IMG/VR virus record: IMGVR_UViG_3300038463_000730
Location: 186,001-250,000 of that record
DNA: 64,000 nt
Strand: one strand, 5' to 3'
In this document: one piece after another, positions 1-64,000 of the stretch
How positions within the stretch are numbered: the first letter of the stretch is position 1
How the letters are laid out: each line of letters starts with the position of its first letter
Translations under genes and position numbers: made by a program
The notes under the pieces: model-generated
Databases searched by the model: none
What the model was told of the DNA's origin: nothing
Seen by the model: the letters and a program-made list of their open reading frames with translations, nothing else

Positions 1-1510
1 CATTCTTTGCTGCAATAGCTGGCGCTTTTGGAAGTATTTCCTTCGTAAACCAATCAGCGAAACCAACTAGTGGACTAGTAGTATTCGATTGTGCTCCAGC
101 TTCACCGGTCGGACCCGGCCCGACTTTTTCTTTAATTTCACCTAGATACTTAAGAGCCGTATCCTGGTTCTTGCTAAGAACGTTCATTAGATTCTGGGTA
201 GCTTTCTCTACATCGCCCCAAGCGCCCCATCCACGAAAAACGTTCCCATACTGTTGCGAAATATGTTCCCCAACAATCATATAAATCGAGTTAGCTAGTT
301 TCCAACCTTCACGACACTTATCAGCTGCATCAACTAGCTGCTGAGCAGTAGAATTGGGTGAAAGATTACATGCCGCCGCGATCCCTGGCAGTTGAGCCTT
401 CAATTGCTCAACATAAAACCACTGACTACGATCTTCTTTGTTTGGATTGTTGCCTAACTCAGGAGCCTGACCTCTTGTGTCCTTCTGGAATTCCTCTTTT
501 AGATCTTCCGCTTCAGCTACAACGGCATTACCGGCCGCTTGGATCTTCTCTTGCGAATACCACATGTTCATTAGTAATTGGGTTGACCCTCCACCGAGAA
601 TGCCACCGATCGCGGCCCCCAATGCCCATGTCCCAAGACCAATGGCAGCAATCGTTGATCCAATTCCTCCCCCTCCGGCCGCAGCTCCACCTCCGGCAGC
701 GGCAGCACCGGCCCCAGCACCGGCAGCAGCCGGAGTAGTAGCGGCAGCCACACCACTATTCGCAATGAACCAGTCCGCTACTTGCGGAGCACCCCTTTGC
801 GCGAGCATTTTTAGTACTTGCTCTTCGGCTTCTTTCTGAGCAATGCCTTTGGCCGTGCGACTAGCAATCATTCTCTCGATTTCTTGCATGATCGCACCAG
901 GATTCTTATCCGGCACGGTCTTCGTGAGTTGGTAAATGGCCTTTACCAGCTGACCCATGATTTTGTCAGCTGCGGGGCCGAAAAAAGGGATAGCAGTTTT
1001 CTGCATTTCCTCCTTCTCTGCCAAGATCGTCTTCAATGCAGCCAATACCATTGTCTTCGACGCTAGTTTGCCGGTCGGTTCTTTCTCTACGACGTCTTTG
1101 ATCATTTTGTGTTGATCAAGTTTGTCTTCAACGACGCCAAGCTTGTCATGAGCCTCAGCCATTTCGACCGAACCAGCAGGGTGAGCGAATTCAAGCAGAG
1201 CTTCTCCGGTCTCCCCGTCCGTACCGTACATACGTACATAGTTCTGAGCCCTGACGTTCATGCGGAACTTCTCTTCCACACGCTCTGCCTCGGCAACGAG
1301 CCCCTTTACACGTAAGCCGAAACACAAACGAAGGATATCCTGGTTTAGGTTATCCGATGGAGCCAAACTAACATGACGTGGTGCCCTGGATAGGTTCCGC
1401 GCGGCTCGTTCTAGTCCGGATTCCTCTTTGATTAAATTCTTTTCTTTGGCGAGTTTGGTAAATTGCTGCATTACCTCACTCTGGCTTTCTGAAATGTGCT
1501 TATAAGTCAT
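1..1510 (-). CDS. Probable virion/internal-head protein with Gly/Ala-rich hydrophobic (glycine-zipper-like) segment; runs off the left edge (>=503 aa); absent from the ORF track
   Basis: Manual translation from ATG at 1510 (MTYKHISESQSEVMQQFTKLAKE...EMQKTAIPFFG...GIGSTIAAIGLGTWALGAAIGGILGGG...) is open to base 1 and carries KxA motifs like its neighbours. Confidence 0.75.
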   Translation of the reverse strand, partial: MTYKHISESQSEVMQQFTKLAKEKNLIKEESGLERAARNLSRAPRHVSLAPSDNLNQDILRLCFGLRVKGLVAEAERVEEKFRMNVRAQNYVRMYGTDGETGEALLEFAHPAGSVEMAEAHDKLGVVEDKLDQHKMIKDVVEKEPTGKLASKTMVLAALKTILAEKEEMQKTAIPFFGPAADKIMGQLVKAIYQLTKTVPDKNPGAIMQEIERMIASRTAKGIAQKEAEEQVLKMLAQRGAPQVADWFIANSGVAAATTPAAAGAGAGAAAAGGGAAAGGGGIGSTIAAIGLGTWALGAAIGGILGGGSTQLLMNMWYSQEKIQAAGNAVVAEAEDLKEEFQKDTRGQAPELGNNPNKEDRSQWFYVEQLKAQLPGIAAACNLSPNSTAQQLVDAADKCREGWKLANSIYMIVGEHISQQYGNVFRGWGAWGDVEKATQNLMNVLSKNQDTALKYLGEIKEKVGPGPTGEAGAQSNTTSPLVGFADWFTKEILPKAPAIAAKN

Positions 1511-1593
1511 AAGACGGGCTCCGTTCGGGGACAAAATCGATATTGATAGATCCGGGTCTTCCTATATACGTCAAATATAGCAGTTATGATAAG

Positions 1594-2463
1594 TTACTTG
1601 GCATTTTCACGCCGTATGCGAAGAATCACCTTCTCAGTTACTCCAAAATCTTTACCTACCTTACCGGCACCTCTTGGATCTGTCATGATTTGTTTAATCT
1701 GTTCATCGGTGAATACATGTTTGTTCGACGGTGCCTGTCCGATCGTGCGATGTGGAGGTAATGTTTCGAGCGTTCCGTTGCGCTTTAGACGCTGTCCATG
1801 CTTCATGCAATATAGTTCACCTTGGTATCTTAGATAATCCCGACCTCCACCAACCACATCACAATCAGGCGCATGGCACTTTCGCTTGCCTTCTGCAATT
1901 TCTTTCTCATGACGTTGTTTGGTTGTCTCTGCGATTGACTGAATACGTTTTCCCACAGTTTCTTCTGATTGAATACGACCGGTAAATACTTCTGAGAACT
2001 TTTGGCGCATTTCATCGGTATAAACTGTTGGATTTTTAATCTTTCCTTGACTTATATTATTGCAAGCTTCTTCGGAACGTATTCTGCCTTGACTCGGATG
2101 ACCGAGTTCTTCTATTTGGCGCAATGTTGCTTCACGTAATTTTTGTTTTGTAGACTCAGAATGAGCCGAAGAGCGACCCCCAGCTTTTAGGTTATAACCA
2201 AACTCATGGTTGCGTGTATCGTACTGTGTTATTAGCACCGCTTCTGTTTCATCGGCATCCTCACGAGTTTGACAAGTAGCAATTATTTCAAAAGTAAAAC
2301 TATCAACCCCATATTTATTCATGGCACGATGAATATACTGTCCGGTTTTTTCTGGATGTTTAGCAAAATAACAATGTTGCCTCCAACGATATTGATCTTT
2401 GTTAGACTGTCCGATGTAAACTTTGCTATTTATTGTATTTGTGATTTTATATAGATAATGCAT
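1594..2463 (-). mobile_element. Free-standing GIY-YIG homing endonuclease with NUMOD3-like repeats, a zinc module and C-terminal HTH
   Basis: HYLYKITNTINSKVYIGQS, GYNL..GG and HSESTKQKL motifs; start placed at ATG 2463 behind GGAGG. Confidence 0.88.
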
Positions 2464-2526
2464 AGTTGCCTCCACTAAACTAGTGGACAGCGTATTCTAT
2501 ATATCGACCTAATCCGAATTGTATAA

Positions 2527-3216
2527 TTAGAGCCAGAGATACTGCAAAGTTCCGTTAACCGGGCTCGGTGGCGCAATACAAAGCGCAACGGCTGGATGAT
2601 GCGGAGTAACTTGACGTGTCGTTAGTAAACCAAGTTCACTAACAAACAAGTTCGCATTCAATGGATAGACTTGGTTCGTCTCGTAAACGTCCGTTTCACC
2701 GATAAAGCGCTGAAACCATACCGCGATACGGCCAGCTCCGATTGTCGAGTCATCTCCAATGATATTTGGGATCTGGTAACGATAGTTAACAACCGCTCGA
2801 ATCGCATTCGGTTGTCCCGAGCCGATCGCATCGAAATTGAGCGGCGTTCCGGCTGGAAATGTCACCAGTCCGTTCCGAGCTGTCAAAACCAAGCTGATAC
2901 TGCTCGTAAAACTTGATTGGATAACGTTCGGGTTCTTGAGCGGCACGAGTACATCGATTGGGGTAACAAGCTGTCCGTTCGGACCCGGAACGCCCGTTGC
3001 CGGAACAATCACGAACTCATTCCATGATGGAGCGGTAAACGCTCGTGTACGGATCTCGTCGATTACGCCGATCGGCGCTCGACCATCACTAACTCCACAA
3101 ACAACCGTGTTTCCCGAGACGTTTAGCTGAGCAATCATGCCCGGTTCGAACTCGCTTGATGGATCTACTATAAAGCTGAATGGTAGAGCGTTTCCTGTTT
3201 GAATAATTCTAAGCAT
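2527..3216 (-). CDS. Beta-rich structural protein, possibly capsid decoration/cement-like
   Basis: Beta-strand/Gly-Pro composition (FEPGMIAQL..PIGVID..LFVSELGLLT); lies downstream of the protease/scaffold gene; function inferred from position. Confidence 0.45.
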   Translation of the reverse strand: MLRIIQTGNALPFSFIVDPSSEFEPGMIAQLNVSGNTVVCGVSDGRAPIGVIDEIRTRAFTAPSWNEFVIVPATGVPGPNGQLVTPIDVLVPLKNPNVIQSSFTSSISLVLTARNGLVTFPAGTPLNFDAIGSGQPNAIRAVVNYRYQIPNIIGDDSTIGAGRIAVWFQRFIGETDVYETNQVYPLNANLFVSELGLLTTRQVTPHHPAVALCIAPPSPVNGTLQYLWL

Positions 3217-3234
3217 ACCGTATATATACCGATA

Positions 3235-3669
3235 TTATCGCTCATCCTCGAAGTCTTTTAGCATTGATTCGACCTTATCAAGATCTTTTTCATCAATAAC
3301 TAGATCGTCCTTCGCTTCTGCACCTTCGAAATTGTTATGATCTTCCGCTTTGTAATCCTTGCGACGAAACGGAGTTCCGGTCTCGTGCAGACCCTTCTCT
3401 TCATTCGCAATTTCACTTTTCAGCTTCGAATCGCAATCCTGGCTAGCCAAGATCTCTAGGAATCTAGTTAGTTTACCAGCTTCTTTCCAGGCCTTGATTC
3501 GATCCAGTTTGTCTGCTGCGGTAGAAACAAGATCAATCGCTCTCGATATCTTTGTTGTTTCGAGCAAGTTTTCTGTTGCGTTCTTGGTAAGCAACTTACT
3601 CATCGAGTTACAGATCTCATCTTCTACGGATGTAGCAGCGAAGGCGCCTGGTTTTTTGAACGTATTCAT
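3235..3669 (-). CDS. Putative internal-head protein (paralog family with 3669-3884 and 3977-4642)
   Basis: EDEICNSM...AIDLVSTAADKLD helical module; LTKNA motif. Confidence 0.6.
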   Translation of the reverse strand: MNTFKKPGAFAATSVEDEICNSMSKLLTKNATENLLETTKISRAIDLVSTAADKLDRIKAWKEAGKLTRFLEILASQDCDSKLKSEIANEEKGLHETGTPFRRKDYKAEDHNNFEGAEAKDDLVIDEKDLDKVESMLKDFEDER

Positions 3670-3884
3670 TACTGCCCCGATCCGAATTTAGAGATTACCA
3701 ATGTAATGTACTCAGCCGCATCACCATATCCGGCCCGCTCGAAGATATCGGCTGCCGAATGAAGCATATCAATCGCTTCCATGGCTTCCTTCTCTATGTC
3801 AAGCTTTTCGTGACCGAATGTAGTATTGAGATTGGACATCATTGAGTTGGCCAACTCATCTTCGAGAGAAATCTTGTTTTTCAT
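3669..3884 (-). CDS. Putative internal-head protein (paralog)
   Basis: EDELANSM...AIDMLHSAADIFERAG; IEKEA motif; stop overlaps next start. Confidence 0.6.
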   Translation of the reverse strand: MKNKISLEDELANSMMSNLNTTFGHEKLDIEKEAMEAIDMLHSAADIFERAGYGDAAEYITLVISKFGSGQ

Positions 3885-3918
3885 ATGGTTCCTAATCTAA
3901 ATATAACCCCTCTAAAGA

Positions 3919-3957
3919 GAATGGAGAGCTTCGGTGATAGAAACCGGCTCTCCATTC
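3919..3957 (-). terminator. Stem-loop, probable terminator or processing hairpin
   Basis: GAATGGAGAGC (3919-3929) pairs with GCTCTCCATTC (3947-3957), with inner CGGT/ACCG; weak U-tract on the minus strand. Confidence 0.65.
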
Positions 3958-3976
3958 AAAGTTGCAGGGATGTGAG

Positions 3977-4642
3977 TTACTTCTTCTGAGCCTTCTCTTT
4001 TTCGAGCTTGGCTTTCTCTTTTTCTTTGCGAGCCTTATCATCGGCCTTGGCTTTATCAGCCTCTTCCTGCTTAAGTTTCTTGGCTTTCTCTTTGGCCTTC
4101 TGATCTTTGGCGTCCTGCTTATCCTTAAGCTTCTTAGCTTCCTCTTTGGTAAGCTTCTTTGCCTTGGCCTCTACTAGGATGTTATGTGCGAGCGTTAAGC
4201 TAAGTGCTGCTGTCTTATCAAGACCAGCCTCATCCAACACTTCAGACACTTTGCTGAGACTGTTAAGTGCTACTGCGATTGCCGTATTGAAGCCACCAAT
4301 CAGATCTTCTGCGCTGGCTTGATCATCGGCTTTGCATGAATCATCACATTCATGATCCTTTTCCATATCCTTTTTCTTACAACCCTTGGCTGCATGAACA
4401 TCATAAGGATCTCCGAAGCCTTTGGCGTCGTGCTTGTCCTCTTTGTCCTTTTTTGCGTCGTTGTCGTCCTTTTCCTTCTTTTTAAAAGGATTGGCGCGAG
4501 CGTCGTTGTCATCAACTTCATTGGCATCTTCTGCCTGACGCAACATGGCTGTCTTTGAGAACATTGATTCGAAATCTTTGCTCTTCATTAGTGCGTCCAT
4601 ATCGGCCGCAATCTGATACTCAAAACTGGTCGTCTTTTTCAT
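3977..4642 (-). CDS. Putative internal-head protein with Lys/Asp-rich repeats and a highly charged C-terminal helix
   Basis: FSKTA and LDKTA motifs; repeated DDNDA/DKHDA/DVHAA; SEVLDEAGLDKTA module. Confidence 0.6.
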   Translation of the reverse strand: MKKTTSFEYQIAADMDALMKSKDFESMFSKTAMLRQAEDANEVDDNDARANPFKKKEKDDNDAKKDKEDKHDAKGFGDPYDVHAAKGCKKKDMEKDHECDDSCKADDQASAEDLIGGFNTAIAVALNSLSKVSEVLDEAGLDKTAALSLTLAHNILVEAKAKKLTKEEAKKLKDKQDAKDQKAKEKAKKLKQEEADKAKADDKARKEKEKAKLEKEKAQKK

Positions 4643-4694
4643 TTTATCTCTCTAGTTAGTGAAATTGTCGGGTCGTTACCTACGGTTAGACCGA

Positions 4695-7600
4695 TTAGTA
4701 CTTACGACCAGCGAAGGCCTTTGTTAGACTCGAATATAGATCGTCTGGCTCTCCTGATGGGAGCTGAGCCGATATCGGGTCACCTGATCCGATCATTCCG
4801 ATCATTGGAACACGTGATGCTTCCTTCTTGATTGCACGTGAAGGAGCCATCGCAACAATACGCTTCAAACTATTGAATGACTCGTCGTTGTAGCTGAGGA
4901 TTTCCTCGACCTGGGCCGCGAGAACGGATGGTTCCGTTCCGCACATTCCACGGTCTGCCATCTGGTAGGCCATGTCATATGCGCGTGCAACCTTTACCTT
5001 GTAGTCCGAGATCTCTTTCTCAGCAGCAGCCTTAGCATGCTCCTTTACAAGACCCTTCGCGAACTCCGATCCACCGTCAACAGGCTTCCACATCTGCATG
5101 TAGTAAGCGACTGCCGCTGGATCCGCTCCATGAGCAACGAGGTTTGGAACTTCCTCGTGGGTAATGGCTCCGGCTTTCACCATCTTCAAGATTTCCTCTG
5201 CATCCTTGCGGACCTTCGGTGGCGCCTCGGCGACATCCATCATCTTCGAGTGGATCTCTTCGATCTTCTCGATCTTGCCAAGGTCTCCCTCTGGCTTGAC
5301 GTCGAGCTGAGTCGTGTCGTCCGTGTACTTGTGGAACTCGGCCAACATTGGATTCCATTTGATCGACTCAGTCGCAAGCTTCGCACGGTATGCCGTACGT
5401 CCCTCGCGTGTCGTCAAGTCAAACGTCGCTGTATTCTTGAGTTCGAATTTCGTATCTGCTGGAGCCTGTGGCAAACTACCAAGCTGGTCCTTTGTCACTG
5501 CCACAGTGTTACCATTGTTACTATCGCTGGCCGCTGCCATTGCATGCTCCTTGTGTTCGCCTTCTTCTAGATTGACCAACTCCTTTAGCTCAGCAAGAAT
5601 TTGCTGCTCGGCTGGGTTTCCTTCGTCGTCTCCCCGTGCTTCGAGAGACGCAACCGCCTCAAGTGACTCGGTTCCACGTGCATAACGGACAAATCCGTCA
5701 AGACATTCTGTTGCATCGGCAAGAACATGGTTCGCATCAGAGATCGTGTCAGTTGACAACGTATCGATGTAAGAACGATTCTCTTCCGTGACAGCCTTGT
5801 TATCGTACAAGTCCTTCACTAGGTGAAGCTCGTCGATCTGGTTCTGAACCAAATCAGCTGTCTTGCGCATGCTGGACAATAGCGTCTTGTGAATGTCGAA
5901 ACGCATTCTCGACAATGTCGCTGTCGCCGCTGGCATACCCTCGCCCGGCGCCATCGGCGCTTCGCCTTCCATCGTCGGAATCGTATTACTAAGTTCTTCT
6001 TTTACATCGGAAAGATTAGTAATGGCTTCATCAAGCTTCTCGACCATCTGCTCTGGTCCGGCTTTGCCATCTCCGCCCTTGTCCGCTGTCGCAAGATCGC
6101 CCATCGGTGCGCCGCCCATTTCGCCCGCTGGCGAAGGAGCCGGTCCTGCCGCACCCATCGGTGCCGCATCCATTCCGCCACCCGCTGGTGCAACTGGAGG
6201 CTCGGCCTTCTTGAACATAGCAATGGCGCTTTCGAAACCATCGGCCTTGACCTTCTTCAACATCGATGCTCCGAACTCTTTCGTTGCAATCGACTCGCCG
6301 AGGACATCTGCACGTCCACTTGACAACTCATTAACAGTTGCCGCGAAAACTAGTTTGTCATCCGCAAAAATCTGCCACTGGCTCGCTCCGAGATCGACTT
6401 CACCAGTTGATGGCTTAGCAGCCTTGATGAATTTCGCTCGTAACGTTGCACGCTGCAAAAGCTCCTTGCGCTTTAGCTCGTCCTTTGGATCCGCAGACGA
6501 TGGCGACGGGTGTAGACCGGTCGTGCTGCCAACTCCTGGGAACGGAGGCTGGCCTTCCATCTGCTTGTCACCCTTCATACGAGTTTTCTCGTTGAGAGGA
6601 TCAACATCATACTTCTCTTTGCCTGGTGTGGGCTCGTTTACGCCACCCGCACCCTGGAAGTATGCACGACGCTTCTCAAGGGTTTCCTTGACGCGGGCAA
6701 TCGCTTCCTTACGGCGCGTACTACGCTGATCTAGCTCGGCGCGCAGAAGCCTCTTCTTACGAGCCTCCTCGCTTTCACCGGCTGACTGCGGTCCCGGGTG
6801 CATACCCTCGACCGGACCAGTGTCCATCTGGCCTTCCATTTGTTTATCACCGTGAGTACGGAGCTTCTCGTTTAGAGGATCCTTCTCGTACTTTGGTGTT
6901 CCTGGACTTGGCTCGTTCACACCACCGGCACCCTGAAAATAGCTCTTTTTTTCCATTGTTGTTTCCCTTGACCCATCACCTAGATTTGACAATTTACGAA
7001 AGTCCTCTTCAATCTTTGCGAGTTTATGCTCGATATCACGTTTTAGTGATAGGAACTGGTTCTTTAATGCATCATTATTCTCAGAATTCGTAGATGCAAC
7101 GCGCAAAGCGTAAGGATTATTCAGCGCCGCTGGATCTTGATCCAACGGAACCTGGGTTGCATCGACTATCGATGAACCACTATTACTAAAGTTTGAGGAA
7201 TCCTGAACCTCGCCCTCGTCTCGACCATCAAACTCTCGGATGAGAGTGTCCAGACCTTCTTTAATATGACTTACAATCTGTTGTTTAATTTCGTTGACCT
7301 TTTCACTTGATGTGCCGGTCAATGACTTAAGTTCGCTCAACCCTGCATCGGCCTGACTGTTTAGAGTCCTGGCAGATGCTAGAATATGACGAATCTTAGC
7401 TTGTGGATCGGCACCGTTAACTACGATCGATAGCTCTAGTGGCTTTAGATCCAAGTTAATCTCGCCGTAACATGACTTGCTGGTCATATGCGAACAAAAG
7501 TCCGCTTCCGTACGCGCAACACGTCCACAATCACTACAGATTGCACGACCCACTGCCGTACCCATCGATACACATGTAGCGTACCCTGTAGAAACTTTTC

Positions 7601-8117
7601 TTGCTAATTCAGGGAACGAAACTTTATCAAGCGCACATAACGCAATAACGCGCTTGGCCTTGCGGTCGTAATATGTATCGATGATTACACCACGAATGTG
7701 ATCTACTGATCCAGACTTGTGATCGATACAGAGTGGGCATCCGACCCACTTCTTGTAAGCTTTAAGTAACTCTTCCTCTGGGAAGATGTCACCGTTCGAA
7801 TTCTTGTAAGGCATGACCGATGGATCATTAGATACCCATCGAAGCGATTCGCCATTCGTCGCCCAACCAGCTGTTACCGGAAGACCACTGGCTGTCTTCT
7901 TTGGTTTACCTTCCGGGTCAACCGTTGAAGCCTCGGCTGCATGCATCATGACAGCTGAGAAATAAAGAAAGTCATCTCCCTTTGGAGCGATTCGCTTCAA
8001 ACCAGTCGCTAACGACTTAATGCGACTCTCAAGCTCTGGATCTGCAAGCACCTTCTCGGGTGACTCAATATCTGATTCCAAAACCTGACCTATTTCAGCA
8101 AACTTGTAAAGGGTCAT
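4695..8117 (-). CDS. Prohead (capsid maturation) protease fused to a long scaffold-like/polyprotein region
   Basis: N-terminal NSNGDIFPEEEL..IDH..IRGVIID..VSMG..CSDCG..C.H..E.N....ELSIVVNGADPQAKI fits a herpes/HK97-fold phage head protease; followed by coiled coils and a duplicated ~70-aa repeat. Confidence 0.78.
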   Translation of the reverse strand: MTLYKFAEIGQVLESDIESPEKVLADPELESRIKSLATGLKRIAPKGDDFLYFSAVMMHAAEASTVDPEGKPKKTASGLPVTAGWATNGESLRWVSNDPSVMPYKNSNGDIFPEEELLKAYKKWVGCPLCIDHKSGSVDHIRGVIIDTYYDRKAKRVIALCALDKVSFPELARKVSTGYATCVSMGTAVGRAICSDCGRVARTEADFCSHMTSKSCYGEINLDLKPLELSIVVNGADPQAKIRHILASARTLNSQADAGLSELKSLTGTSSEKVNEIKQQIVSHIKEGLDTLIREFDGRDEGEVQDSSNFSNSGSSIVDATQVPLDQDPAALNNPYALRVASTNSENNDALKNQFLSLKRDIEHKLAKIEEDFRKLSNLGDGSRETTMEKKSYFQGAGGVNEPSPGTPKYEKDPLNEKLRTHGDKQMEGQMDTGPVEGMHPGPQSAGESEEARKKRLLRAELDQRSTRRKEAIARVKETLEKRRAYFQGAGGVNEPTPGKEKYDVDPLNEKTRMKGDKQMEGQPPFPGVGSTTGLHPSPSSADPKDELKRKELLQRATLRAKFIKAAKPSTGEVDLGASQWQIFADDKLVFAATVNELSSGRADVLGESIATKEFGASMLKKVKADGFESAIAMFKKAEPPVAPAGGGMDAAPMGAAGPAPSPAGEMGGAPMGDLATADKGGDGKAGPEQMVEKLDEAITNLSDVKEELSNTIPTMEGEAPMAPGEGMPAATATLSRMRFDIHKTLLSSMRKTADLVQNQIDELHLVKDLYDNKAVTEENRSYIDTLSTDTISDANHVLADATECLDGFVRYARGTESLEAVASLEARGDDEGNPAEQQILAELKELVNLEEGEHKEHAMAAASDSNNGNTVAVTKDQLGSLPQAPADTKFELKNTATFDLTTREGRTAYRAKLATESIKWNPMLAEFHKYTDDTTQLDVKPEGDLGKIEKIEEIHSKMMDVAEAPPKVRKDAEEILKMVKAGAITHEEVPNLVAHGADPAAVAYYMQMWKPVDGGSEFAKGLVKEHAKAAAEKEISDYKVKVARAYDMAYQMADRGMCGTEPSVLAAQVEEILSYNDESFNSLKRIVAMAPSRAIKKEASRVPMIGMIGSGDPISAQLPSGEPDDLYSSLTKAFAGRKY
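6447..6941 (-). repeat. Two copies of a ~70-aa repeat (YFQGAGGVNEP.PG..KY..DPLNEK.R..GDKQMEGQ...G.HP.P.SA...RK..L.RA) at ~6738-6941 and ~6447-6662
   Basis: Directly visible in the translation. Confidence 0.92.
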
Positions 8118-8329
8118 TACTTCTCCGAATTAGGATCGGCCTTCGGGGCAACTCTTGGCTGCACTGATGGCTTGACAAGTTTCGTTTGCTTTACAGCTAG
8201 CTTGGCCATGGCCAAACGACGATGTGTCATCAGGTCAACGTCTTCTTCATCATTACCCTTGCCCCAATCCAAGACCTCTTCCTTGTCTTCGACTACGATC
8301 GGTACAATTGCTCGTTTGATAAAAGGCAT
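8117..8329 (-). CDS. Small hypothetical protein
   Basis: GGAG RBS; stop overlaps the protease start; begins MPFIKRA. Confidence 0.6.
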   Translation of the reverse strand: MPFIKRAIVPIVVEDKEEVLDWGKGNDEEDVDLMTHRRLAMAKLAVKQTKLVKPSVQPRVAPKADPNSEK

Positions 8330-8428
8330 TAACTCTCCAACAATCCTATAAATCTATAACTGATTATTCCACTATTTTGACGTAATAGATGCGAATTTGT
8401 CAAATGTATTCTCGATTATTCCTATATT

Positions 8429-9049
8429 TCACTTCGTCTTACTAAGTTCCTGCTGCTGGGCATCGAAGAGTTTACTGTCGTATGGAACCTTCTCTTCAAT
8501 ATGGTTGTCACCGCCCGCTTCATCGACCCAGCTCTTAGCTAATATATCTGTCTCCAAATAAGATTGAATACGCTCGTCCACTATTTCTTTCAATTGGTCG
8601 ATCTCTTTGCTCATCGTGTCCAATGTCTTGACTGCGTTATCTTTGAAATCGTCCGCTTGCAAGTTGTTGAAATAGTCCTTGAATATACGAAACTGTTTCG
8701 ATACATCATCAATGCTCATGTTGAAAGACTTCATCAACTTTTCAACTTGTGTGTCGGACATGAATGTCATCATGATCTGCGCACAATGAAAAGCTGCTTC
8801 CTTCATGTTATCTAGGTTTTCCTCGGCACGATCGCGATAATCGCGGAACGTCCGGCGAAACTTCCAGATCTGTTCCGGAGTGATGTCCTGGTTCTCTTTG
8901 AATGGAATGAACATCTTCTGAAGATGGTCAGCGAATACATCAATAACCTTGATCAGTTTGCTGAACGCCGTAATAGCTTTCTCAGCTTGCATTTTTTCGA
9001 CATCCGAGATGTCGTAGTTCATTTGTGTTCGATATGATCTTTTTTGCAT
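8429..9049 (-). CDS. Helical-bundle hypothetical protein
   Basis: Start moved to ATG 9049 (MQKRSY), which removes the overlap with the upstream gene. Confidence 0.6.
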   Translation of the reverse strand: MQKRSYRTQMNYDISDVEKMQAEKAITAFSKLIKVIDVFADHLQKMFIPFKENQDITPEQIWKFRRTFRDYRDRAEENLDNMKEAAFHCAQIMMTFMSDTQVEKLMKSFNMSIDDVSKQFRIFKDYFNNLQADDFKDNAVKTLDTMSKEIDQLKEIVDERIQSYLETDILAKSWVDEAGGDNHIEEKVPYDSKLFDAQQQELSKTK

Positions 9050-9050
9050 G

Positions 9051-10262
9051 TTAGACAAAGCCGCCTCCAATTGGACCACTGGTTCCCCAACCAAATCCGT
9101 TCGTGTTAGTTCCACCATCGGATGTTCCGACTTGCGGAACCTCATTAGGCTCTATACCACCTGGTACCTTTTTTGGTATGATATCAGCTTTCGGGTCAGT
9201 ATCGGTTCCTTGTCCATTTTGGTTTCTAGTACTAGCCGAACTATTTACGAAATCCCAGTGACTACCGTATGACGCATCACCCATGCCGTACGGGTTGACT
9301 TCGTTAGCTTCGTACAGTCTGACGCCGAAAGATGGGTCGTTAAGCTCGTAGCTTGTATCGAACTTGTAGTCCGCCACAGCATCGGGCCACAGCATCTCCA
9401 TCGCCGAATTCGAATCTTGACCAGCTATCGCATGGATCATCTTCTCGTAAAGCGTACGTACTTTCTTTGGTAATCCGGAGCAAAAATCGAACTTGTCTGC
9501 TTCAGCAATCGCATCCTCCGGGCTCATACCTTTCGACACCCGGTACAACGCAACCACGAGCCCGGTACGATCCTTACCATGCAAACAATGTACAAAAGTC
9601 GGACCTGATTCTTCGAATAGCTCTTTGAAATTCATCTTCATCAAGCCACGCAACGACTGTTGCTTCTTAGCCATGATCGGAATTATCACGTGGACCATTC
9701 CGAGCTTCTTCACGAGTGGACCGATCTTCTTAGCCGTGTCCAAATCCAAACTAACAATCTTCTTGATACCTAGTTTCTTCAGGTATATAAGGTCCTCAGG
9801 AGTAGCGGGAGCACCTCCTCGATAAAGCTGGTCGGTAACCTTAGAAAACCTAGGAATCGCTGGGTCTTCCAACACATCCACCGAACTCTCATCCCCCTCA
9901 GGTATGCCTTCGAACTTAAATTTCTTCCCCAACAAAGCGAGTGTTGTGCGAAGCGCTTTCTCTTCACTTTTTCCTTTCAATGCTGGAAACACAGAGTCGA
10001 ACACAGACTTGAACAAGACCCGGAACAACGCAAACAATTCATCATTGCCTGACGCACGCAATTTACGCATGACCGCCGAGTACGATAGGTCACCGACGTC
10101 AGATAGGTTGATAGAGTCGGTCGCGATCTTCCGAATCTCAACTTCTTTTAGACGTTCGACTGCCTTAGAACGACTCGAAAAGGTTCCGAAGTTCTTTCCG
10201 GTGTATGATTGCACCTGGTATCTCCCGTTCGGAAGTTTCCGGATGATGGCAGTCTTGATCAT
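9051..10262 (-). CDS. Protein-tyrosine/dual-specificity phosphatase (Siw14/IphP-like) with N-terminal extra domains
   Basis: FSKVTDQLYRGGAP, LKKLGIKKIVSL and P-loop FVHCLHGKDRTG (HCX5R). Confidence 0.88.
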   Translation of the reverse strand: MIKTAIIRKLPNGRYQVQSYTGKNFGTFSSRSKAVERLKEVEIRKIATDSINLSDVGDLSYSAVMRKLRASGNDELFALFRVLFKSVFDSVFPALKGKSEEKALRTTLALLGKKFKFEGIPEGDESSVDVLEDPAIPRFSKVTDQLYRGGAPATPEDLIYLKKLGIKKIVSLDLDTAKKIGPLVKKLGMVHVIIPIMAKKQQSLRGLMKMNFKELFEESGPTFVHCLHGKDRTGLVVALYRVSKGMSPEDAIAEADKFDFCSGLPKKVRTLYEKMIHAIAGQDSNSAMEMLWPDAVADYKFDTSYELNDPSFGVRLYEANEVNPYGMGDASYGSHWDFVNSSASTRNQNGQGTDTDPKADIIPKKVPGGIEPNEVPQVGTSDGGTNTNGFGWGTSGPIGGGFV

Positions 10263-10627
10263 TACTTGATTTTTCCATGCGGCTGGAAGAATGGTGAATC
10301 ATCCGCACTGATAACGGCATCACGAATCGAACCATTACCATCCAATGCCACGATCGCGAAAATGTTGTAACCGTTTACATATATCCGGTTACCATGGACC
10401 AGTTTCTTGCTAATACGGTGGACCGAGTCCAACACCAGACAATCACCTTTGGCATCGACAAACTTCCCGATCAATACGGCATAGTTGTTCTTTCCGCTGT
10501 CTGAGTACGAGATCGATTCGAACGTATCTCCGATGTACACCTCAACCATTTGATCTTTCAGGATCTCAAAAACTGATTCAATATAAGTAGGCATGTTATT
10601 TCCTGAGCAAATTGAGTCTGAAAGCAC
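10262..10627 (-). CDS. Hypothetical protein (small beta-rich, Sm-like?)
   Basis: Tightly packed ORF; true start probably the second Met (MPTYIE). Confidence 0.55.
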   Translation of the reverse strand: MLSDSICSGNNMPTYIESVFEILKDQMVEVYIGDTFESISYSDSGKNNYAVLIGKFVDAKGDCLVLDSVHRISKKLVHGNRIYVNGYNIFAIVALDGNGSIRDAVISADDSPFFQPHGKIK

Positions 10628-12737
10628 GTGATAGCTTTTCTACCCGGTCATAATCAACTGGTTGATAAGATGAAGTCTTATTGGTCGAAAGATAGTAGCG
10701 AACTTTGTTTTTGGTGAGGTGTTCTAGTTCTTCTGCGACCTCACCACATACATCAAGAATCTGATTACGATCATGTTCGACGTTCGGCTCGAACACAACA
10801 CAGTAACGGGTTCCTTTGATTTTGATCTCGTTGCCCGTTGTGAAAATCTTGTTGAAATGACGTGAAACAGTCTTTGCAAACTCTAAATTGTTCGCTTCAT
10901 CGTAACCAAAGATCTCAATAGCGTTGACCGTTCCAGCAGTAGCCGATAGAGGTGCGACCTCCGGAGCCTGGACCGAGTCAAACATATGCTCGATTTTCTG
11001 GACAAAATCTTGAACGTTTTTCACGTCGAAATTGCCAAAGAATGCATTGGCAAGAGTCTGCGCTTCCTCTTCCAGCTTCTTTTTGTAGTCTACTTTTTCT
11101 GCCATTGGCTGAGCCGCCGCTTCACCAGTTGGGGCCTGGGTCGGTTGCGTCGATGGAACGTAGTCAGCAGCCTGACGTAATGCTCCGAGTGCTTGTTGGT
11201 ATGCCGTTCTGCTCATTTGATGTTCAATTACCTTTTCCAAATCGCCGTATGTTATGATCCCATCCTTGCTCACATCAAGAACAGGACCGTTCTCCTTATA
11301 GGATGCCCTTTCATACCCAAGAGTCCATCCTGGAGCCTTCCTAAACTTAGGATTCTGTTCTACAATAACTGCTTGTGGATCTTCTGCTTTCGGATCGTGA
11401 AATTCCCAATTCACAGGCCAGAACGGCACACCGTGTTCATCCTTCGTTCCGCGATACTTATTGAAGTACGATGCATAATTGAATGCATCGGGCCAAAAAT
11501 TGGCAAGATAGTACTGTGTCGGACTACGGAACGTACCATGAACATTACCAAGGTGTGATTTGACGTAGCTCTCGATGTACGGGATCTGCTGCGTGCCGGA
11601 AAGCTGACGAAATTCCTTCGGACTACCTTTCCAACCGTTGTCCTTCAATGTATCGGGCATCATCTGGATCAATCCGGATGCCAACGAACCTGCCGATGGA
11701 GTCAGGTTCGACTCGATCAACATGGTTGGGATCAAGATCTCGGGTCTGACTCCGATTCGTTGACACATATCAGCGAACGCCTTCCAAAATTCTGGGTTCA
11801 ACTCAGCTGTCTTGATTAATTCATCGTTCATCGCAGCCATTTTGTTCAACGGTTTGATGTAGGTCAATGTCAGATCGCCTCCAGGCTGCAAAATGAGATG
11901 TGCGGTCAGATCGGCTGGTTTGATTAGCAACGGTGAAGGCATTGTGAACCGAACCATCAGTTCGACTTTACCCAGCTTCGTCGTAGCCATTGAAAAAATC
12001 GGATGTTTGAACATCTCTTGCGTTGCATCGAGCAATATCTGTCTCGAATCGTCATCGGGACGTTCTTTAGACTTGAGCAATGGTCCAATTTCTTTGGTGA
12101 ACCGTGTGATCAATCCCGCTTTTGGCGTAACGTTTCCACGCAGAAATGGTACATCAGACATCCGCTTCTTACGGTTATCGATGATATCCTGCTTCGATGG
12201 ATACACGAATCCATCAGCTTCTTCCGAAGCAGGAGCGGACTCGGAAGTTTCCGTGTTCGTTACTTGGTTAGTAGAATCTTCGGGCGTGACCGGTCGCGCT
12301 TCTGGCGCAACGGCGGGTTCGTCCGAACCGGCTGGCTGCTCGGCTGCGGGAGCCGAGGGATTCGTTTGTACTTTTGATTCAATAGCATCGTTAGTCTTGT
12401 TTTCTACGTCAGAGATCTTGTTATCAAGTCTCCCAGTCAGCTCAACAAGTTGGCCGATCTGTTCTTTAACGTCCACTAATGCCAATTTATACGTAGAAAG
12501 ATCGTAATCATCGATCGCATTTTCTAAACGTTTGAATGAGCGATATAGTTTCTGTAATGATGACTTTAGTTCATAGTTACTTGTTTGAAAATTGCGCGCT
12601 TCTTGACTGAAGAACGAATTCAGTAATCGACGAACGAGCCGCTTCAATCCCGAAACCGGACCAGCAACCTTAGTTAGGTCACCTGTCTGCTCGGCAGCGT
12701 ATAGCTCATAAGTCAACCGTCTGAATTGTGGATCCAT
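10596..12737 (-). CDS. Large probable virion protein containing an SLT/lytic transglycosylase domain
   Basis: MCQRIGVRPEILIPTMLIES (catalytic E)...ASGLIQMMPDT...LDVSKDGIIT. Confidence 0.78.
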   Translation of the reverse strand: MDPQFRRLTYELYAAEQTGDLTKVAGPVSGLKRLVRRLLNSFFSQEARNFQTSNYELKSSLQKLYRSFKRLENAIDDYDLSTYKLALVDVKEQIGQLVELTGRLDNKISDVENKTNDAIESKVQTNPSAPAAEQPAGSDEPAVAPEARPVTPEDSTNQVTNTETSESAPASEEADGFVYPSKQDIIDNRKKRMSDVPFLRGNVTPKAGLITRFTKEIGPLLKSKERPDDDSRQILLDATQEMFKHPIFSMATTKLGKVELMVRFTMPSPLLIKPADLTAHLILQPGGDLTLTYIKPLNKMAAMNDELIKTAELNPEFWKAFADMCQRIGVRPEILIPTMLIESNLTPSAGSLASGLIQMMPDTLKDNGWKGSPKEFRQLSGTQQIPYIESYVKSHLGNVHGTFRSPTQYYLANFWPDAFNYASYFNKYRGTKDEHGVPFWPVNWEFHDPKAEDPQAVIVEQNPKFRKAPGWTLGYERASYKENGPVLDVSKDGIITYGDLEKVIEHQMSRTAYQQALGALRQAADYVPSTQPTQAPTGEAAAQPMAEKVDYKKKLEEEAQTLANAFFGNFDVKNVQDFVQKIEHMFDSVQAPEVAPLSATAGTVNAIEIFGYDEANNLEFAKTVSRHFNKIFTTGNEIKIKGTRYCVVFEPNVEHDRNQILDVCGEVAEELEHLTKNKVRYYLSTNKTSSYQPVDYDRVEKLSRAFRLNLLRK

Positions 12738-12755
12738 ATATCATCCTGTTTCTTC

Positions 12756-14174
12756 TTATAGAAGCGCTTCGGCAACAGCCATTAGCTTGATACTTGCAAT
12801 CGGATCCTGATCCTGTAACTCCTGAGAGTATTCAAGGATTGCATGCCCAATGGCCTGCATGTCATCATCATCCATACTGGCTATCTTCGTAATGAAGTCC
12901 TCATGAGAAGCCGTACGCTGTCCCGGTGGCTTCGTTGGAAGAGCCTGTCCACTCAGTGGACTCACTGGTCCACCCGGTGGTGACTTCTTCTCTTCTTTTC
13001 CGCCTGGAGCAACTGGTCGTGGACCCGCTTTGATCTTAGATTTGTCCGCTGGCTTGTCTGCTGGCGGAACTTCCTTCTCTAGATCAATCATTGCTGGCAA
13101 TGAAGGTCGCATCACCATCTGGTGTACATTGGTTGGCATTTTTGGTCTTGCTTCGCTTGGGTCCGGAACAGACGTGATATCGTAATAACCGCCCTGTGGT
13201 TCTGTACCGGTACCGGTACCGGTACCGGCTGGTTCATCTGTCTTCACAATAGCCTGTTCAGCAGCGGGCTCGGCTCCGGGCGCCGCGGCAGGTTCCTCTG
13301 GGAGTTTCTCTTCTTGTGCTGGACTGATTTTATCCAGGTTCTCTTTCAACCACACAGTATACGGCCCAACTTCTTTTATGAAGAACTTGTTGTATGCCTG
13401 TTGTGCTGTGCTGATATCCTGCTTTAGAATATTAAGAATAGCTTGATAACCATTCGTGTCACTCGTTGAACGTGCTTCAGACAAGCTATTAAAATGGTCA
13501 ACTACTGTTGTCAACACTTCGTTTGCGTGCTCGATCTGAAACTCAAGATCTCGTTTAAACGATACAACGTCAGGATAGTTATTCTCAAGGTACTTCACCG
13601 CACGACGACGATAGTAGAACTGGTCCTTGAACCAATCGAACACAGACGCCTGCTTTTCAAAACCAAAAGTTTTCGAACCAGCGCCCTTGATACTCTCGTA
13701 GTAATCAAGAATGTCTTTACCAAGGTCTTTCGACATCGGACCAACCATGGTTCGGTTCTTGCCAGTAATCAATGTCTTATCTACCGTGTCAAGTTCTGTT
13801 AGAACGGTCTTCAATGTAGAATAGAATCGAGATAGCTGCCCGGCTGCCGCAACATAATCTTTACCAGCAGCTAACTTAGCAGCTAGATTGATCATCGTAC
13901 GAACGGATGTGCCTTTGTACTTACCGGTCTTACCCAATAAAATCGATCGGGCTAGATCATCCTGTTTACGAAGCAACAGCAAATACTTAGCAAAGTCAAC
14001 ATCGTGCTCTGCCAAAGTATCGGGCGTTACATCATAAGAAGGATCAATCTTTTTTCTACGTTCTGCCTTCTCTGCGTCGGATAGCTGCTTCTGTAGCTTT
14101 TTATTTGAAGGCTCGAAAAATTCTCTAGCCTTGTCTCTTATGCGTTTACGTTGTGCTAATTTATCGATTGACAT
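12756..14174 (-). CDS. Putative internal-head protein, helical N-half and Pro-rich linker
   Basis: Start moved to ATG 14174 behind GGAG (MSIDKLAQ); FEKQA and ITKIA motifs; (GTACCG)x4 at ~13204-13227 encodes GTGTGTGT. Confidence 0.6.
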   Translation of the reverse strand: MSIDKLAQRKRIRDKAREFFEPSNKKLQKQLSDAEKAERRKKIDPSYDVTPDTLAEHDVDFAKYLLLLRKQDDLARSILLGKTGKYKGTSVRTMINLAAKLAAGKDYVAAAGQLSRFYSTLKTVLTELDTVDKTLITGKNRTMVGPMSKDLGKDILDYYESIKGAGSKTFGFEKQASVFDWFKDQFYYRRRAVKYLENNYPDVVSFKRDLEFQIEHANEVLTTVVDHFNSLSEARSTSDTNGYQAILNILKQDISTAQQAYNKFFIKEVGPYTVWLKENLDKISPAQEEKLPEEPAAAPGAEPAAEQAIVKTDEPAGTGTGTGTEPQGGYYDITSVPDPSEARPKMPTNVHQMVMRPSLPAMIDLEKEVPPADKPADKSKIKAGPRPVAPGGKEEKKSPPGGPVSPLSGQALPTKPPGQRTASHEDFITKIASMDDDDMQAIGHAILEYSQELQDQDPIASIKLMAVAEALL

Positions 14175-14254
14175 GGTGACTCCATCATTACCTTTCCTAT
14201 CTATGACAAAATAATCAAAGGTTATGGCTCTTTTCCTCGGCATTGTATTCCTGT

Positions 14255-16105
14255 TTATTTCGGCGGAGGTGGAGGTGGAGCTGCGCCTGCGCCAGCTTCT
14301 CCACCCGGAGGGCCACCTGGAGGCGCCCCGGGAGGACCGGGCGGTCCGCCACCCGGAGGAGCACCAAGATCCGGCATACCGCCGCCACCACCGGCACCTG
14401 GCAAGTCACCACCGCCTCCACCACCGTCGTCATCACCACCTGGCGTTTCACCAGGCAACGGAGCTTCGGCGGTCTCTGGGATCTCATCCTCATCGCCAAG
14501 AGTGCGAAGCTCGTTGAGCGGCATCTTTTGCAAGCTCACTTGCTCCTTTTTGCGAATCGCGTCCTGCACATCTTCCTTGCGCATCTTACGAACCTCTTCC
14601 TCGAACTCTAGTCCGAGCGAACGATAGAGTGTCTGGTTTGATACGCGCTTGTTCTTTACGTCATCTGTCAAATGAACAAGGTTCTGAATATAGTCACCGG
14701 CATCGAAGAGCGACATGTGATTCCAGTCAATCTCCGGAATGATCAAATGCTTCTGCTTCTCGTGGAACACATAGAATTCGTTCAACTTCGAGATCGGTGC
14801 GAAAATCTTGCGACGCAACCACGTTGAGAGCATGTTACGGAACTGCATGTAACGTTGACGAAGTACGTCCAACGCTACACCGCCGTTGGCATAGGTCGTA
14901 TCCTGACCACCATCCATCAATACAGATGGTACCATCAATCCGATCCAGATTTCTTTAATCAGTTGCGTGATGTCACCAGAGATATCATAGATACCCTGAC
15001 CCGAACCGATACGCTCAACCGTTACGGCATCGTTTGTGAAGATCTTGAAGTCTTTGTCGTACTGTGCTGCTTCGAAAATCTCACGATACGAATCGATTTG
15101 CTGCGGACTTGGTTTGAACTCAGGTGATCCGACCTTCACCAACGTGAGTGGGTTGATCATATTGTCTGCCTGAGCGAACTTTGACTCACGGAGCTTGTCA
15201 AAGAGCATCAACTGACGAAAAAACGCGACCGGTAGTCCGGTTCCACGTGACTCGTACGGCGAGATACGTCGTGCAAGATGGCTTACATAAAAATTGTCAA
15301 GCGGAATGTTCTGGCCACGCTTGACGTACTCAATAATGTGCGGCCCGAGCTGTTTCTTTTGTTCAAGATCAGATGGTTTCTGCGAAAACACGATACGACG
15401 GAGGTTGGCATCAGGCCTGAGCATGATAATCGGTTCACTTGATATAACCGAAGGACTGACAACAACATAATCCGGGTTCTGAATACGGAGACGACTCCAA
15501 CGAAGATTGCGCTCATCCAATTCAGCATAGATAAATGACTCCCCTAGCAGCCAGAACTCCTGAGCAATCTGAACGCAGACGTTCATCAAGTCGATTTCAT
15601 CAATCATCTCATTGAAGAACTTTTCAACACGTTTATCAGGACAACGAATCGTCATCTTACTGATCGGATACGTGCTATGTAGATTGATTGCGTTGTTCAC
15701 GAACGGGTTCAACGCATAGAAGCTGCGACACCACGCATTGATCGTCGCTCGATCACGAGGAAGGTTTAGGTTCGAGTTTAGCCAAAGAGGAGAATAGACC
15801 TCCGGCGCCTGACGTACCGTGTCTCCCATACCACCTTGCCATTGAGCCGAGGTGTTTGTTCCTAGTGTACTGGAAAGGTTGGCGTACTTCGACATCGGCT
15901 GTTTACCAACCGAATACGTTGCGTAACCACCGGCACTAGGCTCTTCATCTCGTGCAACGGGACCGGAGCCATCTCGATAGATGCCTTTGTTTACCTCTTC
16001 TTCAAGAGCAGCACGTCGATATTGAGAAACATTGCGTGCCACATGACTCGATATGATCGGTGGCAGATTTCTATTAGGTATTCTTGGGTTTCTAGGGTTA
16101 ACCAT
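14255..16105 (-). CDS. Portal protein
   Basis: NPFVNNAINLHSTYP, EFWLLGESF, HLARRISPYESRGT, GL.VPSVLMDG..TYAN; near terminase and protease; Gly/Pro tail. Confidence 0.8.
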   Translation of the reverse strand: MVNPRNPRIPNRNLPPIISSHVARNVSQYRRAALEEEVNKGIYRDGSGPVARDEEPSAGGYATYSVGKQPMSKYANLSSTLGTNTSAQWQGGMGDTVRQAPEVYSPLWLNSNLNLPRDRATINAWCRSFYALNPFVNNAINLHSTYPISKMTIRCPDKRVEKFFNEMIDEIDLMNVCVQIAQEFWLLGESFIYAELDERNLRWSRLRIQNPDYVVVSPSVISSEPIIMLRPDANLRRIVFSQKPSDLEQKKQLGPHIIEYVKRGQNIPLDNFYVSHLARRISPYESRGTGLPVAFFRQLMLFDKLRESKFAQADNMINPLTLVKVGSPEFKPSPQQIDSYREIFEAAQYDKDFKIFTNDAVTVERIGSGQGIYDISGDITQLIKEIWIGLMVPSVLMDGGQDTTYANGGVALDVLRQRYMQFRNMLSTWLRRKIFAPISKLNEFYVFHEKQKHLIIPEIDWNHMSLFDAGDYIQNLVHLTDDVKNKRVSNQTLYRSLGLEFEEEVRKMRKEDVQDAIRKKEQVSLQKMPLNELRTLGDEDEIPETAEAPLPGETPGGDDDGGGGGGDLPGAGGGGGMPDLGAPPGGGPPGPPGAPPGGPPGGEAGAGAAPPPPPPK

Positions 16106-16130
16106 TTTGTTCCATTAATATATACCGAAA

Positions 16131-17753
16131 CTAAGTGGCTCTTTGCTTAAGCTGCTCAAGCTTCTGTCTAAGTAACTCTTCAATTCGCTGTTCTGCATTG
16201 GTCTTTGGCGCAGATTGCGGTTGTGAAGGTTGTTTTTGTACCGGTGCAGGGACGGGCACGGGTTTCGGCTCCGGCGCAAGTTCCTGCACAGACACAGGTT
16301 GCTCTTGCAAAGCGCCAGGTGATTTAGCCTGTTGTCTACGTTTCTTTTGCGTATCGTATTTCTTTTGCCATACACTAGCCATCCATTTGTCTGCCATGTC
16401 TTTCATTCTGGCAAACTTCTCAGGGTCAGTATCTTTGTACCGCTGGATCTGAACGCGATTACGTACAATTTCTTCGTAAAGGCGCGGCTTTTTCTCACGG
16501 AAATACTCAAGTTTCTCTTCCGGCATGTAGAAATGGAGTAGCGCTTTATAAGCTTCCTCATTCTCTGTGGACCTGAACGCATTAATCTGTTCAGGAGACA
16601 TGTGCTTCATGCGCTTGTAAGCTTCTTGGTACCCTGTTTCACGCTTCGCATTATCCATCCGGCGTTCTGGACTATGTTTCTTCTGAATCCAGTCCGGTAC
16701 GTCTACCCGGGCAAATGGATCGACTTGCATCTGCTGCTTTGCTTTATCGAGGTCCTTCTTTACTCGGCTGTAAAGCTCTTTGTACCGGTTGTTCCAATTC
16801 ACTACGAAATTTGGATCTTTCGTTCTTGCAAAATATTGATCCATCAAGTCACGACGAATTTCTTCTCTTTCTTCCGGAGTTAGAATCGTGTACTTTAAGT
16901 TTTTACCGCGCTGTTTGCCTGTGCCGGTTTCTACCTCGGACTCGAAGTCAGATTGCTCGCGCTCTTCCGGCTCTTCACCAAGTTCATCCGGCTCTTCTCC
17001 CGGCTCGACCGGTTCAGCATCAGGGTCGGGTTCTTCGCCCGCATCTGGTTCGACTGGTTCGAGCGTTGGTTCCAACTGATCGGGCTCTTCATCTGGTTCG
17101 GACTCTTCCGATGATGGAAGTGATTCGAATGAACCTGGAGCTTCCTCTTCCTCCGCATCCTCCACCATCTCGAACTTCTCTTTTTGATCAATATCGCGAT
17201 ATAGTTCCGGGTTGAAACGGCGCAAATTGGTGTTGGCAACCTTGGCTCCGCTCTTCTCGTACTCGGACGTTACCAGGCCACGCAACATCATTACCATGCT
17301 AGAAACAGCGTGGCCTACATCACGGTTTTGGCTATCAAACAAGATAGATCGATCTTCTGCATTCGTACTATCAACTAACGCTAATACTTGCGACAACAAT
17401 GTCGCAATGGTTGAATGCGTCGTCTCTGCTCCGACCCACAATCGTACAATATCGCTCTTGTTTTGGTCTTTATTTTTCGTCTTTTGCTGGGCGGAATCGA
17501 TCATTACAAATAGTCGCTTGATGTAATCCATAGCCGTGTTGTATGTATTAATCAACGGAATAATATACTGTTGGTCGTCTTCATCCTTGGAAGATATAAG
17601 ATCTTTCTCTAGAAAATCCGCTACATCGGTAGCAAGTTCCATAACCTTCGAACGATCATATTGATTGGAGGCCGCGAACTTTCTTAACACAGCACGAGCA
17701 CGTATTTCAAAATACGCCACTAGTAAATATATTGGCTTAGTCATCAACATCAA
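16131..17753 (-). CDS. Hypothetical protein with an acidic Glu/Pro-rich centre
   Basis: Long ORF between terminase and portal; LRKFAA motif. Confidence 0.65.
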   Translation of the reverse strand: MMLMTKPIYLLVAYFEIRARAVLRKFAASNQYDRSKVMELATDVADFLEKDLISSKDEDDQQYIIPLINTYNTAMDYIKRLFVMIDSAQQKTKNKDQNKSDIVRLWVGAETTHSTIATLLSQVLALVDSTNAEDRSILFDSQNRDVGHAVSSMVMMLRGLVTSEYEKSGAKVANTNLRRFNPELYRDIDQKEKFEMVEDAEEEEAPGSFESLPSSEESEPDEEPDQLEPTLEPVEPDAGEEPDPDAEPVEPGEEPDELGEEPEEREQSDFESEVETGTGKQRGKNLKYTILTPEEREEIRRDLMDQYFARTKDPNFVVNWNNRYKELYSRVKKDLDKAKQQMQVDPFARVDVPDWIQKKHSPERRMDNAKRETGYQEAYKRMKHMSPEQINAFRSTENEEAYKALLHFYMPEEKLEYFREKKPRLYEEIVRNRVQIQRYKDTDPEKFARMKDMADKWMASVWQKKYDTQKKRRQQAKSPGALQEQPVSVQELAPEPKPVPVPAPVQKQPSQPQSAPKTNAEQRIEELLRQKLEQLKQRAT

Positions 17754-17784
17754 TCCTCATAAGAATCCGATAATATGGCGAGCA

Positions 17785-19638
17785 TTATCTCATTCTTGGA
17801 ACTGTGCCAAGCGTAATTGGCAAATTACCGTGTTTTCTCTTGTCAAACGGGTTATTGAAGAGTAGCGGATTTTTTACAGTGAACCCTTGTGTTAGATAGA
17901 ACTTGTAAGCCAGGTACCCGTTCAACATAGCCATGAAACCGTCATTAGGAGTCGCTCCCTTCACATAGTGCGGCGACATATCTCCAGAACGATTAACGCT
18001 TGGTTTAATCTCCATGCTAGTACAGTGCTGTACGAGCCAATTCACCTTCTCATAGTCGCCGTAAGGAAACCGTACATGGCCTTTCTTCATTTGCTCGTAC
18101 ATTTCACCAATAGAAAAGTCGCGCTCGAACTGAATCATCTTTGGAAAGATGTCCTTCTGGAACTTTACCTTGTCCATAATTCTTGGGAGCGCGTTCGATG
18201 CCAAAAACTTGTCTCCATACTCGTTCTGCATTATCTCGCAGAAGTCGTTTGAGTACCCGATATCGCATACTGCCACGTTCACACTGTAAATCCGCATCAA
18301 ATGGTCTATGAACGCCTTCTTACTAGCGAAGTCGTTACGCTTGAACTTCGCTGCAAACTCGATTTGCAGGCGTTTTGGACCGGACAGCGACATGATCACG
18401 ACGCAGCTATAGCTCTGACCAACTCCTTTCAGCTTCGAGTTCTCTGCGAGCTGCTCCATGTCCGATTTGGCCCCGATGTCGATACCCATGAACACAGCTT
18501 GCTCGGCACCCGGTGGAATATGTGCCCGGAAACGACGCCCAACATCTCCGCATTTCTCACGGACATCATCCGGAGTCATGATACCGGACTCACCCGAGAA
18601 GAACTCTCCCAATACCTCGTTCTGGTAGGCTCGTTCTGTATTGATCGGTGAGTTTCCTGGCTTTTCTGATACAATCTTCTCTTTGTTGAATTCCGGAATG
18701 AACAACTGGCTCATGTGGAAACCGATGAACGGACAATCGTCCGGGTTCTTCAACGCTACCCACTTGCCAGTTTCGGCGGCATCACGTTTATCTTGTTCGT
18801 GATTGCAATGTGGGCACTTGACGGTAAAACCGTGAAGCCACGTCTTCTCCCAGTCATCCGTGCCGGGGGTATAGAGCGGGAAGAACCGATTGCAACCAGA
18901 ACAATGTAAATTAAAATATTGCTGTGACGATTGGTTCCACATCTCGAAGAACTCGCTACCGCGCTGCTTCGGTGTACCGAAGAATATCTGAACACCGTCA
19001 CCTAGTTTTCCATAGTTAGCTTTCGCCAACATCTTGGTCGCGTTACCTATGGCGAGACCAGGGATATCTTGTACTTCATCGAAGAAAATAACATCGGCTG
19101 ATCGACCACGAAGTCTGTCAGCCGTTTCACCCGTTGATTCGATCCAGATATGATTGCCGCCAACGAACTGTTTGAAATTCAACGAATCATTTCGTCCGCT
19201 CGTTTGATCCAGTAGGCCTTGCATATAGGACCGAGGCTTCTGCCCCTTCTTCGCCTGATCGAACGACACAGCGTTCGTGATCATCGGGTTGAGCTTGGTT
19301 TTAGAGTAAGCGTAAGCTAGATCCAACTGCGGGAATGCATGGATGATACGCATCGGAGGGTTACTGGAGTTACCAAATAACCCACACCCCATGAAGTACA
19401 TCTCCAAGGCTGATGCCATCGTCGTGGCACCAACCTGGCGCCCTTTTACGATGATAACTGGCTTCGAATCTTTCTCCAAAGCCTTGATCGCAATGTAGCG
19501 ATAGATATCGGAGAACGGCTTGTAACCGCCTCGCAAAGTAAACGGTTTACCGTCGAGTGTAAGATACTTTTCGACGTAATAAATTGGGTCTAAACTTAAA
19601 AGTGAAGACTTAAGTTGTGCAAATAATTCATCAGACAT
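17785..19638 (-). CDS. Terminase large subunit (lambda GpA-like)
   Basis: Walker A KGRQVGAT, LRGRSADVIFFDE Walker B, GTP coupling motif, CxxC..CxxC ribbon, nuclease GIDIG and NDGFMA. Confidence 0.92.
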   Translation of the reverse strand: MSDELFAQLKSSLLSLDPIYYVEKYLTLDGKPFTLRGGYKPFSDIYRYIAIKALEKDSKPVIIVKGRQVGATTMASALEMYFMGCGLFGNSSNPPMRIIHAFPQLDLAYAYSKTKLNPMITNAVSFDQAKKGQKPRSYMQGLLDQTSGRNDSLNFKQFVGGNHIWIESTGETADRLRGRSADVIFFDEVQDIPGLAIGNATKMLAKANYGKLGDGVQIFFGTPKQRGSEFFEMWNQSSQQYFNLHCSGCNRFFPLYTPGTDDWEKTWLHGFTVKCPHCNHEQDKRDAAETGKWVALKNPDDCPFIGFHMSQLFIPEFNKEKIVSEKPGNSPINTERAYQNEVLGEFFSGESGIMTPDDVREKCGDVGRRFRAHIPPGAEQAVFMGIDIGAKSDMEQLAENSKLKGVGQSYSCVVIMSLSGPKRLQIEFAAKFKRNDFASKKAFIDHLMRIYSVNVAVCDIGYSNDFCEIMQNEYGDKFLASNALPRIMDKVKFQKDIFPKMIQFERDFSIGEMYEQMKKGHVRFPYGDYEKVNWLVQHCTSMEIKPSVNRSGDMSPHYVKGATPNDGFMAMLNGYLAYKFYLTQGFTVKNPLLFNNPFDKRKHGNLPITLGTVPRMR

Positions 19639-19676
19639 ACTCTAGAATATAACGAGAATGGCTGAAATTAGCTGAA

Positions 19677-20396
19677 TTATGTATCTTTGGCCGGAGTCAA
19701 GATAGCAAAAGCATCTTCTTTTTGGCTTTGATCTTGATCCGATTGGTCAAGTCGTCCAAGCGTATCGTACCCTGCATAGTCAGAGTCACCCGTGTGAGAA
19801 TTGACTTTTTCAGCTGTAATTAGGCTGTTAATGTAGGTACGGAGATTTCGGTCTTCCCATTCATCCGATGGTATATTCTCTTGCTGGAACAATCGACGAA
19901 TGTGATCAAGCACGGCGTGAACATGGACGTTGCCATGGCGATCTTCAATGAAGTTTTTGATCGTGCTATCGATAATCGGATGCTCTTGACAGAGCTTTGG
20001 CATCTTTTTATTCGACTCTTCATCATCACCGAGTTCGACCTCGATAGATGGTTCAGTTGTGAGTTGAGCTTCGTCGCTCGGCACAATACCGGAGCCAGAC
20101 ATCATCGGTGGTTCGGTTGCGAACTGAGCTGTTTTGGCTAGATCCCGGCGCTCGGCCTCGGTCATCTTCAAATACGTGGCTAACCCGGTGCGCGAACGCA
20201 TATCCGATACAGCTTCCTCCACCGAGGTATAGCGAGACTTGTTTCCAATGATTTCGTTGATTCGATCGATCGGTACAGCTTCGTACTGACGTCTCGATTG
20301 AACGTTCTCTTTGTGCAAATTCTTAGCGAATGTCCGCTCTAGTTCATTAGCGAACATATCACTCTGCGTGACGATTTTGTTGCCACCACGACTCAT
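19677..20396 (-). CDS. Hypothetical head-region protein
   Basis: ORF with AGGA RBS; LAKTAQ motif. Confidence 0.6.
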   Translation of the reverse strand: MSRGGNKIVTQSDMFANELERTFAKNLHKENVQSRRQYEAVPIDRINEIIGNKSRYTSVEEAVSDMRSRTGLATYLKMTEAERRDLAKTAQFATEPPMMSGSGIVPSDEAQLTTEPSIEVELGDDEESNKKMPKLCQEHPIIDSTIKNFIEDRHGNVHVHAVLDHIRRLFQQENIPSDEWEDRNLRTYINSLITAEKVNSHTGDSDYAGYDTLGRLDQSDQDQSQKEDAFAILTPAKDT

Positions 20397-20404
20397 ATCG
20401 TTCC

Positions 20405-21367
20405 TTATTGGCCTGGGTAGTTTGCTGCCCAGTCCATGTTATCAGACGATGTACTGTCGAAATCTTCGTCAATCATGTAACCACGGTCACGACGAAGTGG
20501 GTAACCCATATCTGCCAACAGCTGCATCGTCTCGGCCTGATCACGTTCGGTCAATGAATACTTCTTAACAAGTCTGCCGAAAAGGTCTTCGATATCATGT
20601 CCGCCCGATACAGAACCGTTAATGCAGATACGAGCGATACGGCTGATGTACATCGGAACCGTAACAATGATTCCACCGACGTGCGTGGCCTTCTGGCCCT
20701 CTTTCACGAGTGCTGACTGGCCCGAGGCTCTTTTCTTCGTACGCTTCTTACCCTCAAGGGTTTCGAGGCGCTCCGTGAGGCCACCGATGCCGTTGTTAAT
20801 GTGCTTCATTGCCTCTTCAACCATATTTGCATCAATCGCACCGTTGTAGTCATTGCGCATGGCTTCACGGGTCTTGGATTTTAGGTTGTCGAGATACGAA
20901 AGCGCACGGTCACATCCAGCGATATCGTTCCCACTGTGCTTCGGAACGTTATTGAATCGATCAGAAATCCACGCCATGAAATTATCGGCCTTGGAATAAT
21001 CCCACGGGTCATGCTTTTCCTCTTGTTTGTGTTCATCAATCTCCACTTCAGCATCCGAAACGGTCAAGTCATCTTGAGCGTCGTTCGGTGCTCCAGGGAT
21101 CCGTGGGAGCACGAGCTGAATCTCTTCCATTGGCATGACTTGCATGCCATGTGGTTCTCCGCTGTGAGCGTGCCCCTCTGGCTCTTCGTGAACTTCGAGA
21201 ACCTGCTCCTCTGTCGGAGGTTCTTCCCCTTCGTAAACGACAAGGTCATCGTCAAGATGAACATGCGCCGGGTCTTCCTCCTTGTCCTTGGCCATATTAG
21301 AGCCCTGAGGAAGGATTTGTGCAGTAACGATAAGAGGCTGGTTGTTGTTTGTAGGTGCGAGGGCCAT
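20405..21367 (-). CDS. Hypothetical head-region protein (acidic N-half, helical C-half)
   Basis: AAGGA RBS; TKKRAS motif. Confidence 0.6.
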   Translation of the reverse strand: MALAPTNNNQPLIVTAQILPQGSNMAKDKEEDPAHVHLDDDLVVYEGEEPPTEEQVLEVHEEPEGHAHSGEPHGMQVMPMEEIQLVLPRIPGAPNDAQDDLTVSDAEVEIDEHKQEEKHDPWDYSKADNFMAWISDRFNNVPKHSGNDIAGCDRALSYLDNLKSKTREAMRNDYNGAIDANMVEEAMKHINNGIGGLTERLETLEGKKRTKKRASGQSALVKEGQKATHVGGIIVTVPMYISRIARICINGSVSGGHDIEDLFGRLVKKYSLTERDQAETMQLLADMGYPLRRDRGYMIDEDFDSTSSDNMDWAANYPGQ

Positions 21368-21418
21368 GGTTTTCCTTGAGAATCTAATCTATCTAGTATA
21401 ACTGGATATTAGTTGAGT

Positions 21419-21712
21419 TTAGCCCTTCTTGGGCTTAAACTTGTCTGGACGAGTATCGGTAATCTTCTTCTCGTTCTCTTTTTGACGCTTCTTGTTCTTC
21501 TTGCGCCATTCCGGTATTGATTCAGTCTTCCCATCCGTCATATCCTTGTAAACTGACGTTCCGGGTCCGGATGGACAATCCACGTAGTCATAGTTCTGGA
21601 ACAGCTGAGCTAACTTCGTACGATTACCAGTTGCATACTCTTTACACAAGAGTTCGAAAATATAACAGCGTTTTACAATCTCTTTCATGCTCGTACTCCT
21701 AATCCGGGCCAT
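21419..21712 (-). CDS. Small basic hypothetical protein
   Basis: ORF between neighbours; start probably MKEIVK behind AGGAG. Confidence 0.5.
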   Translation of the reverse strand: MARIRSTSMKEIVKRCYIFELLCKEYATGNRTKLAQLFQNYDYVDCPSGPGTSVYKDMTDGKTESIPEWRKKNKKRQKENEKKITDTRPDKFKPKKG

Positions 21713-22530
21713 TCAGGTCTGGCCAATCCCGGATCCCCATCATCCGAATCCCCAGTTTCGACAATTTCTTGTCCTTCGTTTACTTTGCCTCGATACCCTT
21801 CGAGTCTTTCAATTCTAGGTATCCAGTTCCATACGTCCGTAGCGTTTAATAGTGCAACGGTACGTTTCGGATTGTATTCCATTGCCTTATCAAGCTTTTC
21901 AACCATGTAACTGTCGCTTGCGCCAACAATCAGCTTTGAGTGCTGCTTGATCCAACTGATGATCTTCGGGTCTAGATCAAAATCTAGCTTTGCCGCGATG
22001 TAAATGGCTCGTACGATGCGTTTTGCGTCTCGTCCTAGGGTTAGCTCGGGCTCAAGACAGGTTCGAACCATTCTTTCCTTAATGTCCTTCATTCCAAGCT
22101 TGGTCGGGTCAAGTATTGTTTTCAAATCGAGGCTTAAGAGCAACGCATTGCATGTGAAATCACGACTAAACATCTCCCGCTGTAACTCAGTAGGATTATG
22201 AATGCCTTTCTTTGCCAAAATAGCATTGATACTCGGGTCAACATTGTTTGATGAGAAATCTATCTTCAAATTCGATAGATCAACCGAAACGTGACCGTCA
22301 TCAGCTACTTTTTTCTTGATATTGAACTTCTGACCCATCGCATGGGCGAATTCTTCAGCTAAAAACCGAACCGACTTATCACCTGTCGTGATATCGAGAT
22401 CTTGGTACTTGCCTTTTGATTCACCGATTACTTTATCGCGCGGAATACCGCCACAGATGTACGGCATCGATATGTTCTTGTACGATCGATGTATCTGATA
22501 CAAAGTTTGCAGTATTTCGGTTAGTTTCAT
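21685..22530 (-). CDS. Class II tRNA nucleotidyltransferase (CCA-adding)/poly(A) polymerase family
   Basis: YICGGIPRD, DLDITT (DxD), SRDFTCNAL, DAKRIVRA. Confidence 0.88.
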   Translation of the reverse strand: MKLTEILQTLYQIHRSYKNISMPYICGGIPRDKVIGESKGKYQDLDITTGDKSVRFLAEEFAHAMGQKFNIKKKVADDGHVSVDLSNLKIDFSSNNVDPSINAILAKKGIHNPTELQREMFSRDFTCNALLLSLDLKTILDPTKLGMKDIKERMVRTCLEPELTLGRDAKRIVRAIYIAAKLDFDLDPKIISWIKQHSKLIVGASDSYMVEKLDKAMEYNPKRTVALLNATDVWNWIPRIERLEGYRGKVNEGQEIVETGDSDDGDPGLARPEWPGLGVRA

Positions 22531-22541
22531 CGGTTTTCAAC

Positions 22542-24437
22542 TTACTTAGCTGCCGGAGACATCGGTCCACCTGGTGTCACGGTCGGTGGAACGATTGGTT
22601 TCTCTTGTTTCTTTGTGATCGGCCCTAGTTCGGTTGCAATCGGCTCAACTTCAGCCGGGGCCTTGGACTTGTTCTCAACTTGGTTCATCAAATTGGTCTG
22701 CTCGACGTTCTTACGAAGCTCCTTGCGTAGCTTGTCTTTCTTCATCTGCTCGCCTAGGTGTTGTTTGACACCGGCCAACTCGCCACCCTCCGGCTGATTC
22801 TCTTCTGCATCGAGTTCTGTCTCTTTAGGCTGATTGTTGATTGAGTGCTGCTGTCCCATGTCATGGAGTGACTTCCCCTGGCCATCTAGAGCGCCACCGA
22901 TACGTGAACGAACCTCTTCAATACGTGTCAAACAGTACTGGTTCGATTCAAGCGCCGAGCGAGTAGCCTCGGCAAGCGATGGGAAGAAGCTGGATAGCCC
23001 AAGTTTGTCCATCATCATATCAACGATTGACAATCGACGAGCAATCTCACGATTCTTGAAGATACGACTCAAATCGTCAAGCTGGCGAACAATATCGGCC
23101 ACCTTCAACGTAGCAAACGCCGCATCGATGAGCGCATCAAAATCCTTGTGCTCCGGACCCGTATCTTTCTCGGAAACTTCGATGTCCGAACCTGGTTTCG
23201 CGACCGGCTTATCCATCGGCTTCGGACCAGAAATGACAGGCTTTGGTTCCCCAAGTGGTTTGGGTAGTCCGGGAGGTTTCGGACCAAGGTTTGTCGGAGC
23301 CTTTGCCAACGGTGGCTCTGCCATCTGCGCCTGAGATACACGATAGCCATGGTTATCAATTCCAAGATGGGAGTCATCAATATCCATCGTATCTTCGACT
23401 TCCAAGACATCTGCTTTCGCGGTATCAATCTGAACTTCCTCGTCTTCGGCTGAGTCATCATCGTCGTCTGGTCCGAACCCGTTTAGTCCGTCCAGAAACT
23501 CCTTCATCCCCTTGTTCGGATCCCCAGCAAGCGGGGATGCCCCCACAGGAGGGGTCGGAGCAGGAGCAGAGTTCGGAGCGCCCGCAGCTTGAGGCGCAGG
23601 CGGAACCGCTGGCGCAGCAGAACCCTGCGGTATTGGTGCCGCATCGTTCTCATCTTCATCATCGACGTCATCCGAATCTTCATCATCGTCTTCCATGTCA
23701 TCTGCGAAAAAGTTCGGACTGATATTTCCAAGTTCGCCACCATGTGTGCCGGAAGTGTATGCATCAGACGATAGATCACCGTGACCAGGCAATCCTTGTG
23801 CAATCTTCACTAAGAAATCATGTGATTTAACCAATCCGGCGCGTTTCAGAATGTTCGCGCGACGAATAATCATGTCCTGATAGATTTCACTCGATTCGGT
23901 CTTCTTGTTTACTTGATGAAACTGTTTTTCGAGCTCATTCAGAGCGTCGAGAAGCTTCTCCCAGTGCTCTCCGCCAACAGCTTTGCCGTTGTCATCGGTA
24001 AGTAGTTTACGAGCCGAGTGGAGGCGTCCGATGATCTTCTTGCGGTGAAGCTCAATCTTCTTTTTACGTTCTTCTTCCGATATAACCTGGTCTTTTGCCG
24101 AGTTAACATCAGCCGTGTTACCAACAGGGATCGCCGCGCCAGGTGATGGGACCGGATCCGGAATTGTTGGGCGTGTTGGAAGGAAGTAACCCTGATAGCC
24201 GTACTGTGCTTGCTTGTATTTCATATGGTTCTTCTCTTCGTAGAACTTGATCCAATACGAAAAGTCGAGTTGGTCGTCTTCATGCCAATCGCGCGTTATC
24301 GTTTTGAATGCTTGTTGAAATGGAACGCCGAAATTACATCGGGCTTTGATTTGACGAAACGCTTCCATCCACTTCTCAGTATTCCGAGGTGGCTTATGGG
24401 CAATATAGTCATCATAGTTAGGGTATGCCTGTTTCAT
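22542..24437 (-). CDS. Large putative internal-head protein with acidic and Pro-rich linkers
   Basis: MKQA, YKQA and LVKIA motifs; RRANILKRAGL helical module. Confidence 0.6.
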   Translation of the reverse strand: MKQAYPNYDDYIAHKPPRNTEKWMEAFRQIKARCNFGVPFQQAFKTITRDWHEDDQLDFSYWIKFYEEKNHMKYKQAQYGYQGYFLPTRPTIPDPVPSPGAAIPVGNTADVNSAKDQVISEEERKKKIELHRKKIIGRLHSARKLLTDDNGKAVGGEHWEKLLDALNELEKQFHQVNKKTESSEIYQDMIIRRANILKRAGLVKSHDFLVKIAQGLPGHGDLSSDAYTSGTHGGELGNISPNFFADDMEDDDEDSDDVDDEDENDAAPIPQGSAAPAVPPAPQAAGAPNSAPAPTPPVGASPLAGDPNKGMKEFLDGLNGFGPDDDDDSAEDEEVQIDTAKADVLEVEDTMDIDDSHLGIDNHGYRVSQAQMAEPPLAKAPTNLGPKPPGLPKPLGEPKPVISGPKPMDKPVAKPGSDIEVSEKDTGPEHKDFDALIDAAFATLKVADIVRQLDDLSRIFKNREIARRLSIVDMMMDKLGLSSFFPSLAEATRSALESNQYCLTRIEEVRSRIGGALDGQGKSLHDMGQQHSINNQPKETELDAEENQPEGGELAGVKQHLGEQMKKDKLRKELRKNVEQTNLMNQVENKSKAPAEVEPIATELGPITKKQEKPIVPPTVTPGGPMSPAAK

Positions 24438-24460
24438 CTGAGTAAATACTGAATTATTGG

Positions 24461-25201
24461 CTATTTCAGCTTGTCTCCAACTGTTTGGGTTAAAAACTTA
24501 GCCTCAGCTAATCTGACTTCAGTCGGTACCGGAACGTTGGCTTGAAAATCTAACGATCCGATACGTTTAGTGTACTGCTCAACGAAGTACAACGACGCCT
24601 CGTAATCGATCATTGACAGAACATCCTTTACCGTTTCAATGATCAGGCCAATTTGTTTATCAGCAACTTGCAACGTATGATTATGCTGGATGACTTGATC
24701 AGGCGCACCGTTATTTATCTTGTTTGCTTTATCCAATGAATCCATCAGCAGCGTAAGATACTTGAAAAGCGTATGGTCATCTTGGAATTCAGCCGGATCA
24801 TCTTGGATCTTGTCGAAAACCTGTTCAACACGCATTTCGATCATTGCTAAACAATTGTTAACTTTGTCTCTCGTAGACAACTCCGAACCTACCAGCTCCG
24901 CCAGTCGTTCTTTGTACTTTTTATTTCCACGAACCGTCGCACTGAGCGCTTTATCAATGTCGTTATCGGGACTTTTGACCTTTAAAATGTCTTCACGCAT
25001 CTGGACATAGAAATCCAGATGCGTGTTTGCAAATGTCTTAAGGAACTCTAGCGAAATCACAAATCTGGATTCGCTTGGAGTAGTGTATTTACTTTCTAAC
25101 CATACGTGAACGTCCTCCGGGGTCGAGCCCTGGATTAGTTTCGCAATAATCATATCCTTATCGGGGTGGTCCAAGAATTTTTTAATTGCAGTTTTGTTCA
25201 T
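24461..25201 (-). CDS. HTH/helical protein, candidate terminase small subunit
   Basis: N-terminal HTH-like HPDKDMIIAKLIQGSTPEDVHVWLE followed by helices; in the packaging region; assignment tentative. Confidence 0.35.
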   Translation of the reverse strand: MNKTAIKKFLDHPDKDMIIAKLIQGSTPEDVHVWLESKYTTPSESRFVISLEFLKTFANTHLDFYVQMREDILKVKSPDNDIDKALSATVRGNKKYKERLAELVGSELSTRDKVNNCLAMIEMRVEQVFDKIQDDPAEFQDDHTLFKYLTLLMDSLDKANKINNGAPDQVIQHNHTLQVADKQIGLIIETVKDVLSMIDYEASLYFVEQYTKRIGSLDFQANVPVPTEVRLAEAKFLTQTVGDKLK

Positions 25202-25898
25202 AGTCAGTTTCCCATATACTTATCAAGTTATATCCAGCCTTCTTTATCAATTCCTCGCGCTGAAGCGTCTGTTGATACAATTCGCCGAATGTTTTCTTAC
25301 TCCTTTGATTGAAATCGTTTTTATTAAATCGAATTGGGTTGCCATGCCAATAATCACCGTAAAACTCATACACGGTATTTGTTTCTGGCTTGTACCCATC
25401 CACTTTGTAATTATGATAGAGGACTTTTACTAGCGTCTGCCGATGTGCAACATCTACACCGAGTCCGTCTAACCATTCCGTCTCTTGCTTAGAAATACGC
25501 TTTAAACAACGAGGGCAACCATTACCTGCAAGGTGGTTGCCTGGAGTCTGACTAAACGCAACATTACAGCGTTTACATAAAATCGAGATCTTGGTGTCTT
25601 TGTTTTTGTAGACTACACCTGCGTAATCGTATAGCTGTCCATGCACCTGGATAGCATCTACCACAAATTCGCTAATGCGTTTGCGTTTTGATTCGGCTTT
25701 GGCAACGTTACCACATGTCGGACAGCCCTGACCTCGCATATGATTATTTGCTAACTGTGTGAACATGTGTTCACACACATTACATCGAACGGTTATCTTC
25801 GAACTTAGGTTTACGTAACCACATTCCGAATAGTCATATGTGCAACAGTGAACCAACCTGCATCTATCTAAAAACTCTGATTTGGTCAGTTTCCTCAT
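25182..25898 (-). mobile_element. Putative homing endonuclease: DUF723-like zinc repeats plus a Vsr/PD-(D/E)XK-like nuclease
   Basis: Two YDY...I.C..C...F.Q...NH..G.GCP.C repeats; VDGY..VYEFYGDYWHGNP..GYNLISIWE. Confidence 0.8.
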
Positions 25899-25912
25899 AC
25901 ATTAGATATAAC

Positions 25913-26314
25913 TTAGTCCCGCTCCGTGTGTGACGCGCTTACTTGTTTTATTGTATGCTCAACAGAACGCAACTCTTCTGCACGAATAGGTTTGCCAACC
26001 AAAAACTTATTCAATGCTGGTAAAATAACTCCATCGAACTCTTTTGATTCTGGTGAAGGAGATACATGCATGCCATCTGTTAGTGACGGTGTCCAATAAA
26101 CATTCATACTAAGAACGCCACTCTTTGGATCGAAAATCAAACCTTGGACGCCATACTTTCCTTTAAGTCGAAGACTGTTGAATAACTCTTGTATATTCCC
26201 AGCCATATATGATGCATCAATAGATTGGTCAGTAGTATACTCCATCTGGGGTCTGACTTGCTTATGCGGATGTTCTTTTGTTGGAAAAGAATCTTTTGTT
26301 TGTACTGGTGGCAC
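25913..26314 (-). CDS. Hypothetical protein
   Basis: ORF fills the gap on the minus strand. Confidence 0.5.
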   Translation of the reverse strand: MPPVQTKDSFPTKEHPHKQVRPQMEYTTDQSIDASYMAGNIQELFNSLRLKGKYGVQGLIFDPKSGVLSMNVYWTPSLTDGMHVSPSPESKEFDGVILPALNKFLVGKPIRAEELRSVEHTIKQVSASHTERD

Positions 26315-26325
26315 TTGTGCCGTTT

Positions 26326-27048
26326 TTACTGATGCCCCTTCTCGAAGAAATTACCTAGACGTGAATCACGTGTATCGAAGATGGCATGTGGCTCATTGTG
26401 AGGGATTTGTGTCTGTTCAGCCACCGATCCGCCCGGCACATGTTCGCCGGTCATCAGTTTGAACCCTGCTTCCCAATTGTACTTCTTTTTGTCGAGTGAA
26501 CACTGATATTCATGTTCGCCAACTCTAGCGATCTGGACGCCCGGATGGTCTGGGCAGTAACGTGTGTTCAACGGCGCCTCTAGAATACGATAGTCCTTGT
26601 AGTACGGACTTTTCTGAATAGCCTTTAAGTTATCCGCTGTCTTTTCTGACTTGTTTAAGTCTTCTTTGACACCCTGGTACTTCTTACGAAGCTCATCTAT
26701 TCTGCTCTCCATGTGCGCATCGGCCTCTGCCCTGGCATTCTTAGGTGCCGCAATGCTTAGGAGAAGTTCATCAAGCACAGAGGCTTGTTTCTGCAAAAAA
26801 TCGTCGCCAGAAGAGTCAAACTCTTCGGCAATGACTCCAAGTTCATCTACTTTTTCAGGCGTCAGCACAATAAACGGCTCGATGACCTCCGCCTCGGCCG
26901 CAGCCTGGCGTAGAATGTCTGCTGCCTGTACGAGCGCGTGCGCGACGATCTCGGTAGCAAGGTCGTCGTGTTCCGCAAGCATCAATGCTTCGTTATTTTC
27001 GCTTTCTAGTGCCGCAGCGAAGGCTTTTAAGTGTTCAGAGATTTTCAT
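26326..27048 (-). CDS. Putative head protein with C-terminal CPDH..C zinc-ribbon-like motif
   Basis: AEEFDSSGDDFLQKQAS module; RYCPDHPG...YQC. Confidence 0.6.
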   Translation of the reverse strand: MKISEHLKAFAAALESENNEALMLAEHDDLATEIVAHALVQAADILRQAAAEAEVIEPFIVLTPEKVDELGVIAEEFDSSGDDFLQKQASVLDELLLSIAAPKNARAEADAHMESRIDELRKKYQGVKEDLNKSEKTADNLKAIQKSPYYKDYRILEAPLNTRYCPDHPGVQIARVGEHEYQCSLDKKKYNWEAGFKLMTGEHVPGGSVAEQTQIPHNEPHAIFDTRDSRLGNFFEKGHQ

Positions 27049-27063
27049 TTGAAGTCCTTTGTA

Positions 27064-27879
27064 TTATTCTTCGTTATCGGCATACTCAGGGAAAGCTTTT
27101 TCATATTCCTCAAAAGTAGGCTGTAGATTTTGCTCTTTCCACTTCTTATGAGCATCAGCAAGCACTTGCTCAGGTGAATTGGAGTTCATAATCCGTTGGT
27201 ATTCCAGGTACCCTGGAGTGTCTGGTCTATTTTGTGTTCTTTCTTTGTATGTACGCTGACGTCGCTCTTCACCTTTGTCGAAATTATCACGTACTTGAGC
27301 TGGCATGGTCGGATTGAGACCAGGACCGTAGGGCCAAGTCAACATCACTGCCGGATCCGATATGATAGATTTTGCAGCCTTCCATAACTGATCACATGCC
27401 AACTGAATTGTCTTGTCTACCGTATCGGCTTCGGTTGGCGTTATCTTTTTGTTCTCGTGAATCTCAAGACGAACATCATTCAGCTTCATAATGATGTTGT
27501 AACTAGTTCGAGCAGCCTCTCTTAGAGAGATATGATCAACCTTGGCTACCAATTTTGCGAATAACTTCTCGGTCTCACGCAGCTGCGGAGCACTCCGAAG
27601 CAAAGAGTTGAACTGTTTCTTATCTTGCTTATTCTCTTCAGGTGTCGGACCACGATGAACATACTTAGTCTGTTCAATACTAGATAGACGCTTCAATCCA
27701 GCTTCAAACGTGCCGAAAATCTTCGCAATCCGATCACGGTAGAACCGTACTCGCCCGGCATCGATCACAACGCCAAAAGAAGCATCTTCGCCTGGTCCAA
27801 CCCAACTAGGTTTACCTTTTGGCAAAGCCGCATACTTTTTAGCTAATTGGTTAGCTCGTGCAGAGAGCTTCTGGCTCAT
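27064..27879 (-). CDS. Hypothetical protein
   Basis: GAGG RBS; LAKKYAA motif. Confidence 0.6.
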   Translation of the reverse strand: MSQKLSARANQLAKKYAALPKGKPSWVGPGEDASFGVVIDAGRVRFYRDRIAKIFGTFEAGLKRLSSIEQTKYVHRGPTPEENKQDKKQFNSLLRSAPQLRETEKLFAKLVAKVDHISLREAARTSYNIIMKLNDVRLEIHENKKITPTEADTVDKTIQLACDQLWKAAKSIISDPAVMLTWPYGPGLNPTMPAQVRDNFDKGEERRQRTYKERTQNRPDTPGYLEYQRIMNSNSPEQVLADAHKKWKEQNLQPTFEEYEKAFPEYADNEE

Positions 27880-27894
27880 CGTTCACCAGCCTCA

Positions 27895-29529
27895 TTAGAA
27901 GAAAATCTTGCTGGTATTGAAGATCGCACCTTCGTACGACTCTTCCATGCCCTTGCGATACATGGGCTGACAATCACCATTTTTGTCCTGATAGACCTTG
28001 TGGGTCGGTAGACCGGTGTGTCCACAGATTGGGAATTTGCTGTGTGCATTACGAACGATACGAGGGCACTGTGTCTCTGGCTGCACTGGTCCGGCAGTCT
28101 TAGAAAGACCCGCTAAATAGGCAATCATCGCTGTCTCGTGCGCTTTCGCATCCATCTGAGAAAGAATGTTCAATGCGTCTTCTGCTTTCACAAAATTACG
28201 CTCGGTCATCGCCTGACGAACAACTTCAATCAACTCGGAAGGCTTCGATCCATAGAGAGGAGACGTTGCTGCCGATGCTCGGAAGTCAAAAGCCTCTTTC
28301 TTCATGAACTCTTCGATGTTTGCTCGGTTCAACGGGCGCACCGAGCCATTACAGATGAACATTTCTGCCATCGGGCTCGACGCAGTCATGCTAACCGGTA
28401 CGTGAAACGCTGTTTTGCCAAGATTTACTGCGTACGTAACAGCAGTTTCGGTGCAATCAGCAACGGCAACCTGGAAATTGCGATATCCGCAGTCCATCAA
28501 CTCGCCTTCAACCGATTTACGACCTGTAATTACCTTGCGCTCACCGAATTTGAAGTTTGCGCGACCGCCCGGTGTATCAAACTTGTCTGCAAGTGTCGTG
28601 AGACGCTCATCTTTGAACTGATGAAGCTGAACATCACGCTCGGCGGCTGCTTCTACCTTGATTCCAGTGATTCCGTTGGCAAAATAGCCTGTTTCGCTGC
28701 GATCTTCTTTGGTCGCGGCTGTCTTCATACGAGTAATAGCCAGCTCGATCGAGCTGACACCCGCACTACCACGACGAATACGATCAATTACGGCTAAAAG
28801 ATCGACCGCGCGAACTTTAATCTGGTTACCAGCGTACAAATTGAGGTAACTCTTGATGTTGTTTGCGTTCAATTCTTCTGAACCACGGTTGCTAATGAAG
28901 CAATTTGCATCCAAGGCCGTTCCGCTAACTATTTCGACCGGAACATAGACGCTAGTAGCGCCTTTTGGCGTCTCGAAAGCAGCATGAACAATAATCGCCG
29001 CTTCATTTCCATCGGCAACCGCAGTACGACAGTCAATGCCGCAGTTATGAAACGCTGCCGAGACCTTACGGACAGCATCTATGCCAGCCTTTGGTGAATA
29101 GGAACGAAGCGGAACGCTCGGGTCAAGCGCACTCGCAAGCGCGTTGGCCATGACCGGGTCCACCACACGCGCGTAATCGGCTTGTAACGAACCATCTGGG
29201 TCACGTTTGTAAACCGGAACGTCGTTAGCGTACGTCGCTCCCTTACGCAATTCTTTATGACCAATCTCTTCTGCGAAGAGTTCAGTAAATCGAGTGTTTC
29301 GACTATAAAGACTTTGGTAGATTTTCTTCAATTCCGCCCTGGTAATGAACGCTTGTCGATCAGACATGCGTGACAATACACCGGCAACTTGACGAATCGT
29401 TGGGTCATCAGGAAAATCGTTCAATGCCCTCCGGACTCTCGTCGCCAATAGAGGGAGCGCCATTTTCTCGTTGTCATCCAAGAAGTTAGCGACTGAGGAA
29501 GCAAGTTTCGTTATGTTAGTAAAGGACAT
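27895..29529 (-). CDS. Putative head/structural protein with C-terminal Cys/His motif
   Basis: ITKLAS, MKTAA, MKKEA and LSKTAG motifs; C..CGH..C tail. Confidence 0.6.
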   Translation of the reverse strand: MSFTNITKLASSVANFLDDNEKMALPLLATRVRRALNDFPDDPTIRQVAGVLSRMSDRQAFITRAELKKIYQSLYSRNTRFTELFAEEIGHKELRKGATYANDVPVYKRDPDGSLQADYARVVDPVMANALASALDPSVPLRSYSPKAGIDAVRKVSAAFHNCGIDCRTAVADGNEAAIIVHAAFETPKGATSVYVPVEIVSGTALDANCFISNRGSEELNANNIKSYLNLYAGNQIKVRAVDLLAVIDRIRRGSAGVSSIELAITRMKTAATKEDRSETGYFANGITGIKVEAAAERDVQLHQFKDERLTTLADKFDTPGGRANFKFGERKVITGRKSVEGELMDCGYRNFQVAVADCTETAVTYAVNLGKTAFHVPVSMTASSPMAEMFICNGSVRPLNRANIEEFMKKEAFDFRASAATSPLYGSKPSELIEVVRQAMTERNFVKAEDALNILSQMDAKAHETAMIAYLAGLSKTAGPVQPETQCPRIVRNAHSKFPICGHTGLPTHKVYQDKNGDCQPMYRKGMEESYEGAIFNTSKIFF

Positions 29530-29552
29530 TTCTCACCTTGTGAAATACCGAA

Positions 29553-30026
29553 TTATGCTAATCCGTTGCCAAGTTCTGGGTGTTTTTGAATGATTTCGGC
29601 CTTTGTGACCGCATCTAGACCATTCAAAAGGGCCGCGACTAGCTCTGGGTTCTTTGCCAACCTATTCGGCAAGTAGCTTTGAACAACAGGTAACTCGGAC
29701 TCAGGTAGACCGAGCGTAGAGCTGGCTAACTTTGTTACCCTGGTATCTTTGTAGAAGATGTAAAGGTCTGTGCCACTCTTATTGAGCAATACTTTCCATG
29801 GCACGTTAGCCGATGCAGTCTTCTTCTGCTCTTCATCATACAAAGTAACGATGTATTCCCCGTCCTCTGCACTTTGAATCTGCCAGAGCTGCTCCGGGTC
29901 ACCATCCTTAAAACGAACAACATCAAAAGCCACCTTCTCTAAACGGTGGTGAACGTCCTTCAGTTTGTAGGACTTTTTATCAATGGCGTTTAGAACTGTC
30001 TCGTAATCTACTGAAAACCTATTCAT
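29553..30026 (-). CDS. Hypothetical head-region protein
   Basis: Start moved to ATG 30026 behind GGAG; LEKVA, KKTAS and VTKLAS motifs. Confidence 0.6.
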   Translation of the reverse strand: MNRFSVDYETVLNAIDKKSYKLKDVHHRLEKVAFDVVRFKDGDPEQLWQIQSAEDGEYIVTLYDEEQKKTASANVPWKVLLNKSGTDLYIFYKDTRVTKLASSTLGLPESELPVVQSYLPNRLAKNPELVAALLNGLDAVTKAEIIQKHPELGNGLA

Positions 30027-30109
30027 ATCATCTCCGAGGTCGCAAAGCGCTTTACCTACCATTAAATATGCGATTAGTAGTAAAGATATGCAAAAATTAG
30101 TATCCTGAC

Positions 30110-30571
30110 CTAGTATTCCTCGTCTCGAAGCTCCGAGATCTTACGTAGTATCTCTCGAATCTCTTTGTCGTTCTCTATGATCTTCTTCATCTTCTTACGG
30201 GCGCCACCATAGATCTTCTTCCCGTTTTTGTAATCTACATTACCATTCAAACTCTTCGTAATGCTAGATTGGTTCACATTCAGGAGCTTAGCAATCTCCA
30301 TCTGCGTGTACCCATCCGCATACAAACGAATGACCTCGCGTTGGCGTTCAGTCAACAGTTCGTCTACGATCCGCCAGAAATTGCGCTTTAACTCATCCTC
30401 TAGTTCGAGTATATCTTCATTATACGCGAACGGGTTGAGACGCTTCTGGATCGACTCCTCGTTAGAGAAGGATTCCATCATCTCGCTTGAGCACGATGTC
30501 TCAAGAAGAATGTGTTGGTAGAAGTCAGACCTATTCTTTCGCTTTTCGATATACTGATCTTTTGGTTTCAT
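30110..30571 (-). CDS. Sigma-70 region 4/LuxR-type HTH transcription factor (no region 2)
   Basis: LTERQREVIRLYADGYTQMEIAKLLNVNQSSITKSL. Confidence 0.8.
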   Translation of the reverse strand: MKPKDQYIEKRKNRSDFYQHILLETSCSSEMMESFSNEESIQKRLNPFAYNEDILELEDELKRNFWRIVDELLTERQREVIRLYADGYTQMEIAKLLNVNQSSITKSLNGNVDYKNGKKIYGGARKKMKKIIENDKEIREILRKISELRDEEY

Positions 30572-30589
30572 TAACCAATTATATATCGA

Positions 30590-31351
30590 TTATAGTGCGA
30601 TCAGATCCTTGTAGCTCAAGTTTTTGTTGTCGAGGATAAACTCGTCAAGATCTTTGTATCCAACCGGAACGGATCGAGGCATCAGATTGGCATACGAGCT
30701 ATACTTCTCTATAGCTTTTTCCGTACCTTTTCGGCCCGGATCGTCGTTGTCGAACATCAAGTAGATGTTGTTCGTATATCGCTTGATCAACGCGAGGTGC
30801 TCAGCGCTAAGCGTATGTGATCCGACACAGACGATGTTGTCGATCCCTACGTCGCTGGCCTGCATCGTATCGAACTGGCCCTCCACGACAAAACAACAGT
30901 CATGACGGAGGATACTTGCCTTGGCCTCGTACAGGCCGAATACGTGCAGCCCCTTCTCGAAGGACGTATTCTTGTACTTCGAGATCTCACGCTCTTTTTG
31001 GTCTTCACTAGAAAGTAAAGTCCGCCCGACAATCGCGACGATGTCTCCGTAAACATCGCGATACGGCATGATCAAATTATGATTCTCGAACGTATTGACC
31101 ATCACCCATTGATAAAGGCCAAAATTCGTAAGCTTGCCATAGCGAACCTTTGCGGCAACGAGCTTATCTTCACTGACCAGAGCAAGCAGTGAGCCGAGCT
31201 TTTCACTATCAGGAAAATAGCCGAATCCCCATTTCTTCTGGGCCGCATCCGAAAGCCGTGAGTCAAGGTACCGTTTAACTTCCCGCGCGACAGGGTCTTC
31301 TCTAAGGAGAGTACTGCATCCGGCGATAATGGCATCAAACTCTTGCATCAA
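30590..31351 (-). CDS. dnaG: DNA primase DnaG catalytic core/TOPRIM, lacking the zinc-binding domain
   Basis: YLDSRL..WGFGY, MPYRD..G.IVAIVGR, KYKNT, VVEGQFD, FDNDDPG, KDLDE. Confidence 0.88.
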   Translation of the reverse strand: MMQEFDAIIAGCSTLLREDPVAREVKRYLDSRLSDAAQKKWGFGYFPDSEKLGSLLALVSEDKLVAAKVRYGKLTNFGLYQWVMVNTFENHNLIMPYRDVYGDIVAIVGRTLLSSEDQKEREISKYKNTSFEKGLHVFGLYEAKASILRHDCCFVVEGQFDTMQASDVGIDNIVCVGSHTLSAEHLALIKRYTNNIYLMFDNDDPGRKGTEKAIEKYSSYANLMPRSVPVGYKDLDEFILDNKNLSYKDLIAL

Positions 31352-31940
31352 ATGTGCTCGGGCTCTGAATAAAGGTTCCTAGTTTAGTAAACGGAAATAG
31401 CGCCGTGACTTTTACCGCCCATTTATTCGGGTCGATGGTCCATCGTTTAGAAACGTCATTCGTCCTAACCCAGCCCGCAAGCGCAACAAGTTTAGGCGTT
31501 CTTCTCTGATTCTCATCGGCAACAGTGAATGCCGCGACGTAAAACGCACGATCATGTAGTTCACGTGGCGGGATGACAAGATTGAGAGACGGTATTTTAG
31601 CGAGAGAATTCGTGTGCGTAGTTTTAACATCCACGAGTAACGCTGTCCCATCTCCCAAAGTAAGAGTGTCATCCTCACCGTCGTCACCCTTCCCGGTTTT
31701 CACGTACGTATCGTACTTCCGATCCTTCAGAGTCCGAAGCTTGTCGTACGTTTCCTTCGTATCCCCGTAATGCCAGACGTACCACGCAACCTCTCCGAAC
31801 AATCCAGTGTACTGGAAATCAAGTCTCGACGCTTTAGCCAGATCGCTCTTTTTAAGATTCGAGAATCCCCCGAGGTCGTCCCTCGGAGCCATCTCCGCAA
31901 CAAAAGCTTTCATCTCATCTGTTACGTTGATTATCTTCAT
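31335..31940 (-). CDS. Hypothetical protein, possible PD-(D/E)XK nuclease
   Basis: GEVA...DDGED...VDVKT pattern. Confidence 0.4.
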   Translation of the reverse strand: MKIINVTDEMKAFVAEMAPRDDLGGFSNLKKSDLAKASRLDFQYTGLFGEVAWYVWHYGDTKETYDKLRTLKDRKYDTYVKTGKGDDGEDDTLTLGDGTALLVDVKTTHTNSLAKIPSLNLVIPPRELHDRAFYVAAFTVADENQRRTPKLVALAGWVRTNDVSKRWTIDPNKWAVKVTALFPFTKLGTFIQSPSTFDARV

Positions 31941-32526
31941 CTCGTTTCCTCTGTTCTCGTATAATAGCTGCCTGGCGCATTCTATCTATTGTTTCAGGTG
32001 AATGTTTCTTGCCAAACCTCGGGCTTTGTTCTTTTGGTAAGCCTTTATTCCACGCCGGTTTATTTGTATGCTTCCCTTTTCTGGTTGATGGCTTACCGGC
32101 TTTAGCAATGGACATCTGTGCTATCGACTCTGTAGAATGCTTCTTACCTTTCATTGGATGAGGCATTCCTTGCGCGTACAAGGCCTTACGAGTTTTTGAA
32201 ATCTTTCCTTTTGTTTCTTCGGCCATTATACAATGACCATCTCCACCTGGCTCAATATTATATCCGAATTTCCTATCAGAAGATTTGAATTGCGCAATCA
32301 ACTGTATTTCGGCCGAGTCAATGTCCAACTGCGTTGGATACGATGATATCGTTTCAAATATAAAATTTGAAATCCCATTTTTTCGCATGGAATTGTAAAG
32401 CGGATGCACCTTACCATGTCGAGCATGGTATTTATGCTCGGGCCACCGCTGCTTCGGTGAAACCGTTTGTCCTATATAAACTTTGTTATTTACAAGGTTA
32501 GTAATTTTGTATAACCAGAATTCCAT
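31915..32526 (-). mobile_element. Free-standing GIY-YIG homing endonuclease with NUMOD3 repeats
   Basis: WLYKITNLVNNKVYIGQT, GYNIEPGG, HPMKGKKHS, PRFGKKHSPET. Confidence 0.9.
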
Positions 32527-32861
32527 TACGGTTGAAATTTGTTTTTCATAGCGCTCTTAAACATCATCGCGAAATGCTTGTTGACGTTCAATACAGTATG
32601 ACAGCGCGCACATGTCAGCTCGTCACCTTCAATCAACGGAGTATTTTCCGTTTTACACTTCGCGCATTTCACCGCGTAAGGTGTTCTGGTCTTGATATTG
32701 GTCATGACCTGACCCATCGATTTCATCTGGCGTTTCGCGAACTCGGTAATGGTCGTGATTGGCCTGTTACACTCGCCGCAAAGCACTTCGTTCGTGATCA
32801 CATCAAGAGCCGGGGTTTGCTCCTTCATACACCCCTTATTGTTACACCATGTTCTAAACAT
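32526..32861 (-). CDS. Double zinc-ribbon protein
   Basis: CNNKGC, CGEC, CAKC, CARC. Confidence 0.65.
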   Translation of the reverse strand: MFRTWCNNKGCMKEQTPALDVITNEVLCGECNRPITTITEFAKRQMKSMGQVMTNIKTRTPYAVKCAKCKTENTPLIEGDELTCARCHTVLNVNKHFAMMFKSAMKNKFQP

Positions 32862-33905
32862 TTATTTCTCCTCTTTCAATACTTCAATGACTTTCGTTAG
32901 ATCGGATGGATACTGTACAGACAATTGTACTCGATGATTTCCATTCTTCGACCGGATACCACATCCCGGAACCACAATTTCATCCAAATGTTTCGACCGT
33001 GGCTTAACTTCTACTTCTTTATCCCCATAGACTGTCGGAACTTTTAACGTTCCACCTTGCAACATGTCCAGCAGCCCAATCCCGAGTTTAGATACGACAT
33101 CCACGCCTTCCAAATGCATATCCGGGTCCGGCGTTACACTGATCTGCATGACAGCATCCAAATACTGTGGCTTGTTGAACAACAAACAGAAGTTTCCCAT
33201 TCCCGGTAGCCGTAACGACACGCCGTTTGAAACTCCCGCTGGAATATTCACCTTACAAGTCCTCATAACCCCGAATGTACCGGTGCCATGACACGAATTG
33301 CACATAACTTTATCTTTCGTGATGCCGTAACATTTCGTGCAGATACGCGAATGCGAAACTTTACCGGTCGCCGTGACGCCCGAATCAATACGCCCCTTGC
33401 CACCGCACCCCCCACATGGCGGCTTATCAACTTGCGTTCCGCCTTTTCCAGCACATGCATTGCATGACTCCTGGCGCTCGTAACTTACAACACGATCCGT
33501 TCCACGGACCGACTCTGCAAACGAAACGGTCTGATTAATGATAATTTGCGGAACTTGATTTACAAACGGCTTTCCGAACGGAGAGTTCTGAAAATTGAAA
33601 AACTCATGGTTTGAGAAGAATTCCTTGAACAGATCGTTCATATCCTGTGCATTAGAAGGATCGACCTTACGAGTATATTGACCAGGAGGCTGATTCGTTC
33701 CACCGAATGGGGTTGGATGAGTCGGATGATAGTTTGTAAGATACGAGTGAGCAACATTGATCTGTTTGAACCGATCTTCTGCTCCCGGCTCTTTGTTGAT
33801 ATCAGGATGATACTTCTTAGTCAGCTCACGATACCGTTTCTTGATCTCATCTTCTGTAGCTGACGGATCAATACCCAGAATCTTGCATGCTTCTTGCCGG
33901 TTCAT
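32862..33905 (-). CDS. dnaJ: Chaperone DnaJ
   Basis: J-domain with HPD, four CxxCxG zinc repeats, C-terminal domain. Confidence 0.93.
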   Translation of the reverse strand: MNRQEACKILGIDPSATEDEIKKRYRELTKKYHPDINKEPGAEDRFKQINVAHSYLTNYHPTHPTPFGGTNQPPGQYTRKVDPSNAQDMNDLFKEFFSNHEFFNFQNSPFGKPFVNQVPQIIINQTVSFAESVRGTDRVVSYERQESCNACAGKGGTQVDKPPCGGCGGKGRIDSGVTATGKVSHSRICTKCYGITKDKVMCNSCHGTGTFGVMRTCKVNIPAGVSNGVSLRLPGMGNFCLLFNKPQYLDAVMQISVTPDPDMHLEGVDVVSKLGIGLLDMLQGGTLKVPTVYGDKEVEVKPRSKHLDEIVVPGCGIRSKNGNHRVQLSVQYPSDLTKVIEVLKEEK

Positions 33906-34474
33906 TTCTTCTTCTTAGCTTTCTTGACCTTCAAAATCGGTCTCGCTCCAAGATGATATGCCAGCGCAACCGCGATACCATCGGCAATATCGTAGCTTTC
34001 TACCATCACCTCATTGGTCTTGGTTCGCTTATTGAATTTGTACTGCCATGGGAAAGTAATCCCCAAGTGATGCTCGACGACAGACGGAATGTCTTCCTTT
34101 TTGGGGCGGTCTTTCCCAACTCGAATCTTAGAACGAATACTGTTCACATTCAACAGACTAGGTTCGACATGGCGATGATCACTACAAACCATTCCAACAA
34201 AACGATTGTAGATGGCTAGCTTAATGATCGTTTTGGCACCAGACTGACCCTGCATGAATTGTACGATATCTTCGATCGCAACTACATTGGGCTGATAACT
34301 ATCGAGTAATATCTGGATATCTGTTCGTACCTGACCGAGACTAGAGAAAATAGTCGTGTCCTTCGGAGGCTTAATATACCCGCATTTGACCAGCGTAGGT
34401 GGCGTAGTAACGGTATCGAGCACGCTCCACCCAATTGTCGTGCTAGAAACATCTAATCCAAGGATCGTGACCAT
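33902..34474 (-). CDS. ruvC: RuvC-like Holliday junction resolvase
   Basis: ILGLDVSSTTIGW, VAIED, DIADGIAVA; start moved to ATG 34474. Confidence 0.85.
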   Translation of the reverse strand: MVTILGLDVSSTTIGWSVLDTVTTPPTLVKCGYIKPPKDTTIFSSLGQVRTDIQILLDSYQPNVVAIEDIVQFMQGQSGAKTIIKLAIYNRFVGMVCSDHRHVEPSLLNVNSIRSKIRVGKDRPKKEDIPSVVEHHLGITFPWQYKFNKRTKTNEVMVESYDIADGIAVALAYHLGARPILKVKKAKKKK

Positions 34475-34489
34475 ACATAGCAATATATC

Positions 34490-34523
34490 AAAGAAAAAGC
34501 CCCGGAATTGCTTCCGGGGCTTT
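34490..34523 (-). terminator. Rho-independent terminator after the SSB gene
   Basis: GCCCCGGAA-GCAA-TTCCGGGGC followed by TTTTTCTTT on the minus strand. Confidence 0.88.
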
Positions 34524-34544
34524 ATCATTTCCTATCAGGCTTGA

Positions 34545-35261
34545 TTAGGTCGTTGCCGGGAACTTCGGAAACTCCAAGTCCGGATCGTCCTCTTCGTCAG
34601 CCACGTTGCTCTGAACCGCGCGAGACGCTGCCGGAGCCGCTGTCCGCGTTGCCGCTACAGGTGCAGGTGCATTCGGGCGCGCAGGAGTTCCGTTGAGGAT
34701 CTTATCCAAACGGTCCTGGACCTTCTCAGGGGTCGGAGGAACGCAACGCTTACGAAGGTCATCCGTATCGATCGTGTCACGGATCTGAACATCGTTAGCG
34801 CTCAGCGGTTTCGGAAGCTTCGGAGTCACGTGGTAGTAGTTCGTCGCTCCACCGTTCGGATCAACTTGGATGTTGATATCGTACTTGATCGGCTCGCCCC
34901 ACTCGTCGTCTTTCGTCAATTCCTGAATCGCCTTGAACACCGCGATTCCGACGTCGAGAATCTTGTACGACTGAGTCTTACGATCAATCGCGCCCAAGAG
35001 CCAACGACGCTTCGGCTTGTCACCGAGATCACACAACGGACAGGTAAAGCCCGGTCCCTTGCCCGCACACATCACACGCTGCCCAAACCCCGGATCACCC
35101 TCTTTCTTGTAACGGTGAACCGTGTACTGGTTCGGGGCTGTCACGATGCGAACAATGTTCGGCCCCTTATCCAATCGAAGGAACGTGTCCTTGTTATTGT
35201 CACGACTCGGCATAATGTCGGTCTGAACTTCACCCCAAGCTACTTCGCCATATTTCTGCAT
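34545..35261 (-). CDS. Single-stranded DNA-binding protein (gp32-like)
   Basis: FLRL..G.NIVRIV, H..C..CPLC zinc site, GEPIKYDI, acidic C-tail DEEDDPDLEF; start ATG 35261 behind GGAG. Confidence 0.75.
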   Translation of the reverse strand: MQKYGEVAWGEVQTDIMPSRDNNKDTFLRLDKGPNIVRIVTAPNQYTVHRYKKEGDPGFGQRVMCAGKGPGFTCPLCDLGDKPKRRWLLGAIDRKTQSYKILDVGIAVFKAIQELTKDDEWGEPIKYDINIQVDPNGGATNYYHVTPKLPKPLSANDVQIRDTIDTDDLRKRCVPPTPEKVQDRLDKILNGTPARPNAPAPVAATRTAAPAASRAVQSNVADEEDDPDLEFPKFPATT

Positions 35262-35391
35262 TTCAATCTCCAAATGATCATATTAGATCGTTGCTGTTTT
35301 GTTTCTATTGATTGTTAAGATAAGTGTCTTACTATTCTTGCGATACAGGTCTTACTTCTTGACTAAGCTGCGATAAAAACTCATATATGTC

Positions 35392-35763
35392 TTAGCGACC
35401 GAACTCGACAAAGCGCTTCCGGTTGTGATCATTTGTCCGCCCGAAGCGGACCTTGACTCCCGCCTTCTTCAAGTCGGGAAGCAAACGATCAACCGTTGCA
35501 CGCATTGCACGAGGGTTACTCGGCCACGAAACGTTCTGACGACGCACAACCTTGCGAAGCGAGGCCTCAAGCTCCGTCATCGAGCCTGTCCATGTGCTGG
35601 CCTTGTTACGAAGGAGACGAGCCACGCCCGACACGAACACTGAATCAAGATTCGTCTTCGTTGCCGTTGTTGCTGTCTTCGTCGCTGGCGTCTTCGTTGC
35701 CACGACCACACGTGCTGTTGCACGCTTCGCTGTCTTTCTTGGTGCTGCTGTAAATGTTGCCAT
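35392..35763 (-). CDS. Basic winged-helix-like DNA-binding protein
   Basis: K/R/T-rich N-terminus; WTGSMTEL..WP.NPRAM..L..L...L...GV pattern. Confidence 0.5.
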   Translation of the reverse strand: MATFTAAPRKTAKRATARVVVATKTPATKTATTATKTNLDSVFVSGVARLLRNKASTWTGSMTELEASLRKVVRRQNVSWPSNPRAMRATVDRLLPDLKKAGVKVRFGRTNDHNRKRFVEFGR

Positions 35764-35771
35764 TTTCTTCC

Positions 35772-36083
35772 TTATTTCTTGAATGTTAACGTTTTGATTT
35801 CATGAGAACGATGCCATGGTACACAAATCTCTTGTAACTGAGACCGGACGATCATTGACTGATAATCCGTGGTAGTTTTCAATATATCAGGCTCTTTGAT
35901 TTCTACACCAATGAACTCCAGATGCGTTGCAAACTTATCAACCTTGTTACAAACGAAGTAAGCCAGGGTCTTTGTTTTCAATCCTCTCTCGAAAGTAATC
36001 AGATAGACAGGCAACTGTTTAGTTGGCTTTACATCTGATAAATCCCCGTGAAAGGACGGGATGAACATGTCTTTTTCTGCCAT
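35772..36083 (-). CDS. Hypothetical protein
   Basis: AGGA RBS and upstream promoter-like motif. Confidence 0.55.
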   Translation of the reverse strand: MAEKDMFIPSFHGDLSDVKPTKQLPVYLITFERGLKTKTLAYFVCNKVDKFATHLEFIGVEIKEPDILKTTTDYQSMIVRSQLQEICVPWHRSHEIKTLTFKK

Positions 36084-36121
36084 GATGTTCCTACTATTTA
36101 TATATCAGGACGATGTATAAT

Positions 36122-37120
36122 TTACTCTTCGTCGGACGAATTTTCGTCGTCCCAGCCCTTGATATCATCGAAAGATTTCGCGTCCTTCGCAAGCAGGATT
36201 CCGTCCGACGAAACAACGATGTCCATCTCTGAGATGCACTCGTCACCATCGAACATGTGGTTTTTCTTCACCACCGCTCTTGAGACGATTCCGTATTTGT
36301 ATTTCTCACCACCACGAGTGCGGGTAAGATTTCCTTTACGGCTCAATTGAACAATCAAGCTGCTCAGATAGAAAAGCTCGCCACCGCCCTTTTCCGTCTG
36401 ACCAGGAGAACCGATGTTCGCATAGACCTGATTGATAACCAGTGTCGCGACCTGCTCTTCGCCAGTCTCACGATCCATATGCTTGTCCATAAGCTTTACA
36501 AACTTACGAACTGCGAAAGACACTTCCTTCGCCGTGACACCGGGCTGCTTCGACATATTCTCAGTATCTTCATTATCTTCTGAAGAGTTTACCGAGGCTC
36601 CAACAGAATCCCAAACGACAAGAACTTTTTTGTCTGGATAAGATTCGCGGCAAGCATCGACAAGCTTTGCAACGGCAATCGCGCCATCCTCAATCTTTGT
36701 CGTCCGAATACAAAGCAAACTTTCCGGATCTCCACCGATCTTAGCAAATCGGTTGGGAGAGAATTTCTTCTCGCTATCCCAAAGGACAACTAAACATCCT
36801 TGATCCTGTGCTTCCTTCATGAAGACCGCAGCATGCGTGCTCTTCCCTGAATCGGGCTTTCCCGAAATCTGAACAATACGCCCGAACGCAATACCGCGCG
36901 TATGTGTCAACGTTTCCCAATGCGGGCCTTTGGTCCATAAAACGAAATCGGAATCCTTCGACGGATTCTTAATCGAAGAACCTGAGCTTAGCTGCTGAGC
37001 TACTCCGTTCTCTTTCTTACCGTAAGAACCCTGTGCTTTCTTAAGCAGCTTATCAATATCGATTGCAGGTTTCTTTGTGACCTTTGGCGTAACTTTTGCT
37101 ACTACTGGTGCTTCTGGCAT
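36122..37120 (-). CDS. recA: RecA/UvsX recombinase
   Basis: GIAFGRIVQISGKPDSGKST, DSEKK, VVWDSVG, INQVY..IG, GG..L. Confidence 0.9.
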   Translation of the reverse strand: MPEAPVVAKVTPKVTKKPAIDIDKLLKKAQGSYGKKENGVAQQLSSGSSIKNPSKDSDFVLWTKGPHWETLTHTRGIAFGRIVQISGKPDSGKSTHAAVFMKEAQDQGCLVVLWDSEKKFSPNRFAKIGGDPESLLCIRTTKIEDGAIAVAKLVDACRESYPDKKVLVVWDSVGASVNSSEDNEDTENMSKQPGVTAKEVSFAVRKFVKLMDKHMDRETGEEQVATLVINQVYANIGSPGQTEKGGGELFYLSSLIVQLSRKGNLTRTRGGEKYKYGIVSRAVVKKNHMFDGDECISEMDIVVSSDGILLAKDAKSFDDIKGWDDENSSDEE

Positions 37121-37171
37121 TCATTTCTCCTTATTTATGCCTCTGTGAGGCTGGTTGGAATTTGCTTACTA

Positions 37172-37606
37172 TTATAGGTTACGGTTCTTGCCGAGATTAC
37201 GGAAGAAGACGTGACCCGCTGCTAACGTGCCGATTAGGTTTTCCCATTTTGAAGAGTCAGCTTCAGCTTGAGCGCAAGCTTGCTTCGCTGCTACGACTGC
37301 GGGATCTTTGGCAATGGAGGCGTCAAGCGCTCCTTCTGTGATTTTTCCGGTCGAATTCGATCGGATCGTATGATACGTTTCTGCTTCGATTCGCTTTACT
37401 TCGTTCTTCGCCTCCTTCGCGAGCAAGGTTACGTCACTAATAAACATCGACAACTTCATCTGTGTCTCAAGAAACATTGCAGCTGTTCTATCGTTCTTGT
37501 CAGAGTCGTACGACCCTGCGTGAACCTCAGCCAATGCGGCTAGACACTTTTCAACTAGAAGCTCAATTTTTTGTTCGTTTGTTTGCGTATTTGATGTATC
37601 GGTCAT
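37172..37606 (-). CDS. UvsY-like recombination mediator (coiled coil)
   Basis: Helical K.TE..LD..I..DP pattern; immediately upstream of recA. Confidence 0.55.
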   Translation of the reverse strand: MTDTSNTQTNEQKIELLVEKCLAALAEVHAGSYDSDKNDRTAAMFLETQMKLSMFISDVTLLAKEAKNEVKRIEAETYHTIRSNSTGKITEGALDASIAKDPAVVAAKQACAQAEADSSKWENLIGTLAAGHVFFRNLGKNRNL

Positions 37607-37674
37607 GTGTGTTTTCTCCAATATCTAAACTGGAATTCGACGCTAACCAACTCGTCAAACGCTCCAACAAACTA

Positions 37675-37980
37675 TTACTTTTTCCCGTCAGCTTTTGCCT
37701 TCATATAGGCGCAGGCTTGATTGATTTGACCGTGCATAAGTCTAAGATGTTGTTGAAGAAAAACAGAGGTGATGAACAAGAAAACCTCCATACTCGTGTA
37801 CCCCTTCGAAGGCGGTTTCAAGTAGAGAATTATCCCGTCGTTATCCGTCTCGAACAAATCCTTGAACAAGTCTTCGCCCTTTGCATTCGGGCGATCATAC
37901 GAACGACAAATAGAGTTGTACATGGTAAACTCTTCCTCTGTCATATCCAATTTCTTGTGATCGATGATTCGAATAGACAT
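37675..37980 (-). CDS. Hypothetical protein
   Basis: Translationally coupled ORF. Confidence 0.55.
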   Translation of the reverse strand: MSIRIIDHKKLDMTEEEFTMYNSICRSYDRPNAKGEDLFKDLFETDNDGIILYLKPPSKGYTSMEVFLFITSVFLQQHLRLMHGQINQACAYMKAKADGKK

Positions 37981-38729
37981 TATCCGGCCCTATGAATCTT
38001 ACCGACTCCACCGGTCTGACGCATTTCCTGATTGATTTGCTGACGGTTCATTGTTCGAATCTTTGCCAACATATCAGCGCCGCTAGGAGCCTGTCCGCCA
38101 CCATTACCCATTCCTGCAAACGCATTCACAATGGCATTGTGTGCGGCATCATCATCACCACCTCCGCCTCCACCGCTGCCACCGCCGCCACCGGCTAGAG
38201 CATTGGCATAGACTTGAACCTGCGCATCCATCGGTTCACCGCCGCCATCACCCCCATCCGCATCAGGAGCGTTCCATGCCGCAATCAATGCAGCATTGCC
38301 TCCGCCGCCTCCACCGCTCGAAGCGGCCATCGCTGCTTCAATCTCGGACTTCGACTTTGGTTTCACGTTCGCTCGTGCGAGGAACTTATTGATCGTTGCA
38401 ACCGGACTTTGAGGCTCGGGCAATCGTTGGCTGACCGGAATTCCGTTCTTCCCAACTTGCACGGCCACATTTCCGTTGCCATGAACCATGGCCTGGTGAA
38501 ACGTTGCAGCTTCACCCGTACCGATCTTGGCGAGTTGGTAATGGGACAGGAGCCAACCAGCAATCCCTTCAGGATTGTTTGGCATATCATTCATTGCTTC
38601 GCGTAGTTCGCCAAGCAAATGAACCTCTGTGTCGGACATCAACGTTCCGCCACAAGATGGACAAGTATTTGTGTTAAGCGCATGTACCCATTGTGGTGGG
38701 ACGTCTGCTGAGCAATGACCGCATTTCAT
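37980..38729 (-). CDS. Zinc-ribbon protein with Gly-rich disordered C-half
   Basis: MKCGHC...CPSCG; poly-Gly runs. Confidence 0.6.
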   Translation of the reverse strand: MKCGHCSADVPPQWVHALNTNTCPSCGGTLMSDTEVHLLGELREAMNDMPNNPEGIAGWLLSHYQLAKIGTGEAATFHQAMVHGNGNVAVQVGKNGIPVSQRLPEPQSPVATINKFLARANVKPKSKSEIEAAMAASSGGGGGGNAALIAAWNAPDADGGDGGGEPMDAQVQVYANALAGGGGGSGGGGGGDDDAAHNAIVNAFAGMGNGGGQAPSGADMLAKIRTMNRQQINQEMRQTGGVGKIHRAG

Positions 38730-38741
38730 GCCTTAACTATA

Positions 38742-41700
38742 TCAATTGTCTTGCGGATCTTCATCGAATTCTATTAACCCGGCGTCAAATAGTTCGCTTT
38801 CAATATCGTTCGTTATCTCTTCCTGGGTAGCTGTTTTATCCAGTTCTTTCTCTTCTTTCGGGCCTTTGGGCTGGCGAAGATTGACCTTCTTTTTCTCCTT
38901 GAAATCTGCTGGAAGAGCCGGTGGGGGTGCGTAGGAAAAGATGTTTTCTAGGACCGCACCGGTATCATCTTCATAGATATTGATTGTCCCGTTGAAATGG
39001 ATACAGATCCCCTCCTCAAGTTTCTGTTTCCCTCCGCTGAACAACTTAATTCGCTCGTTTACGAGATCGAGCCCCTCGGGGAACATCGTCAATGACATCT
39101 GGTCGCCATAGACGTCCTCGATGGTCAGTTTCGCCATATCACGACCGAGATACTTTGATCCTTCCTTCTTCACCTTAAAAACGAAGATGCTTTTGATCTC
39201 CGCCTTCATGGAAGGAATCCGCTCCTTGTCGTTCATACTCTTCAGTGTCTTGACTCGGATCGATCCCTTGTCATCGAAGAATGGAACGAACGCATCCTTC
39301 TTTCCACAAGAGAATCCTTCGCCTGCCCAAAGCTTCTCCAGAGCGTACCGTTCGCTCAAGCTCCACTCGGGCTCATCCGGCCACGGATAATTCATTTCCG
39401 AAACGGCCGGGTTATTCTTCTTTAGCCACGAATCAAGCTTCTTTCGATAGTCTTCGCAGTAGAGATAGATCTGACGTCGTTTCAGACCGAACGAATCGAG
39501 ACAGCCGGTCGCTGCCAAGACCTTAATGGATTTGGAGTTCAGCTTCTTTTTCTCGCATCGAACCATGAAGTCGAAGAAGTTACGGAACGGGCGTTTGTCA
39601 ACAATCTCCTGGATCGCATCCTTACCAACGAATGCCATCGCGTTGAGACCAGTAACGATCGTCTTCGCATCTTTGATCGTGTAGCTGATATCAGAGTGGT
39701 TGATATCAGGCGGCATGATCACGATTCGCTGACGTCGAATCTCGGTCTTGATCTTCTCGATGTTGTTCTTGGCAGGTTTGGATTTCGAACGAATCTCAGA
39801 CTTCAAGTTCGCCAGCAAGAATTCGAGCGGATAATGCGCCTTCAAGTAGGCCGTGTAATAACTTGTCATCGAATACAGAATCGAGTGGGACAGATTGAAT
39901 CCGTACCCCTGAAACTTATCGACAACCTCATCCCAGATCTGGGTCGAGACCTTCGGGTCGATGTTCTTGTTCTTCTTGGCGTCATCGATGAAGTCTTGAC
40001 GCCACTTTGCTGCCTTCTTCGGGTTCTTGCCCTTCTCCTTGGTCAATTTACGAAGACGATCGGCCTCGTGCAGGGTCCACCCGGCCACGTCCTGAGCAAG
40101 ATACATCAAGCACTCTTCGTAGAGTCCGAATCCAAACGTTCCACCAAAGGCGCGTTGGAGCGAAGGATCCAATAGTTTGAAAGGCAGCCTTCCATCTTTC
40201 GTCTTAACATAATCTTCGCGTATGTCTCGTGCAGAAGGTCGAGCAAGCGAGTTGATAGCGCTAATATCTTCAATCGACTGTGGTTTTATCTTCTTGCACA
40301 GATCAATCGTTCCCGAGCTAGTACCGAGCTGAAAGACGCAGAATGTATCGCCTCGTGAAAGTAGGTCATAAGTCGCTTGATCATCTAACGGCACATCTAT
40401 CTGTGTAGGCGGGAGCGACTTGCCAGCTTTCGCAGCCAGATCAAAGGTCTCTTTGATGATGTCCAAGGTTTCCAACCCAAGGAAGTCCATCTTAACGAGA
40501 CCGTTTTCTTCGGCTCGGTCCTTATCATACTCAAGCGCAATTGTACCCTCTTTATCTCGACGTAACGGTACCAAACCAGCCAAGGGACGTTGAGAAATGA
40601 CGATCCCGGCCGCATGCGTGGCCCACGCCCGGTAATTGCCACAAATTGCTGAATACTTTTTAATCTTAGGGTACTTCTGCACGTAAGCAGCAAAGAGCCC
40701 AGACTTCTCAATAGCTTTGTCAAAGGTCTTTACATCTTTCGGGCTAGGAATCGAATTAGCAATGTCCTCACCGAGTTTGACCGATGCTTGCCTTGACCCA
40801 GCAAGCTCACAAGCGCGAGTAATGTCTTTCGCATAGACCTTCGGAGTGATGGTGTTGAGATTACTAACGTGCGCCACTTTGTCATCGCCATATTTGTTTC
40901 TCACGTAATCCAGAACTCGGTTACGACCATACGGAGCGAAGTCTGAGTCAATATCCGGGAAACTTGACTTCTCTTTGTTATGGAAACGTGCGAAGATTAG
41001 TTTGTACTGGATCGGATCGGCACGGTGGATATCCAGTAGATATCCAATGAGCGAACCGCCAACCGAGCCACGTCCCGGACCGGTCAAGATATTGTTCTTC
41101 CGAGCCCATTCAATGAAATCGGCAACAATCAGCATGTAACTGCTGAATCCGTGGTATTCGATAACATCAATCTCTTCTTTGAGACGAGCTTCGTATTCCG
41201 CACGACGCGAATCATTCGGCATCCGCTTGTAGGCGTCCTTCTCGCAAAGATAACGCATGTACAGCTTATCTTGCTCAAGAGAGCGCACAGAGTCATTCTG
41301 AGGCCTCGCGACCCATGCCTGAAACTCTTGGAAGTCCGCTTGGTCCTGAACCGGGAAAATCGGCAGTTCTTTTCCTGATGGGTTGGAATACTTCGGATCA
41401 ATCCAGACCGGTTCCTCACACAGGTTGGCGAAGTGTACCGTGTTGTCGATCCAGCCCTCAACCTCGCCTTCGTATTTGCGATTGAAGAATGCCAGGATGT
41501 CATCTGCTGAGTGTAGATACAGATCCGATATTTCGTACTTTAGTCGCGCATTCGAGTATTGCGGTTGCCCGGCCCCAATTGCAAGCATCGCATCATGCGT
41601 ATCAGCATCCTCCTTGTGGAGGTAGTGCGCATTTGATGTCGGTACAATACGTACGCCATGCTTCTTAGCAAGTCGTATAGTATGAGCATTGGTGAAGTCC

Positions 41701-42272
41701 TGATCGATCGAATCGTTGTAGTTAGATGCAAACCTACGCAGATTGTTCGGTTGGATTTCTAGCCCAAAATTGTCTCCAAAAATCCCCACCAACTTTTTGA
41801 TCGTTTCCTCGGCCTCGACGAACTTCTTGTTGTTCAACAATTGCGCCACGATCCCGCCTCCACAAGCGGTCAGGCAGATTACTCCATCGGAGTGCTGCTC
41901 CATCAGCTTCCAGTCGATGATCGGATAGACACGCTTTCCGTACGTGCTAACTCCGTGATCGAACCCGGCACGGTTCAGGAGGAGGAGATTCCTATAACCA
42001 ACCGAATTCTTAGCAAGGAGAATGACATGACGAATCTTGTCTTCGGACTTTGACGCATCGTTGACAAAATAATACTCACACCCCACGATAAACTTGACGC
42101 CCACCTCTTTAGCAGCCTTGGCGGCATCCCAAACCGCAGAGAAAGTACCATGGTCCGTAATGGCAAGTGCCGGTTGGCCGAGTTCTTTCGCACGAGTAAA
42201 CAACTCCTTCGGAGTGGGCATGGCGTCAAGCATCGAGAAGTTTGAGTGATTGTGAAGCGAGACGTATTTCAT
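38742..42272 (-). CDS. dnaE: DNA polymerase III alpha subunit, no intein
   Basis: SLHNHSNFSMLD (PHP), GPGRGSVGGS, PDIDSDF, KMDFLGL, YGFNLSH. Confidence 0.97.
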   Translation of the reverse strand: MKYVSLHNHSNFSMLDAMPTPKELFTRAKELGQPALAITDHGTFSAVWDAAKAAKEVGVKFIVGCEYYFVNDASKSEDKIRHVILLAKNSVGYRNLLLLNRAGFDHGVSTYGKRVYPIIDWKLMEQHSDGVICLTACGGGIVAQLLNNKKFVEAEETIKKLVGIFGDNFGLEIQPNNLRRFASNYNDSIDQDFTNAHTIRLAKKHGVRIVPTSNAHYLHKEDADTHDAMLAIGAGQPQYSNARLKYEISDLYLHSADDILAFFNRKYEGEVEGWIDNTVHFANLCEEPVWIDPKYSNPSGKELPIFPVQDQADFQEFQAWVARPQNDSVRSLEQDKLYMRYLCEKDAYKRMPNDSRRAEYEARLKEEIDVIEYHGFSSYMLIVADFIEWARKNNILTGPGRGSVGGSLIGYLLDIHRADPIQYKLIFARFHNKEKSSFPDIDSDFAPYGRNRVLDYVRNKYGDDKVAHVSNLNTITPKVYAKDITRACELAGSRQASVKLGEDIANSIPSPKDVKTFDKAIEKSGLFAAYVQKYPKIKKYSAICGNYRAWATHAAGIVISQRPLAGLVPLRRDKEGTIALEYDKDRAEENGLVKMDFLGLETLDIIKETFDLAAKAGKSLPPTQIDVPLDDQATYDLLSRGDTFCVFQLGTSSGTIDLCKKIKPQSIEDISAINSLARPSARDIREDYVKTKDGRLPFKLLDPSLQRAFGGTFGFGLYEECLMYLAQDVAGWTLHEADRLRKLTKEKGKNPKKAAKWRQDFIDDAKKNKNIDPKVSTQIWDEVVDKFQGYGFNLSHSILYSMTSYYTAYLKAHYPLEFLLANLKSEIRSKSKPAKNNIEKIKTEIRRQRIVIMPPDINHSDISYTIKDAKTIVTGLNAMAFVGKDAIQEIVDKRPFRNFFDFMVRCEKKKLNSKSIKVLAATGCLDSFGLKRRQIYLYCEDYRKKLDSWLKKNNPAVSEMNYPWPDEPEWSLSERYALEKLWAGEGFSCGKKDAFVPFFDDKGSIRVKTLKSMNDKERIPSMKAEIKSIFVFKVKKEGSKYLGRDMAKLTIEDVYGDQMSLTMFPEGLDLVNERIKLFSGGKQKLEEGICIHFNGTINIYEDDTGAVLENIFSYAPPPALPADFKEKKKVNLRQPKGPKEEKELDKTATQEEITNDIESELFDAGLIEFDEDPQDN

Positions 42273-42874
42273 CGACGATCCTTTTTTATCCTGATCAAAT
42301 CTTCCAGATGCCGGAACATTTTCTTCCAGAAACGAACTTGGTGTTTTGAACCTAAGATAGCCTGTTTTATTCCATGGTAATCAAGCTGTTTGAATTGAGC
42401 AATAGATTTGGCTACCGCACTAATTACTACCCAATGTTCTTTAACCAATTGGTCTGTTTCACGATCAAGACGCTTGCGTAGACGCAAGCGAGCGTCTGAC
42501 TTAGCGTAGCGCTTACGTACTATCGCTCGATACGCTTCGAAATCATTCTTCGCTGTCAGCCTTAGCGACCGCGGAACCTTTTCTCCCACCAGCGTCTCGA
42601 AAAACCTCTTCTCGCTCGCATGGCCCGCGAGAAACATTCGCAAACGGCCATGTAACAAGAATAACTCAGGGCCCCGAGGTTTGAGACCCGAAGAGGGAAA
42701 CGTGGGAACAGAAGTAACTGTTTCACCGGCTATGTATCCTTTTCCAAAGATCGACACCTTCAACGGATGAATCAAAGCAAGAATTGACAGGACGACATGC
42801 CCGGCCTCGTGGTGCGAGGACATCAATGCTTCTGAGTCGTTACGATCAAACCAATCACACTTTGGTAGCCTCAT
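42269..42874 (-). CDS. Stand-alone peptidase M41 (FtsH-like) domain protein
   Basis: HHEAGHVV, LAGHASE, NDF, HW..I.AVA. Confidence 0.7.
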   Translation of the reverse strand: MRLPKCDWFDRNDSEALMSSHHEAGHVVLSILALIHPLKVSIFGKGYIAGETVTSVPTFPSSGLKPRGPELFLLHGRLRMFLAGHASEKRFFETLVGEKVPRSLRLTAKNDFEAYRAIVRKRYAKSDARLRLRKRLDRETDQLVKEHWVVISAVAKSIAQFKQLDYHGIKQAILGSKHQVRFWKKMFRHLEDLIRIKKDRR

Positions 42875-43151
42875 ACAACTGAGTGAGAACGGCTTCGAAG
42901 CCGGTCGTCATGTCTTCACACTTAGGTGTTTTACACTTCAGATCAAACGTTGCGCTACCGAATTTGCCAGAGACGATTATGTTATTGTTTTCGGCGTAAA
43001 ACATTCCTACTTTGTAGTACGGTCTCGAAACAGAAAAACCCGCGCCCTCGAATTGTGTTATCGATTCTTTCTTGAGTGAGAAAGACAAACGATAAACGGT
43101 AGAGAAACTACCACAACAAGCCGGGACGCGGGTTTTCACAAAAGCATTCAC
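42855..43151 (-). CDS. Hypothetical Cys-containing protein
   Basis: GTG start directly after the upstream stop. Confidence 0.5.
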   Translation of the reverse strand: MNAFVKTRVPACCGSFSTVYRLSFSLKKESITQFEGAGFSVSRPYYKVGMFYAENNNIIVSGKFGSATFDLKCKTPKCEDMTTGFEAVLTQLYEATKV

Positions 43152-43292
43152 TCAGTATCTATATCCACACGTATAGCATTCGCACGTATAGCATTCACCA
43201 CCCATTCCAGGCATCTTTGGATCTAAAAATAAGCCCCAACGATGACCTCGTAACCAACATAATAGTTTGGTTAACGGTGGCAAATTCCACAT
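43152..43292 (-). CDS. 46-aa C-x3-GH-x-W...CxxC microprotein (DUF1660-like); not in the ORF track
   Basis: MWNLPPLTKLLCWLRGHRWGLFLDPKMPGMGGECYTCECYTCGYRY. Confidence 0.65.
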   Translation of the reverse strand: MWNLPPLTKLLCWLRGHRWGLFLDPKMPGMGGECYTCECYTCGYRY

Positions 43293-43402
43293 ACCGGTAC
43301 CCAACGTTCGCCTTCCCACATTAAGACTTCCAGTCGTTTAATACGATGGTGGCGTAGGAAACAAGCGAACCTGCGGTAGAACCATCGAGCACGCCAATTC
43401 AT
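43271..43402 (-). CDS. 43-aa C-x3-HH...CxxC microprotein; not in the ORF track
   Basis: MNWRARWFYRRFACFLRHHRIKRLEVLMWEGERWVPVCGICHR; ATGA overlap with the upstream ORF. Confidence 0.6.
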   Translation of the reverse strand: MNWRARWFYRRFACFLRHHRIKRLEVLMWEGERWVPVCGICHR

Positions 43403-43557
43403 TGCACTCGTCTACCGCAGATTTTACAGGTGATTACCACCTCATTAAGTTTTCGAGGTGGGAAATCGGGTGGCCCGGTCCAGAACATATTCCAGACATG
43501 GCCACGTAATAGGCACCATACTTCTCGAAAGTAATTACTTCGAGATGTCCACACCAC
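43399..43557 (-). CDS. ~52-aa C-x3-GH-x-W...CxxC microprotein (DUF1660-like)
   Basis: ..EVWCLLRGHVWNMF...CKICGRRVQ; GTG start near 43554-43557. Confidence 0.6.
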   Translation of the reverse strand: MVWTSRSNYFREVWCLLRGHVWNMFWTGPPDFPPRKLNEVVITCKICGRRVQ

Positions 43558-43822
43558 GGCTCTCAAGAGCATAAAAGCAATAGGCAATCTTCGCCTTCTC
43601 AATCGCCGCGGATTCCTTGTACGGCAATCCCAATCCCTTCGCCTCTTCCACAGCCTTGGTCAGCGCCTCGTCTTCCTCCTTGGCTCTTTCGATCTCAACC
43701 AAATGCCCGTGAGATTGAAAGACCTTTTTCTTAATTTCCTCAGTATCCATTGAGTCAATCGACTCGCTCCAACCCTGAGGAAGAATCTTCTCTTTGCTTT
43801 TCGGAAACGCCTTATCACTCAT
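43535..43822 (-). CDS. Small coiled-coil hypothetical protein
   Basis: AAGGA RBS; overlaps the trigger-factor stop. Confidence 0.6.
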   Translation of the reverse strand: MSDKAFPKSKEKILPQGWSESIDSMDTEEIKKKVFQSHGHLVEIERAKEEDEALTKAVEEAKGLGLPYKESAAIEKAKIAYCFYALESRGVDISK

Positions 43823-45146
43823 GTGTATGTCCTTCGTGTCCTGTATGACCGTGGTCTTTGTGTTCGTGACTATGTTCGTGATTTATGTGGTCAACTAGTT
43901 TGCAAGTTGTCACCAACCAGTTGAGAACGCGCTCGTCGCGTATTCTTCCAAGCAATACCGGCAAGCTCCCACTCTTCTGGAGATCCTGGAACGCCTTCTC
44001 GACATCCCCACTCTTGCCGTTCCGGGCTTGCATTTGAGCCAAGTGAAACCGGACCAATTGAAAAGCCTCTTCATCCGAAAGCTGTGCCTCTGGCTCGACT
44101 TCACGGATCTTTTCCAGAACCAACGAAAGTTTGATGCTTTTCTTCGCTTCATTCAGGAACGATTCTTTTTCCTCGTCCGTGAGCTTGTCCCATTCTTTTT
44201 TCGCCATCTTTGATTTGATTTGAGCTTCAGATGACAACAACCAATCCGGAATGGGAATGTCGTGTCCCTCAACCAACCGATGGGACACCTGAACACTGAC
44301 CAGCGAATTTCGGTGCTCGTCAACGCGCGTCGTCGCTACTTGCGCGACGTGCGTACGTAGGTCGTCCAAGTCCTTCATGTTCAGGCGTTTGGCCAACTCG
44401 TCATCCAAGGCGGCTGGAGTCGTTCGCGAGCCCATACAGACCTCGGCCTTGAAGTGGATCGTTTTCCCTTTGAATTCCTCCGAAACATTCGGAGGTGTGA
44501 CGTAATCAAATTCGCGTACGTCACCCATCTTCATTCCAAGAAGATTGTCGTCGAATCCCGGTAGTGGAGATTTTCCGACGTGAACAACCTCTTTCTTTGC
44601 GGTCAGATCCTTGCGAGCAACTCCATCAATCGTTCCTTCGTAATCCAGGAGAATCGAGTCCCCGACCTGAACGAAATCATCATCTGTAAAAGGAACCGAA
44701 TCACCATTCCGCTCGCGCAAATCCTGCAAGATTTTCTCGCTGAATTGGCTAATTGAAATCGGCTCGGCCGGGCGGGGAATTTCGAAATCGCGATACTTAT
44801 TCAATACGACGGTTGGTTTGACTCGCATTGTGAATTCACAAGTGAATTTGGAATCCGTCAGATTCAACATCGAAAACTCCGGCATCCCGAGAGCTTTCAT
44901 GTTGCGATCATTTAGAACACCAATAAACGCTTCCTCAGCCAATACCTCGCGAAGTCGATTTTCGATCTGCTTCTTGTATCGAATCTTAATAGCGTCAAGC
45001 GACGCTTTCCCAGGACGAAAGCCAGGGACGTTAACGCCTTTAAATTCAGCCAGTACCTCAGTTCGCTTAGAGACAATCTTCTCAAGATCAGCCTCGGCAT
45101 GAACCGAAACTTTGCAGTACTCCACTTCATTGACAGCGAATTCCAT
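43815..45146 (-). CDS. tig: Trigger factor with His-rich C-terminal tail
   Basis: VPGFRPGKA ribosome-binding signature; FKBP domain (GD..LDYEG.IDG..LPGFDDNLLGMK.G); LDDELAK; start ATG 45146 behind GAGG. Confidence 0.92.
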   Translation of the reverse strand: MEFAVNEVEYCKVSVHAEADLEKIVSKRTEVLAEFKGVNVPGFRPGKASLDAIKIRYKKQIENRLREVLAEEAFIGVLNDRNMKALGMPEFSMLNLTDSKFTCEFTMRVKPTVVLNKYRDFEIPRPAEPISISQFSEKILQDLRERNGDSVPFTDDDFVQVGDSILLDYEGTIDGVARKDLTAKKEVVHVGKSPLPGFDDNLLGMKMGDVREFDYVTPPNVSEEFKGKTIHFKAEVCMGSRTTPAALDDELAKRLNMKDLDDLRTHVAQVATTRVDEHRNSLVSVQVSHRLVEGHDIPIPDWLLSSEAQIKSKMAKKEWDKLTDEEKESFLNEAKKSIKLSLVLEKIREVEPEAQLSDEEAFQLVRFHLAQMQARNGKSGDVEKAFQDLQKSGSLPVLLGRIRDERVLNWLVTTCKLVDHINHEHSHEHKDHGHTGHEGHTHE

Positions 45147-45174
45147 TCTTAACCTCTTCGTTCCATATATCGAG

Positions 45175-45996
45175 TTACCAACTAACAGGTCCGTGATAAC
45201 TATCACGGTAGACGAATTTCCGTCCTTCGTCACAGCTCTCTAAATAATCGCAGTACTTACAAAGCGGAGTCGGATTCGCACGATAGAGTTTCTCAGACTC
45301 AATATCGTCAGCATATTTGATCAGTTTCTTTTCGACATCGAGAATTTGTTTGACATCAAACTCTTGCGTAATATATTCCCAATCGTGGCGAATCAAAATG
45401 TACGAACCGCGAACCTTCTTGATCGTCGGGTCCTCAAGAAGAAGTACATAAGCATACGTCAACAACTGGAACATATCCTTCAGATAACGCTTGTCCTTAG
45501 TTGTCTTGTAATCGCAGACGTGCAAGATGCCATCCGGGTCTAACTGAATACGGTCGATAAAACCAATTAATGTTAATCTGTTTTGCACTGGCAACTCGAA
45601 CGCCTTCTCAACCGAAAGAATCGTAGCTCCGGTCTTCGGATCGGTCTGCCCCGGCGTCGCAAACGGTTGTTGACCGACTTTCTCTAGATAGAGAGAAAGA
45701 GCGGCAAACGCTTCCTTCTTTTGCTCGCGAGATAGCTTGTCTTTAAACTCCTCAACGGCAAGCTTAAAAGCTGCTTGCATCTCCTCGTGGCGATGCTTGG
45801 TCGAGCCATCTAGATAGAACTTATGAAAAGCTTCTAGCGCCCGATGGACGAATTTACCGTAGGTAAGGTGATCCCAATCTTTCTTCGGGAGGCGATCGAT
45901 GTAGTTGAACTTGAACTTCTTCTTGCAGTCTTGAAAGGTTTTCGACTTCGAAACGCTCAGTTTAAGAAGGGCTTCTGGCTTAATTAGCTCTGACAT
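45175..45996 (-). CDS. PD-(D/E)XK RecB/Cas4-like exonuclease
   Basis: S.SK..F..C, G..VH..LE, GFIDRI, DYKT, QL..Y, CKYCDY..C. Confidence 0.85.
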   Translation of the reverse strand: MSELIKPEALLKLSVSKSKTFQDCKKKFKFNYIDRLPKKDWDHLTYGKFVHRALEAFHKFYLDGSTKHRHEEMQAAFKLAVEEFKDKLSREQKKEAFAALSLYLEKVGQQPFATPGQTDPKTGATILSVEKAFELPVQNRLTLIGFIDRIQLDPDGILHVCDYKTTKDKRYLKDMFQLLTYAYVLLLEDPTIKKVRGSYILIRHDWEYITQEFDVKQILDVEKKLIKYADDIESEKLYRANPTPLCKYCDYLESCDEGRKFVYRDSYHGPVSW

Positions 45997-46037
45997 AACA
46001 TGTTAATTCTCTTAAGGCTGATCTATCGTCATTTTAG

Positions 46038-46379
46038 TTAGGCCATATTCCGTAGTATTGTCCACTTTTCAAACCAATACAGCATTCTCTGCTCTACCAA
46101 CGATTCCGGACTCCCGAGATTGACCAGACGACAAAACATGTCTTCAATCGAAGAATCATCAAGAGGATGTCCCGGATCGAACTCCTTCTTCATGAAGTGA
46201 TCGATCAACGCAACTCGCCTGCTACGTAATGATGTTCGTCTCATACCCCGGATCACCAGGCAGTTTGGCGACTCGACAGGTTCCGAACCGTTTAGAATAG
46301 GACGCGACGTGACCACAAGTGCCATGGTGTATTTTCTATACGTGACATGAACATCGTGCTTTTCATCTTCTTGCTCCAT
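46038..46379 (-). CDS. Hypothetical protein
   Basis: Minus-strand ORF. Confidence 0.45.
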   Translation of the reverse strand: MEQEDEKHDVHVTYRKYTMALVVTSRPILNGSEPVESPNCLVIRGMRRTSLRSRRVALIDHFMKKEFDPGHPLDDSSIEDMFCRLVNLGSPESLVEQRMLYWFEKWTILRNMA

Positions 46380-47019
46380 CTTGAATGTTTTGTTTAGCCG
46401 ATAAAGGTCTTAGATTTGAGAGAGCCCAGCACCGCTTGAACTCGTCATCCTCCATTGATGTGTATTTGAATTTGCTGTGCGGGACGATATGATCGATATG
46501 CCAAGACCACGTGTTCGAATCGTCATCGTTCCACGTGTTAATTCGATATGGCCCATAATTCGCCCAACTCATCCATGGCTCAAACTGGTTTTCTAAATGT
46601 TTCTTCAACTCATCTAATGCATACGGCAGATACTTCGATACTGAACGATTTTGTTTTTTGATCACAGCCGATATGGCGGTCGATACCACGCACTTTAAAT
46701 GAAAAACAATATCTTCCTTGCGACGTCTGTATATGCTTTTCTTGACCCGCGCTTTTACGTAGTCCTTATTCTCAAGATAATAGTTGTGTTGATACTCGGC
46801 CGCCTCTACCTTGTGCGCCGAAGCATAGGTACGCTGTTTCGCCGCCAATTCATTTCTGTTGGCCTGCTTAAATTGTTGTTCGTTCTTTCGAATCCTTGGA
46901 CGATCACATTGTTTACACGTTTTAGCTTTGTACTTACGAGCCTCACCGTCTTTGGTCGTGTAATAACAAAACCCAAAATCATTCTCATCTTTATCTTCGT
47001 CACACTTCTTGCATTTCAT
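46363..47019 (-). mobile_element. HNH-type putative homing endonuclease
   Basis: N-terminal CxxC..CxxC; HLENQFEPWMSWANYG..WHIDHIVP..NLRPL..N; start ATG 47019 behind GGAG. Confidence 0.82.
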
Positions 47020-47062
47020 CTGGTCTCCATAGTTGCCATTTGAAATGCGAAAATATGCCGAT

Positions 47063-48076
47063 TTAGAAAAGAACTCTGCGTGAGAAGAGGTGCCATTGAA
47101 ACACCTTACCGATACCCGTTCCACGACCGAAGACCATCGAATAAAGCTCTCCGGCATTCGGATCGCGATTTACATACGGTTGTTTCGAAATAATCCAGCG
47201 GTTCACGCTGTTATCGTAGAAATAATATGTCACGGTGTTATCCGATGAATTATATCCGGCTCGTACAAACGAGCCCATCGTTGTCGGTCCGTTCGGCGCT
47301 ACGTTCGATAGTAACGAACCATCACGCACGATTTCCGGGTTCTCCAAAGAGAAAAACTCTCGGTTTATCATCGGCGCAAGGCTGTTCGCGGGATTATCCG
47401 TCGTCGCATCCTGGAAGATTACCAATGCGCGCGGATTGAATAGAGCATTGTTCGCTTTGACCGTGCTCTCCGGGCCATAGGCCGGAGATGGAATTTTGTC
47501 AATGACGACTGGTAACGTTCCAATGCCTGGACCAGTCTCACCTTCTTGGTTCGTCGTCGATTTGATCAAATCATACTTCTCTAGAGGAAGTCTCGTTCCA
47601 GCATTCGGTTTTCCAAACGCATCGAAACCCGTTCCCCTGATCGGTACACCGGCAGGTTGGGTTGTAATGCCGGAATGGGACGGATTGATATACTTTCCGT
47701 TGTGCGCAGGCGTTCCCTGCCCAGATCCGAATGGCCCAAGATCCTTGCCCTGATCGCCTTGACCAACAACAGCGGCATGAGGAAGGCGGGCTCCGATCAG
47801 ATCAGGTCCGTACGTTTGGCAAATCACAGGTGATATATCTAGGCCGTTTGTAGCGAATACCTTCAGTACCACTGACGGTAAATCTGTAGGCATCGTGATA
47901 GGCAACGCATATACAGAGGAGCTGGTCGTAGGTTCTGAACCATCCAATGTGTAGAAAATCGTCGAAGGAATATTTGTCGTGAGAGTAACAAACTGCGGAA
48001 TCCCTTCATCTGTAGGTTGTCTCAATCCAGCCACAACATTAGCTGATTTCAAAATTGTAATGCAAATAACGCCCAT
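47063..48076 (-). CDS. Protein with an N-terminal chitobiase/beta-hexosaminidase C-terminal (Fn3-associated) Ig-like domain; probable virion protein
   Basis: VTL..NIPSTIFYTLDGSEPT..S.VY..PI....LKVFA. Confidence 0.7.
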   Translation of the reverse strand: MGVICITILKSANVVAGLRQPTDEGIPQFVTLTTNIPSTIFYTLDGSEPTTSSSVYALPITMPTDLPSVVLKVFATNGLDISPVICQTYGPDLIGARLPHAAVVGQGDQGKDLGPFGSGQGTPAHNGKYINPSHSGITTQPAGVPIRGTGFDAFGKPNAGTRLPLEKYDLIKSTTNQEGETGPGIGTLPVVIDKIPSPAYGPESTVKANNALFNPRALVIFQDATTDNPANSLAPMINREFFSLENPEIVRDGSLLSNVAPNGPTTMGSFVRAGYNSSDNTVTYYFYDNSVNRWIISKQPYVNRDPNAGELYSMVFGRGTGIGKVFQWHLFSRRVLF

Positions 48077-48081
48077 TTTAC

Positions 48082-48399
48082 CTACTCAACAAGATTAAGA
48101 TACCGATTGTTCTTTTCTACTATTTTCTGCTTCAGTAGCGCCCTGTATACTTTGTGTGCGGCTCTTCTGCACAGAATAGCTATCTCTAAATATACCGATT
48201 CATTCTCTCTTCTGTAAAAGAGAATGAATTTCTCGTAGAGGTCCATTAGCTTGTGATCCGGATACTTATCGGCTTTCGCCTCCGGGGTCTCAAGCTGAAT
48301 AACCATTTCGAAAATAGCAGAGGACAGAAGGAATCTATAGAATTTTTCTTTTCCAACGGTCGTGTACTTCAGAACAAATTCTTGTTTGATATTTGACAT
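48082..48399 (-). CDS. Hypothetical protein
   Basis: GAGGAGG upstream. Confidence 0.55.
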   Translation of the reverse strand: MSNIKQEFVLKYTTVGKEKFYRFLLSSAIFEMVIQLETPEAKADKYPDHKLMDLYEKFILFYRRENESVYLEIAILCRRAAHKVYRALLKQKIVEKNNRYLNLVE

Positions 48400-48441
48400 T
48401 CCTCCTCATTAATATGAGGACTTAATGAGTACAATGCCAAT

Positions 48442-48996
48442 CTATTTCTTGTGCTGCTTAATTACGTGTCGATAATAGCTTTCCTTAGTTGGGCCAAGGA
48501 TGAAAGGAAAAGTTGCGGAAAGTCGATCGTCGCCCCAGTCTCCAGCCCAAAGTGTCGCCTCATGCGCCGCCCATTCGATCGGATGCTCGAACGTAATACA
48601 GTCGATCTGATCTTCTGCATAAGACAGCGTAATATGCGGTTTGAAATCTGGATAACGCTTATCATAGTGAATGCCGCACTTATCGAACCCGGCCGTAATA
48701 CACTGTTGAAACTCTAGCAACTCGGGCGAATTGACCCGAGCGATCACCGGCACGCCGATATCCGTGGCGGTCGGAAAACACTTCACCTTGCTTGTCTTTA
48801 GGGTAAACGGTGTTCTCTTGGAGGTTACCTTGTAGATAGCGGCTACAGCCTTCGCAATCTGCGTAATCGAGATGTTTTCACCAAGATAACACACAGTGAT
48901 ATGCATCTGATCAAGTGGAACAGGTGACCCTGGAACCGCGATCTGAGAAAGCAATCGAGCTGTTTCATGTGGGATTTTGATGCCTACAAAACTCAT
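48442..48996 (-). CDS. 2H phosphoesterase (LigT/ThpR; Acb1/T4 57B-like)
   Basis: Two HxT motifs: MHITVCYLG and YPDFKPHITLSY. Confidence 0.85.
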   Translation of the reverse strand: MSFVGIKIPHETARLLSQIAVPGSPVPLDQMHITVCYLGENISITQIAKAVAAIYKVTSKRTPFTLKTSKVKCFPTATDIGVPVIARVNSPELLEFQQCITAGFDKCGIHYDKRYPDFKPHITLSYAEDQIDCITFEHPIEWAAHEATLWAGDWGDDRLSATFPFILGPTKESYYRHVIKQHKK

Positions 48997-48999
48997 AAA

Positions 49000-49557
49000 C
49001 TATCCTCTGAGGACCAAACATGTCCTCAAACATTGAGCTTTCAAATCATCTAGCGTACCGTTGTTGTCAATAACGAAGTCAAAAGCCGAATCTGTTATCG
49101 AGTCCTGGCTTGTTTCGCTGACATCCTTGATTACCAAATGATCGTCTCGTTTAATTCGGACTTTGACAAAGCCCATTTCCGAGACCCTCTTAAACTCTTC
49201 AGGAAACCTTAGGTCTGTGACCATATAAAGATCGAACTGTGTATTCTTGTAGAAATCCTGCTCAAACTTCTTCACCCATATCTCCGGGTCATAACTTCGG
49301 CCTAGCTTTCCGATATCAAGCAAAGATTGCCGATACGTAATGGTCGTGCCTGGAATGATATTAGACCGAAGCTTCGATGCACCGAAGAGCGAGTTCCTCT
49401 CCGCCCCAGGGAACATCGTCATAACGATTTCTTTTATCGGATCCGCAAACGCATACACACGCGCGGCTGTTTCACGTACCAACAGATGGTACTTGAATAG
49501 ATCACCTACCGTATTCTTGCCCGAATTAGCTTTTCCGCTGATTGCGATTTTGTACAT
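49000..49557 (-). CDS. Deoxynucleoside monophosphate kinase
   Basis: IAISGKANSGKNT, AFADPIK, TDLRFPEE, SET, IDNNGT; start ATG 49557. Confidence 0.85.
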   Translation of the reverse strand: MYKIAISGKANSGKNTVGDLFKYHLLVRETAARVYAFADPIKEIVMTMFPGAERNSLFGASKLRSNIIPGTTITYRQSLLDIGKLGRSYDPEIWVKKFEQDFYKNTQFDLYMVTDLRFPEEFKRVSEMGFVKVRIKRDDHLVIKDVSETSQDSITDSAFDFVIDNNGTLDDLKAQCLRTCLVLRG

Positions 49558-49564
49558 GCTTTCC

Positions 49565-51718
49565 TTACCAACTAGATACGATTTTAGCGTACGAATTTCC
49601 GTTCGTGTCCTGCTCAACCAAAATAGCGTGTGAAAACCTATCTTTCACCGTTTTGTTATGCGTAATTAGTACAACCTTGTACTCCTTCTGCAAGATCTTG
49701 ATAAGATCCAAGAATGCGTCCAGCGACTCATCGTCAAGACTCGAATCTACTTCATCGAGCATGAGAAACTTGATATCCACACCAAATATCTTCTGAATGA
49801 CCGTAGACAATCCGATTCGGAGAGCCAGCGAGATAATGAACATCTGTGACCCCGAAAGTAATCCGTACTCTCGTTGGCGCCCGTTGATAATGTAATTGAT
49901 GTCCAGTGTATCTGTCTGCTCGCCTTTTTTGTTCTCCCGGTCAATCTCAAACTGAAGTTGTAACCCGGGCTTCACCTGTCCCACGATGTTATTAGCGTAT
50001 AGTTGGAGATCATCGAGTATGTTATGGATGATAAGCGACGGTATCCCCTTAGAGCCAAAAGCTTGTGCAACCTTAGCATGGAGTAGAAGCTCTTTTTCAA
50101 TTTTCTTGATTTCATTTACAAGAGTATCTCTAACCGTCTTTGCTTCATCAAGCTCTAGCAACTGCTTCTTGTAAGACCGCTCCTCAGCAACCAAATTGGC
50201 CTGTTCGGTATTTAGCAATTGCAACTCTTTGTCCGCCAAAGCCCATGCAGTTTCTTTACTAAAGATGATCGAATTTAGCTCACTGTACCGACTCGTATCG
50301 TAGTTTGATCGCTGTGCTTCGAGTAACGCAATCTCAGTCTCGATCTGCTCAAGTTCGCCCTTCAGCGTCGAGTACTGGTCTTTGTATTCCAGATACGATT
50401 CCTTCTGAATATCAACTTCTTTGATACTAAACTGGATGTCTTTCTTCAGTGTATCAATATTGTGCTGCAACGACACAACCTTGCCGTGCTGTTGACTAAG
50501 ATCCAGGCCTCTCTTTTTCAGCTCGACAATCGTCTCCAGAATCTTGTTGTACTGATCCTGAGCGTCCTGGGTTTTCTTCTGCAAATCCTTTTGACAAGAC
50601 TCCCGGTGTTCTGCTGTCAATGCCTGTCTACAGTGTTTACACTCCGGGCCATTTGGAAGCGGTACAGACCACTCCGCCATCTTTTCTTCAATAGACTTGA
50701 GAGAGGCTCGATGCTCTAGTATCTGTCGAGTTGTTTCCTCTAACTGCGTAGACAGTGCGAACACATCGACCGTGTTTTTACTTTCCAAGTCAGCAAGAGT
50801 TGCCTTCATCGAAATGATCGAATCGAGCTTTGCTTGCGTTGTTTGACGGATTGAATCGAGCTTCTTATAGGCGTTGTCTTTCTTAGACTTGATAAGTATC
50901 AAGCTAGCGTTTGTATTCTTGACTTTATCCAAGAACATCTCGACCGACGACTTGAACTTCAGCATCTCTTCGCGAGATGCTTTCCAATCTTCCTGGATCA
51001 GTTCGACTTTCTTTTTCTGTACTTCGATTTTTGCCAGCGAGGATACGATGTCACCCGCCACGACATTAATATCTGACATTCTCGTAGAGAATCTAGCATC
51101 CACCTCAGAGTAGGTTCCCAGCTTGGCTTTCGTATATATTTCCGTCTCAGCAATCTTTCCTGCTCTTTTCTTGGTCAACTTTTCAAGTTGGCCGTAAACG
51201 GTTAATTGAAGTGCTTCACGAAGTAGATTTTTGCGCTCGGACGGAGTTAACGTGGCCAAGCCAGAAAGATCAGCTTGCCTAAAGTGTATTGAATTGGAGA
51301 ACGCGCGATAATTGATCTTTAGAATCTTCGCCAGAGTCTTCTCCGTGCCGGAGGTGGTCCGCTCTGTAAGGTCTTCCCAATCCACATCATTCTTACGAAA
51401 CAGTCTAAGATCAGCGGAACCCGCTTTGCGGCCACGGGACCGGTCCACTTTGTATGTGTCGCCTCCAACCATAAACACAAACGACACCCTTGTCTTATCA
51501 GAGTCGTCGCGAATGATCGAGTCGATCTTGTCAACACCCACCTCGTTGAAAAGTGCATACGTAATCCCGGAGAAGATCTTACTCTTTCCGACTTGATTGG
51601 CTTTGCGTGTATTGTTCGTAGCTTTCCCAACAACCACGGCAGCATCGAATTGTGTAAAGTCGATCACGGACTTTACGTGACAAGTAAAATTCTCTAACGT
51701 AAGTTCGATCGGGATCAT
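49565..51718 (-). CDS. sbcC: SbcC/Rad50 ATPase
   Basis: NQVGKS, CKHC zinc hook, LSGSQ signature, LMLDE, ITH. Confidence 0.92.
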   Translation of the reverse strand: MIPIELTLENFTCHVKSVIDFTQFDAAVVVGKATNNTRKANQVGKSKIFSGITYALFNEVGVDKIDSIIRDDSDKTRVSFVFMVGGDTYKVDRSRGRKAGSADLRLFRKNDVDWEDLTERTTSGTEKTLAKILKINYRAFSNSIHFRQADLSGLATLTPSERKNLLREALQLTVYGQLEKLTKKRAGKIAETEIYTKAKLGTYSEVDARFSTRMSDINVVAGDIVSSLAKIEVQKKKVELIQEDWKASREEMLKFKSSVEMFLDKVKNTNASLILIKSKKDNAYKKLDSIRQTTQAKLDSIISMKATLADLESKNTVDVFALSTQLEETTRQILEHRASLKSIEEKMAEWSVPLPNGPECKHCRQALTAEHRESCQKDLQKKTQDAQDQYNKILETIVELKKRGLDLSQQHGKVVSLQHNIDTLKKDIQFSIKEVDIQKESYLEYKDQYSTLKGELEQIETEIALLEAQRSNYDTSRYSELNSIIFSKETAWALADKELQLLNTEQANLVAEERSYKKQLLELDEAKTVRDTLVNEIKKIEKELLLHAKVAQAFGSKGIPSLIIHNILDDLQLYANNIVGQVKPGLQLQFEIDRENKKGEQTDTLDINYIINGRQREYGLLSGSQMFIISLALRIGLSTVIQKIFGVDIKFLMLDEVDSSLDDESLDAFLDLIKILQKEYKVVLITHNKTVKDRFSHAILVEQDTNGNSYAKIVSSW

Positions 51719-52908
51719 TTTTCTTCACTCTGCAATTCTTTACGAATGTCCTCTGCTAATGCACAGAAGTCATTGCGTAATGAGTCATCGACGAACTTCT
51801 CGCTCCAACCTTTGATCGCGGCAGACTCGGTCATCGACTGACTGATATTGTCAGCCTTCTTACGAATCAGTTCGAGCTTGCGCGTTTCACTGAACGAACA
51901 AATATGAAAAACACCACGGTCATGCAGATCTGCGTCTATAACTTTCCTATCCACCGAACGCAGATCTGGGCCAGCCAACTGAATTGATACACGAACGATT
52001 GCATTACGCAGATTAGCCTGGAGCGTGTTGAGAAAGTCAAGAACGTATTCCGTTGTATCCCGTGTGCCCATCGGGACGCTAATCGAAATGTCAGAGAGGG
52101 GACGGGTCGGGATCGGTATCGTGTAGAAAGTATCCAGAGCATCTGAGTCTACTGCGATGAGATTTTTAATATGGTCTGTTTCCCCAAAATCAGAAATATC
52201 CATACTTCCGACGTGCGAAAGAAATGGAGTTCCTTCGGATAGTACCTGAGGTCGATGAATATGACCCATCCAAACAAAGTCATAGTCCGAAAATACCGTC
52301 TTCGGACAAAATAGCTCATTAGATGCATCATCGATTTCATCACCGACATAGATTGCACCAGCTATCGTAAGGTGTCCGACAAGTATTTTCTTCGATTCGG
52401 CAGGTATCGAAGCTGCTTCAAATACCAAGCTCTGACGAATAGCCTGAATTGCCTCGTCGTGGGTATCAAGATTAAAAGACCTTCTGTCCCGAAAAGGAAG
52501 AAAGGTAAAAGAAACACCATCAAGATGCACTGTGTCAATAGTATTGTAAATAAAGACATTGTTCAACTCAGCTTCAGCGAAGATATCAAGAGCCGAACTT
52601 GTAAACTGTCCAGTCCGTAGGATGTCATGATTGCCACGAATAATATGGACCGTGATATCACTGGCTTCACACTTTTTCAGCCATGCTAGGAAGATCTTGA
52701 TCAATGTGGGGTGCGGCTTCGGTTCCTCGAACACGTCACCTGTCACGATAATCGTGTCGATCATCAACTCAATACATTGGTCATGTACCCAATTGAGTAA
52801 TGTGATCTGGTCAATTACTCTACTGTTCAGTGCCGAACCAAGACCGGCACGTCCTATTGCCAGACCTTTTCCAAGATGTGGATCACCAAGTATGAGCGCT
52901 TTCGCCAT
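51715..52908 (-). CDS. sbcD: SbcD/Mre11 nuclease
   Basis: GDPHLG, TGDVFE, GNHD, GHIHRPQ. Confidence 0.92.
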   Translation of the reverse strand: MAKALILGDPHLGKGLAIGRAGLGSALNSRVIDQITLLNWVHDQCIELMIDTIIVTGDVFEEPKPHPTLIKIFLAWLKKCEASDITVHIIRGNHDILRTGQFTSSALDIFAEAELNNVFIYNTIDTVHLDGVSFTFLPFRDRRSFNLDTHDEAIQAIRQSLVFEAASIPAESKKILVGHLTIAGAIYVGDEIDDASNELFCPKTVFSDYDFVWMGHIHRPQVLSEGTPFLSHVGSMDISDFGETDHIKNLIAVDSDALDTFYTIPIPTRPLSDISISVPMGTRDTTEYVLDFLNTLQANLRNAIVRVSIQLAGPDLRSVDRKVIDADLHDRGVFHICSFSETRKLELIRKKADNISQSMTESAAIKGWSEKFVDDSLRNDFCALAEDIRKELQSEEK

Positions 52909-52912
52909 TCAG

Positions 52913-53548
52913 TTATTTCTCTAGCTTTGAAAGAATATTCTCGATGACTTCTTTCAGTTTGATCACTTTGCACTTGGCACGTACTTTATCGAGCGTGAAA
53001 CACAGTTTTTCAGCCCATGCGAGAGCTTCCGGGTCATCCATGTGCGATTGGTTGAATAGGCGAATCGCATCGGAAAAGTTCATGATCGGCCGAATGTCTT
53101 CATAGACATACTTCTCTGCTTCCCGAGACAAATCAATATTGTCACCGTGGGAACCGATAATCGAAAATGCTGCCTCACCACGCTTAATGTTGTCATGCAA
53201 CGCGACGAAGCCAACAACATCTCCCGATTCTCCACAGCCATAACATTTGAACCGATTCGTGTCGGGATACCACCAGAACGATGGTGATCGTTCCCGCCCT
53301 TTCGCATGGAAAGGGCACGTGGTCTTTTTCACCTGTTCATCAATGTGATAGCCGTAACGAGCCATCACAATTTTCAGCGGGATTGAATTGGCCTGTTGCG
53401 CTGCCTGATAGGTGACGACGTCTTTTAGTCGTTTGGCATCAAGGCCAGGATCTTGTCCAACATTTCCATTCGGCCCTGGTGTAGGGCCTGCGCTTTCGGA
53501 TCCGGTAGAATCATGTAGCGACTGCATTGGCTTTTGTACTCGTTCCAT
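52913..53548 (-). CDS. Stand-alone primase CHC2 zinc-binding domain protein
   Basis: CPFH....E.SPSF....F.CYGCG..GDVV.FV. Confidence 0.85.
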   Translation of the reverse strand: MERVQKPMQSLHDSTGSESAGPTPGPNGNVGQDPGLDAKRLKDVVTYQAAQQANSIPLKIVMARYGYHIDEQVKKTTCPFHAKGRERSPSFWWYPDTNRFKCYGCGESGDVVGFVALHDNIKRGEAAFSIIGSHGDNIDLSREAEKYVYEDIRPIMNFSDAIRLFNQSHMDDPEALAWAEKLCFTLDKVRAKCKVIKLKEVIENILSKLEK

Positions 53549-53613
53549 TCGTTTGTCACGTCTGTGATCAAAAGCAATATCGTATCTCTGGAGAAGGCTT
53601 TCTTCACAGTGAC

Positions 53614-54288
53614 TTACCCCTCAAATGGGTTCTTCCCAGGATCTCGACTTGCACGGATCGGATCATTTTCCTGGGGAGCGAACGGATTTGGCTCGTATTC
53701 AATCACGGCCGGTTGAGGAGGTACCGAGCCAAAAGGCTGAGTAGCCTGTTTGGCTGCTTCTAATGACCGTATGTTTTTCTCCATCTGATCGAGCCGGTAC
53801 GACATCTCGTTGTTTCGATCACGCTGCAAAATCAATCCTTTAATAAGCAACGTGATAACACCGATCGAACCCATGCCTTCTTCTTGTGTCTCGTCCATAT
53901 TCATCTCGGCACCAAGCATCAACAATTCGTTGAGTGCCTGAGCTTCTACGCTTTTGGCTGTCGGTCCCTTTTGTGAAACCAATTTTCGGTCCTCAATAAT
54001 ACGCACGAAGCTTTTCCCAAGCTCGTACGCCCGTCGCTTGTACTCTTCCGAACGTTCGTGAGAAGCAGTCGCGACCTTATCAAAGACCTGCTTGCGCGTC
54101 GGTCCAGGTGTGGCTACGGCCGAAGACTCATTCGTAATTTTCAAGTTACTAGGCTTCGGCATCTCCCGATCCGGTCGAGCCTCTTGGAACGGCATACGAC
54201 GCTCAGGATCGCGCGCTGACGGTCCCGGAGCTTGTGGCGCGGAGATCGGAGTATGCAATCCTGGCGTACGACCTTGGCGTCGAGACAT
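53614..54288 (-). CDS. Hypothetical coiled-coil protein
   Basis: Minus-strand ORF. Confidence 0.6.
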   Translation of the reverse strand: MSRRQGRTPGLHTPISAPQAPGPSARDPERRMPFQEARPDREMPKPSNLKITNESSAVATPGPTRKQVFDKVATASHERSEEYKRRAYELGKSFVRIIEDRKLVSQKGPTAKSVEAQALNELLMLGAEMNMDETQEEGMGSIGVITLLIKGLILQRDRNNEMSYRLDQMEKNIRSLEAAKQATQPFGSVPPQPAVIEYEPNPFAPQENDPIRASRDPGKNPFEG

Positions 54289-54290
54289 GA

Positions 54291-54770
54291 TTAGTACTTG
54301 ATCCGTGTTGGGTACGGAGCAGTCGTAGAAACCTTAACTTGAGGTTTTAGCGAAACCTCGATGTATCGTGTTCCACGCTGAACATCATACTTGCTCGAAA
54401 CAAGTGTTTCGAGCGCCGGTAAAAACGCCGGAACGGATGAATCAAGATACAACGTATCTCCACCCGCATCATATGCCTTACAATAAGTATGAACAGGCTT
54501 CGGTGTCAAAGCGAACAAGCTGAGTTGCAAGTCCTTAATCTCATTCCAGATCTGGGTTGAGAGAGGCTTCTCGGGAGCCTGTGGCATTGGTAGCGGCGCC
54601 TGAGCTGTCGCAACTGCGTGCGTGTGCGCGTGCGCTGACCCGGACATCTGCGACTCGATGAAATGCTTGTACTCTTTCTCATTCATCTTAAGTGGCGGAG
54701 CATTGCCCTCTAGAGTTGCCGGTGGTGTGATTTCTGATTCTTTACGTTTCGTCATTGTGGTTCCTTCCAT
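54291..54770 (-). CDS. Hypothetical protein
   Basis: Promoter-like motif upstream. Confidence 0.6.
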   Translation of the reverse strand: MEGTTMTKRKESEITPPATLEGNAPPLKMNEKEYKHFIESQMSGSAHAHTHAVATAQAPLPMPQAPEKPLSTQIWNEIKDLQLSLFALTPKPVHTYCKAYDAGGDTLYLDSSVPAFLPALETLVSSKYDVQRGTRYIEVSLKPQVKVSTTAPYPTRIKY

Positions 54771-55092
54771 TTTTCAATATATCATCGCCGTAGACTTCGC
54801 GCATGGCTGCTCGAAACGCCGATGTCAACATATGGCCTTCTAACTTCTTTACCATGTCTTTCCCTCGGAAAAGTAGGATTGTGGGGACTCTCGTAATATC
54901 GTTGACTTTACAAATACCCCTAAACGATTCGACATCGATAGCCAGCGCGGTGATTCCGTTTTCGGTAGAAACCTGCTCCACCATATTGCGGCTGTTAACA
55001 ACAATCCCCTTAGGGAGCCACGTGGCATAAAAATACAAAACATGGTCAGATGGCAACGATTTCAATTCAGTTTCGTTCAATATCGAATACAT
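54742..55092 (-). CDS. Thioredoxin-fold protein lacking CxxC
   Basis: VLYFYATW, IDVE, ITRVPTILLFRG; WLPKG in place of WCxxC. Confidence 0.7.
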   Translation of the reverse strand: MYSILNETELKSLPSDHVLYFYATWLPKGIVVNSRNMVEQVSTENGITALAIDVESFRGICKVNDITRVPTILLFRGKDMVKKLEGHMLTSAFRAAMREVYGDDILKNGRNHNDET

Positions 55093-55093
55093 G

Positions 55094-55429
55094 TTAGTTT
55101 GAGCTAGGGTCGTACTTTCGCTTCGGTGAAACAACGGTCGCGATCTCAGCGTCCTTGTTCTTCTCCGGGATCAAGTTCTCGGCGGCAACTTCCACCATGC
55201 CTTCGGCAATAGCCTTGATTGCAGCGAAAGCCGGATCATTCTTGAACATATCCATCACTGTGACCGTCACGTCTTCCATTTCCTTCTCAATCTCTTCGTC
55301 GGTCACGAGCCCCTTCTTCACAAGAAGAGCCTTAACTGCTCCGAGTCGAACGGAAAGTTCGATGATGAGAAGCTGCTGTTGAATCGTTGGATCGAGTTTC
55401 AATAGTTCCATGAGGCTAAGCTGTTTCAT
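55094..55429 (-). CDS. Hypothetical protein
   Basis: GGAG RBS; LLVKKGLVTDEEI helix motif. Confidence 0.55.
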   Translation of the reverse strand: MKQLSLMELLKLDPTIQQQLLIIELSVRLGAVKALLVKKGLVTDEEIEKEMEDVTVTVMDMFKNDPAFAAIKAIAEGMVEVAAENLIPEKNKDAEIATVVSPKRKYDPSSN

Positions 55430-55437
55430 ACGTTCTC

Positions 55438-55950
55438 CTATTTTCCACAACACTTCTTGAATTTCTTATCAGAACCGCAAACACATTTCTCGTTTGGCCC
55501 AACCTTCAACTTCTTCGGTATCGCTTTATCGAAGAAGAGCGTTTGAGTCACATGATCTAGTTCATGTTGGCAAACCACTGCCAACATTCCGGTTGCAACA
55601 AACCTTTTTGGATGAAGTAGATTACCAGCCACGACAATCTCTTGAAACCGCGTTGTCGTTTCAATGCGTCCAGGAAAAGAAAGACATCCCTCATTATGAA
55701 AGGGTCTGGGATCATAGCCATGCTCTAATCGCGCGTTCACCAAATCGAATTTAAACTCGTGGTCCAACCGAACTATCGCCATCTTTTTAGCGATGCCAAT
55801 TTGTGGCGCAGCCAAACCGACTCCAGAGCGACCAAGCCTTTCGCAGCGAGCCAACTCCAACTCCAGTGCTTCTCGGAGCGGAGCAATTTCGTCACTCGTG
55901 ACGTCTTCACATTTTACCCGCAACGCTGCTTCGTCGTTCGTAATAAGCAT
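55438..55950 (-). CDS. def: Peptide deformylase fused to a C-terminal SEC-C motif
   Basis: GVGLAAPQIG, EGCLS, QHELDH; GPNEKCVCGSDKKFKKCCG; start ATG 55950. Confidence 0.93.
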   Translation of the reverse strand: MLITNDEAALRVKCEDVTSDEIAPLREALELELARCERLGRSGVGLAAPQIGIAKKMAIVRLDHEFKFDLVNARLEHGYDPRPFHNEGCLSFPGRIETTTRFQEIVVAGNLLHPKRFVATGMLAVVCQHELDHVTQTLFFDKAIPKKLKVGPNEKCVCGSDKKFKKCCGK

Positions 55951-55956
55951 GACCAG

Positions 55957-55965
55957 TATATATCG
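55957..55965 (-). promoter_or_regulatory. Class A promoter-like motif (Y)GnTATA(T/G)N, an extended -10-like box; representative copy
   Basis: Copies at 2498, 19646, 25905, 30578, 34482, 36099, 38736, 45164, 54776, 55957, 58212 and 60523, each just upstream of a gene start. Confidence 0.7.
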
Positions 55966-56000
55966 AAAGCTCGACGTTCCTGCGCTATCGTCACCCGACA

Positions 56001-56013
56001 TAATCCGGCATAT
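56001..56013 (+). promoter_or_regulatory. Class B promoter-like motif TAAT-N(2-4)-GYAT(A/T)T; representative copy
   Basis: Related minus-strand copies at 29543, 24444, 47053, 30086 and 3224; looser copies at 8355 and 21397. Confidence 0.5.
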
Positions 56014-56026
56014 AGGTGGAGGCCTG

Positions 56027-56197
56027 ATGCGACTGTTGCCATTACCTTTTCTGATTGAAGAAAAACCGCAAGCCGAACCCGAGCCACTGTTTCAATACAT
56101 TGACATACCCAATCATCCAATATACGTACCAAACGTAACGGATGAAAACGATGAAGCGCCTCATATCATTATCATTGACTTGATGAAAGACTCTTAA
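56027..56197 (+). CDS. 56-aa acidic Pro-rich microprotein, the only credible plus-strand gene
   Basis: GGAGG RBS, upstream TAATCCGGCATAT motif, downstream hairpin; sits in an otherwise empty intergenic gap. Confidence 0.65.
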   Translation: MRLLPLPFLIEEKPQAEPEPLFQYIDIPNHPIYVPNVTDENDEAPHIIIIDLMKDS

Positions 56198-56202
56198 ATG
56201 AA

Positions 56203-56229
56203 AATGGCGCGGTGTTTAGTCGCGCCATT
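56203..56229. terminator. Hairpin between convergent genes
   Basis: AATGGCGCG (56203-56211) pairs with CGCGCCATT (56221-56229). Confidence 0.65.
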
Positions 56230-56266
56230 CTCTGACTGGATTTTTCACCAGATCGTTATCTAACCA

Positions 56267-56437
56267 TCACTTGGCAGGAGCCTTCTTAGCTGGCTTCTTC
56301 GCCACAGGTGCCTTGCCTGGCAACACTGCTGGCTTGGGAACCCTACGAGGAATGGTTTTTGCTGGCACCTTTTTTGAAGGTGTCTTTTTCGCTGCGACTG
56401 TCCGCTTTGTTGACGGACTTGACTTTGTAGTACTCAT
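56267..56437 (-). CDS. Small Lys/Ala/Pro-rich histone-H1-like basic protein
   Basis: AAGGAG RBS; KKTPSKKVPAK...AKKPAKKAPAK. Confidence 0.65.
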   Translation of the reverse strand: MSTTKSSPSTKRTVAAKKTPSKKVPAKTIPRRVPKPAVLPGKAPVAKKPAKKAPAK

Positions 56438-56516
56438 TTTCTTTTTCTCCTTGGACGATAACCGATAAAGATTATCGTGTATTATATAGCATGACATTTA
56501 GTAACGTGAACAAGAA

Positions 56517-57020
56517 TCAACCGAGATAGAAACGCCAATCATTGTGCCAGATTTTATTATCGATTCTCTGCATCGTACCGAGACTTGGAATGAACGGTTG
56601 ACTTCTTAAAATCATCCCGGTTTGTTCTAGTGTACGTGAACCCTTACGACGATTGCACTTCGAACATGAAGCAACACAATTCATGAAACTGCTTGGACCA
56701 CCGAGCGAACGCGGGATGATATGATCGATAGTCATGTTCTCTCCGTACAACTCACACCCACAGTATTGACACAGGTACTCATCCCGCTTCAACACCGCTC
56801 TACGACTGAAACCCAAAGGCTTATGGGGTGGTTTCCTAACCAGATAACGAAGGCGCAGCACAGAAGGATAGTTAATCTTCTTCTTGAGATAAACGAAGTA
56901 ATCATCCCATACATGCAGAGGATCCGCTTTGTCCTTCAATAGGAGGCGGATTGCTTTACGTTCGGTGACGAAACAAAGCACTTCATAGTTATGGTTTAGG
57001 AGGAGGGCTTGGTGATGCAT
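56517..57020 (-). CDS. HNH endonuclease (McrA-like)
   Basis: LLLN.NYE, R.AVLKRD..CQYCG, TIDHIIPRSLGG, N.VASC.KCN.RKG. Confidence 0.9.
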   Translation of the reverse strand: MHHQALLLNHNYEVLCFVTERKAIRLLLKDKADPLHVWDDYFVYLKKKINYPSVLRLRYLVRKPPHKPLGFSRRAVLKRDEYLCQYCGCELYGENMTIDHIIPRSLGGPSSFMNCVASCSKCNRRKGSRTLEQTGMILRSQPFIPSLGTMQRIDNKIWHNDWRFYLG

Positions 57021-57690
57021 TTGGAATTTGAATAAGCTTATCTATCGATTGTCTTATATCCTCACCGTTACAGATTTCGTTTCCAACAACAACCCAACCA
57101 TTTCGCTTCCGACGACCGAACAACTCCAACTTGTCACACCCTGGAAACATTGTGTCTAGATAATCCTGGACCAATTCTGGTTTCGTAGAGTGTCCACGAT
57201 TTTCGTCAAAACATACAGAACGTTGCGATCGACTCTTTAGCTTCTTGTATATTTTAGTACTGTTAACGCCAATCAAACAGATCTCGTGTGATTGTCGAAA
57301 CAACCGTCCCATTCCGAAGGACATGGTCCCGTTCTGATCGAATAAATCGATCTCGGCTTCGATCGCCGGTCTGGTCATCGGATTGAGCTTGCGAATGCTC
57401 TTCTTCAAATTCTGTAAAGGCTCTTTCTTTGTCTTGACCCAGACAAATGTTTGTTTCTGCTGGAAACCCCAGTCCTTCATTATCTGGAGGCCTTCCGAAA
57501 GCATCGAGCCCAAAACCCACAAAACAAGTACGGTGCCATTAGGATCTGAAATATCTTTGACTCGTAATAGAGACAGATCAGAAATCGATAGAGTAGAGTA
57601 GTTACTCGCCGCACCACGCTTCACCTTGCTCATCTTAAGTTTATCTTCAGGTCCCCACGGACAATCGGCAACTATGACCTGGAATTTCAT
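56989..57690 (-). CDS. MT-A70-family N6-adenine methyltransferase (DCPW variant)
   Basis: VIVADCPW, L.LWV, WGF..K..FVWVK, GMG..FR..HE, HSTKP, LELFGR, GW..VGNE. Confidence 0.88.
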   Translation of the reverse strand: MKFQVIVADCPWGPEDKLKMSKVKRGAASNYSTLSISDLSLLRVKDISDPNGTVLVLWVLGSMLSEGLQIMKDWGFQQKQTFVWVKTKKEPLQNLKKSIRKLNPMTRPAIEAEIDLFDQNGTMSFGMGRLFRQSHEICLIGVNSTKIYKKLKSRSQRSVCFDENRGHSTKPELVQDYLDTMFPGCDKLELFGRRKRNGWVVVGNEICNGEDIRQSIDKLIQIPNASPSPPPKP

Positions 57691-58205
57691 GGCTGATTCC
57701 TAACAAGCGCTTCAGCAATCTGATACATTGTATCGTCGCTATTTCGCCCTCTAAATGTGTTGATTTGATTCAACACAAATCTAATATTGTCTTTTGTATA
57801 TCCTCCACTATGAACGATACGATCCACGCTTATCGAATTCCATGGTGTGTAACTTTTTTCAACCTTCTTAATTCTAACCATAGGTAGATTGGTTAGCTCA
57901 CACTTCCACTCTATCTCATTCAATCTGGATAGAACCCAGTCACGATCTAAATCAAAAGGCAAGCCCTGTTGTTTACATAGACTTTTTTTATGTCGAACAA
58001 TCTCCGCCGCAATACCAACATCCGTCATGCGATACTCGTCCACATCATCCTTCTCACACTTTCGACATGTATTGTTTATGTATTTTCCTTTACCGCGGCC
58101 TGACTTTTTCTCTCTTACACGAAACAGTCCGACGTCTAACATTTCTCTGCATTCAAAGCATATTTTCTTCGAATGATCTTTTGAATATGAATCATAATTA
58201 GCCAT
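57687..58205 (-). mobile_element. Putative homing/HNH-like endonuclease
   Basis: CxxC..CxxC N-terminus; C.LT.LP..S.DRI....GYTKDN.RFV...N. Confidence 0.7.
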
Positions 58206-58237
58206 ACCGGCAATATATCAACGGTGGCCAGGGCGGA

Positions 58238-58579
58238 TCACGAACCTTCCGATTTCTTGTTTATCTCTTCCAGTTGAAGTATAACACCATCAATCTGTCT
58301 TAGCTTAAGAAAACGGATATTCTGTTCTTCAGTATCCTTTAGTTTCCGATACTCACGCCGTAGTTTACCGAGTCTCTTGAAGTCTGAGATCTTGAAACGT
58401 TTATCAGATCCCATATCAGGAATAGATGTCACCCATCCTTCCGTCACAAATGGATTGGGTATAGCTTGGATTTCGGCATCAATCTCGCGAAGCCTATGAC
58501 GAACTTTTATATGGCTCGAAAGAACGTTTGATAGTTCTTCATCAGCTGACACATCCGATGGTTCGATGTATCCATCCAT
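58238..58579 (-). CDS. Hypothetical protein
   Basis: Translationally coupled ORF. Confidence 0.5.
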   Translation of the reverse strand: MDGYIEPSDVSADEELSNVLSSHIKVRHRLREIDAEIQAIPNPFVTEGWVTSIPDMGSDKRFKISDFKRLGKLRREYRKLKDTEEQNIRFLKLRQIDGVILQLEEINKKSEGS

Positions 58580-59355
58580 CAGATTAGCTTTGCAGCCTCT
58601 AGTTCGATCGGTGCTTCCGACTCATTGATCTCGAAAGAGTTCGAATACTTGATCCGTGGCCTACCGGCATTCTCTCGCTTCATGATGTTGACCTGGTAAC
58701 GACCAGGCGGAAGCGGTGCTTGCCATTTACCAGCAGCGGTAGTTCGGGTCTTCGTTATAACCGAGCCATCTTCAGCGCGCAGAATCTCGACGTCCGCCAT
58801 GAAGATCATCTTCTTCCCTGTTTCATCGAAGACTCGTTGAAAAACAGGCGTGACCTTCTTCTGTAACGGATTCGGTTCGTGGTATGTCTCTGGCCGAGCC
58901 GTTCGACGTATTCCAACGGGACTCGTCTCAACCGACATAGAGAAGCCTGGGTCATCCTGAGCGACTAGAACCGAAGGATTCTCAACCTCAATCTGCGGCC
59001 GAAAAGATGGGAAATCATCCTCCGGATCGGCATTACTCCCCATCGTCGCAGGGTAAACACTCTGCCGTTGTGATTGAACCGGACCGGGTAGTTCACGCGC
59101 ATTGGCTTCCGTTAGCTTGACAAGCTTCTCCAACGAACCAGCAATCTTATTCAAACGATCCAACGTCAACTTACTGTTGATATCGTTGCTATAGATCATT
59201 CGAGTAAGTAGATCAACTTTCCCCTCAAGGTCAATAACCACAGAAGAGACAGTACGACTAGATTTACTGTCTGCGGATTCCTTGGCATCTGAAGTTTTGT
59301 TGAGATCCAAAAGATCATCAATACCAGTATTTGCAGTAGAACTTTTCTCAGACAC
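58579..59355 (-). CDS. Hypothetical protein with a C-terminal prealbumin/carboxypeptidase-regulatory-like beta domain
   Basis: A.VEI....G......T.A.G.W...LPPG.Y.V. Confidence 0.55.
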   Translation of the reverse strand: MSEKSSTANTGIDDLLDLNKTSDAKESADSKSSRTVSSVVIDLEGKVDLLTRMIYSNDINSKLTLDRLNKIAGSLEKLVKLTEANARELPGPVQSQRQSVYPATMGSNADPEDDFPSFRPQIEVENPSVLVAQDDPGFSMSVETSPVGIRRTARPETYHEPNPLQKKVTPVFQRVFDETGKKMIFMADVEILRAEDGSVITKTRTTAAGKWQAPLPPGRYQVNIMKRENAGRPRIKYSNSFEINESEAPIELEAAKLI

Positions 59356-59374
59356 TCAATCTCCCGTCGCTACG

Positions 59375-60061
59375 TTATTCAATCGATACGCCAACTCGGA
59401 TTCTCATCCTCATCAATACAACAAAATCATCCGGGTCTAACGACATACCCTTAAAATCAGGATGGCGATCATAGATGATATCCGATACTATCTCGTTCAT
59501 TAGGCCCAAATCACCACGAGCAACGATCTTACCTTTGATCATGAGAAGATAGCCACCAGGAGCGACAAAATCGTGATTCGGCTCTGATACGGAAGTATCT
59601 TGAGCTTCCGTAAAAGATTGAACATCTTCACCGTCATAGTTCTCTGTTTCAAATTCTTTTCTGGAATCTTTGTAATTCTGAACAGGTACATCATATTGAT
59701 CTGCATTTATCATCACATCATCATCTTCCGAAACAGGAACGCCGTTCATTGTCCAGAGATGTTCCTCGCCGCCTGTACTGTACGGAACCTGCGCTTGCGG
59801 TGGCGCAAGCGGCTGCTGCAAATTGTTCGGCCAACCACGATTATCACGAATACGCTGAGTTGCTCCGACTCGCGCCTGTTCCTGAGGATTCTCACGTCCA
59901 GGCGGAATGTGAACTACTCGGTGCTGAGTGACAGACTGGGGTTCCACGACCCGTCCCGACCGATCCATAAGAATCGGCTGTTTGTTCCATCGTACGTATT
60001 CTGGTACGTATGGTTTTTGTTTTGGTAACGGTCTTCGTGGAACCCTATTCTGTTGATCCAT
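59375..60061 (-). CDS. Hypothetical protein
   Basis: AAGGA RBS. Confidence 0.55.
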   Translation of the reverse strand: MDQQNRVPRRPLPKQKPYVPEYVRWNKQPILMDRSGRVVEPQSVTQHRVVHIPPGRENPQEQARVGATQRIRDNRGWPNNLQQPLAPPQAQVPYSTGGEEHLWTMNGVPVSEDDDVMINADQYDVPVQNYKDSRKEFETENYDGEDVQSFTEAQDTSVSEPNHDFVAPGGYLLMIKGKIVARGDLGLMNEIVSDIIYDRHPDFKGMSLDPDDFVVLMRMRIRVGVSIE

Positions 60062-60062
60062 A

Positions 60063-60476
60063 TTATCCTTCTAAGTCATCCATATGCGCCATTGGCTCGA
60101 TGTCATACTTTCGATCTTTCTTCGACTCTTTGACATCACCGTTGGCATAACGAACCTTCTTCATCTCCAGTTCGAAAAGTTTACGACGCATTTCATTCCG
60201 CTTCCTACGCAACTTATCAGATCGTTTTTCAAACGACTGTTTCTCCTTGTAGAGAGCCAGGATCCTTTCCTTTTGAACCTGAGCACGGAAAGCCTTAAAT
60301 GCCTTGTCAAAATTGTTGTACACTTTGACTTCAAGCGGGATCGCCTGAACTGCATCAGTAGGATATGTCGCTCCAGTAGGAACGACGCTGCGGGACGAAT
60401 TCGCAATAAACTTTTCACCTCCCTTCGAATAGTTGGTGTTCTTTCTTGATACGTATCCGTTATTCTTGTTGCTCAT
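60063..60476 (-). CDS. rpsU: Ribosomal protein bS21 homolog with N- and C-terminal extensions
   Basis: V.V.NNFDKAFKAF...V.KE.IL..YK....FEK.SDK.RRKR. Confidence 0.85.
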   Translation of the reverse strand: MSNKNNGYVSRKNTNYSKGGEKFIANSSRSVVPTGATYPTDAVQAIPLEVKVYNNFDKAFKAFRAQVQKERILALYKEKQSFEKRSDKLRRKRNEMRRKLFELEMKKVRYANGDVKESKKDRKYDIEPMAHMDDLEG

Positions 60477-60528
60477 CTACTACTTAAATTACCTCGTTCA
60501 ATGCCTTCCGGCATACCACACATCTATA

Positions 60529-61860
60529 TCAGTCTTTCTGTGAATTACGGCCCAAACCAATGTTTTTTCGTCCACGACCTATGTTCTTGTCCTTCATAAC
60601 AATGTCCAACGCACGATTGATGTCACTAATCGTTGGTGACTTACGATCATGCGCCAAAGCCTCATAGATCGAGGAAATGTAGAACTCCTTAAGGTAAGCG
60701 TAAGAAAATTTGTACTTGAAAGCTAATGCCGAAATCTCTTTCGCCTTATCCGGCTTCAAGGCCGCCCCGAACCACTTCATTAGGTATTTCATACACATCA
60801 TACGGTCAGGCAACGGAACTTCGAATTTGCGGTCAAACCTGGAAGGACGTTTCCGAATGTTGTCCTCAAACACATCGAGGTTGTTTGCTGTCGCAACAAC
60901 GAGTAACCCGTTCTTCGAACTCACCCCGTCCATCAGCCCAAGAAACTGGGAGATGTTAACCGTCTGAAACATCGAATCCAGCTCTTCGAAATAAAGCAGC
61001 GCTGGTGATTGTGACTCGGCGTAGTTGAACGCCTCTCTCATTGCACTATCACCAGCACCACCGGCAATCGTCACGGGCTTGAAGTTGTAATTTGAAATGA
61101 TCGTTCGGATCAATGACGTCTTCCCACACCCCGGCTCACCCCACAGCAGAACACCACGTTTCCATGGAATACCGGCCTGCTCGTAGAATTCACGCGAGAT
61201 AAGGAATGTTTCGATACATCCTCGGATGTCTTTCTTCAGATTGACTGGTAAGAACAAGCTATCCCAAGTAGCTTCTTTGGTATACGGAAGATCTTCTCCC
61301 TCGACTACTTTGATCTGAAGGTTCTGCCGATCGCGTTGTTTGACCCAGTCCTCAAATTGATTCCTGAACGCAAGGTATTTATCATGTAACGCCACTGGGA
61401 CAATGTTAAAGAACGATACTTCATCCTCGTTCTGGTTCCCCTTGTGAAACAACCCAGCGTGTATAAAATTAAGTTGACCAGGTGCTCTGATAAGGAAAAC
61501 GCCTTGTACAAAGAACTTCTCATAGTCTTGCTCGGTACGCCAAGAGATAATTGAATCGTTATAGATGCATTCTATTTTTACATTGTTCTCTTCGCAGAAA
61601 CGAACGAACTGTCCATCCATGATGATGCGGTTATGGACAAACTTCACAACTTGTGCCGCCTTGCCTCCACTTGTAAGGCAAGATGCAAAATTACGCTCAG
61701 TCCAATTCATCAACTCGATGAAACTAGAACTAGGCCGTTTCTCCTGAACCTTCTGACACTGACCAGAAGTCAGAACCCGAATCAATCCTTCGGTCAGATG
61801 TTCTTGTTTATCAAGCGTCGCCGCTGTGGCGAAGTTGACTTTCTTTAGTGCTTGAGTCAT
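60529..61860 (-). CDS. AAA+ ATPase (classical clade) with a unique N-terminal domain
   Basis: GIPWKRGVLLWGEPGCGKTS, LYFEELD, ATAN, RPSRFD. Confidence 0.9.
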   Translation of the reverse strand: MTQALKKVNFATAATLDKQEHLTEGLIRVLTSGQCQKVQEKRPSSSFIELMNWTERNFASCLTSGGKAAQVVKFVHNRIIMDGQFVRFCEENNVKIECIYNDSIISWRTEQDYEKFFVQGVFLIRAPGQLNFIHAGLFHKGNQNEDEVSFFNIVPVALHDKYLAFRNQFEDWVKQRDRQNLQIKVVEGEDLPYTKEATWDSLFLPVNLKKDIRGCIETFLISREFYEQAGIPWKRGVLLWGEPGCGKTSLIRTIISNYNFKPVTIAGGAGDSAMREAFNYAESQSPALLYFEELDSMFQTVNISQFLGLMDGVSSKNGLLVVATANNLDVFEDNIRKRPSRFDRKFEVPLPDRMMCMKYLMKWFGAALKPDKAKEISALAFKYKFSYAYLKEFYISSIYEALAHDRKSPTISDINRALDIVMKDKNIGRGRKNIGLGRNSQKD

Positions 61861-63609
61861 TTAAGCCGCAATATTGTGAATGTTTCTGCAACCCGAGCAT
61901 GCCATAAACTTACCGTGGACACTGGTCCGCTCGACCATCAACCCGCCGCATTTATCACATGATGCTAGTTTGTTCTGCTCGACAGTTGCTTTGAGTTCGA
62001 TAGAAAACGGTTTGTAGAAATCAATCATGACCGTGTCATAATCTGCACTGCCCGAAGCAATCTTATCCAAGTTGGACTCCATCGCCGCGGAGTAATCGTA
62101 GTTAAGGAACGTAAAGTTCTTTCTGAGAAGGTCTGTAATCTCCACGCCAAGATCCGTCGCATGGTATGTATTCCCGTTCTTCACAACATAGTTACGAGCC
62201 ATGATATTCTTGAGAATGGTCGCCATCGTGCTCGGGCGCCCAATCTGACGAGCATCAAGATCCTTGATCAAATTCGACTCAGAATATCGAGCCGGAGGCT
62301 GCGTAAACTTCTGCTCCGATGTCACCCCCACTTGCCCAAGCGCATCTCCCTTTGTAAGGTTCGGTATGTCGATCGAAGTAGCCTTCGGGAGACCCAATAC
62401 CTCCAAATAACCCTTAACCGATAGAGCTTTCCCCGAGGCTTTGAGCTCATGTCCGCCACACTCGATCGTTACAGTCAATGTATCGTAGACAGCCGGTTCC
62501 ATCTGACTCGCGACAGAATAACGCCAGACTGTATCGTACAGGTCGTGATCATCTCCGGTTAGCATGCACGCTTTCGGATCGGTCGTCGGATTGGTACAAC
62601 GAATGCACTCATGGCTGTCTGCCGCCGTGGCCTTCGCCTCGAACACGTTCGGCTTCGGGAGCAACGTGTACCCGACAGCTTGGATATACGTTCGCAGTGA
62701 CTTGATCGCATCGTCACCCATCCGAACGGAGTCGGTTCGGATGTACGTCGTGTAGCCTGACTCATAACAAGACTGAGCCGCAGTCATGGTCTGCTCGGCA
62801 CTGAACCCGAACTTCTTCGACATGACTTGCTGGAGCATGAGCGTTGTCAACGGAGGTGGCGCGGCTTCCTTCTTCGGCTTCCGCACAACCGATTTCACTA
62901 CGAAGTGACCTGCCTTCAACTCGGCGACAACTTTGTCCGCATCGGCCTTGTTACCAACCTGCTCATCAAGTTTGACTTGGAACTTCTCTTTGTTGGCCGT
63001 TTCGAGGGTCGCCGTGACGTTCCAAAACTCTTTCGGCTTGAAAGCCTTGATTTCCTTTTCACGATCCACAATCATTCGGACCGCGACCGACTGAACTCGT
63101 CCAGCGGACAACTTCTGCTCCGGATAGATATTCATCAATACGGGCGACACCATAAATCCCACCACTCGGTCCAAGATCCTCCGTGCCTGCTGCGCCGCAA
63201 ATAGCTTTGTGTCAAATTCACGAGGATTCGCAATCTCTGCCAGAATCGCCGTTTTAGTAATCTCATGAAACATGACTCGCTTGATCGGCAAGCCTGTTGA
63301 CTGCAACCGGTCCCGCAAATGGATACCGATCGCTTCTCCTTCGCGATCAGGGTCGGAAGCAATTAGGATCTTGTCACATCCTTCAGATGCGTTTACGATC
63401 GAGTCGAATGCCGATTTCTTCTCTTCCATCAAATGATAAATGGGCTTAAGATTGTTGTTCAACTCAACCCCGATGCCGAACTTACCGCCCTTCGCAAGAT
63501 CAACGCAGTGACCGAAACAAGGTACGACAACATAGTTTGTCCCGAGATATTTCTGAATTGTTTTGCCTTTGGCGGGCGACTCGACAATGACTAGTGTTTT
63601 TTTGCTCAT
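61861..63609 (-). CDS. topA: DNA topoisomerase IA
   Basis: VIVESPAK, DPDREGE, SAGRVQS, TYIRTDS, IGRPST; one C-terminal zinc ribbon. Confidence 0.95.
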   Translation of the reverse strand: MSKKTLVIVESPAKGKTIQKYLGTNYVVVPCFGHCVDLAKGGKFGIGVELNNNLKPIYHLMEEKKSAFDSIVNASEGCDKILIASDPDREGEAIGIHLRDRLQSTGLPIKRVMFHEITKTAILAEIANPREFDTKLFAAQQARRILDRVVGFMVSPVLMNIYPEQKLSAGRVQSVAVRMIVDREKEIKAFKPKEFWNVTATLETANKEKFQVKLDEQVGNKADADKVVAELKAGHFVVKSVVRKPKKEAAPPPLTTLMLQQVMSKKFGFSAEQTMTAAQSCYESGYTTYIRTDSVRMGDDAIKSLRTYIQAVGYTLLPKPNVFEAKATAADSHECIRCTNPTTDPKACMLTGDDHDLYDTVWRYSVASQMEPAVYDTLTVTIECGGHELKASGKALSVKGYLEVLGLPKATSIDIPNLTKGDALGQVGVTSEQKFTQPPARYSESNLIKDLDARQIGRPSTMATILKNIMARNYVVKNGNTYHATDLGVEITDLLRKNFTFLNYDYSAAMESNLDKIASGSADYDTVMIDFYKPFSIELKATVEQNKLASCDKCGGLMVERTSVHGKFMACSGCRNIHNIAA

Positions 63610-63998
63610 TTGGTTCTTCTATGTTTGTTAGTTTTTAGGTCAGCTTCTAAATGATCCATGTCATGAACTGTCGAATAGTCAGTCCCTCGCAAATACTGTA
63701 CGATCGCATCTCGTTCTTCATCAACTCTTGATTGAACAAGCTTCAACATCCGATCCCAGTTCGACTCACCATTACCACCGATATCGAGTAGAATCTCTTC
63801 GATTTCCCATTTTCGTTTGTCGATGTATCGCTGTTCCTCAGATACGCACACGTGCGGACCCTTGCTAGAGTAGAGGGCGTACGTGCATATTGGGCACCAC
63901 CTCGCGTCATAACATGATTTGCATGTATATGAGCCGTGCCCGCCGTGTTTCGAAGGTCGAACGCCGCATCCATCGCACGGTTCATCGTCCAGGTCGGT
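63606..63998 (-). CDS. Cys-rich hypothetical protein, 5' end outside the window
   Basis: The 63606-63851 frame stays open to the window edge: ..CDGC..CKSC..CPIC..HVCVSEEQ.. Confidence 0.55.
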   Translation of the reverse strand, partial: TDLDDEPCDGCGVRPSKHGGHGSYTCKSCYDARWCPICTYALYSSKGPHVCVSEEQRYIDKRKWEIEEILLDIGGNGESNWDRMLKLVQSRVDEERDAIVQYLRGTDYSTVHDMDHLEADLKTNKHRRTK

Positions 63999-64000
63999 CG

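What the first reader, a model, noticed from the sequence alone, without database searches (positions are those of the whole stretch)
1..30026. A K-x-A tag on nearly every head-region protein: candidate protease-processed virion cargo system
Seen: a hydrophobic-x-K-x-A (occasionally R for K, S for A) motif recurs in almost all left-arm ORFs. It is often within the first ~10 residues: MTLYKFA, MPFIKRA, MQKRS, MIKTA, MSIDKLA, MKQA, MNKTA, MSFTNITKLA. It also marks domain boundaries: MQKTA, LTKNA, IEKEA, FSKTA, IKKEA, IRKIA, LTKVA, LNKMA, LIKTA (right before the SLT domain), FEKQA, ITKIA, MSKYA (portal), LRKFA, LAKTA, LVKIA, LQKQA, MKKEA, LSKTA, LEKVA. I did not see it clustered this way in the replication enzymes of the right arm, but did not count. 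Known: T4 gp21 and phiKZ gp175 head proteases cut many internal head proteins after short x-x-E motifs. Inference: the 4695-8117 protease cleaves after K-x-A, a different specificity, and ~20 proteins here are packaged, matured and possibly injected. I cannot confirm the motif is unreported.
Basis: partly seen in the sequence, partly recalled or inferred. Interest (0 to 1): 0.9.

Follow-up and report, generated by a model that had tools for sequence, protein, structure and literature searches.

The report
Head-protein K-x-A tag in huge phages
Head proteins of this huge phage and its relatives, including the cultured phage G, share a conserved short tag (hydrophobic-x-Lys-x-Ala) that is most likely the cutting signal of the phage's own head-maturation protease, a signal not reported before but an ordinary kind of system.

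Summary
In the left-arm proteins [FLIM]-x-K-x-A occurs 35 times against about 12 expected (z≈7, also under a local-composition null). The right arm shows 16 against 13. Fourteen sites lie in the first 45 residues of 12 proteins, against 2.2 expected. Only Lys in the middle position and a hydrophobic first residue give the signal.

The window is part of a 435-kb huge phage whose closest cultured relative is phage G. The motif replicates in 27 diverged relatives (613 against 222), in 133 protease-scaffold proteins that are at most 50% identical (1,100 against 285), and in phage G's head module (20 against 6.7). It is absent from phage G's tail and replication genes. In poorly conserved proteins the sites stand out as conserved islands. 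They occur near the N-termini of the major capsid protein, the portal and several unknown proteins, and repeatedly in the scaffold-like part of the 1,140-aa protein.

That protein's N-terminal domain is a capsid-maturation protease: it is homologous to phage G gp19, gives a confident model with the herpesvirus/T4 gp21 protease fold, and has invariant His133 and Ser184.

The best reading is a prohead-protease recognition motif with a new specificity. Cleavage itself, the exact bond cut, and any injection of cargo are inferences only.

The parts
4695..8117 (-). 1,140-aa protease-scaffold fusion protein: N-terminal leader, protease core, then a long scaffold-like region with about 12 family-conserved motif sites
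   Evidence: PHROG head maturation protease 1e-15. NCBIfam prohead protease/MCP fusion 1e-7. 36% identity to phage G gp19, E 5e-34. Conserved sites listed. More than 130 homologous fusions of 1,100-1,250 aa.
7374..8009 (-). Protease core (residues 37-248) with invariant His133 (7719-7721) and Ser184 (7566-7568), and a C-x2-C...C-x-H insert (7488-7538)
   Evidence: Invariant columns in A1/A3/A4. AlphaFold2 pLDDT 89.1. Foldseek top PDB hits are EBV protease, T4 gp21 and pseudorabies protease. BFVD top hit is phage G gp19 at 4e-21, followed by many annotated prohead proteases. His-to-Ser spacing is 51, against 55 in T4 and 49 in HK97.
7986..8000 (-). Second half of a conserved tandem motif just upstream of the protease core. 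The window has L-K-R-I-A followed by invariant P-K. Relatives have F-R-K-F-A-x-x-L-K-K-I-A-P-K. Phage G gp19 has LVKTA-AK-VVKIA-PK.
   Evidence: Alignment A1 has L40, K41, A44, P45 and K46 invariant. gp19 sequence. K/R exchange at this position across 133 homologs.
8097..8111 (-). Motif site LYKFA at residues 3-7 of the protease-scaffold protein
   Evidence: Motif at the aligned position in 18/21 orthologs.
6204..6218 (-). Motif site MFKKA (residue 634) in the scaffold-like region
   Evidence: 17/21 orthologs; K 0.90 conserved against flanks of 0.20.
5199..5213 (-). Motif site VRKDA (residue 969)
   Evidence: 18/21 orthologs.
4818..4832 (-). Motif site IKKEA (residue 1096), near the C-terminus
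   Evidence: 19/21 orthologs.
14255..16105 (-). Portal protein; motif site MSKYA at 15881-15895 (residue 71) in a Gly/Ser-rich N-terminal stretch
   Evidence: PHROG portal 1.5e-49. Site in 24/27 orthologs, K invariant, A replaced by G or S in some, flanks 0.20-0.40. Phage G portal gp14 has MAKQA at residue 16.
12756..14243 (-). 495-aa protein of unknown function downstream of the portal. Sites IDKLA (14154-14168; the true start is probably the Met at 14174) and FEKQA (13647-13661).
   Evidence: Most orthologs begin exactly M-Q-K-T-A-Q (16/17). The internal site is kept in 17/17 with K conservation 1.00 against flanks of 0.18. Mean family identity is about 16-22%.
8429..9049 (-). 206-aa protein that starts M-Q-K-R-S (9035-9049)
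   Evidence: GGAGG lies 13 nt upstream of 9049. All 14 orthologs inspected begin M-I-K-K-[S/A]-Y (one: M-K-K-K-S).
1..1534 (-). 5' part of a 558-aa gene that runs off the window's left end. Sites FTKLA (1448-1462) and MQKTA (992-1006).
   Evidence: Full gene seen in L082, the same 434,688-bp contig. The family has three conserved tandem N-terminal sites at about residues 17, 32 and 66.
26326..27048 (-). 240-aa protein of unknown function; site LQKQA at 26782-26796
   Evidence: 18/23 orthologs. A second conserved site at about residue 45 is present in relatives.
24461..25201 (-). 246-aa protein that starts M-N-K-T-A (25187-25201)
   Evidence: 14/27 orthologs start M-N-K-[NT]-A.
19677..20396 (-). 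239-aa protein. Relatives carry a conserved L-Q-K-D-A-V-Q-P at about residue 32. The window copy has LAKTA at 20127-20141 instead.
   Evidence: 26/27 orthologs. The window's own site is not positionally conserved.
10596..12737 (-). 713-aa protein with a lytic-transglycosylase-like domain (about residues 310-425), preceded by a lineage-specific 310-residue extension with four sites (12663-12677, 11913-11927, 11835-11849, 11805-11819)
   Evidence: PHROG hits to hub/lysozyme-type families, 1.5e-9 to 1.3e-5. Orthologs are about 380 aa and lack the extension. Sequence.
9051..10262 (-). 403-aa dual-specificity/tyrosine phosphatase with a lineage-specific N-terminal extension carrying MIKTA (10248-10262) and IRKIA (10122-10136)
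   Evidence: Pfam Y_phosphatase3 3e-9 and related families. Orthologs are about 250 aa, without the extension and without a consistent site.
17785..19638 (-). Large terminase, with no motif site. Serves as an internal negative control together with the nucleotidyltransferase (21685-22530) and the homing endonucleases.
   Evidence: PHROG TerL 3.6e-56. TerL, NTase and endonucleases together: 1 site against 1.4 expected.

Best explanation
The motif, hydrophobic (L/F/I/M, less often V) - x - Lys (Arg tolerated) - x - Ala (Gly/Ser tolerated), often followed by Gln or Ser, is the recognition motif of the phage's own prohead (capsid-maturation) serine protease. That protease is the N-terminal domain (residues about 37-248, His133/Ser184) of the 1,140-aa protein encoded at 4695-8117.

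Proposed sequence of events:
1. The protease is built into the procapsid as part of a protease-scaffold fusion.
2. After shell assembly it cuts the scaffold-like part of its own polypeptide at about a dozen sites.
3. It removes short N-terminal leaders (5 to about 45 residues) from the major capsid protein, the portal and about ten other head-module proteins.
4. It separates domains in a few of them.

Shown here: the motif, its head-specificity, its positional conservation, and the identity of the protease.
Inferred: that the motif is cleaved, and by this enzyme.
Unresolved: the bond cut. After the Ala fits P1 = small residue and P1' = Ser/Gln, as in herpesvirus assemblin A|S. After the Lys fits P3 hydrophobic and P1 Lys, as at HK97 gp5 F-N-K|S. 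My estimate is roughly 55:35.
For: - Enrichment limited to head-module proteins, in the window, in 27 relatives (613 against 222) and in cultured phage G (head genes 20 against 6.7, z 5.4; tail genes 11 against 8.8; replication genes 7 against 7.6).
- Sharp residue specificity in a control that keeps relatedness: conserved [FLIMV].X.[AGS] sites number 37 for X = K (13 in poorly conserved flanks, 12 N-terminal), against at most 20, 3 and 5 for any other residue. A hydrophobic first position gives 37, against at most 7 for other classes.
- In 133 protease-scaffold proteins at most 50% identical: 1,100 against 285 (3.9x), R 2.5x, E/D/Q/N/S/T 0.7-1.1x, median 13 sites per protein, Q 5x and S 2.4x after the Ala.
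- Placement is typical of processing sites. They sit near N-termini of the MCP (L-V-K-Y-A in 46/46), the portal and the 373-, 400-, 558-, 239-, 495- and 206-aa families. They form conserved islands in variable linkers and occur many times in the scaffold.
- K/R and A/G/S exchanges occur at the same aligned positions. This fits a binding pocket, not chemistry on the Lys side chain.
- Protease identity.
- Precedents: T4 F-L-T-E65|A and L-L-R-E10|S, and HK97 F-N-K103|S104, read from the fetched genomes; the positions of the cleavages are established knowledge. phiKZ/SPN3US A/S/G-x-E processing (PMC10052503, PMC5694885).
Against: - No direct evidence of cleavage. The phage G virion mass-spectrometry paper (Gonzalez et al. 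2020, PMC7316594) is not held. The 2025 phage G proteomics used strict tryptic searches and its supplement is not held.
- Several families carry the motif at the very first residues (M-x-K-x-A). A cut there would remove only 3-5 residues, an odd propeptide.
- The best-conserved copy, upstream of the protease core, is followed by an invariant Pro. That is unfavourable for a cut after the Ala.
- Phage G's MCP gp27 lacks an N-terminal site.
- About two thirds of the individual window sites are not positionally conserved.
- More distant relatives with the same protease and MCP families (Rhodococcus E3, Mycobacterium Cali, Tunturi_5) show no significant enrichment. There is only a marginal Arg version, z about 1.8.
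Confidence: 0.7

Rival explanations
1. The motif is a docking or capsid-targeting peptide. It binds the scaffold, the shell interior or the protease-scaffold protein to bring proteins into the procapsid, and is not itself cut, or cutting happens elsewhere.
For: Several families start exactly with M-x-K-x-[A/S]. The most conserved copy is followed by Pro. The 400-aa and 558-aa families share a longer N-terminal module around the motif, PHI-x-K-[IV]-A-[QK]-E-K-G. T4's capsid-targeting sequence is a precedent for N-terminal targeting (established knowledge).
Against: A loading tag would not be expected in the MCP and portal themselves, nor about 13 times per scaffold protein. Internal sites lie in variable linkers ahead of conserved domains, as at cleavage sites. 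Targeting and cleavage are not mutually exclusive.
Confidence: 0.12
2. A different protease reads the motif: a host enzyme or another phage enzyme. Phage G, for example, encodes ClpP/ClpX.
For: [quoted passage not shown] Host Prp processes head proteins of staphylococcal phage 80alpha (established knowledge).
Against: The motif co-occurs with this protease family in phages from very different settings: Lysinibacillus phage G and environmental huge phages. The protease-scaffold protein is itself the densest carrier. ClpX reads termini, not internal linkers. No Clp gene lies in the window.
Confidence: 0.07
3. The invariant Lys is a site of covalent chemistry, such as an isopeptide cross-link as in HK97 capsids, or a modification, and not a protease determinant.
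For: Lys is by far the most constrained position.
Against: Arg replaces Lys at the same aligned positions and is itself enriched 2.5x. Sites lie in leader-like N-termini and in scaffold, which normally leave the capsid.
Confidence: 0.04
4. There is no function. The pattern is a by-product of amphipathic helices or coiled coils rich in Leu, Lys and Ala, or of the reader choosing the pattern after the fact. Lys at codon 3 of N-terminal copies may reflect translation efficiency.
For: The only PDB sequence hit of the protease leader is a designed coiled coil with LKKIA heptads. PHI-x-K-x-L and PHI-x-K-x-V are mildly raised, z about 2.4. Many individual sites are not conserved.
Against: E, R, Q and D in the middle position are not enriched, although helices would allow them. 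A local-composition null gives the same z. L.K.A is the top well-populated triple in an unbiased scan. The portal site lies in a Gly/Ser-rich stretch. Tail proteins of phage G show no enrichment. The motif replicates in independent sequence sets.
Confidence: 0.03

Closest known systems
Bacteriophage T4 gp21 prohead protease and its substrates (gp23, gp24, gp22, internal proteins with capsid-targeting sequences)
   Same: A phage-encoded serine protease of the assemblin-like fold, assembled with the scaffold. It trims N-terminal leaders from the MCP and many head proteins and shreds the scaffold at a short motif with a hydrophobic residue two positions before a charged one. T4 gp21 (5jbl) is among the top structural matches.
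   Different: The T4 motif is L/I-x-Glu|, with the small residue directly after Glu (F-L-T-E|A, L-L-R-E|S). Here the charged residue is Lys, one more residue precedes the obligatory Ala, and PHI-x-E-x-A is not enriched. There is no Pfam Peptidase_S77 hit. The protease is fused to a scaffold of about 900 residues.
phiKZ gp175 / SPN3US gp245 prohead proteases of giant phages
   Same: Giant phages in which many head and ejection proteins are processed at one short motif, with extra motif copies inside propeptides (PMC10052503, PMC5694885).
   Different: Their motif is S/A/G-x-Glu. This is an unrelated phage lineage, with an MCP of the phage G/HK97 type and no chimallin-type biology implied.
HK97 gp4 protease cutting gp5 at Lys103|Ser104
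   Same: A capsid protease of the same fold superfamily. The site reads F-N-K|S, hydrophobic at P3 and Lys at P1 (sequence checked; the position of the cut is established knowledge). BFVD structural matches include COG3740 HK97-type proteases.
   Different: There is no requirement for Ala two residues after Lys in HK97, which has few substrates. No Pfam Peptidase_S78 hit here; hhalign probability is negligible.
Herpesvirus assemblin (EBV, HCMV, HSV-1, PrV proteases)
   Same: Top structural matches. It is a protease fused to scaffold in one polypeptide. It cuts after Ala with Ser at P1', resembling ...K-x-A followed by S/Q here (herpesvirus site consensus from established knowledge).
   Different: Herpesvirus sites have hydrophobic P3/P4 and no Lys requirement, there are only two sites per precursor, and these are eukaryotic viruses.
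Phage G (Donellivirus gee) gp19
   Same: The closest characterised homolog (36% identity, E 5e-34; Foldseek E 4e-21). It has the same tandem motif before the core, and the same motif enrichment is seen in its head module.
   Different: gp19 is a stand-alone 300-aa protein, not a 1,140-aa fusion. Its specificity has not been reported in any text I could reach.

Membership tests
Capsid-maturation (prohead) serine proteases of the assemblin / T4 gp21 / HK97 gp4 fold | The characteristic fold | tested here: met
   AlphaFold2 model pLDDT 89.1, pTM 0.83. The four best PDB matches of this fold are EBV protease, T4 gp21 (two chains) and pseudorabies protease (prob 0.93-0.97, E 5e-3 to 2e-2). In BFVD there are 197 hits at E<=1e-3, led by phage G gp19 and including annotated prohead and COG3740 proteases.
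Capsid-maturation (prohead) serine proteases of the assemblin / T4 gp21 / HK97 gp4 fold | Conserved catalytic His and Ser with the family's spacing | tested here: met
   His133 and Ser184 are invariant in 19-, 31- and 69-sequence alignments. Spacing is 51, against 55 in T4 (H85/S140) and 49 in HK97 (H65/S114). hhalign places them on T4's His and Ser but with negligible probability, so equivalence is inferred. The third catalytic residue was not identified.
Capsid-maturation (prohead) serine proteases of the assemblin / T4 gp21 / HK97 gp4 fold | Gene lies in the head module between portal and major capsid protein, next to or fused with scaffold | tested here: met
   Gene order is TerL, portal..., protease-scaffold..., MCP. 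The same order is seen in phage G, Rhodococcus E3 and Mycobacterium Cali.
Capsid-maturation (prohead) serine proteases of the assemblin / T4 gp21 / HK97 gp4 fold | Proteolytic activity on head proteins | not testable with these tools
   Needs expression or virion proteomics.
Curated sequence families Peptidase_S77 (T4 gp21) and Peptidase_S78 (HK97) | Match to the Pfam model | tested here: not met
   No Pfam hit on the protease segment at E<=0.01. None of 74 homologs carries a precomputed protease Pfam domain. Only PHROG 18299/4523 and NCBIfam NF045541 match, the latter below its cut-off.
T4/phiKZ-type x-x-Glu processing systems | Cleavage motif ends in Glu | tested here: not met
   [FLIM].E.A: 9 against 10.9 in the window; 192 against 260 in 133 homologs; 4 conserved sites against 37 for Lys.
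T4/phiKZ-type x-x-Glu processing systems | Many head proteins carry removable N-terminal propeptides ending at the motif | tested here: inconclusive
   Motif sites lie at residues 1-45 in 12 window proteins and in about 10 conserved families. Removal of the leaders is not shown.
Packaged and ejected internal head proteins (T4 IPs/Alt, phiKZ/SPN3US ejection proteins) | Presence inside the mature capsid and delivery into the host | not testable with these tools
   Only context is available: a phosphatase and a transglycosylase-like protein encoded between portal and protease, with motif-bearing extensions in this phage only.

The most novel reading that the evidence does not exclude
The motif does double duty. 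Head proteins are recruited into the procapsid because their PHI-x-K-x-A tags are held in the active site of the still-latent protease, which is itself part of the scaffold. This would be substrate-tethered cargo loading. The invariant ...L-K-K-I-A-Pro-Lys segment just before the protease core would be an uncleavable pseudo-substrate that keeps the enzyme shut until assembly. Very short N-terminal tags (M-x-K-x-A) would then make sense as loading handles, not propeptides, and lineage-specific tagged extensions (phosphatase, transglycosylase) would be a simple way for these huge phages to add new packaged enzymes.
Probability: 0.15. Interest if true: 0.75.

Novelty: new variant of a known kind. 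Interest (0 to 1): 0.55.

Why it matters
Phage G is the only cultured 'megaphage', and its environmental relatives are a very large group: this protease family alone has 2,716 clusters at 50% identity.

- If the motif is the maturation signal, a simple pattern predicts which proteins of uncultured huge phages enter the capsid, where they are trimmed, and which enzymes have been newly recruited as packaged cargo.
- It would add a Lys/Ala-based specificity to the Glu-based ones known from T4 and phiKZ, which helps in understanding how the substrate pockets of assemblin-fold proteases evolve.
- It is directly testable in phage G.
- If the cut follows the Lys, it would be invisible to ordinary trypsin-based proteomics. 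That would explain why it has not been seen.

Tried and rejected
- Megablast of the head region against deposited phages: no match.
- Pfam on all left-arm proteins: almost nothing beyond TerL, phosphatase and nucleotidyltransferase.
- Profile search of the protease against PDB sequences: only a designed coiled coil.
- First AlphaFold2 run with 19 sequences: pLDDT 46, discarded.
- hhalign against single T4 gp21 and HK97 gp4 sequences: negligible probability, used only for residue spacing.
- Looked for the motif in more distant relatives with the same MCP and protease families. There was no Lys enrichment in Rhodococcus E3, Mycobacterium Cali or Tunturi_5, and only a marginal Arg version. I do not claim the motif beyond the phage G / huge-phage lineage.
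- Searching relatives with the 544-aa protein alone found only the same contig. Its one full-length ortholog does not keep the five sites.
None reports a Lys/Ala prohead-protease motif. Gonzalez et al. 2020 could not be read and the 2025 supplement is not held, so 'unreported' is provisional.
- Rejected as explanations: helix periodicity, local composition, a DNA-level motif, and a general property of late or structural proteins.

Full report
WHAT THE WINDOW IS. All long ORFs lie on the minus strand. The window is identical to part of IMG/VR contig 3300038463_000730, which is 434,688 bp. Its portal has more than 300 relatives at 61-71% identity on contigs of up to 480 kb. No deposited phage matches at the DNA level. 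The closest cultured relative is Bacillus/Lysinibacillus phage G (497.5 kb): its MCP gp27 is 52% identical and its protease gp19 36% identical.

The left arm is a head-morphogenesis module. In the direction of transcription it holds the following genes:
- Several genes of unknown function (30-19.7 kb), with an HNH endonuclease and a CCA/poly(A)-polymerase-like nucleotidyltransferase among them.
- TerL (17785-19638).
- A 540-aa ORF.
- The portal (14255-16105).
- A 495-aa protein.
- A 713-aa protein with a transglycosylase-like domain.
- A tyrosine/dual-specificity phosphatase (9051-10262).
- A 206-aa protein.
- A 1,140-aa protease-scaffold protein (4695-8117).
- Small proteins and a GIY-YIG endonuclease.
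- A 558-aa gene that runs off the left end.

The MCP (338 aa, PHROG 2522, E 1.7e-73) lies about 5 kb beyond the left edge on the same contig.

- A null that shuffles only within 10-, 20- or 40-residue blocks gives the same result (z 6.8 against 0.8). Locally Lys/Ala/Leu-rich segments therefore do not explain it.
- Dropping the three richest proteins leaves 21 against 8.2.
- TerL, the nucleotidyltransferase and the endonucleases together have 1 against 1.4.
- In an unbiased scan of all a.b.c triples, L.K.A (17 against 4.8) is the top well-populated pattern.
- The specificity is narrow. K-x-A alone is not enriched. Neither are R, E, D, Q, T, S or N in place of K, nor S or G in place of A, within the window.
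- Fourteen sites fall in the first 45 residues of 12 left-arm proteins against 2.2 expected. The right arm has 4 against 3.5.
- Synonymous codons vary freely at the sites.

DOES IT REPLICATE? In the portal neighbourhoods of 27 relatives the count is 613 against 222, with each locus individually raised. Relatives share ancestry, so I counted sites conserved in at least 60% of each ortholog alignment for every possible middle residue.
- Lys gives 37 sites, 13 of them in poorly conserved surroundings and 12 N-terminal.
- No other residue exceeds 20, 3 and 5 respectively.
- A non-hydrophobic first position gives at most 7.

Examples of conserved sites:
- The 495-aa family (16-22% identity overall) keeps M-Q-K-T-A-Q at its very start in 16/17 members. 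It keeps [LMI]-[IV]-K-E-A-G before its conserved C-terminal half in 17/17, with K conservation 1.00 against flanks of 0.18.
- The portal keeps the motif in a Gly/Ser-rich N-terminal stretch, with K invariant and Ala exchanging with Gly or Ser.
- The MCP keeps L-V-K-Y-A at residues 22-27 in all 46 distinct sequences.
- Families of 373, 400, 558, 239 and 206 aa have conserved sites at residues 1-35.

A profile search of 1.84 billion representative proteins found 2,716 members of the protease family. In 133 full-length protease-scaffold proteins that are at most 50% identical to one another:
- The motif occurs 1,100 times against 285 expected, with a median of 13 per protein.
- Arg is partly tolerated (2.5x).
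- E, D, Q, N, S and T are not enriched (0.7-1.1x).
- Gln (5x) or Ser (2.4x) follows the Ala.

IS IT HEAD-SPECIFIC? In phage G, genes gp4-gp28 (portal to MCP) have 20 against 6.7 (z 5.4), with N-terminal sites in gp9, gp13, the portal gp14, gp17, gp19 and gp20. The tail module gp174-gp195 has 11 against 8.8. Replication genes gp199-gp236 have 7 against 7.6. So the motif is not a property of late or structural proteins in general. It belongs to proteins made next to, and presumably assembled into, the head.

THE PROTEASE.
- Residues 37-248 of the 1,140-aa protein match PHROG 'head maturation protease' (1e-15) and NCBIfam 'prohead protease/MCP fusion' (1e-7). They match phage G gp19 (E 5e-34) and proteins annotated as prohead proteases in Rhodococcus E3, BcepSaruman, Erwinia Y3 and Dickeya phages. 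No Pfam model covers the family.
- A 69-sequence alignment gave a confident model (pLDDT 89.1). Its best PDB matches are EBV protease, T4 gp21 and pseudorabies protease. HSV-1 and HCMV proteases rank 9th and 12th (prob 0.69-0.77), with unrelated MCE-domain proteins between them. Its best BFVD matches are gp19 and many prohead proteases.
- His133 and Ser184 are invariant and spaced as the catalytic pair of T4 and HK97.
- The rest of the protein is scaffold-like, with helical stretches, Pro/Gly-rich stretches and an internal repeat, and carries about 12 family-conserved sites.
- Just before the core all members have a tandem copy, F-R-K-F-A-x-x-L-K-K-I-A-P-K. The window has L-K-R-I-A and phage G has LVKTA-AK-VVKIA-PK.

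MECHANISM. The distribution matches what is known for T4 and for phiKZ/SPN3US: leaders on the MCP, portal and minor head proteins, many copies in the scaffold, and copies flanking the protease core (PMC10052503, PMC5694885; T4 from established knowledge). I therefore take the motif to be the recognition motif of this protease (confidence about 0.7).

Which bond is cut is open.
- For a cut after Ala: the position accepts only small residues, the next residue is preferentially Ser or Gln, and assemblins cut A|S.
- For a cut after Lys: the spacing hydrophobic-x-charged| is that of T4 (F-L-T-E|A, L-L-R-E|S). HK97 cuts its capsid protein at F-N-K|S. The best-conserved copy has Pro after the Ala.
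- A cut after Lys would look tryptic and escape standard proteomics.

WHAT IS NOT SUPPORTED. Cleavage is not demonstrated. 'About 20 substrates' is too many, since conserved sites support roughly 13 families. The five sites of the 544-aa protein are not conserved. The sites of the phosphatase and the transglycosylase-like protein sit in N-terminal extensions that orthologs lack. That is interesting as a possible way of recruiting enzymes into the head, but it is evidence for one phage only. Nothing here bears on injection. The motif is not significantly enriched in more distant phages with the same MCP and protease families.

NOVELTY. Processing of many head proteins at one short motif is well known. 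A Lys/Ala-based motif for the phage G lineage was not found in any text I could search or read. The key phage G virion paper was not available. I rate it a new variant of a known kind and of moderate interest, chiefly because it is clean, widespread and directly testable in a cultured phage.

Noticed in passing
whole window; L002/L082 (IMGVR_UViG_3300038463_000730): The window belongs to a 434,688-bp huge-phage contig. Relatives reach 480 kb. The closest cultured relative is phage G, and the MCP and protease families also occur in Mycobacterium cluster C, Rhodococcus E3, and the Erwinia Y3 and Dickeya JA jumbo phages.
   Followed up: partly
window 1-1534 (-): A 558-aa gene runs off the left end of the window, so the ORF lister does not show it. 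The major capsid protein and a likely decoration protein lie about 4-6 kb further on (L082:18669-19385 and L082:19490-20506).
   Followed up: yes
window 1594-2475, 25182-25898, 31915-32526 (-): Two GIY-YIG endonucleases (both start ...YLYKITN...KVYIGQ) and one HNH endonuclease sit among head and replication genes. They are probably free-standing or intron-borne homing endonucleases. The HNH gene is present in only a few relatives at this place.
   Followed up: no
P0071-P0073; P0110, P0131, P0133 and other homologs of about 1,500 aa: Some homologs of the protease carry Hint/intein domains. Many long homologs match the protease profile in two stretches split near the N-S-N-G-D motif, suggesting inteins or other inserts inside the protease gene.
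   Followed up: no
window 6900-6941 and 6621-6662 (-): Internal repeat in the scaffold-like region (Y-F-Q-G-A-G-G-V-N-E-P-[ST]-P-G, about 93 residues apart). The first copy is preceded by M-E-K-K-S and the second by L-E-K-R-R-A. P.G.P triples are also over-represented in the left arm (12 against 2.1).
   Followed up: no
window 7488-7538 (-): A C-x2-C...C-x-H cluster directly after the catalytic Ser segment of the protease. Phage G gp19 also has it. It is possibly a zinc-binding insert.
   Followed up: no
window 21685-22530 (-): A CCA-adding/poly(A)-polymerase-like nucleotidyltransferase is encoded inside the head module and conserved in all 27 relatives. Phage G has one elsewhere (gp199). No tRNA gene occurs in the 64 kb.
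   Followed up: no
window 9051-10262 (-): The phosphatase has, besides its N-terminal extension, a Gly/Asn/Thr-rich C-terminal tail of about 120 residues that the 250-aa orthologs appear to lack.
   Followed up: no
L082:16228-17349 and orthologs: In the 373-aa family the conserved motif is followed by long hydrophobic, membrane-like segments (for example LAPGAISVAFSAMGLGWLGMLFGLAM). It is a candidate membrane-active head protein.
   Followed up: no
L164 (Rhodococcus E3), L165 (Mycobacterium Cali), L172 (Tunturi_5): The MCPs of these distant relatives have a similar site near the N-terminus: L-G-R-F-A at residues 11-15 in the two actinophages and L-L-K-S-A at 17-21 in Tunturi_5. The high-GC actinophages show several PHI-x-R-[TS]-A-G sites. 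This hints at an Arg version of the motif, which is statistically marginal.
   Followed up: partly
window 38742-42272, 49565-52908, 61861-63609 (-): By their first residues the right arm appears to encode a DnaE-like polymerase with a PHP-type start, an SbcC/SbcD-like pair and a topoisomerase/Toprim-like protein. These were read from N-terminal sequence only and not searched.
   Followed up: no

What the first reader, a model, noticed from the sequence alone, without database searches (positions are those of the whole stretch)
2498..60531. Recurring extended -10-like boxes 5-7 nt before start codons: many leaderless mRNAs
Seen (mRNA sense): CGA-TATATA-6nt-ATG (def), TGA-TATATT-6-ATG (58205), TGA-TATAGT-6-ATG (38729), TGA-TATATT-7-ATG (ruvC, right after a terminator), TATAAT-6-ATG (30571), CGT-TATATT-7-ATG (terminase), AGT-TATATC-6-ATG (25898), CGG-TATATA-6-ATG (3216), TGA-TATATT-5-ATG (54770). 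Most have no properly spaced SD. The same box lies further upstream of SD-led genes (tig, 36083, 2463, rpsU). Inference: transcription starts at or next to the AUG, notable in a phage with its own bS21.
Basis: partly seen in the sequence, partly recalled or inferred. Interest (0 to 1): 0.62.

Follow-up and report, generated by a model that had tools for sequence, protein, structure and literature searches.

The report
Promoter boxes abutting start codons: leaderless phage genes
In this 435-kb peat phage and its relatives, a short promoter-like box (GATATAT) sits exactly 6-8 bases before the ATG of about 30-45 genes that lack a ribosome-binding site, so these genes are most likely transcribed as leaderless mRNAs; this way of expressing genes is known elsewhere but has not been described in huge phages.

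Summary
All nine cited sites are at the stated coordinates. Genome-wide (434,688 bp) the box G[AT]TATA[TG] lies 5-8 nt before a start-like ATG 32 times against 3.0 expected (mode 7 nt; Poisson p 4e-22).

Boxed genes have almost no Shine-Dalgarno (8% against 40% of other genes). They start almost only with ATG and show pyrimidine at -1 and A at +1. The 47 boxed proteins fall into 44 unrelated clusters, so gene duplication does not explain the pattern.

The same spacing peak occurs in three related huge phages and in the pooled terminase neighbourhoods of about 65 more relatives. It is kept at several orthologues, including ruvC.

The box also lies further upstream of SD-led genes, often so that the SD begins 7 nt after it, and upstream of three tRNA genes. 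This fits a promoter, not a translation signal.

No -35 element was found, and T at -7 is not conserved. No phage RNA polymerase was found, but a 207-aa sigma factor is encoded.

Best reading: a clade-specific, -10-only promoter starting transcription at or within 2 nt of the AUG. Nobody has mapped the 5' ends, and no RNA runs hold this phage. There is no evidence for a link to the phage bS21. The kind is known (Deinococcus-Thermus, phage phiYS40); this is a new member.

The parts
3214..3230 (-). GGTATATA, 6 nt, ATG of the 229-aa ORF 2527-3216 (no family hit). Leaderless type.
   Evidence: Orthologues in G003/G004/G005 start at the same residue but carry the box plus a 15-nt SD leader.
9143..9158 (-). 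GGTATAGA, 5 nt, ATG of the 238-aa ORF 8429-9145. A weaker box and a leaderless-type candidate.
19636..19653 (-). GTTATATT, 7 nt, ATG of the terminase large subunit (17785-19638).
   Evidence: Relatives often have a box near the terminase start, but at 7 or 11 nt.
25896..25912 (-). GTTATATC, 6 nt, ATG of an HNH/homing-endonuclease-like ORF (25182-25898).
30569..30587 (-). GATATATA, 8 nt (or TATAAT, 6 nt), ATG of a 153-aa protein resembling sigma region 4 (30110-30571).
34472..34523 (-). Strong terminator hairpin (34496-34523), then GATATATT (34482-34489), 7 nt, ATG 34474 of RuvC (190 aa).
   Evidence: G003 and G004 have the same order of terminator, box, 7 nt, ATG.
38727..38743 (-). GATATAGT, 6 nt, ATG of the 249-aa ORF 37980-38729.
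   Evidence: Orthologues start at the same residue but without the box.
43149..43165 (-). GGATATAGA, 6 nt, GTG of the 98-aa ORF 42855-43151. A candidate GTG-start leaderless gene.
   Evidence: GTG at this spacing is only slightly above background, so this one is tentative.
54768..54783 (-). GATATATT, 5 nt, ATG of the 159-aa ORF 54291-54770.
55948..55964 (-). CGATATATA, 6 nt, ATG 55950 of peptide deformylase (170-aa reading).
   Evidence: In the 187-aa reading from ATG 56001 the Pfam domain starts at residue 20 (profile position 5), so 55950 fits the N-terminus of the domain. ATG 56001 has a weaker box without the G.
58203..58219 (-). GATATATT, 6 nt, ATG of an endonuclease VII/HNH-like ORF (57687-58205).
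45144..45171 (-). GATATATG, 17 nt containing an AGAGG SD, ATG 45146 of trigger factor. Leadered type: the SD begins 7 nt after the box.
36081..36106 (-). GATATATA, 15 nt, ATG of the 103-aa ORF 35772-36083. AGGAAC begins 7 nt after the box.
3882..3907 (-). GTTATATT, 15 nt, ATG of the 71-aa ORF 3669-3884. AGGAAC begins 7 nt after the box.
2461..2505 (-). GATATATA, 34 nt containing a GGAGG SD, ATG 2463 of a GIY-YIG endonuclease.
60474..60530 (-). GATATAGA, 46 nt, ATG 60476 of the bS21 ORF (137 aa, S21 domain at residues 49-100).
8327..8360 (-). GTTATAGA, 23 nt containing a GGAG SD, ATG of the 70-aa ORF 8117-8329.

Best explanation
GATATAT(a/t) is the main promoter element of this phage clade. It is a -10-type box with a G two bases upstream and no -35 partner. 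It is read by the host RNA polymerase, carrying either the phage's own 207-aa sigma factor or the host primary sigma.

Transcription starts about 7-8 nt after the TATANN hexamer. At about 30-45 genes the ATG sits at exactly that point, so the mRNA begins with, or within 2 nt of, AUG. Such an mRNA has no Shine-Dalgarno and must be translated by the leaderless route, in which the ribosome binds a 5'-terminal AUG.

At other genes the same box lies further upstream and gives short SD-led leaders, often starting right at the SD. It also appears to drive a few tRNA genes.

Shown: the motif, its spacing, the lack of SD, the ATG preference, and conservation across relatives. Inferred: that it is a promoter, the exact start point, which sigma reads it, and the translation route.
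For: - Spacing peak: 32 against 3.0 expected, mode 7 nt.
- De novo EM motif G-a-T-A-T-A-T-w with a positional peak.
- TATATA is the top over-represented hexamer both upstream of starts and in intergenic DNA.
- SD-like words occur in 8% of boxed genes against 40% of others, with a random-window background of 10-16%.
- ATG occurs 23 times at spacing 7, against GTG 3 and TTG 3.
- In the strict set, position -1 is a pyrimidine in 23 of 27 sites and G is enriched at -2/-3. Other genes are A-rich there. Pyrimidine at -1 with purine at +1 is the usual bacterial start dinucleotide (general knowledge).
- The distance to the upstream stop codon varies from 2 nt to several kb, so this is not reinitiation.
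- 44 of 47 boxed proteins are unrelated to each other.
- The boxed ATG coincides with the N-terminus conserved in orthologues for several genes and with the start of the deformylase domain.
- The same peak occurs in G004 (16 against 3.5), G003 (13 against 2.7) and G005 (6 against 1.3), and in pooled loci of about 65 relatives (21 against about 5).
- Box and spacing are kept at orthologues of ruvC, a glycosyltransferase, Thg1 and others, while the spacer sequence differs.
- Three of 24 tRNA genes have a box 10-24 nt upstream, against about 0.5 expected.
- In leadered genes with 15-17 nt spacing, the SD starts 7 nt after the box.
- RuvC and one other gene have the box directly after a strong terminator.
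- No RNA polymerase beta or beta-prime domain and no T7-type polymerase were found.
- A sigma factor with region 2 and a weak region 4 is encoded, and it is conserved in relatives.
Against: - No transcript 5' end is known. No RNA run holds the phage.
- The box is not a canonical sigma-70 -10. T at -7 is not conserved (A18, T12, G11, C6 of 47) and T at -15 is weak. The holoenzyme and the exact start distance therefore cannot be read off E. coli rules.
- The conserved G-G-Y before the ATG could mean the start is at a G, giving a 2-3 nt leader.
- Terminators are not enriched upstream of boxed genes: 5 of 47 against 40 of 569, p 0.38.
- In some relatives the terminase box is 11 nt or 1-3 nt from the called ATG.
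- About 10-15 of the 47 loosely defined sites are expected by chance (TATA 63 against 16.5).
- The T7-polymerase search had no positive control.
Confidence: 0.7

Rival explanations
1. The box is a promoter, but transcription starts several bases before the AUG. The start could be at the conserved G's, or directly after TATA if a polymerase or sigma with a different geometry is used. The mRNAs would then carry 2-10 nt leaders without an SD rather than being strictly leaderless.
For: G is enriched at -3/-2 of the ATG. The box departs from the sigma-70 -10 at position -7. A phage sigma is present. Spacings of 5 to 8 nt all occur.
Against: - The G-G-Y triplet follows the ATG, not the box, in both the 6- and 7-nt classes. 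This fits pyrimidine at -1 and A at +1.
- The tight coupling of the ATG to the box is hard to explain if the 5' end is elsewhere.
- No phage polymerase was found.
Confidence: 0.15
2. The motif acts in RNA, not DNA. It would be a translational operator or enhancer, or a processing site, at a fixed distance from the AUG. The comparison is with T4 RegA-type operators or AU-rich S1-binding enhancers, both cited from general knowledge.
For: The distance to the start codon is fixed. Boxed genes lack an SD, so something else must recruit ribosomes. Relatives were binned with Bacteroidota MAGs, a phylum that makes little use of the SD (the statement about the phylum is general knowledge).
Against: - The same box occurs at many other distances upstream of SD-led genes.
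- It occurs upstream of three tRNA genes, which are not translated.
- It occurs directly after strong terminators.
- It is the only strong intergenic motif, so no other promoter candidate is left.
- The 7-nt spacer is G-rich, not A/U-rich.
Confidence: 0.08
3. The box is a DNA operator for a dimeric regulator, since some sites look palindromic, or a target or terminus of the homing-endonuclease cassettes. It would overlap gene starts only incidentally.
For: The core TATATA is its own reverse complement, and a few sites have flanking CCGA...TCGG arms. At least 9 of the 47 boxed genes resemble homing endonucleases.
Against: - Folding energy around the box is no greater than at other genes (p 0.82).
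- The flanks carry little information beyond the G and the G-G-Y.
- Most boxed genes are not endonucleases, and they keep the box at orthologous positions in other genomes.
Confidence: 0.04
4. The pattern is chance or a by-product of base composition or of the choice of start codons.
For: Start codons were called by simple rules and TATA was used as a seed. The loose set contains an estimated 10-15 chance sites.
Against: - Start-independent tests show the same peak.
- Three control words show no comparable ATG peak at that spacing, and most control words show none.
- The Poisson p is 4e-22.
- The peak is replicated in three other genomes.
Confidence: 0.01

Closest known systems
-10 motif adjacent to ORFs giving leaderless mRNAs in Deinococcus-Thermus (PMC12340547); also Actinobacteria (PMC4633059)
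   Same: A -10-like box lies a few bases before the start codon. There is no SD and no obligatory -35. The spacing to the ORF is specific. A second class of genes in the same genome uses GGAG-type SDs.
   Different: - There the motif is TANNNT, read by the host's primary sigma, and it covers about a third of the genes.
- Here the core is G-a-TATAT with a non-conserved last position, and it covers 5-8% of genes.
- Here it is a property of a phage clade, and a phage sigma may be involved.
- In D. radiodurans function was shown by experiment; here it was not.
Thermus phage phiYS40 (and P23-45) middle/late genes
   Same: A large phage makes most of its middle and late mRNAs without a leader and relies on the host apparatus to translate them (PMC3594737, citing Sevostyanova 2007).
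   Different: - The host phylum of phiYS40 is itself rich in leaderless genes.
- phiYS40 is reported to shift host IF2/IF3 levels.
- This phage encodes IF1 and bS21, no IF3 C-terminal domain was found, and its host is unknown.
- I could not read the primary phiYS40 paper.
T4 late promoters (TATAAATA, gp55)
   Same: The promoter is AT-rich, consists of a -10 region only with no -35, and is read by the host core polymerase with a small phage sigma (general knowledge). Free-standing homing endonuclease genes carry promoters of their own.
   Different: The sequence differs (GATATAT against TATAAATA). T4 late mRNAs are SD-led. No gp55 homologue was tested here.
Jumbo phages with mapped transcription starts: phiKZ and AR9
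   Same: They are very large phage genomes with phage-specific, AT-rich promoter motifs.
   Different: - phiKZ showed no leaderless transcript and typical 5'UTRs of 31-40 nt (PMC8244752).
- AR9 has UTRs of 26-491 nt (PMC5312081).
- Both encode their own multisubunit polymerases, which were not found here.
E. coli extended -10 promoters (TGnTATAAT)
   Same: G lies two bases before the hexamer, the first four positions are TATA, and no -35 is needed.
   Different: T at -15 is present in only about 28% of sites. T at -7 is not conserved. The fifth position is T rather than A.

Membership tests
Leaderless genes with an ORF-adjacent -10 element | A -10-like motif at a fixed short distance (about 5-8 nt) before the start codon, more often than chance | tested here: met
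   32 sites against 3.0 expected, mode 7 nt. An EM search gives a positional peak.
Leaderless genes with an ORF-adjacent -10 element | No Shine-Dalgarno at these genes | tested here: met
   3 of 36 boxed genes against 229 of 569 others have an SD-like word at -17 to -4.
Leaderless genes with an ORF-adjacent -10 element | The start codon is AUG (or GUG) at the 5' terminus of the primary transcript | not testable with these tools
   ATG dominates at the peak, 23 against 3 GTG and 3 TTG. No RNA run holds the phage, so the 5' ends are unknown.
Leaderless genes with an ORF-adjacent -10 element | The box has promoter activity | tested here: inconclusive
   The support is indirect: boxes before tRNA genes, boxes after strong terminators at ruvC and one other gene, the box being the sole strong intergenic motif, and conservation in relatives. 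Terminators are not enriched overall. There is no experiment.
Sigma-70 extended -10 promoter (TGnTATAAT) | TG at -15/-14 | tested here: inconclusive
   G is present in 72% of the 47 sites and 95% of the EM motif. T at -15 is present in only 13 of 47.
Sigma-70 extended -10 promoter (TGnTATAAT) | Conserved A at -11 and T at -7 in the hexamer | tested here: not met
   A at -11 holds, but the last hexamer position is A18, T12, G11, C6 and carries 0.15 bits in the EM motif.
Full sigma-70 promoter (-35 plus -10) | A TTGACA-like element 16-18 nt upstream | tested here: not met
   Positions -40 to -16 carry no information. The consensus scan finds 25 and 23 sites against 25.1 and 26.4 in shuffles.
Promoters of phage-encoded RNA polymerases (T7-like, phiKZ/AR9-like) | The phage encodes the polymerase | tested here: not met
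   There is no Rpb2_6, Rpb1_2 or T7-type RNA_pol match. The T7 search had no positive control. Nine of the large ORFs were scanned: five match ribonucleotide reductase, tail proteins or a protease-like domain, and four have no match.
T4-type late promoter | TATAAATA box read by a gp55-like sigma | tested here: not met
   The consensus is GATATAT(a/t). The phage sigma matches generic sigma-70 regions 2 and 4. gp55 itself was not searched for.

The most novel reading that the evidence does not exclude
The clade runs its own expression channel that does not depend on the SD. A phage sigma factor would direct host polymerase to -35-less GATATAT promoters that emit leaderless mRNAs for terminase, RuvC, deformylase, homing endonucleases and others. 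The clade-conserved, extended bS21 and the phage IF1 would remodel host ribosomes to favour these 5'-AUG mRNAs, or to switch between them and the phage's SD-led genes. The host may be a Bacteroidota bacterium whose own ribosomes mask the anti-SD.
Probability: 0.1. Interest if true: 0.8.

Novelty: new member of a known kind. Interest (0 to 1): 0.42.

Why it matters
- It gives a concrete, testable promoter motif and a transcript model for an uncultivated clade of huge phages (200-450 kb), for which no transcription signals are known.
- It corrects start codons. Deformylase starts at 55950, RuvC at 34474 and trigger factor at 45146.
- It shows that huge phages, unlike phiKZ and AR9, may use leaderless expression for a defined set of genes.
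- If confirmed, the box could be used to find promoters and to time gene classes in metagenomic phage genomes.
- The co-occurrence with phage-encoded sigma, IF1 and bS21 makes the question of how giant phages steer host translation testable.

Tried and rejected
- RNA evidence. The one run search found only peat DNA runs and no RNA holder. Read laying was therefore not used, because contigs of DNA runs cannot show a 5' end.
- Iterative PWM refinement drifted into coding words such as CGATATC and was dropped. The second EM run, seeded with AGGA, degenerated and was ignored.
- Terminator enrichment upstream of boxed genes is not significant: 5 of 47 against 40 of 569. Only ruvC, one gene at genome position 291063, and a GTG gene at 307298 have clear terminators.
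- Hairpin or dyad hypothesis: there is no difference in folding energy.
- Termination-reinitiation: there is no fixed distance to the upstream stop codon.
- Paralogy: only 2 small paralogue groups among the 47 proteins.
- Sigma-70 consensus scan: not above shuffles.
- A 14-bp hairpin followed by CGGTATATT at 48198-48229 lies inside an SD-led ORF and is probably incidental.
- Host.
  - A terminase search of bacterial genomes found nothing with the single protein.
  - With an alignment it found two relatives on contigs binned as Bacteroidia and Chitinophagales MAGs. This is co-binning only.
  - The protein atlas search with trigger factor gave no usable taxon.
- Phage polymerase: no hit with three Pfam families or among nine of the large ORFs.
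- The primary phiYS40 paper is not held.

Full report
**What the window is.** The window is bases 186,001-250,000 of a single 434,688-bp virus record. The near-identical DNA is held by peat metagenome runs, and no RNA run holds it.
- All long ORFs of the window lie on the minus strand.
- The window encodes:
  - terminase large subunit, RuvC, peptide deformylase and a small protein resembling sigma region 4;
  - topoisomerase, DNA polymerase III alpha, a RecA-like protein, trigger factor, an SbcC-like ATPase and a GIY-YIG endonuclease;
  - bS21.
- The genome also carries 24 tRNA genes, an IF1 homologue and a 207-aa sigma-70-family protein.
- No RNA polymerase beta or beta-prime domain and no T7-type polymerase were found. 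Of nine large ORFs scanned, five match ribonucleotide reductase, baseplate, tail fibre, tail sheath or a protease-like domain, and four have no match.

**Check of the observation.** All nine cited box-ATG pairs and the four upstream boxes are in the sequence exactly as written.

The pattern holds genome-wide.
- TATATA, GATATA and ATATAT are the most over-represented hexamers in the 40 nt before gene starts and in intergenic DNA.
- A start-independent count shows that TATA-type hexamers are followed after 5-7 nt by an ATG opening an ORF of at least 60 codons 11-13 times per position, against about 3-4 elsewhere. Control hexamers are flat.
- For G[AT]TATA[TG], the counts at spacings 6, 7 and 8 are 7, 19 and 5. 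That is 32 in 5-8 nt against 3.0 expected from spacings 12-51 (p 4e-22).
- ATG is the commonest triplet 7 nt after the box, 23 of 267, while GTG and TTG stay at background.
- An EM search on the 30 nt before 605 starts gives G(0.95) a(0.62) T(0.97) A(0.95) T(0.88) A(0.97) T(0.83) w. It finds about 58 sites, of which 25 have the G at -15 or -14.
- With a loose definition, 47 genes are boxed. Allowing for chance, about 30-45 are real, which is 5-8% of roughly 600 genes.

**What the boxed genes share.**
- SD-like words at -17 to -4 occur in 8% of them, against 40% of other genes and 10-16% of random windows. The rest of the genome clearly uses AAGGAG-type SDs peaking at -12 to -8.
- The three bases before the boxed ATG are G-G-Y. 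In the strict set a pyrimidine occupies -1 in 23 of 27 sites, where other genes are A-rich (p 0.02 to 7e-4). This triplet follows the ATG in both the 6- and the 7-nt spacing classes. That is what a start-site preference for pyrimidine at -1 and purine at +1 would give (general knowledge).
- No -35-like signal exists between -40 and -16. A sigma-70 consensus scan is not above shuffles.

**Alternatives tested and excluded.**
- The end of the upstream gene lies anywhere from 2 nt to kilobases away, so the stop codon of the preceding gene is not part of the signal.
- Folding energy around the box, and of the first 40 nt of the presumed mRNA, is the same as for other genes.
- The 47 proteins fall into 44 unrelated clusters.

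**Evidence that the box is a promoter rather than a translation signal.**
- The same box lies 10-70 nt upstream of about 20-30 SD-led genes. In the 15-17 nt class (tig, 36083, 3884 and one at genome position 300663) the AGGA/AGAGG of the SD begins exactly 7 nt after the hexamer. That is where the ATG sits in the leaderless class.
- Three of 24 tRNA genes (Gln, Tyr, Pro-tgg) have a consensus box 10-24 nt before the mature 5' end, against about 0.5 expected.
- At ruvC and at the gene at genome position 291063 the box directly follows a strong terminator. At ruvC only about 20 nt separate the terminator from the ATG. Overall, however, terminators are not enriched.

**Related phages.** The terminase finds 69 related viral contigs, several of them 200-450 kb long. 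I fetched three of these whole: G003 (252 kb), G004 (268 kb) and G005 (203 kb).
- All three show the same peak: 13 against 2.7, 16 against 3.5 and 6 against 1.3.
- G003 and G004 show the G two bases before TATA, and G004 also shows the G-G-T before the ATG.
- Pooled over the terminase neighbourhoods of the other relatives, the peak at 7 nt is again present, 21 against about 5. These include AT-rich genomes and a contig binned as Bacteroidia.
- At the orthologue level, box and spacing are kept at ruvC (three genomes, each after a terminator), a glycosyltransferase, Thg1, a 103-aa gene, an endonuclease and the UvsW-like helicase, while the spacers differ.
- Orthologues of the 229-aa gene at 3216 instead have the box plus a 15-nt SD leader. 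This shows that the two layouts interconvert.
- For the terminase the box is near the start in many relatives, but at 7, 11 or 1-3 nt from the called ATG.
- Sigma, bS21 and IF1 are conserved in both complete relatives.

**Which genes.** Boxed genes include:
- terminase, RuvC, deformylase and the sigma-r4-like protein;
- a UvsW-like helicase, glycosyltransferases, an RmlD-like enzyme and Thg1;
- UDP-glucose dehydrogenase;
- at least nine HNH, endonuclease VII or homing-endonuclease-like genes.

Structural operons mostly have the box with a leader. The sigma gene itself has no box; it follows a terminator-like hairpin and is preceded by an AGGA SD-like word.

**Interpretation.**
- The most economical reading is a clade-specific, -10-only promoter whose start point coincides with the AUG at a subset of genes.
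- It works like the ORF-adjacent -10 motif of Deinococcus-Thermus (PMC12340547) and like the leaderless middle and late genes of Thermus phage phiYS40 (PMC3594737).
- It is not a canonical sigma-70 extended -10, because T at -7 and T at -15 are not conserved. So the phage sigma is a candidate reader, but that is only inference.
- The two jumbo phages with mapped starts differ. phiKZ has no leaderless transcript (PMC8244752), and AR9 has UTRs of 26-491 nt (PMC5312081).
- I found no paper in the library that describes leaderless genes in huge phages.

**Limits.**
- No 5' end is known. The start could be at the G's, 2-3 nt before the AUG.
- The host is unknown.
- The bS21 link is speculation.
- Gene starts were called by simple rules. 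However, the start-independent tests and the N-termini of orthologues agree with them.

Noticed in passing
window 57687-58205, 25182-25898, 1594-2475; genome 16187-16744, 64064-64678, 288478-289029, 303125-303577, 342505-342960, 348243-348698, 427108-427638: Many free-standing HNH, endonuclease VII and GIY-YIG (homing-endonuclease-like) genes are scattered through the genome. At least nine carry the box-ATG cassette, which is a very compact self-contained expression unit for a mobile gene. Two sit directly after tRNA genes.
   Followed up: partly
genome 373599-374804 (outside the window): ARAGORN calls three tRNA-like genes with abnormal (2-base) anticodon loops and one tRNA with anticodon CTA, an amber suppressor, next to each other. 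The long ORFs read open under table 11, so recoding is not evident.
   Followed up: no
window 60063-60476 (-): The bS21 ORF is 137 aa. The S21 domain covers only residues 49-100. A 48-aa N-terminal extension and an acidic C-terminal tail flank it. Relatives have ORFs of 110-140 aa. The box lies 46 nt upstream and there is no clear SD before ATG 60476.
   Followed up: partly
window 55438-55950 (-): The peptide deformylase ends in a SEC-C zinc-binding motif (Pfam, last 18 residues), an unusual fusion. A second, weaker box precedes an upstream in-frame ATG at 56001.
   Followed up: partly
genome 56758-56937 (+) and 96157-96780 (-): The phage encodes an IF1 homologue and a 207-aa sigma-70-family factor. 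Together with bS21, they are conserved in both complete relatives (447 kb and 361 kb). No IF3 C-terminal domain was found.
   Followed up: partly
L133, L134: The only bacterial-genome records with a related terminase are 172-kb and 383-kb contigs binned as Bacteroidia and Chitinophagales MAGs. Yet this phage and its relatives use strong AAGGAG SDs at about 40% of genes. That would be odd for a Bacteroidota host, whose ribosomes mask the anti-SD (general knowledge).
   Followed up: partly
L030, L031, L044, L053, L057: In several relatives the terminase match spans 2.2-2.7 kb, against 1.85 kb here, for the same roughly 610 residues. This suggests an intron, an intein or another insertion in the terminase gene.
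   Followed up: no
window 2527-3216 (-) and its orthologues in G003, G004, G005: The same gene is of the leaderless type here (box, 6 nt, ATG). In three relatives it is leadered (box, 15 nt with an AAGGA SD, ATG), with identical N-termini. This is a natural switch between the two layouts.
   Followed up: yes
window 48198-48229 (-): A 14-bp perfect hairpin followed by CGGTATATT lies inside the SD-led 105-aa ORF 48082-48399. Its function is unknown and it may be incidental.
   Followed up: partly
whole record: IMG/VR classes this 435-kb record, and the 361-kb relative G002, as 'provirus', with CheckV completeness of 100% and 97%. I saw no integrase or host flank, but I did not look for them.
   Followed up: no

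What the first reader, a model, noticed from the sequence alone, without database searches (positions are those of the whole stretch)
3235..4642. Three tandem paralogs, and other head proteins, share an A-x-x-(L/F)-(D/E)-x-x-G-x4-A helical module
Seen: EDEICNSM..AIDLVSTAADKLDRIKAWKEA, EDELANSM..AIDMLHSAADIFERAGYGDAA and EYQIAADM..ALNSLSKVSEVLDEAGLDKTA align by eye. Similar segments occur in 22542-24437 (ANILKRAGLVKSHDFLVKIA), 26326-27048 (AEEFDSSGDDFLQKQA), 1-1510 (CFGLRVKGLVAEA) and the phosphatase (MRKLRASGNDELFA). Inference: a portable prohead-targeting or core-assembly module, analogous in role to the T4 capsid-targeting sequence, often adjacent to a K-x-A site.
Basis: partly seen in the sequence, partly recalled or inferred. 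Interest (0 to 1): 0.68.

Follow-up and report, generated by a model that had tools for sequence, protein, structure and literature searches.

The report
Three paralogous head-assembly genes in megaphage
Three small neighbouring genes in the capsid-assembly block of an uncultured 435-kb peat phage are ancient copies of one another that share an N-terminal helical-hairpin domain of an undescribed protein family, but the claim that other head proteins carry the same module does not rise above chance.

Summary
The window is part of a 434,688-bp uncultured megaphage from peat. Its major capsid protein is 52% identical to that of Bacillus phage G.

**The three ORFs.** A (3977-4642), B (3669-3884) and C (3235-3669) are all on the minus strand. 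They lie between a fused prohead protease-scaffold gene (4695-8117) and a capsid decoration gene (2527-3216).
- B and C are certain paralogs (profile-profile E 6e-21).
- A is a probable distant one (E about 1e-4, same register, well above an empirical null). It carries an acidic insert inside the domain and a lysine-rich tail.
- The order A, B, C is kept in 51 of 64 related loci.

**The shared unit.** It is a roughly 70-residue helical hairpin. It sits at the very N-terminus in essentially all of the top 145 metagenomic relatives (826 clusters in total). It has no Pfam, PHROG or PDB match.

**The other proteins.** Their likeness to the domain is at chance level. A TPR-repeat protein matches the same pattern nine times.

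**Function (inferred).** The three are most likely accessory prohead-core or scaffold proteins, and the hairpin is an oligomerisation or docking domain. A B-C complex prediction gave only weak support. This is a real but modest finding.

The parts
3977..4642 (-). Gene A, 221 aa. Domain helix 1 at residues 1-32, then an acidic Asp/Asn-rich insert (family median net charge -10), then helix-Gly-helix at residues 118-160, then a Lys-rich tail (family median +13, 37% Lys).
   Evidence: ORF. An A-family ORF lies at this position in all 64 loci that hold both protease and D229. Charges. Consensus.
4547..4642 (-). A, N-terminal helix of the shared domain (residues 1-32). Family consensus MkN.kSVSDFVAA.MDAvLkS.
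   Evidence: Colinear weak match to HMM columns 1-23. Consensus.
4163..4291 (-). A, helix-Gly turn-helix half of the shared domain (residues 118-160). Family consensus AfDVAIDSLLTASAALDsvGleKss.lSLKLAS.
   Evidence: hhalign against B and C families E 1e-4 and 2e-4, and 6.3e-5 with score 30.8 against at most 20.1 for 18 other families. The reciprocal HMM finds 38 B/C members.
3669..3884 (-). Gene B, 71 aa. It is the bare domain: helix 1, helix 2, Gly turn, helix 3. Family consensus MFK..SfEdEIyrSMEK.LVsNQ...F.KLA.kAaDyLNaAA.IFd.AGM..EA.EiTeVL.sLA.
3235..3669 (-). Gene C, 144 aa. Domain at residues 14-77, then a conserved short motif region, an acidic disordered tail, and a C-terminal DFEDE motif. 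Its start overlaps B's stop (TAATG).
   Evidence: AF2 model has pLDDT 75 with helices 15-57, 61-77, 82-96 and 127-138. About 40 of 48 orthologs end in an FED-type acidic motif (FEDE/FEDS and variants).
3439..3630 (-). C, shared hairpin domain (residues 14-77).
   Evidence: HMM match 15-72, E 1.5e-16. AF2 helices.
4695..8117 (-). Context: 1140-aa fusion of a prohead maturation protease (N-terminal about 250 aa) with a long scaffold-like region. It lies immediately upstream of A.
   Evidence: phrog_18299 head maturation protease, 1.3e-15. 36% identity to phage G gp19. Orthologs found in 80 loci.
2527..3216 (-). Context: D229, a capsid decoration/cement protein immediately downstream of C. It is very conserved (55-75% identity).
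   Evidence: AF2 pLDDT 77.5. The top 15 structural matches are all phage capsid decoration/cement proteins, Z 10.2-6.5. Alignment.
1250..1510 (-). Possible fourth, very distant copy of the domain, at the N-terminus (from Met9) of the 558-aa ORF that runs off the window. Unresolved.
   Evidence: Family consensus MTFKH.KFeDS.tMRSLEK...KLCaGLR.sGf.KyA.ElE is colinear with the domain from residue 1. hhalign E 0.002-0.02, probability 2-10%. It is the best of the non-family profiles in the null set, at E 0.016.
3920..3956 (-). Stable RNA hairpin (10-bp perfect stem, 17-nt loop) in the 92-nt A-B spacer. It may be a partial terminator or a processing/stabilising element that sets A:B/C stoichiometry.
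   Evidence: Sequence. Spacer MFE -30.5 kcal/mol, z -4.08, 0 of 200 shuffles as stable.

Best explanation
A, B and C are three ancient tandem paralogs of an undescribed protein family. The family is specific to one clade of phage-G-related megaphages.

**What is shown**
- The shared unit is a roughly 70-residue N-terminal alpha-helical hairpin: helix 1, helix 2, a Gly turn and helix 3.
- B is the bare domain.
- C adds an acidic disordered tail that ends in a conserved FEDE motif.
- A has an acidic insert inside the domain and a lysine-rich tail.
- The genes lie between the prohead protease-scaffold gene and a capsid decoration gene.

**What is inferred**
- They are accessory components of the prohead core or scaffold. 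This is comparable in role to the small core proteins gp67 and gp68 and the internal proteins of T4.
- The hairpin serves as the oligomerisation or docking domain that builds them into the core, possibly as B-C hetero-oligomers.
- The oppositely charged tails supply contacts with the scaffold, the shell interior or the DNA.
For: **Paralogy**

**Ancient, maintained duplication**
- A, then B, then C keep the same order in 51 of 64 loci, and A comes first in 63 of 63.
- Module identity across genomes is 53% for B-B and 38% for C-C. B-C within one genome is 34%. One tree split separates 90 of 95 sequences by position.

**Head-module context**
- TerL and portal lie upstream, and the protease upstream of A.
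- The decoration-fold protein D229 lies downstream.
- The major capsid protein lies further downstream: phrog_2522 1.7e-73, and 52% identity to phage G gp27.
- A distant family member, P0177, shows the same synteny.

**Domain architecture**
- The AF2 model is a helical hairpin with a disordered acidic tail.
- The domain is at residues 1-70 in essentially all of the top 145 relatives. Tails have a median charge of -12. 71 of 128 longer members end in F[ED][DE]x.

**B-C binding**
- Complex prediction gave 'weak support': ipSAE 0.38 in three runs against a best control of 0.01. The partner's pLDDT was at least 62 and at least 83% of contacts agreed.
- By the tool's calibration, a pass at this level was reached at or below 0.60 by only 7 of 80 solved complexes and by both mismatched pairs that passed.

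**Analogy**
- The T4 core holds gp67, gp68 and the IPs, and the protease degrades or trims them (PMC9958956).
Against: - No experiment or proteome exists; the phage is uncultured.
- There is no sequence or fold link to any known scaffolding or internal protein. The fold is a generic hairpin (best Z 7.5).
- Phage G, Tunturi_5 and a 485-kb uncultured relative lack the family, so it is not a universal part of this capsid lineage.
- The complex prediction is only weak.
- Metatranscriptome contigs cover the protease-scaffold gene but not A, B or C.
- A's homology rests on E values of about 1e-4 over 30-42 columns of a common helix-turn-helix pattern.
Confidence: 0.45

Rival explanations
1. One reading: a short portable helical module, A-x-x-(L/F)-(D/E)-x-x-G-x4-A, is shared by many head proteins (ORFs 1-1534, 9051-10262, 22542-24437, 26326-27048) and targets them to the prohead like the T4 capsid-targeting sequence.
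For: - The segments exist, and those in three of the four proteins are conserved among orthologs.
- The best local profile match of each of these three families to the module falls on the Gly turn.
- The ORF 1-1534 family is colinear with the domain from its first residue.
Against: - E values of 0.002-0.04 with probabilities of 1-13% are what is expected when a few proteins are picked by eye from about 75.
- The whole-genome HMM scan puts these proteins at E 2 to 6 or lower.
- The loosened motif is not enriched over shuffles, nor in the structural block.
- A TPR-repeat protein matches the same columns nine times, so the pattern is a generic helix-turn-helix.
- The segment in 9051-10262 loses its Gly in the one aligned ortholog.
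Confidence: 0.08
2. A, B and C are internal head proteins that stay in the virion rather than transient scaffold parts. In particular, A would be a DNA-condensing or charge-neutralising protein through its Lys-rich tail. They could be ejected with the DNA.
For: - A's tail has a median charge of +13 and is 37% Lys across 65 family members.
- T4 internal proteins are loaded through the core and stay with the DNA (PMC3012670; PMC9958956).
- A 435-kb genome needs much charge neutralisation (inference).
Against: - B and C are acidic (medians -4 and -17). That is unlike DNA-binding internal proteins and more like expelled scaffold.
- No proteome is available.
- A's acidic insert roughly cancels its tail; the family's net charge median is 0.
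Confidence: 0.2
3. A is not homologous to B and C. The likeness is convergence on a common amphipathic helix-Gly-helix pattern, so only two paralogs exist.
For: - BLASTP finds nothing.
- hhalign probability is only 47-65%.
- The pattern is TPR-like and common.
Against: - A scores 30.8 against at most 20.1 for 18 unrelated neighbouring families.
- Both halves match colinearly and start at residue 1.
- The reciprocal HMM finds 38 B/C members in register.
- A is adjacent to B/C in 63 of 63 loci.
Confidence: 0.2
4. The three genes are non-structural passengers in the head operon, such as regulators, anti-defence proteins or chaperones of the decoration protein, and have no role in the prohead core.
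For: - Small fast-evolving helical proteins with acidic tails are also typical of anti-defence and regulatory phage proteins (general knowledge).
- There is no structural homolog.
Against: - The fixed position between the scaffold and decoration genes holds across all loci examined.
- The three-gene set is maintained through an old duplication.
- There is no match in PHROGs, whose families include many anti-defence and regulatory proteins. PADLOC was not searched.
Confidence: 0.1

Closest known systems
T4 capsid-targeting sequence (CTS) of internal proteins IPII/IPIII
   Same: Both are N-terminal elements shared by several proteins encoded in or near the head module. Here the shared element is at residue 1 in essentially all of the top 145 relatives. 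The T4 CTS directs proteins into the scaffolding core (PMC9958956; PMC3012670).
   Different: - The CTS is about 10 residues and is cleaved off. Here the unit is a folded 60-70 aa hairpin.
- CTS cargo proteins are diverse. Here the tails are mostly acidic low-complexity sequence.
- Neither cleavage nor targeting has been shown here.
- The protease is of the phage G gp19 type, not T4 gp21.
T4 minor prohead-core proteins gp67 and gp68
   Same: Both are small proteins encoded beside the prohead protease and scaffold genes. In T4 they are built into the core in hundreds of copies and degraded at maturation (PMC9958956). This is the role proposed here.
   Different: No sequence relationship was found: the family matches no PHROG. 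Presence in the core is inferred here, not shown.
Helix-loop-helix scaffolding proteins (phi29 gp7; coat-binding domain of P22 gp8)
   Same: Both are small helical proteins with a helix-turn-helix motif, encoded beside the capsid genes. phi29 gp7 also has a flexible tail (my own knowledge, not tested here).
   Different: - The profile finds no solved scaffolding protein at E up to 10.
- None appears among the top 50 structural matches.
- P22's motif is C-terminal and basic. This one is N-terminal and acidic.
Paralogous head-protein families of giant phages (phiKZ / 201phi2-1 / SPN3US)
   Same: Both are gene duplication producing sets of related head-internal proteins in phages with very large capsids (PMC5694885 and PMC7411985, as listed).
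   Different: The lineage differs (phage-G-like HK97-type head module). There is no sequence relation. Processing sites are unknown.
TPR-like helical hairpins
   Same: The helix 2-Gly-helix 3 pattern (A..L..A...F...G....A) matches each of nine repeats of a TPR-like repeat protein, P0045.
   Different: This is a single hairpin with an extra N-terminal helix, not a repeat array. The match shows that the pattern is generic, not that the two are related.

Membership tests
T4-type capsid-targeting sequence | A short (about 10 aa) N-terminal peptide conserved among otherwise unrelated head-internal proteins | tested here: not met
   The shared region is 58-70 columns long and folds as a hairpin. Outside the A/B/C family no protein of the genome matches it. 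The N-terminal 24-column HMM finds only B, C and, at noise level, A.
T4-type capsid-targeting sequence | Removed by the prohead protease at a defined site after incorporation | not testable with these tools
   No proteomic data exist. No conserved K-x-A or other site is evident in the family consensus.
T4-type capsid-targeting sequence | Sufficient to carry a foreign protein into the prohead | not testable with these tools
   This needs a fusion experiment in a cultivable relative or a recombinant procapsid system.
Helix-loop-helix scaffolding proteins (phi29 gp7 / P22 gp8 C-terminal domain) | Helix-turn-helix fold in a small protein encoded beside the capsid genes | tested here: met
   The AF2 model has helices 15-57 and 61-77 joined by a 3-residue turn. 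The genes lie between the scaffold-protease and decoration genes. The feature is generic.
Helix-loop-helix scaffolding proteins (phi29 gp7 / P22 gp8 C-terminal domain) | Detectable sequence or structural similarity to a solved scaffolding protein | tested here: not met
   A profile search of all PDB chains at E up to 10 returned 9 unrelated hits. Foldseek against PDB gave none. The VIA-align wide top 50 holds no scaffolding protein.
Helix-loop-helix scaffolding proteins (phi29 gp7 / P22 gp8 C-terminal domain) | Present in proheads, absent from mature virions | not testable with these tools
   The phage is uncultured.
A/B/C hairpin family (defined here) | N-terminal 58-70 aa domain matching the B/C profile | tested here: met
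   B scores 3.2e-17 and C 7.5e-17. A scores 0.011 by HMM and 6.3e-5 by profile-profile comparison.
A/B/C hairpin family (defined here) | Membership of ORF 1-1534, 22542-24437, 26326-27048 and 9051-10262 | tested here: inconclusive
   ORF 1-1534 gives E 0.002-0.02 and is colinear from residue 1. 26326-27048 gives E 0.0022, and 22542-24437 gives E 0.038. All have probabilities of 13% or less. The 9051-10262 segment is not conserved.
Pfam DUF5661 | Match to PF18905 above the gathering score | tested here: not met
   The window's A, B and C have no Pfam match. The domain is appended to the hairpin only in a few relatives: L006:9417-9824 at 1.4e-11, and 2 of 144 family members.

The most novel reading that the evidence does not exclude
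The N-terminal hairpin is a true prohead-incorporation domain, a folded and larger functional counterpart of the T4 capsid-targeting sequence. Phage-G-like megaphages would use it to load a set of proteins into a giant capsid's core. The set would be A, B and C, and possibly the 558-aa protein with a Gly/Ala-rich hydrophobic segment that follows the decoration gene. The oppositely charged A and C tails would pair inside the core.
Probability: 0.15. Interest if true: 0.6.

Novelty: new member of a known kind. Interest (0 to 1): 0.32.

Why it matters
It is not understood how capsids that hold more than 400 kb are sized and built. The only cultured megaphage of this lineage (phage G) lacks these genes.

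A conserved trio of small paralogs is wedged between the scaffold-protease and decoration genes. It is present in hundreds of metagenomic clusters and absent from Pfam and PHROGs. That makes it a concrete candidate for a clade-specific set of assembly factors, and a defined N-terminal domain that could be tested as an encapsidation tag.

The negative result also matters. The short helix-Gly-helix pattern is too generic to be used as evidence of a shared module.

Tried and rejected
**Searches for known relatives, all empty or uninformative**
- Megablast of the region and tblastn of B-like and D229 proteins against 50,697 phage records gave no match.
- Pfam and PHROGs on A, B and C gave nothing. 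PHROGs on all 61 aligned members gave only scattered noise.
- A profile search against PDB sequences found nothing relevant.
- Foldseek against PDB and BFVD with the C model found nothing. The best hit was a 69-aa uncultured-phage protein that is probably a family member.
- The exhaustive structural search returned only generic hairpins, Z 7.5 or less.
- The ESM Atlas returned only unnamed viral clusters.
- The family profile has no match in phage G, Tunturi_5 or LR745208. Local HMMs against the phage G head region also found nothing.
- The word-index protein search returned 32 hypothetical proteins without names or domains.

**Interaction and expression**
- Complex prediction of C(1-100) with B gave 'weak support' only: 0.38 against a best control of 0.01. 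I do not claim binding.
- Reads: one peat metatranscriptome holds three short contigs on the protease-scaffold gene and none on A, B or C. Contigs cannot show absence, so there is no expression evidence either way.

**Motif ideas considered and dropped**
- FEDE as a general motif of head proteins: only 6 of 695 proteins carry F[ED][DE]E, and no pattern emerges.
- The N-terminal 24-column HMM as a detector of further family members found none.
- The T4 CTS sequence itself was not compared, because I had no tool-derived copy of it.

- No alternative genetic code was used.
- Read laying was given 5,701 letters.
Full report
**What the window is**

The window is bases 186,001-250,000 of a 434,688-bp IMG/VR virus record. 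Nearly all genes are on the minus strand. Near-identical DNA occurs in peat metagenomes from several studies.

The head block, read along the minus strand, runs in this order:

| Gene | Window coordinates | Evidence |
|---|---|---|
| Large terminase | 17785-19638 | |
| Portal | 14255-16105 | |
| Prohead protease fused to a scaffold-like region (1140 aa) | 4695-8117 | phrog_18299; protease domain 36% identical to phage G gp19, |
| A, B, C | 3235-4642 | this finding |
| D229 (229 aa) | 2527-3216 | see below |
| GIY-YIG homing endonuclease | 1594-2475 | |
| Five further ORFs | beyond the window edge | |
| Major capsid protein | outside the window | phrog_2522 1.7e-73; 52% identical to phage G gp27, |

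So this is an uncultured relative of phage G. I folded D229 with its alignment (pLDDT 77.5). Its 15 best structural matches are all phage capsid decoration or cement proteins: BB1 Z 10.2, HFTV1 10.0, XM1 8.9, Pam3 8.7, TW1 8.7 and the phi29 gp8.5 base 7.4. The three genes of the finding therefore sit inside the capsid-morphogenesis block.

**Checking the observation: B and C**

- BLASTP gives E 6e-6.
- Using the protease-scaffold protein I fetched 80 related loci. An HMM iterated from B finds 125 ORFs in them. There are never more than two per locus. All are on the coding strand, and all lie between the protease gene and D229.
- I split these by position into a B family (47 distinct sequences, median 76 aa) and a C family (48 sequences, median 206 aa). 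The two profiles align at probability 99.4%, E 5.9e-21.
- The duplication is old. Module identity is 53% for B-B across genomes and 38% for C-C. It is only 34% for B-C within one genome. One tree split sorts 90 of 95 sequences by position.

**Checking the observation: A**

- BLASTP sees nothing.
- The B/C-only HMM ranks A third among 695 proteins of the genome (E 0.011, next hit 0.6). It matches in two colinear pieces, A7-29 and A120-146.
- An HMM of A's residues 113-165 recovers 21 B and 17 C members in register.
- For an empirical null I clustered the neighbourhood genes into 20 families and aligned each to the module profile. B/C scored 167.7, A scored 30.8 (E 6.3e-5), and the other 18 families scored 7.5-20.1.
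- A is therefore most likely a third paralog. Its domain is split by an acidic insert of about 85 residues.
- The gene order A, B, C is found in 51 of 64 complete loci, and A comes first in 63 of 63.

**Checking the observation: the other head proteins**

- The quoted segments exist.
- The motif exactly as written occurs once in the proteome, in B, against 0.6 expected. The relaxed form needed to include the other segments occurs 49 times against 45.8 +/- 6.5 in shuffles. Its density is 0.44 per 1000 aa in window genes and 0.34 elsewhere.
- In the genome-wide HMM scan these proteins score E 2 or worse.
- At family level I gathered orthologs from five complete megaphage genomes. The segments in ORFs 22542-24437 and 26326-27048 are conserved, and so is the one in ORF 1-1534.
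- Their best matches to the module are E 0.038, 0.0022 and 0.016, with probabilities of 1-13%. Choosing three or four proteins by eye from about 75 makes such values unremarkable.
- One top hit of the large database search, P0045, is a TPR-like repeat protein. Its nine repeats each match module columns 24-54. This shows the helix-Gly-helix pattern is generic.
- The one case I would not dismiss is ORF 1-1534. This is suggestive but unproven.

**What the shared unit is**

- AlphaFold2 of C with a 61-sequence alignment gives pLDDT 75. It shows helix 15-57, a three-residue turn, helix 61-77, helix 82-96, a disordered acidic stretch, and helix 127-138.
- The conserved residues are the hydrophobic core and the turn: M15, L19, L41, A44, A45, F48 and A51 in B numbering.
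- The domain has no Pfam, PHROG, PDB-sequence or specific structural relative.
- A profile search of 1.84 billion representatives finds 826 clusters at E 1e-3 or better, and 421 at 1e-10 or better. In essentially all of the top 145, the domain occupies residues 1-70 of proteins 68-382 aa long. They start MIK or MFK. Their tails have a median charge of -12. 71 of 128 longer proteins end in F[ED][DE]x.
- Only 2 of 144 carry a plausible appended Pfam domain in the tail (DUF5661); the few other hits are isolated and unrelated.
- A distant member examined in context shows the same synteny.
- Phage G, Tunturi_5 and a 485-kb uncultured relative lack the family. Tunturi_5 has a separate protease gene and a gene of about 500 aa in the scaffold position, whereas in this clade the protease and scaffold are fused.

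**How it most likely works (inference)**

- The position, the fast evolution, the helical hairpin with charged disordered tails, and the maintained three-gene set fit accessory prohead-core or scaffold proteins best.
- A known analogy is the T4 core. Besides gp22 and the protease, it contains hundreds of copies of the small proteins gp67 and gp68 and the internal proteins. All are degraded or trimmed at maturation (PMC9958956).
- I propose that the hairpin is the oligomerisation or docking unit, and that the tails provide electrostatic contacts. The tails are A's acidic insert (about -10) with its lysine-rich tail (about +13, 37% Lys), and C's acidic tail (about -11) with its terminal FEDE.
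- A B-C complex prediction passed its controls only weakly: ipSAE 0.38 against 0.01, partner pLDDT at least 62, at least 83% contact agreement. The tool rates such a pass as more often wrong than right unless it was likely beforehand. I treat it as a hint only.
- Whether the proteins leave the head (scaffold) or stay (internal proteins; A as a DNA binder) cannot be decided here.

**Comparison with the known**

- It fails the defining features that could be tested. It is not short, and it is not shared by unrelated proteins.
- Membership in the helix-loop-helix scaffolding proteins fails on sequence and structure searches.

**Verdict**

This is a real, previously undescribed paralogous family in a megaphage head module. 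The portable-module claim is not supported. The function is inferred, not shown.

Noticed in passing
window 2527-3216 (-): The 229-aa protein just downstream of C is the most conserved gene of the neighbourhood (55-75% identity across loci). It has no Pfam, PHROG or PDB-sequence match. It is predicted to have the fold of trimeric phage capsid decoration/cement proteins (Z up to 10.2). A second beta-rich 238-aa ORF lies just before the major capsid gene, so the phage may have two decoration proteins.
   Followed up: partly
window 3920-3956 (-), in the 92-nt spacer between A and B: A perfect 10-bp stem with a 17-nt loop. The spacer folds at -30.5 kcal/mol (z -4.08). Most related loci have only a few bases between A and B, so the element seems specific to this phage. 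It is a possible partial terminator or processing site.
   Followed up: partly
window 1594-2475 (-): A free-standing GIY-YIG homing endonuclease gene is inserted between the decoration gene and the next head gene. The clustered family holding its homologs has 25 distinct members, so it is found in only some of the related loci, as expected of a mobile element.
   Followed up: partly
L087:835-5358 (a related Logan contig): The protease-scaffold gene of this relative is 1507 aa and carries weak to faint Pfam hits to intein/Hint and LAGLIDADG families. A prohead protease-scaffold gene may thus be interrupted by an intein.
   Followed up: no
window 4695-8117 (-), protein residues about 395-440 and about 490-535: The scaffold-like part of the 1140-aa protein contains two copies of a repeat of about 40 residues (YFQGAGGVNEP.PG..KY..DPLNEK.R..GDKQMEGQ).
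   Followed up: no
L006:9417-9824, L069:12046-12492, L075:12434-13222: In a few relatives the B-position protein carries a C-terminal DUF5661 domain (PF18905, E 1.4e-11 in L006). This is the only Pfam domain seen repeatedly and significantly fused to the hairpin.
   Followed up: partly
C family C-termini (window 3235-3255 and orthologs): An FED-type acidic motif (FEDE/FEDS and variants) lies at the extreme C-terminus in about 40 of 48 C orthologs and in 71 of 128 longer database relatives. The same FEDE string opens helix 1 of B and C. Why the motif occurs at both ends is unexplained.
   Followed up: partly
window 2-1534 (-) and G000:185858-187534: The 558-aa protein has a long Gly/Ala-rich hydrophobic central stretch. 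Its conserved N-terminus may be a very distant copy of the hairpin domain (E 0.002-0.02).
   Followed up: partly
G000:180137-181153 (-), outside the window: The major capsid protein (338 aa) has about 45 N-terminal residues that lie outside the tblastn match to phage G gp27 (query 46-328). These residues are covered by phrog_2522, so they may be a propeptide removed at maturation.
   Followed up: no
window 4802-4948, 5974-6200, 7022-7226: A peat metatranscriptome run holds three short contigs, 99-100% identical, on the protease-scaffold gene only. DNA carry-over cannot be excluded.
   Followed up: no
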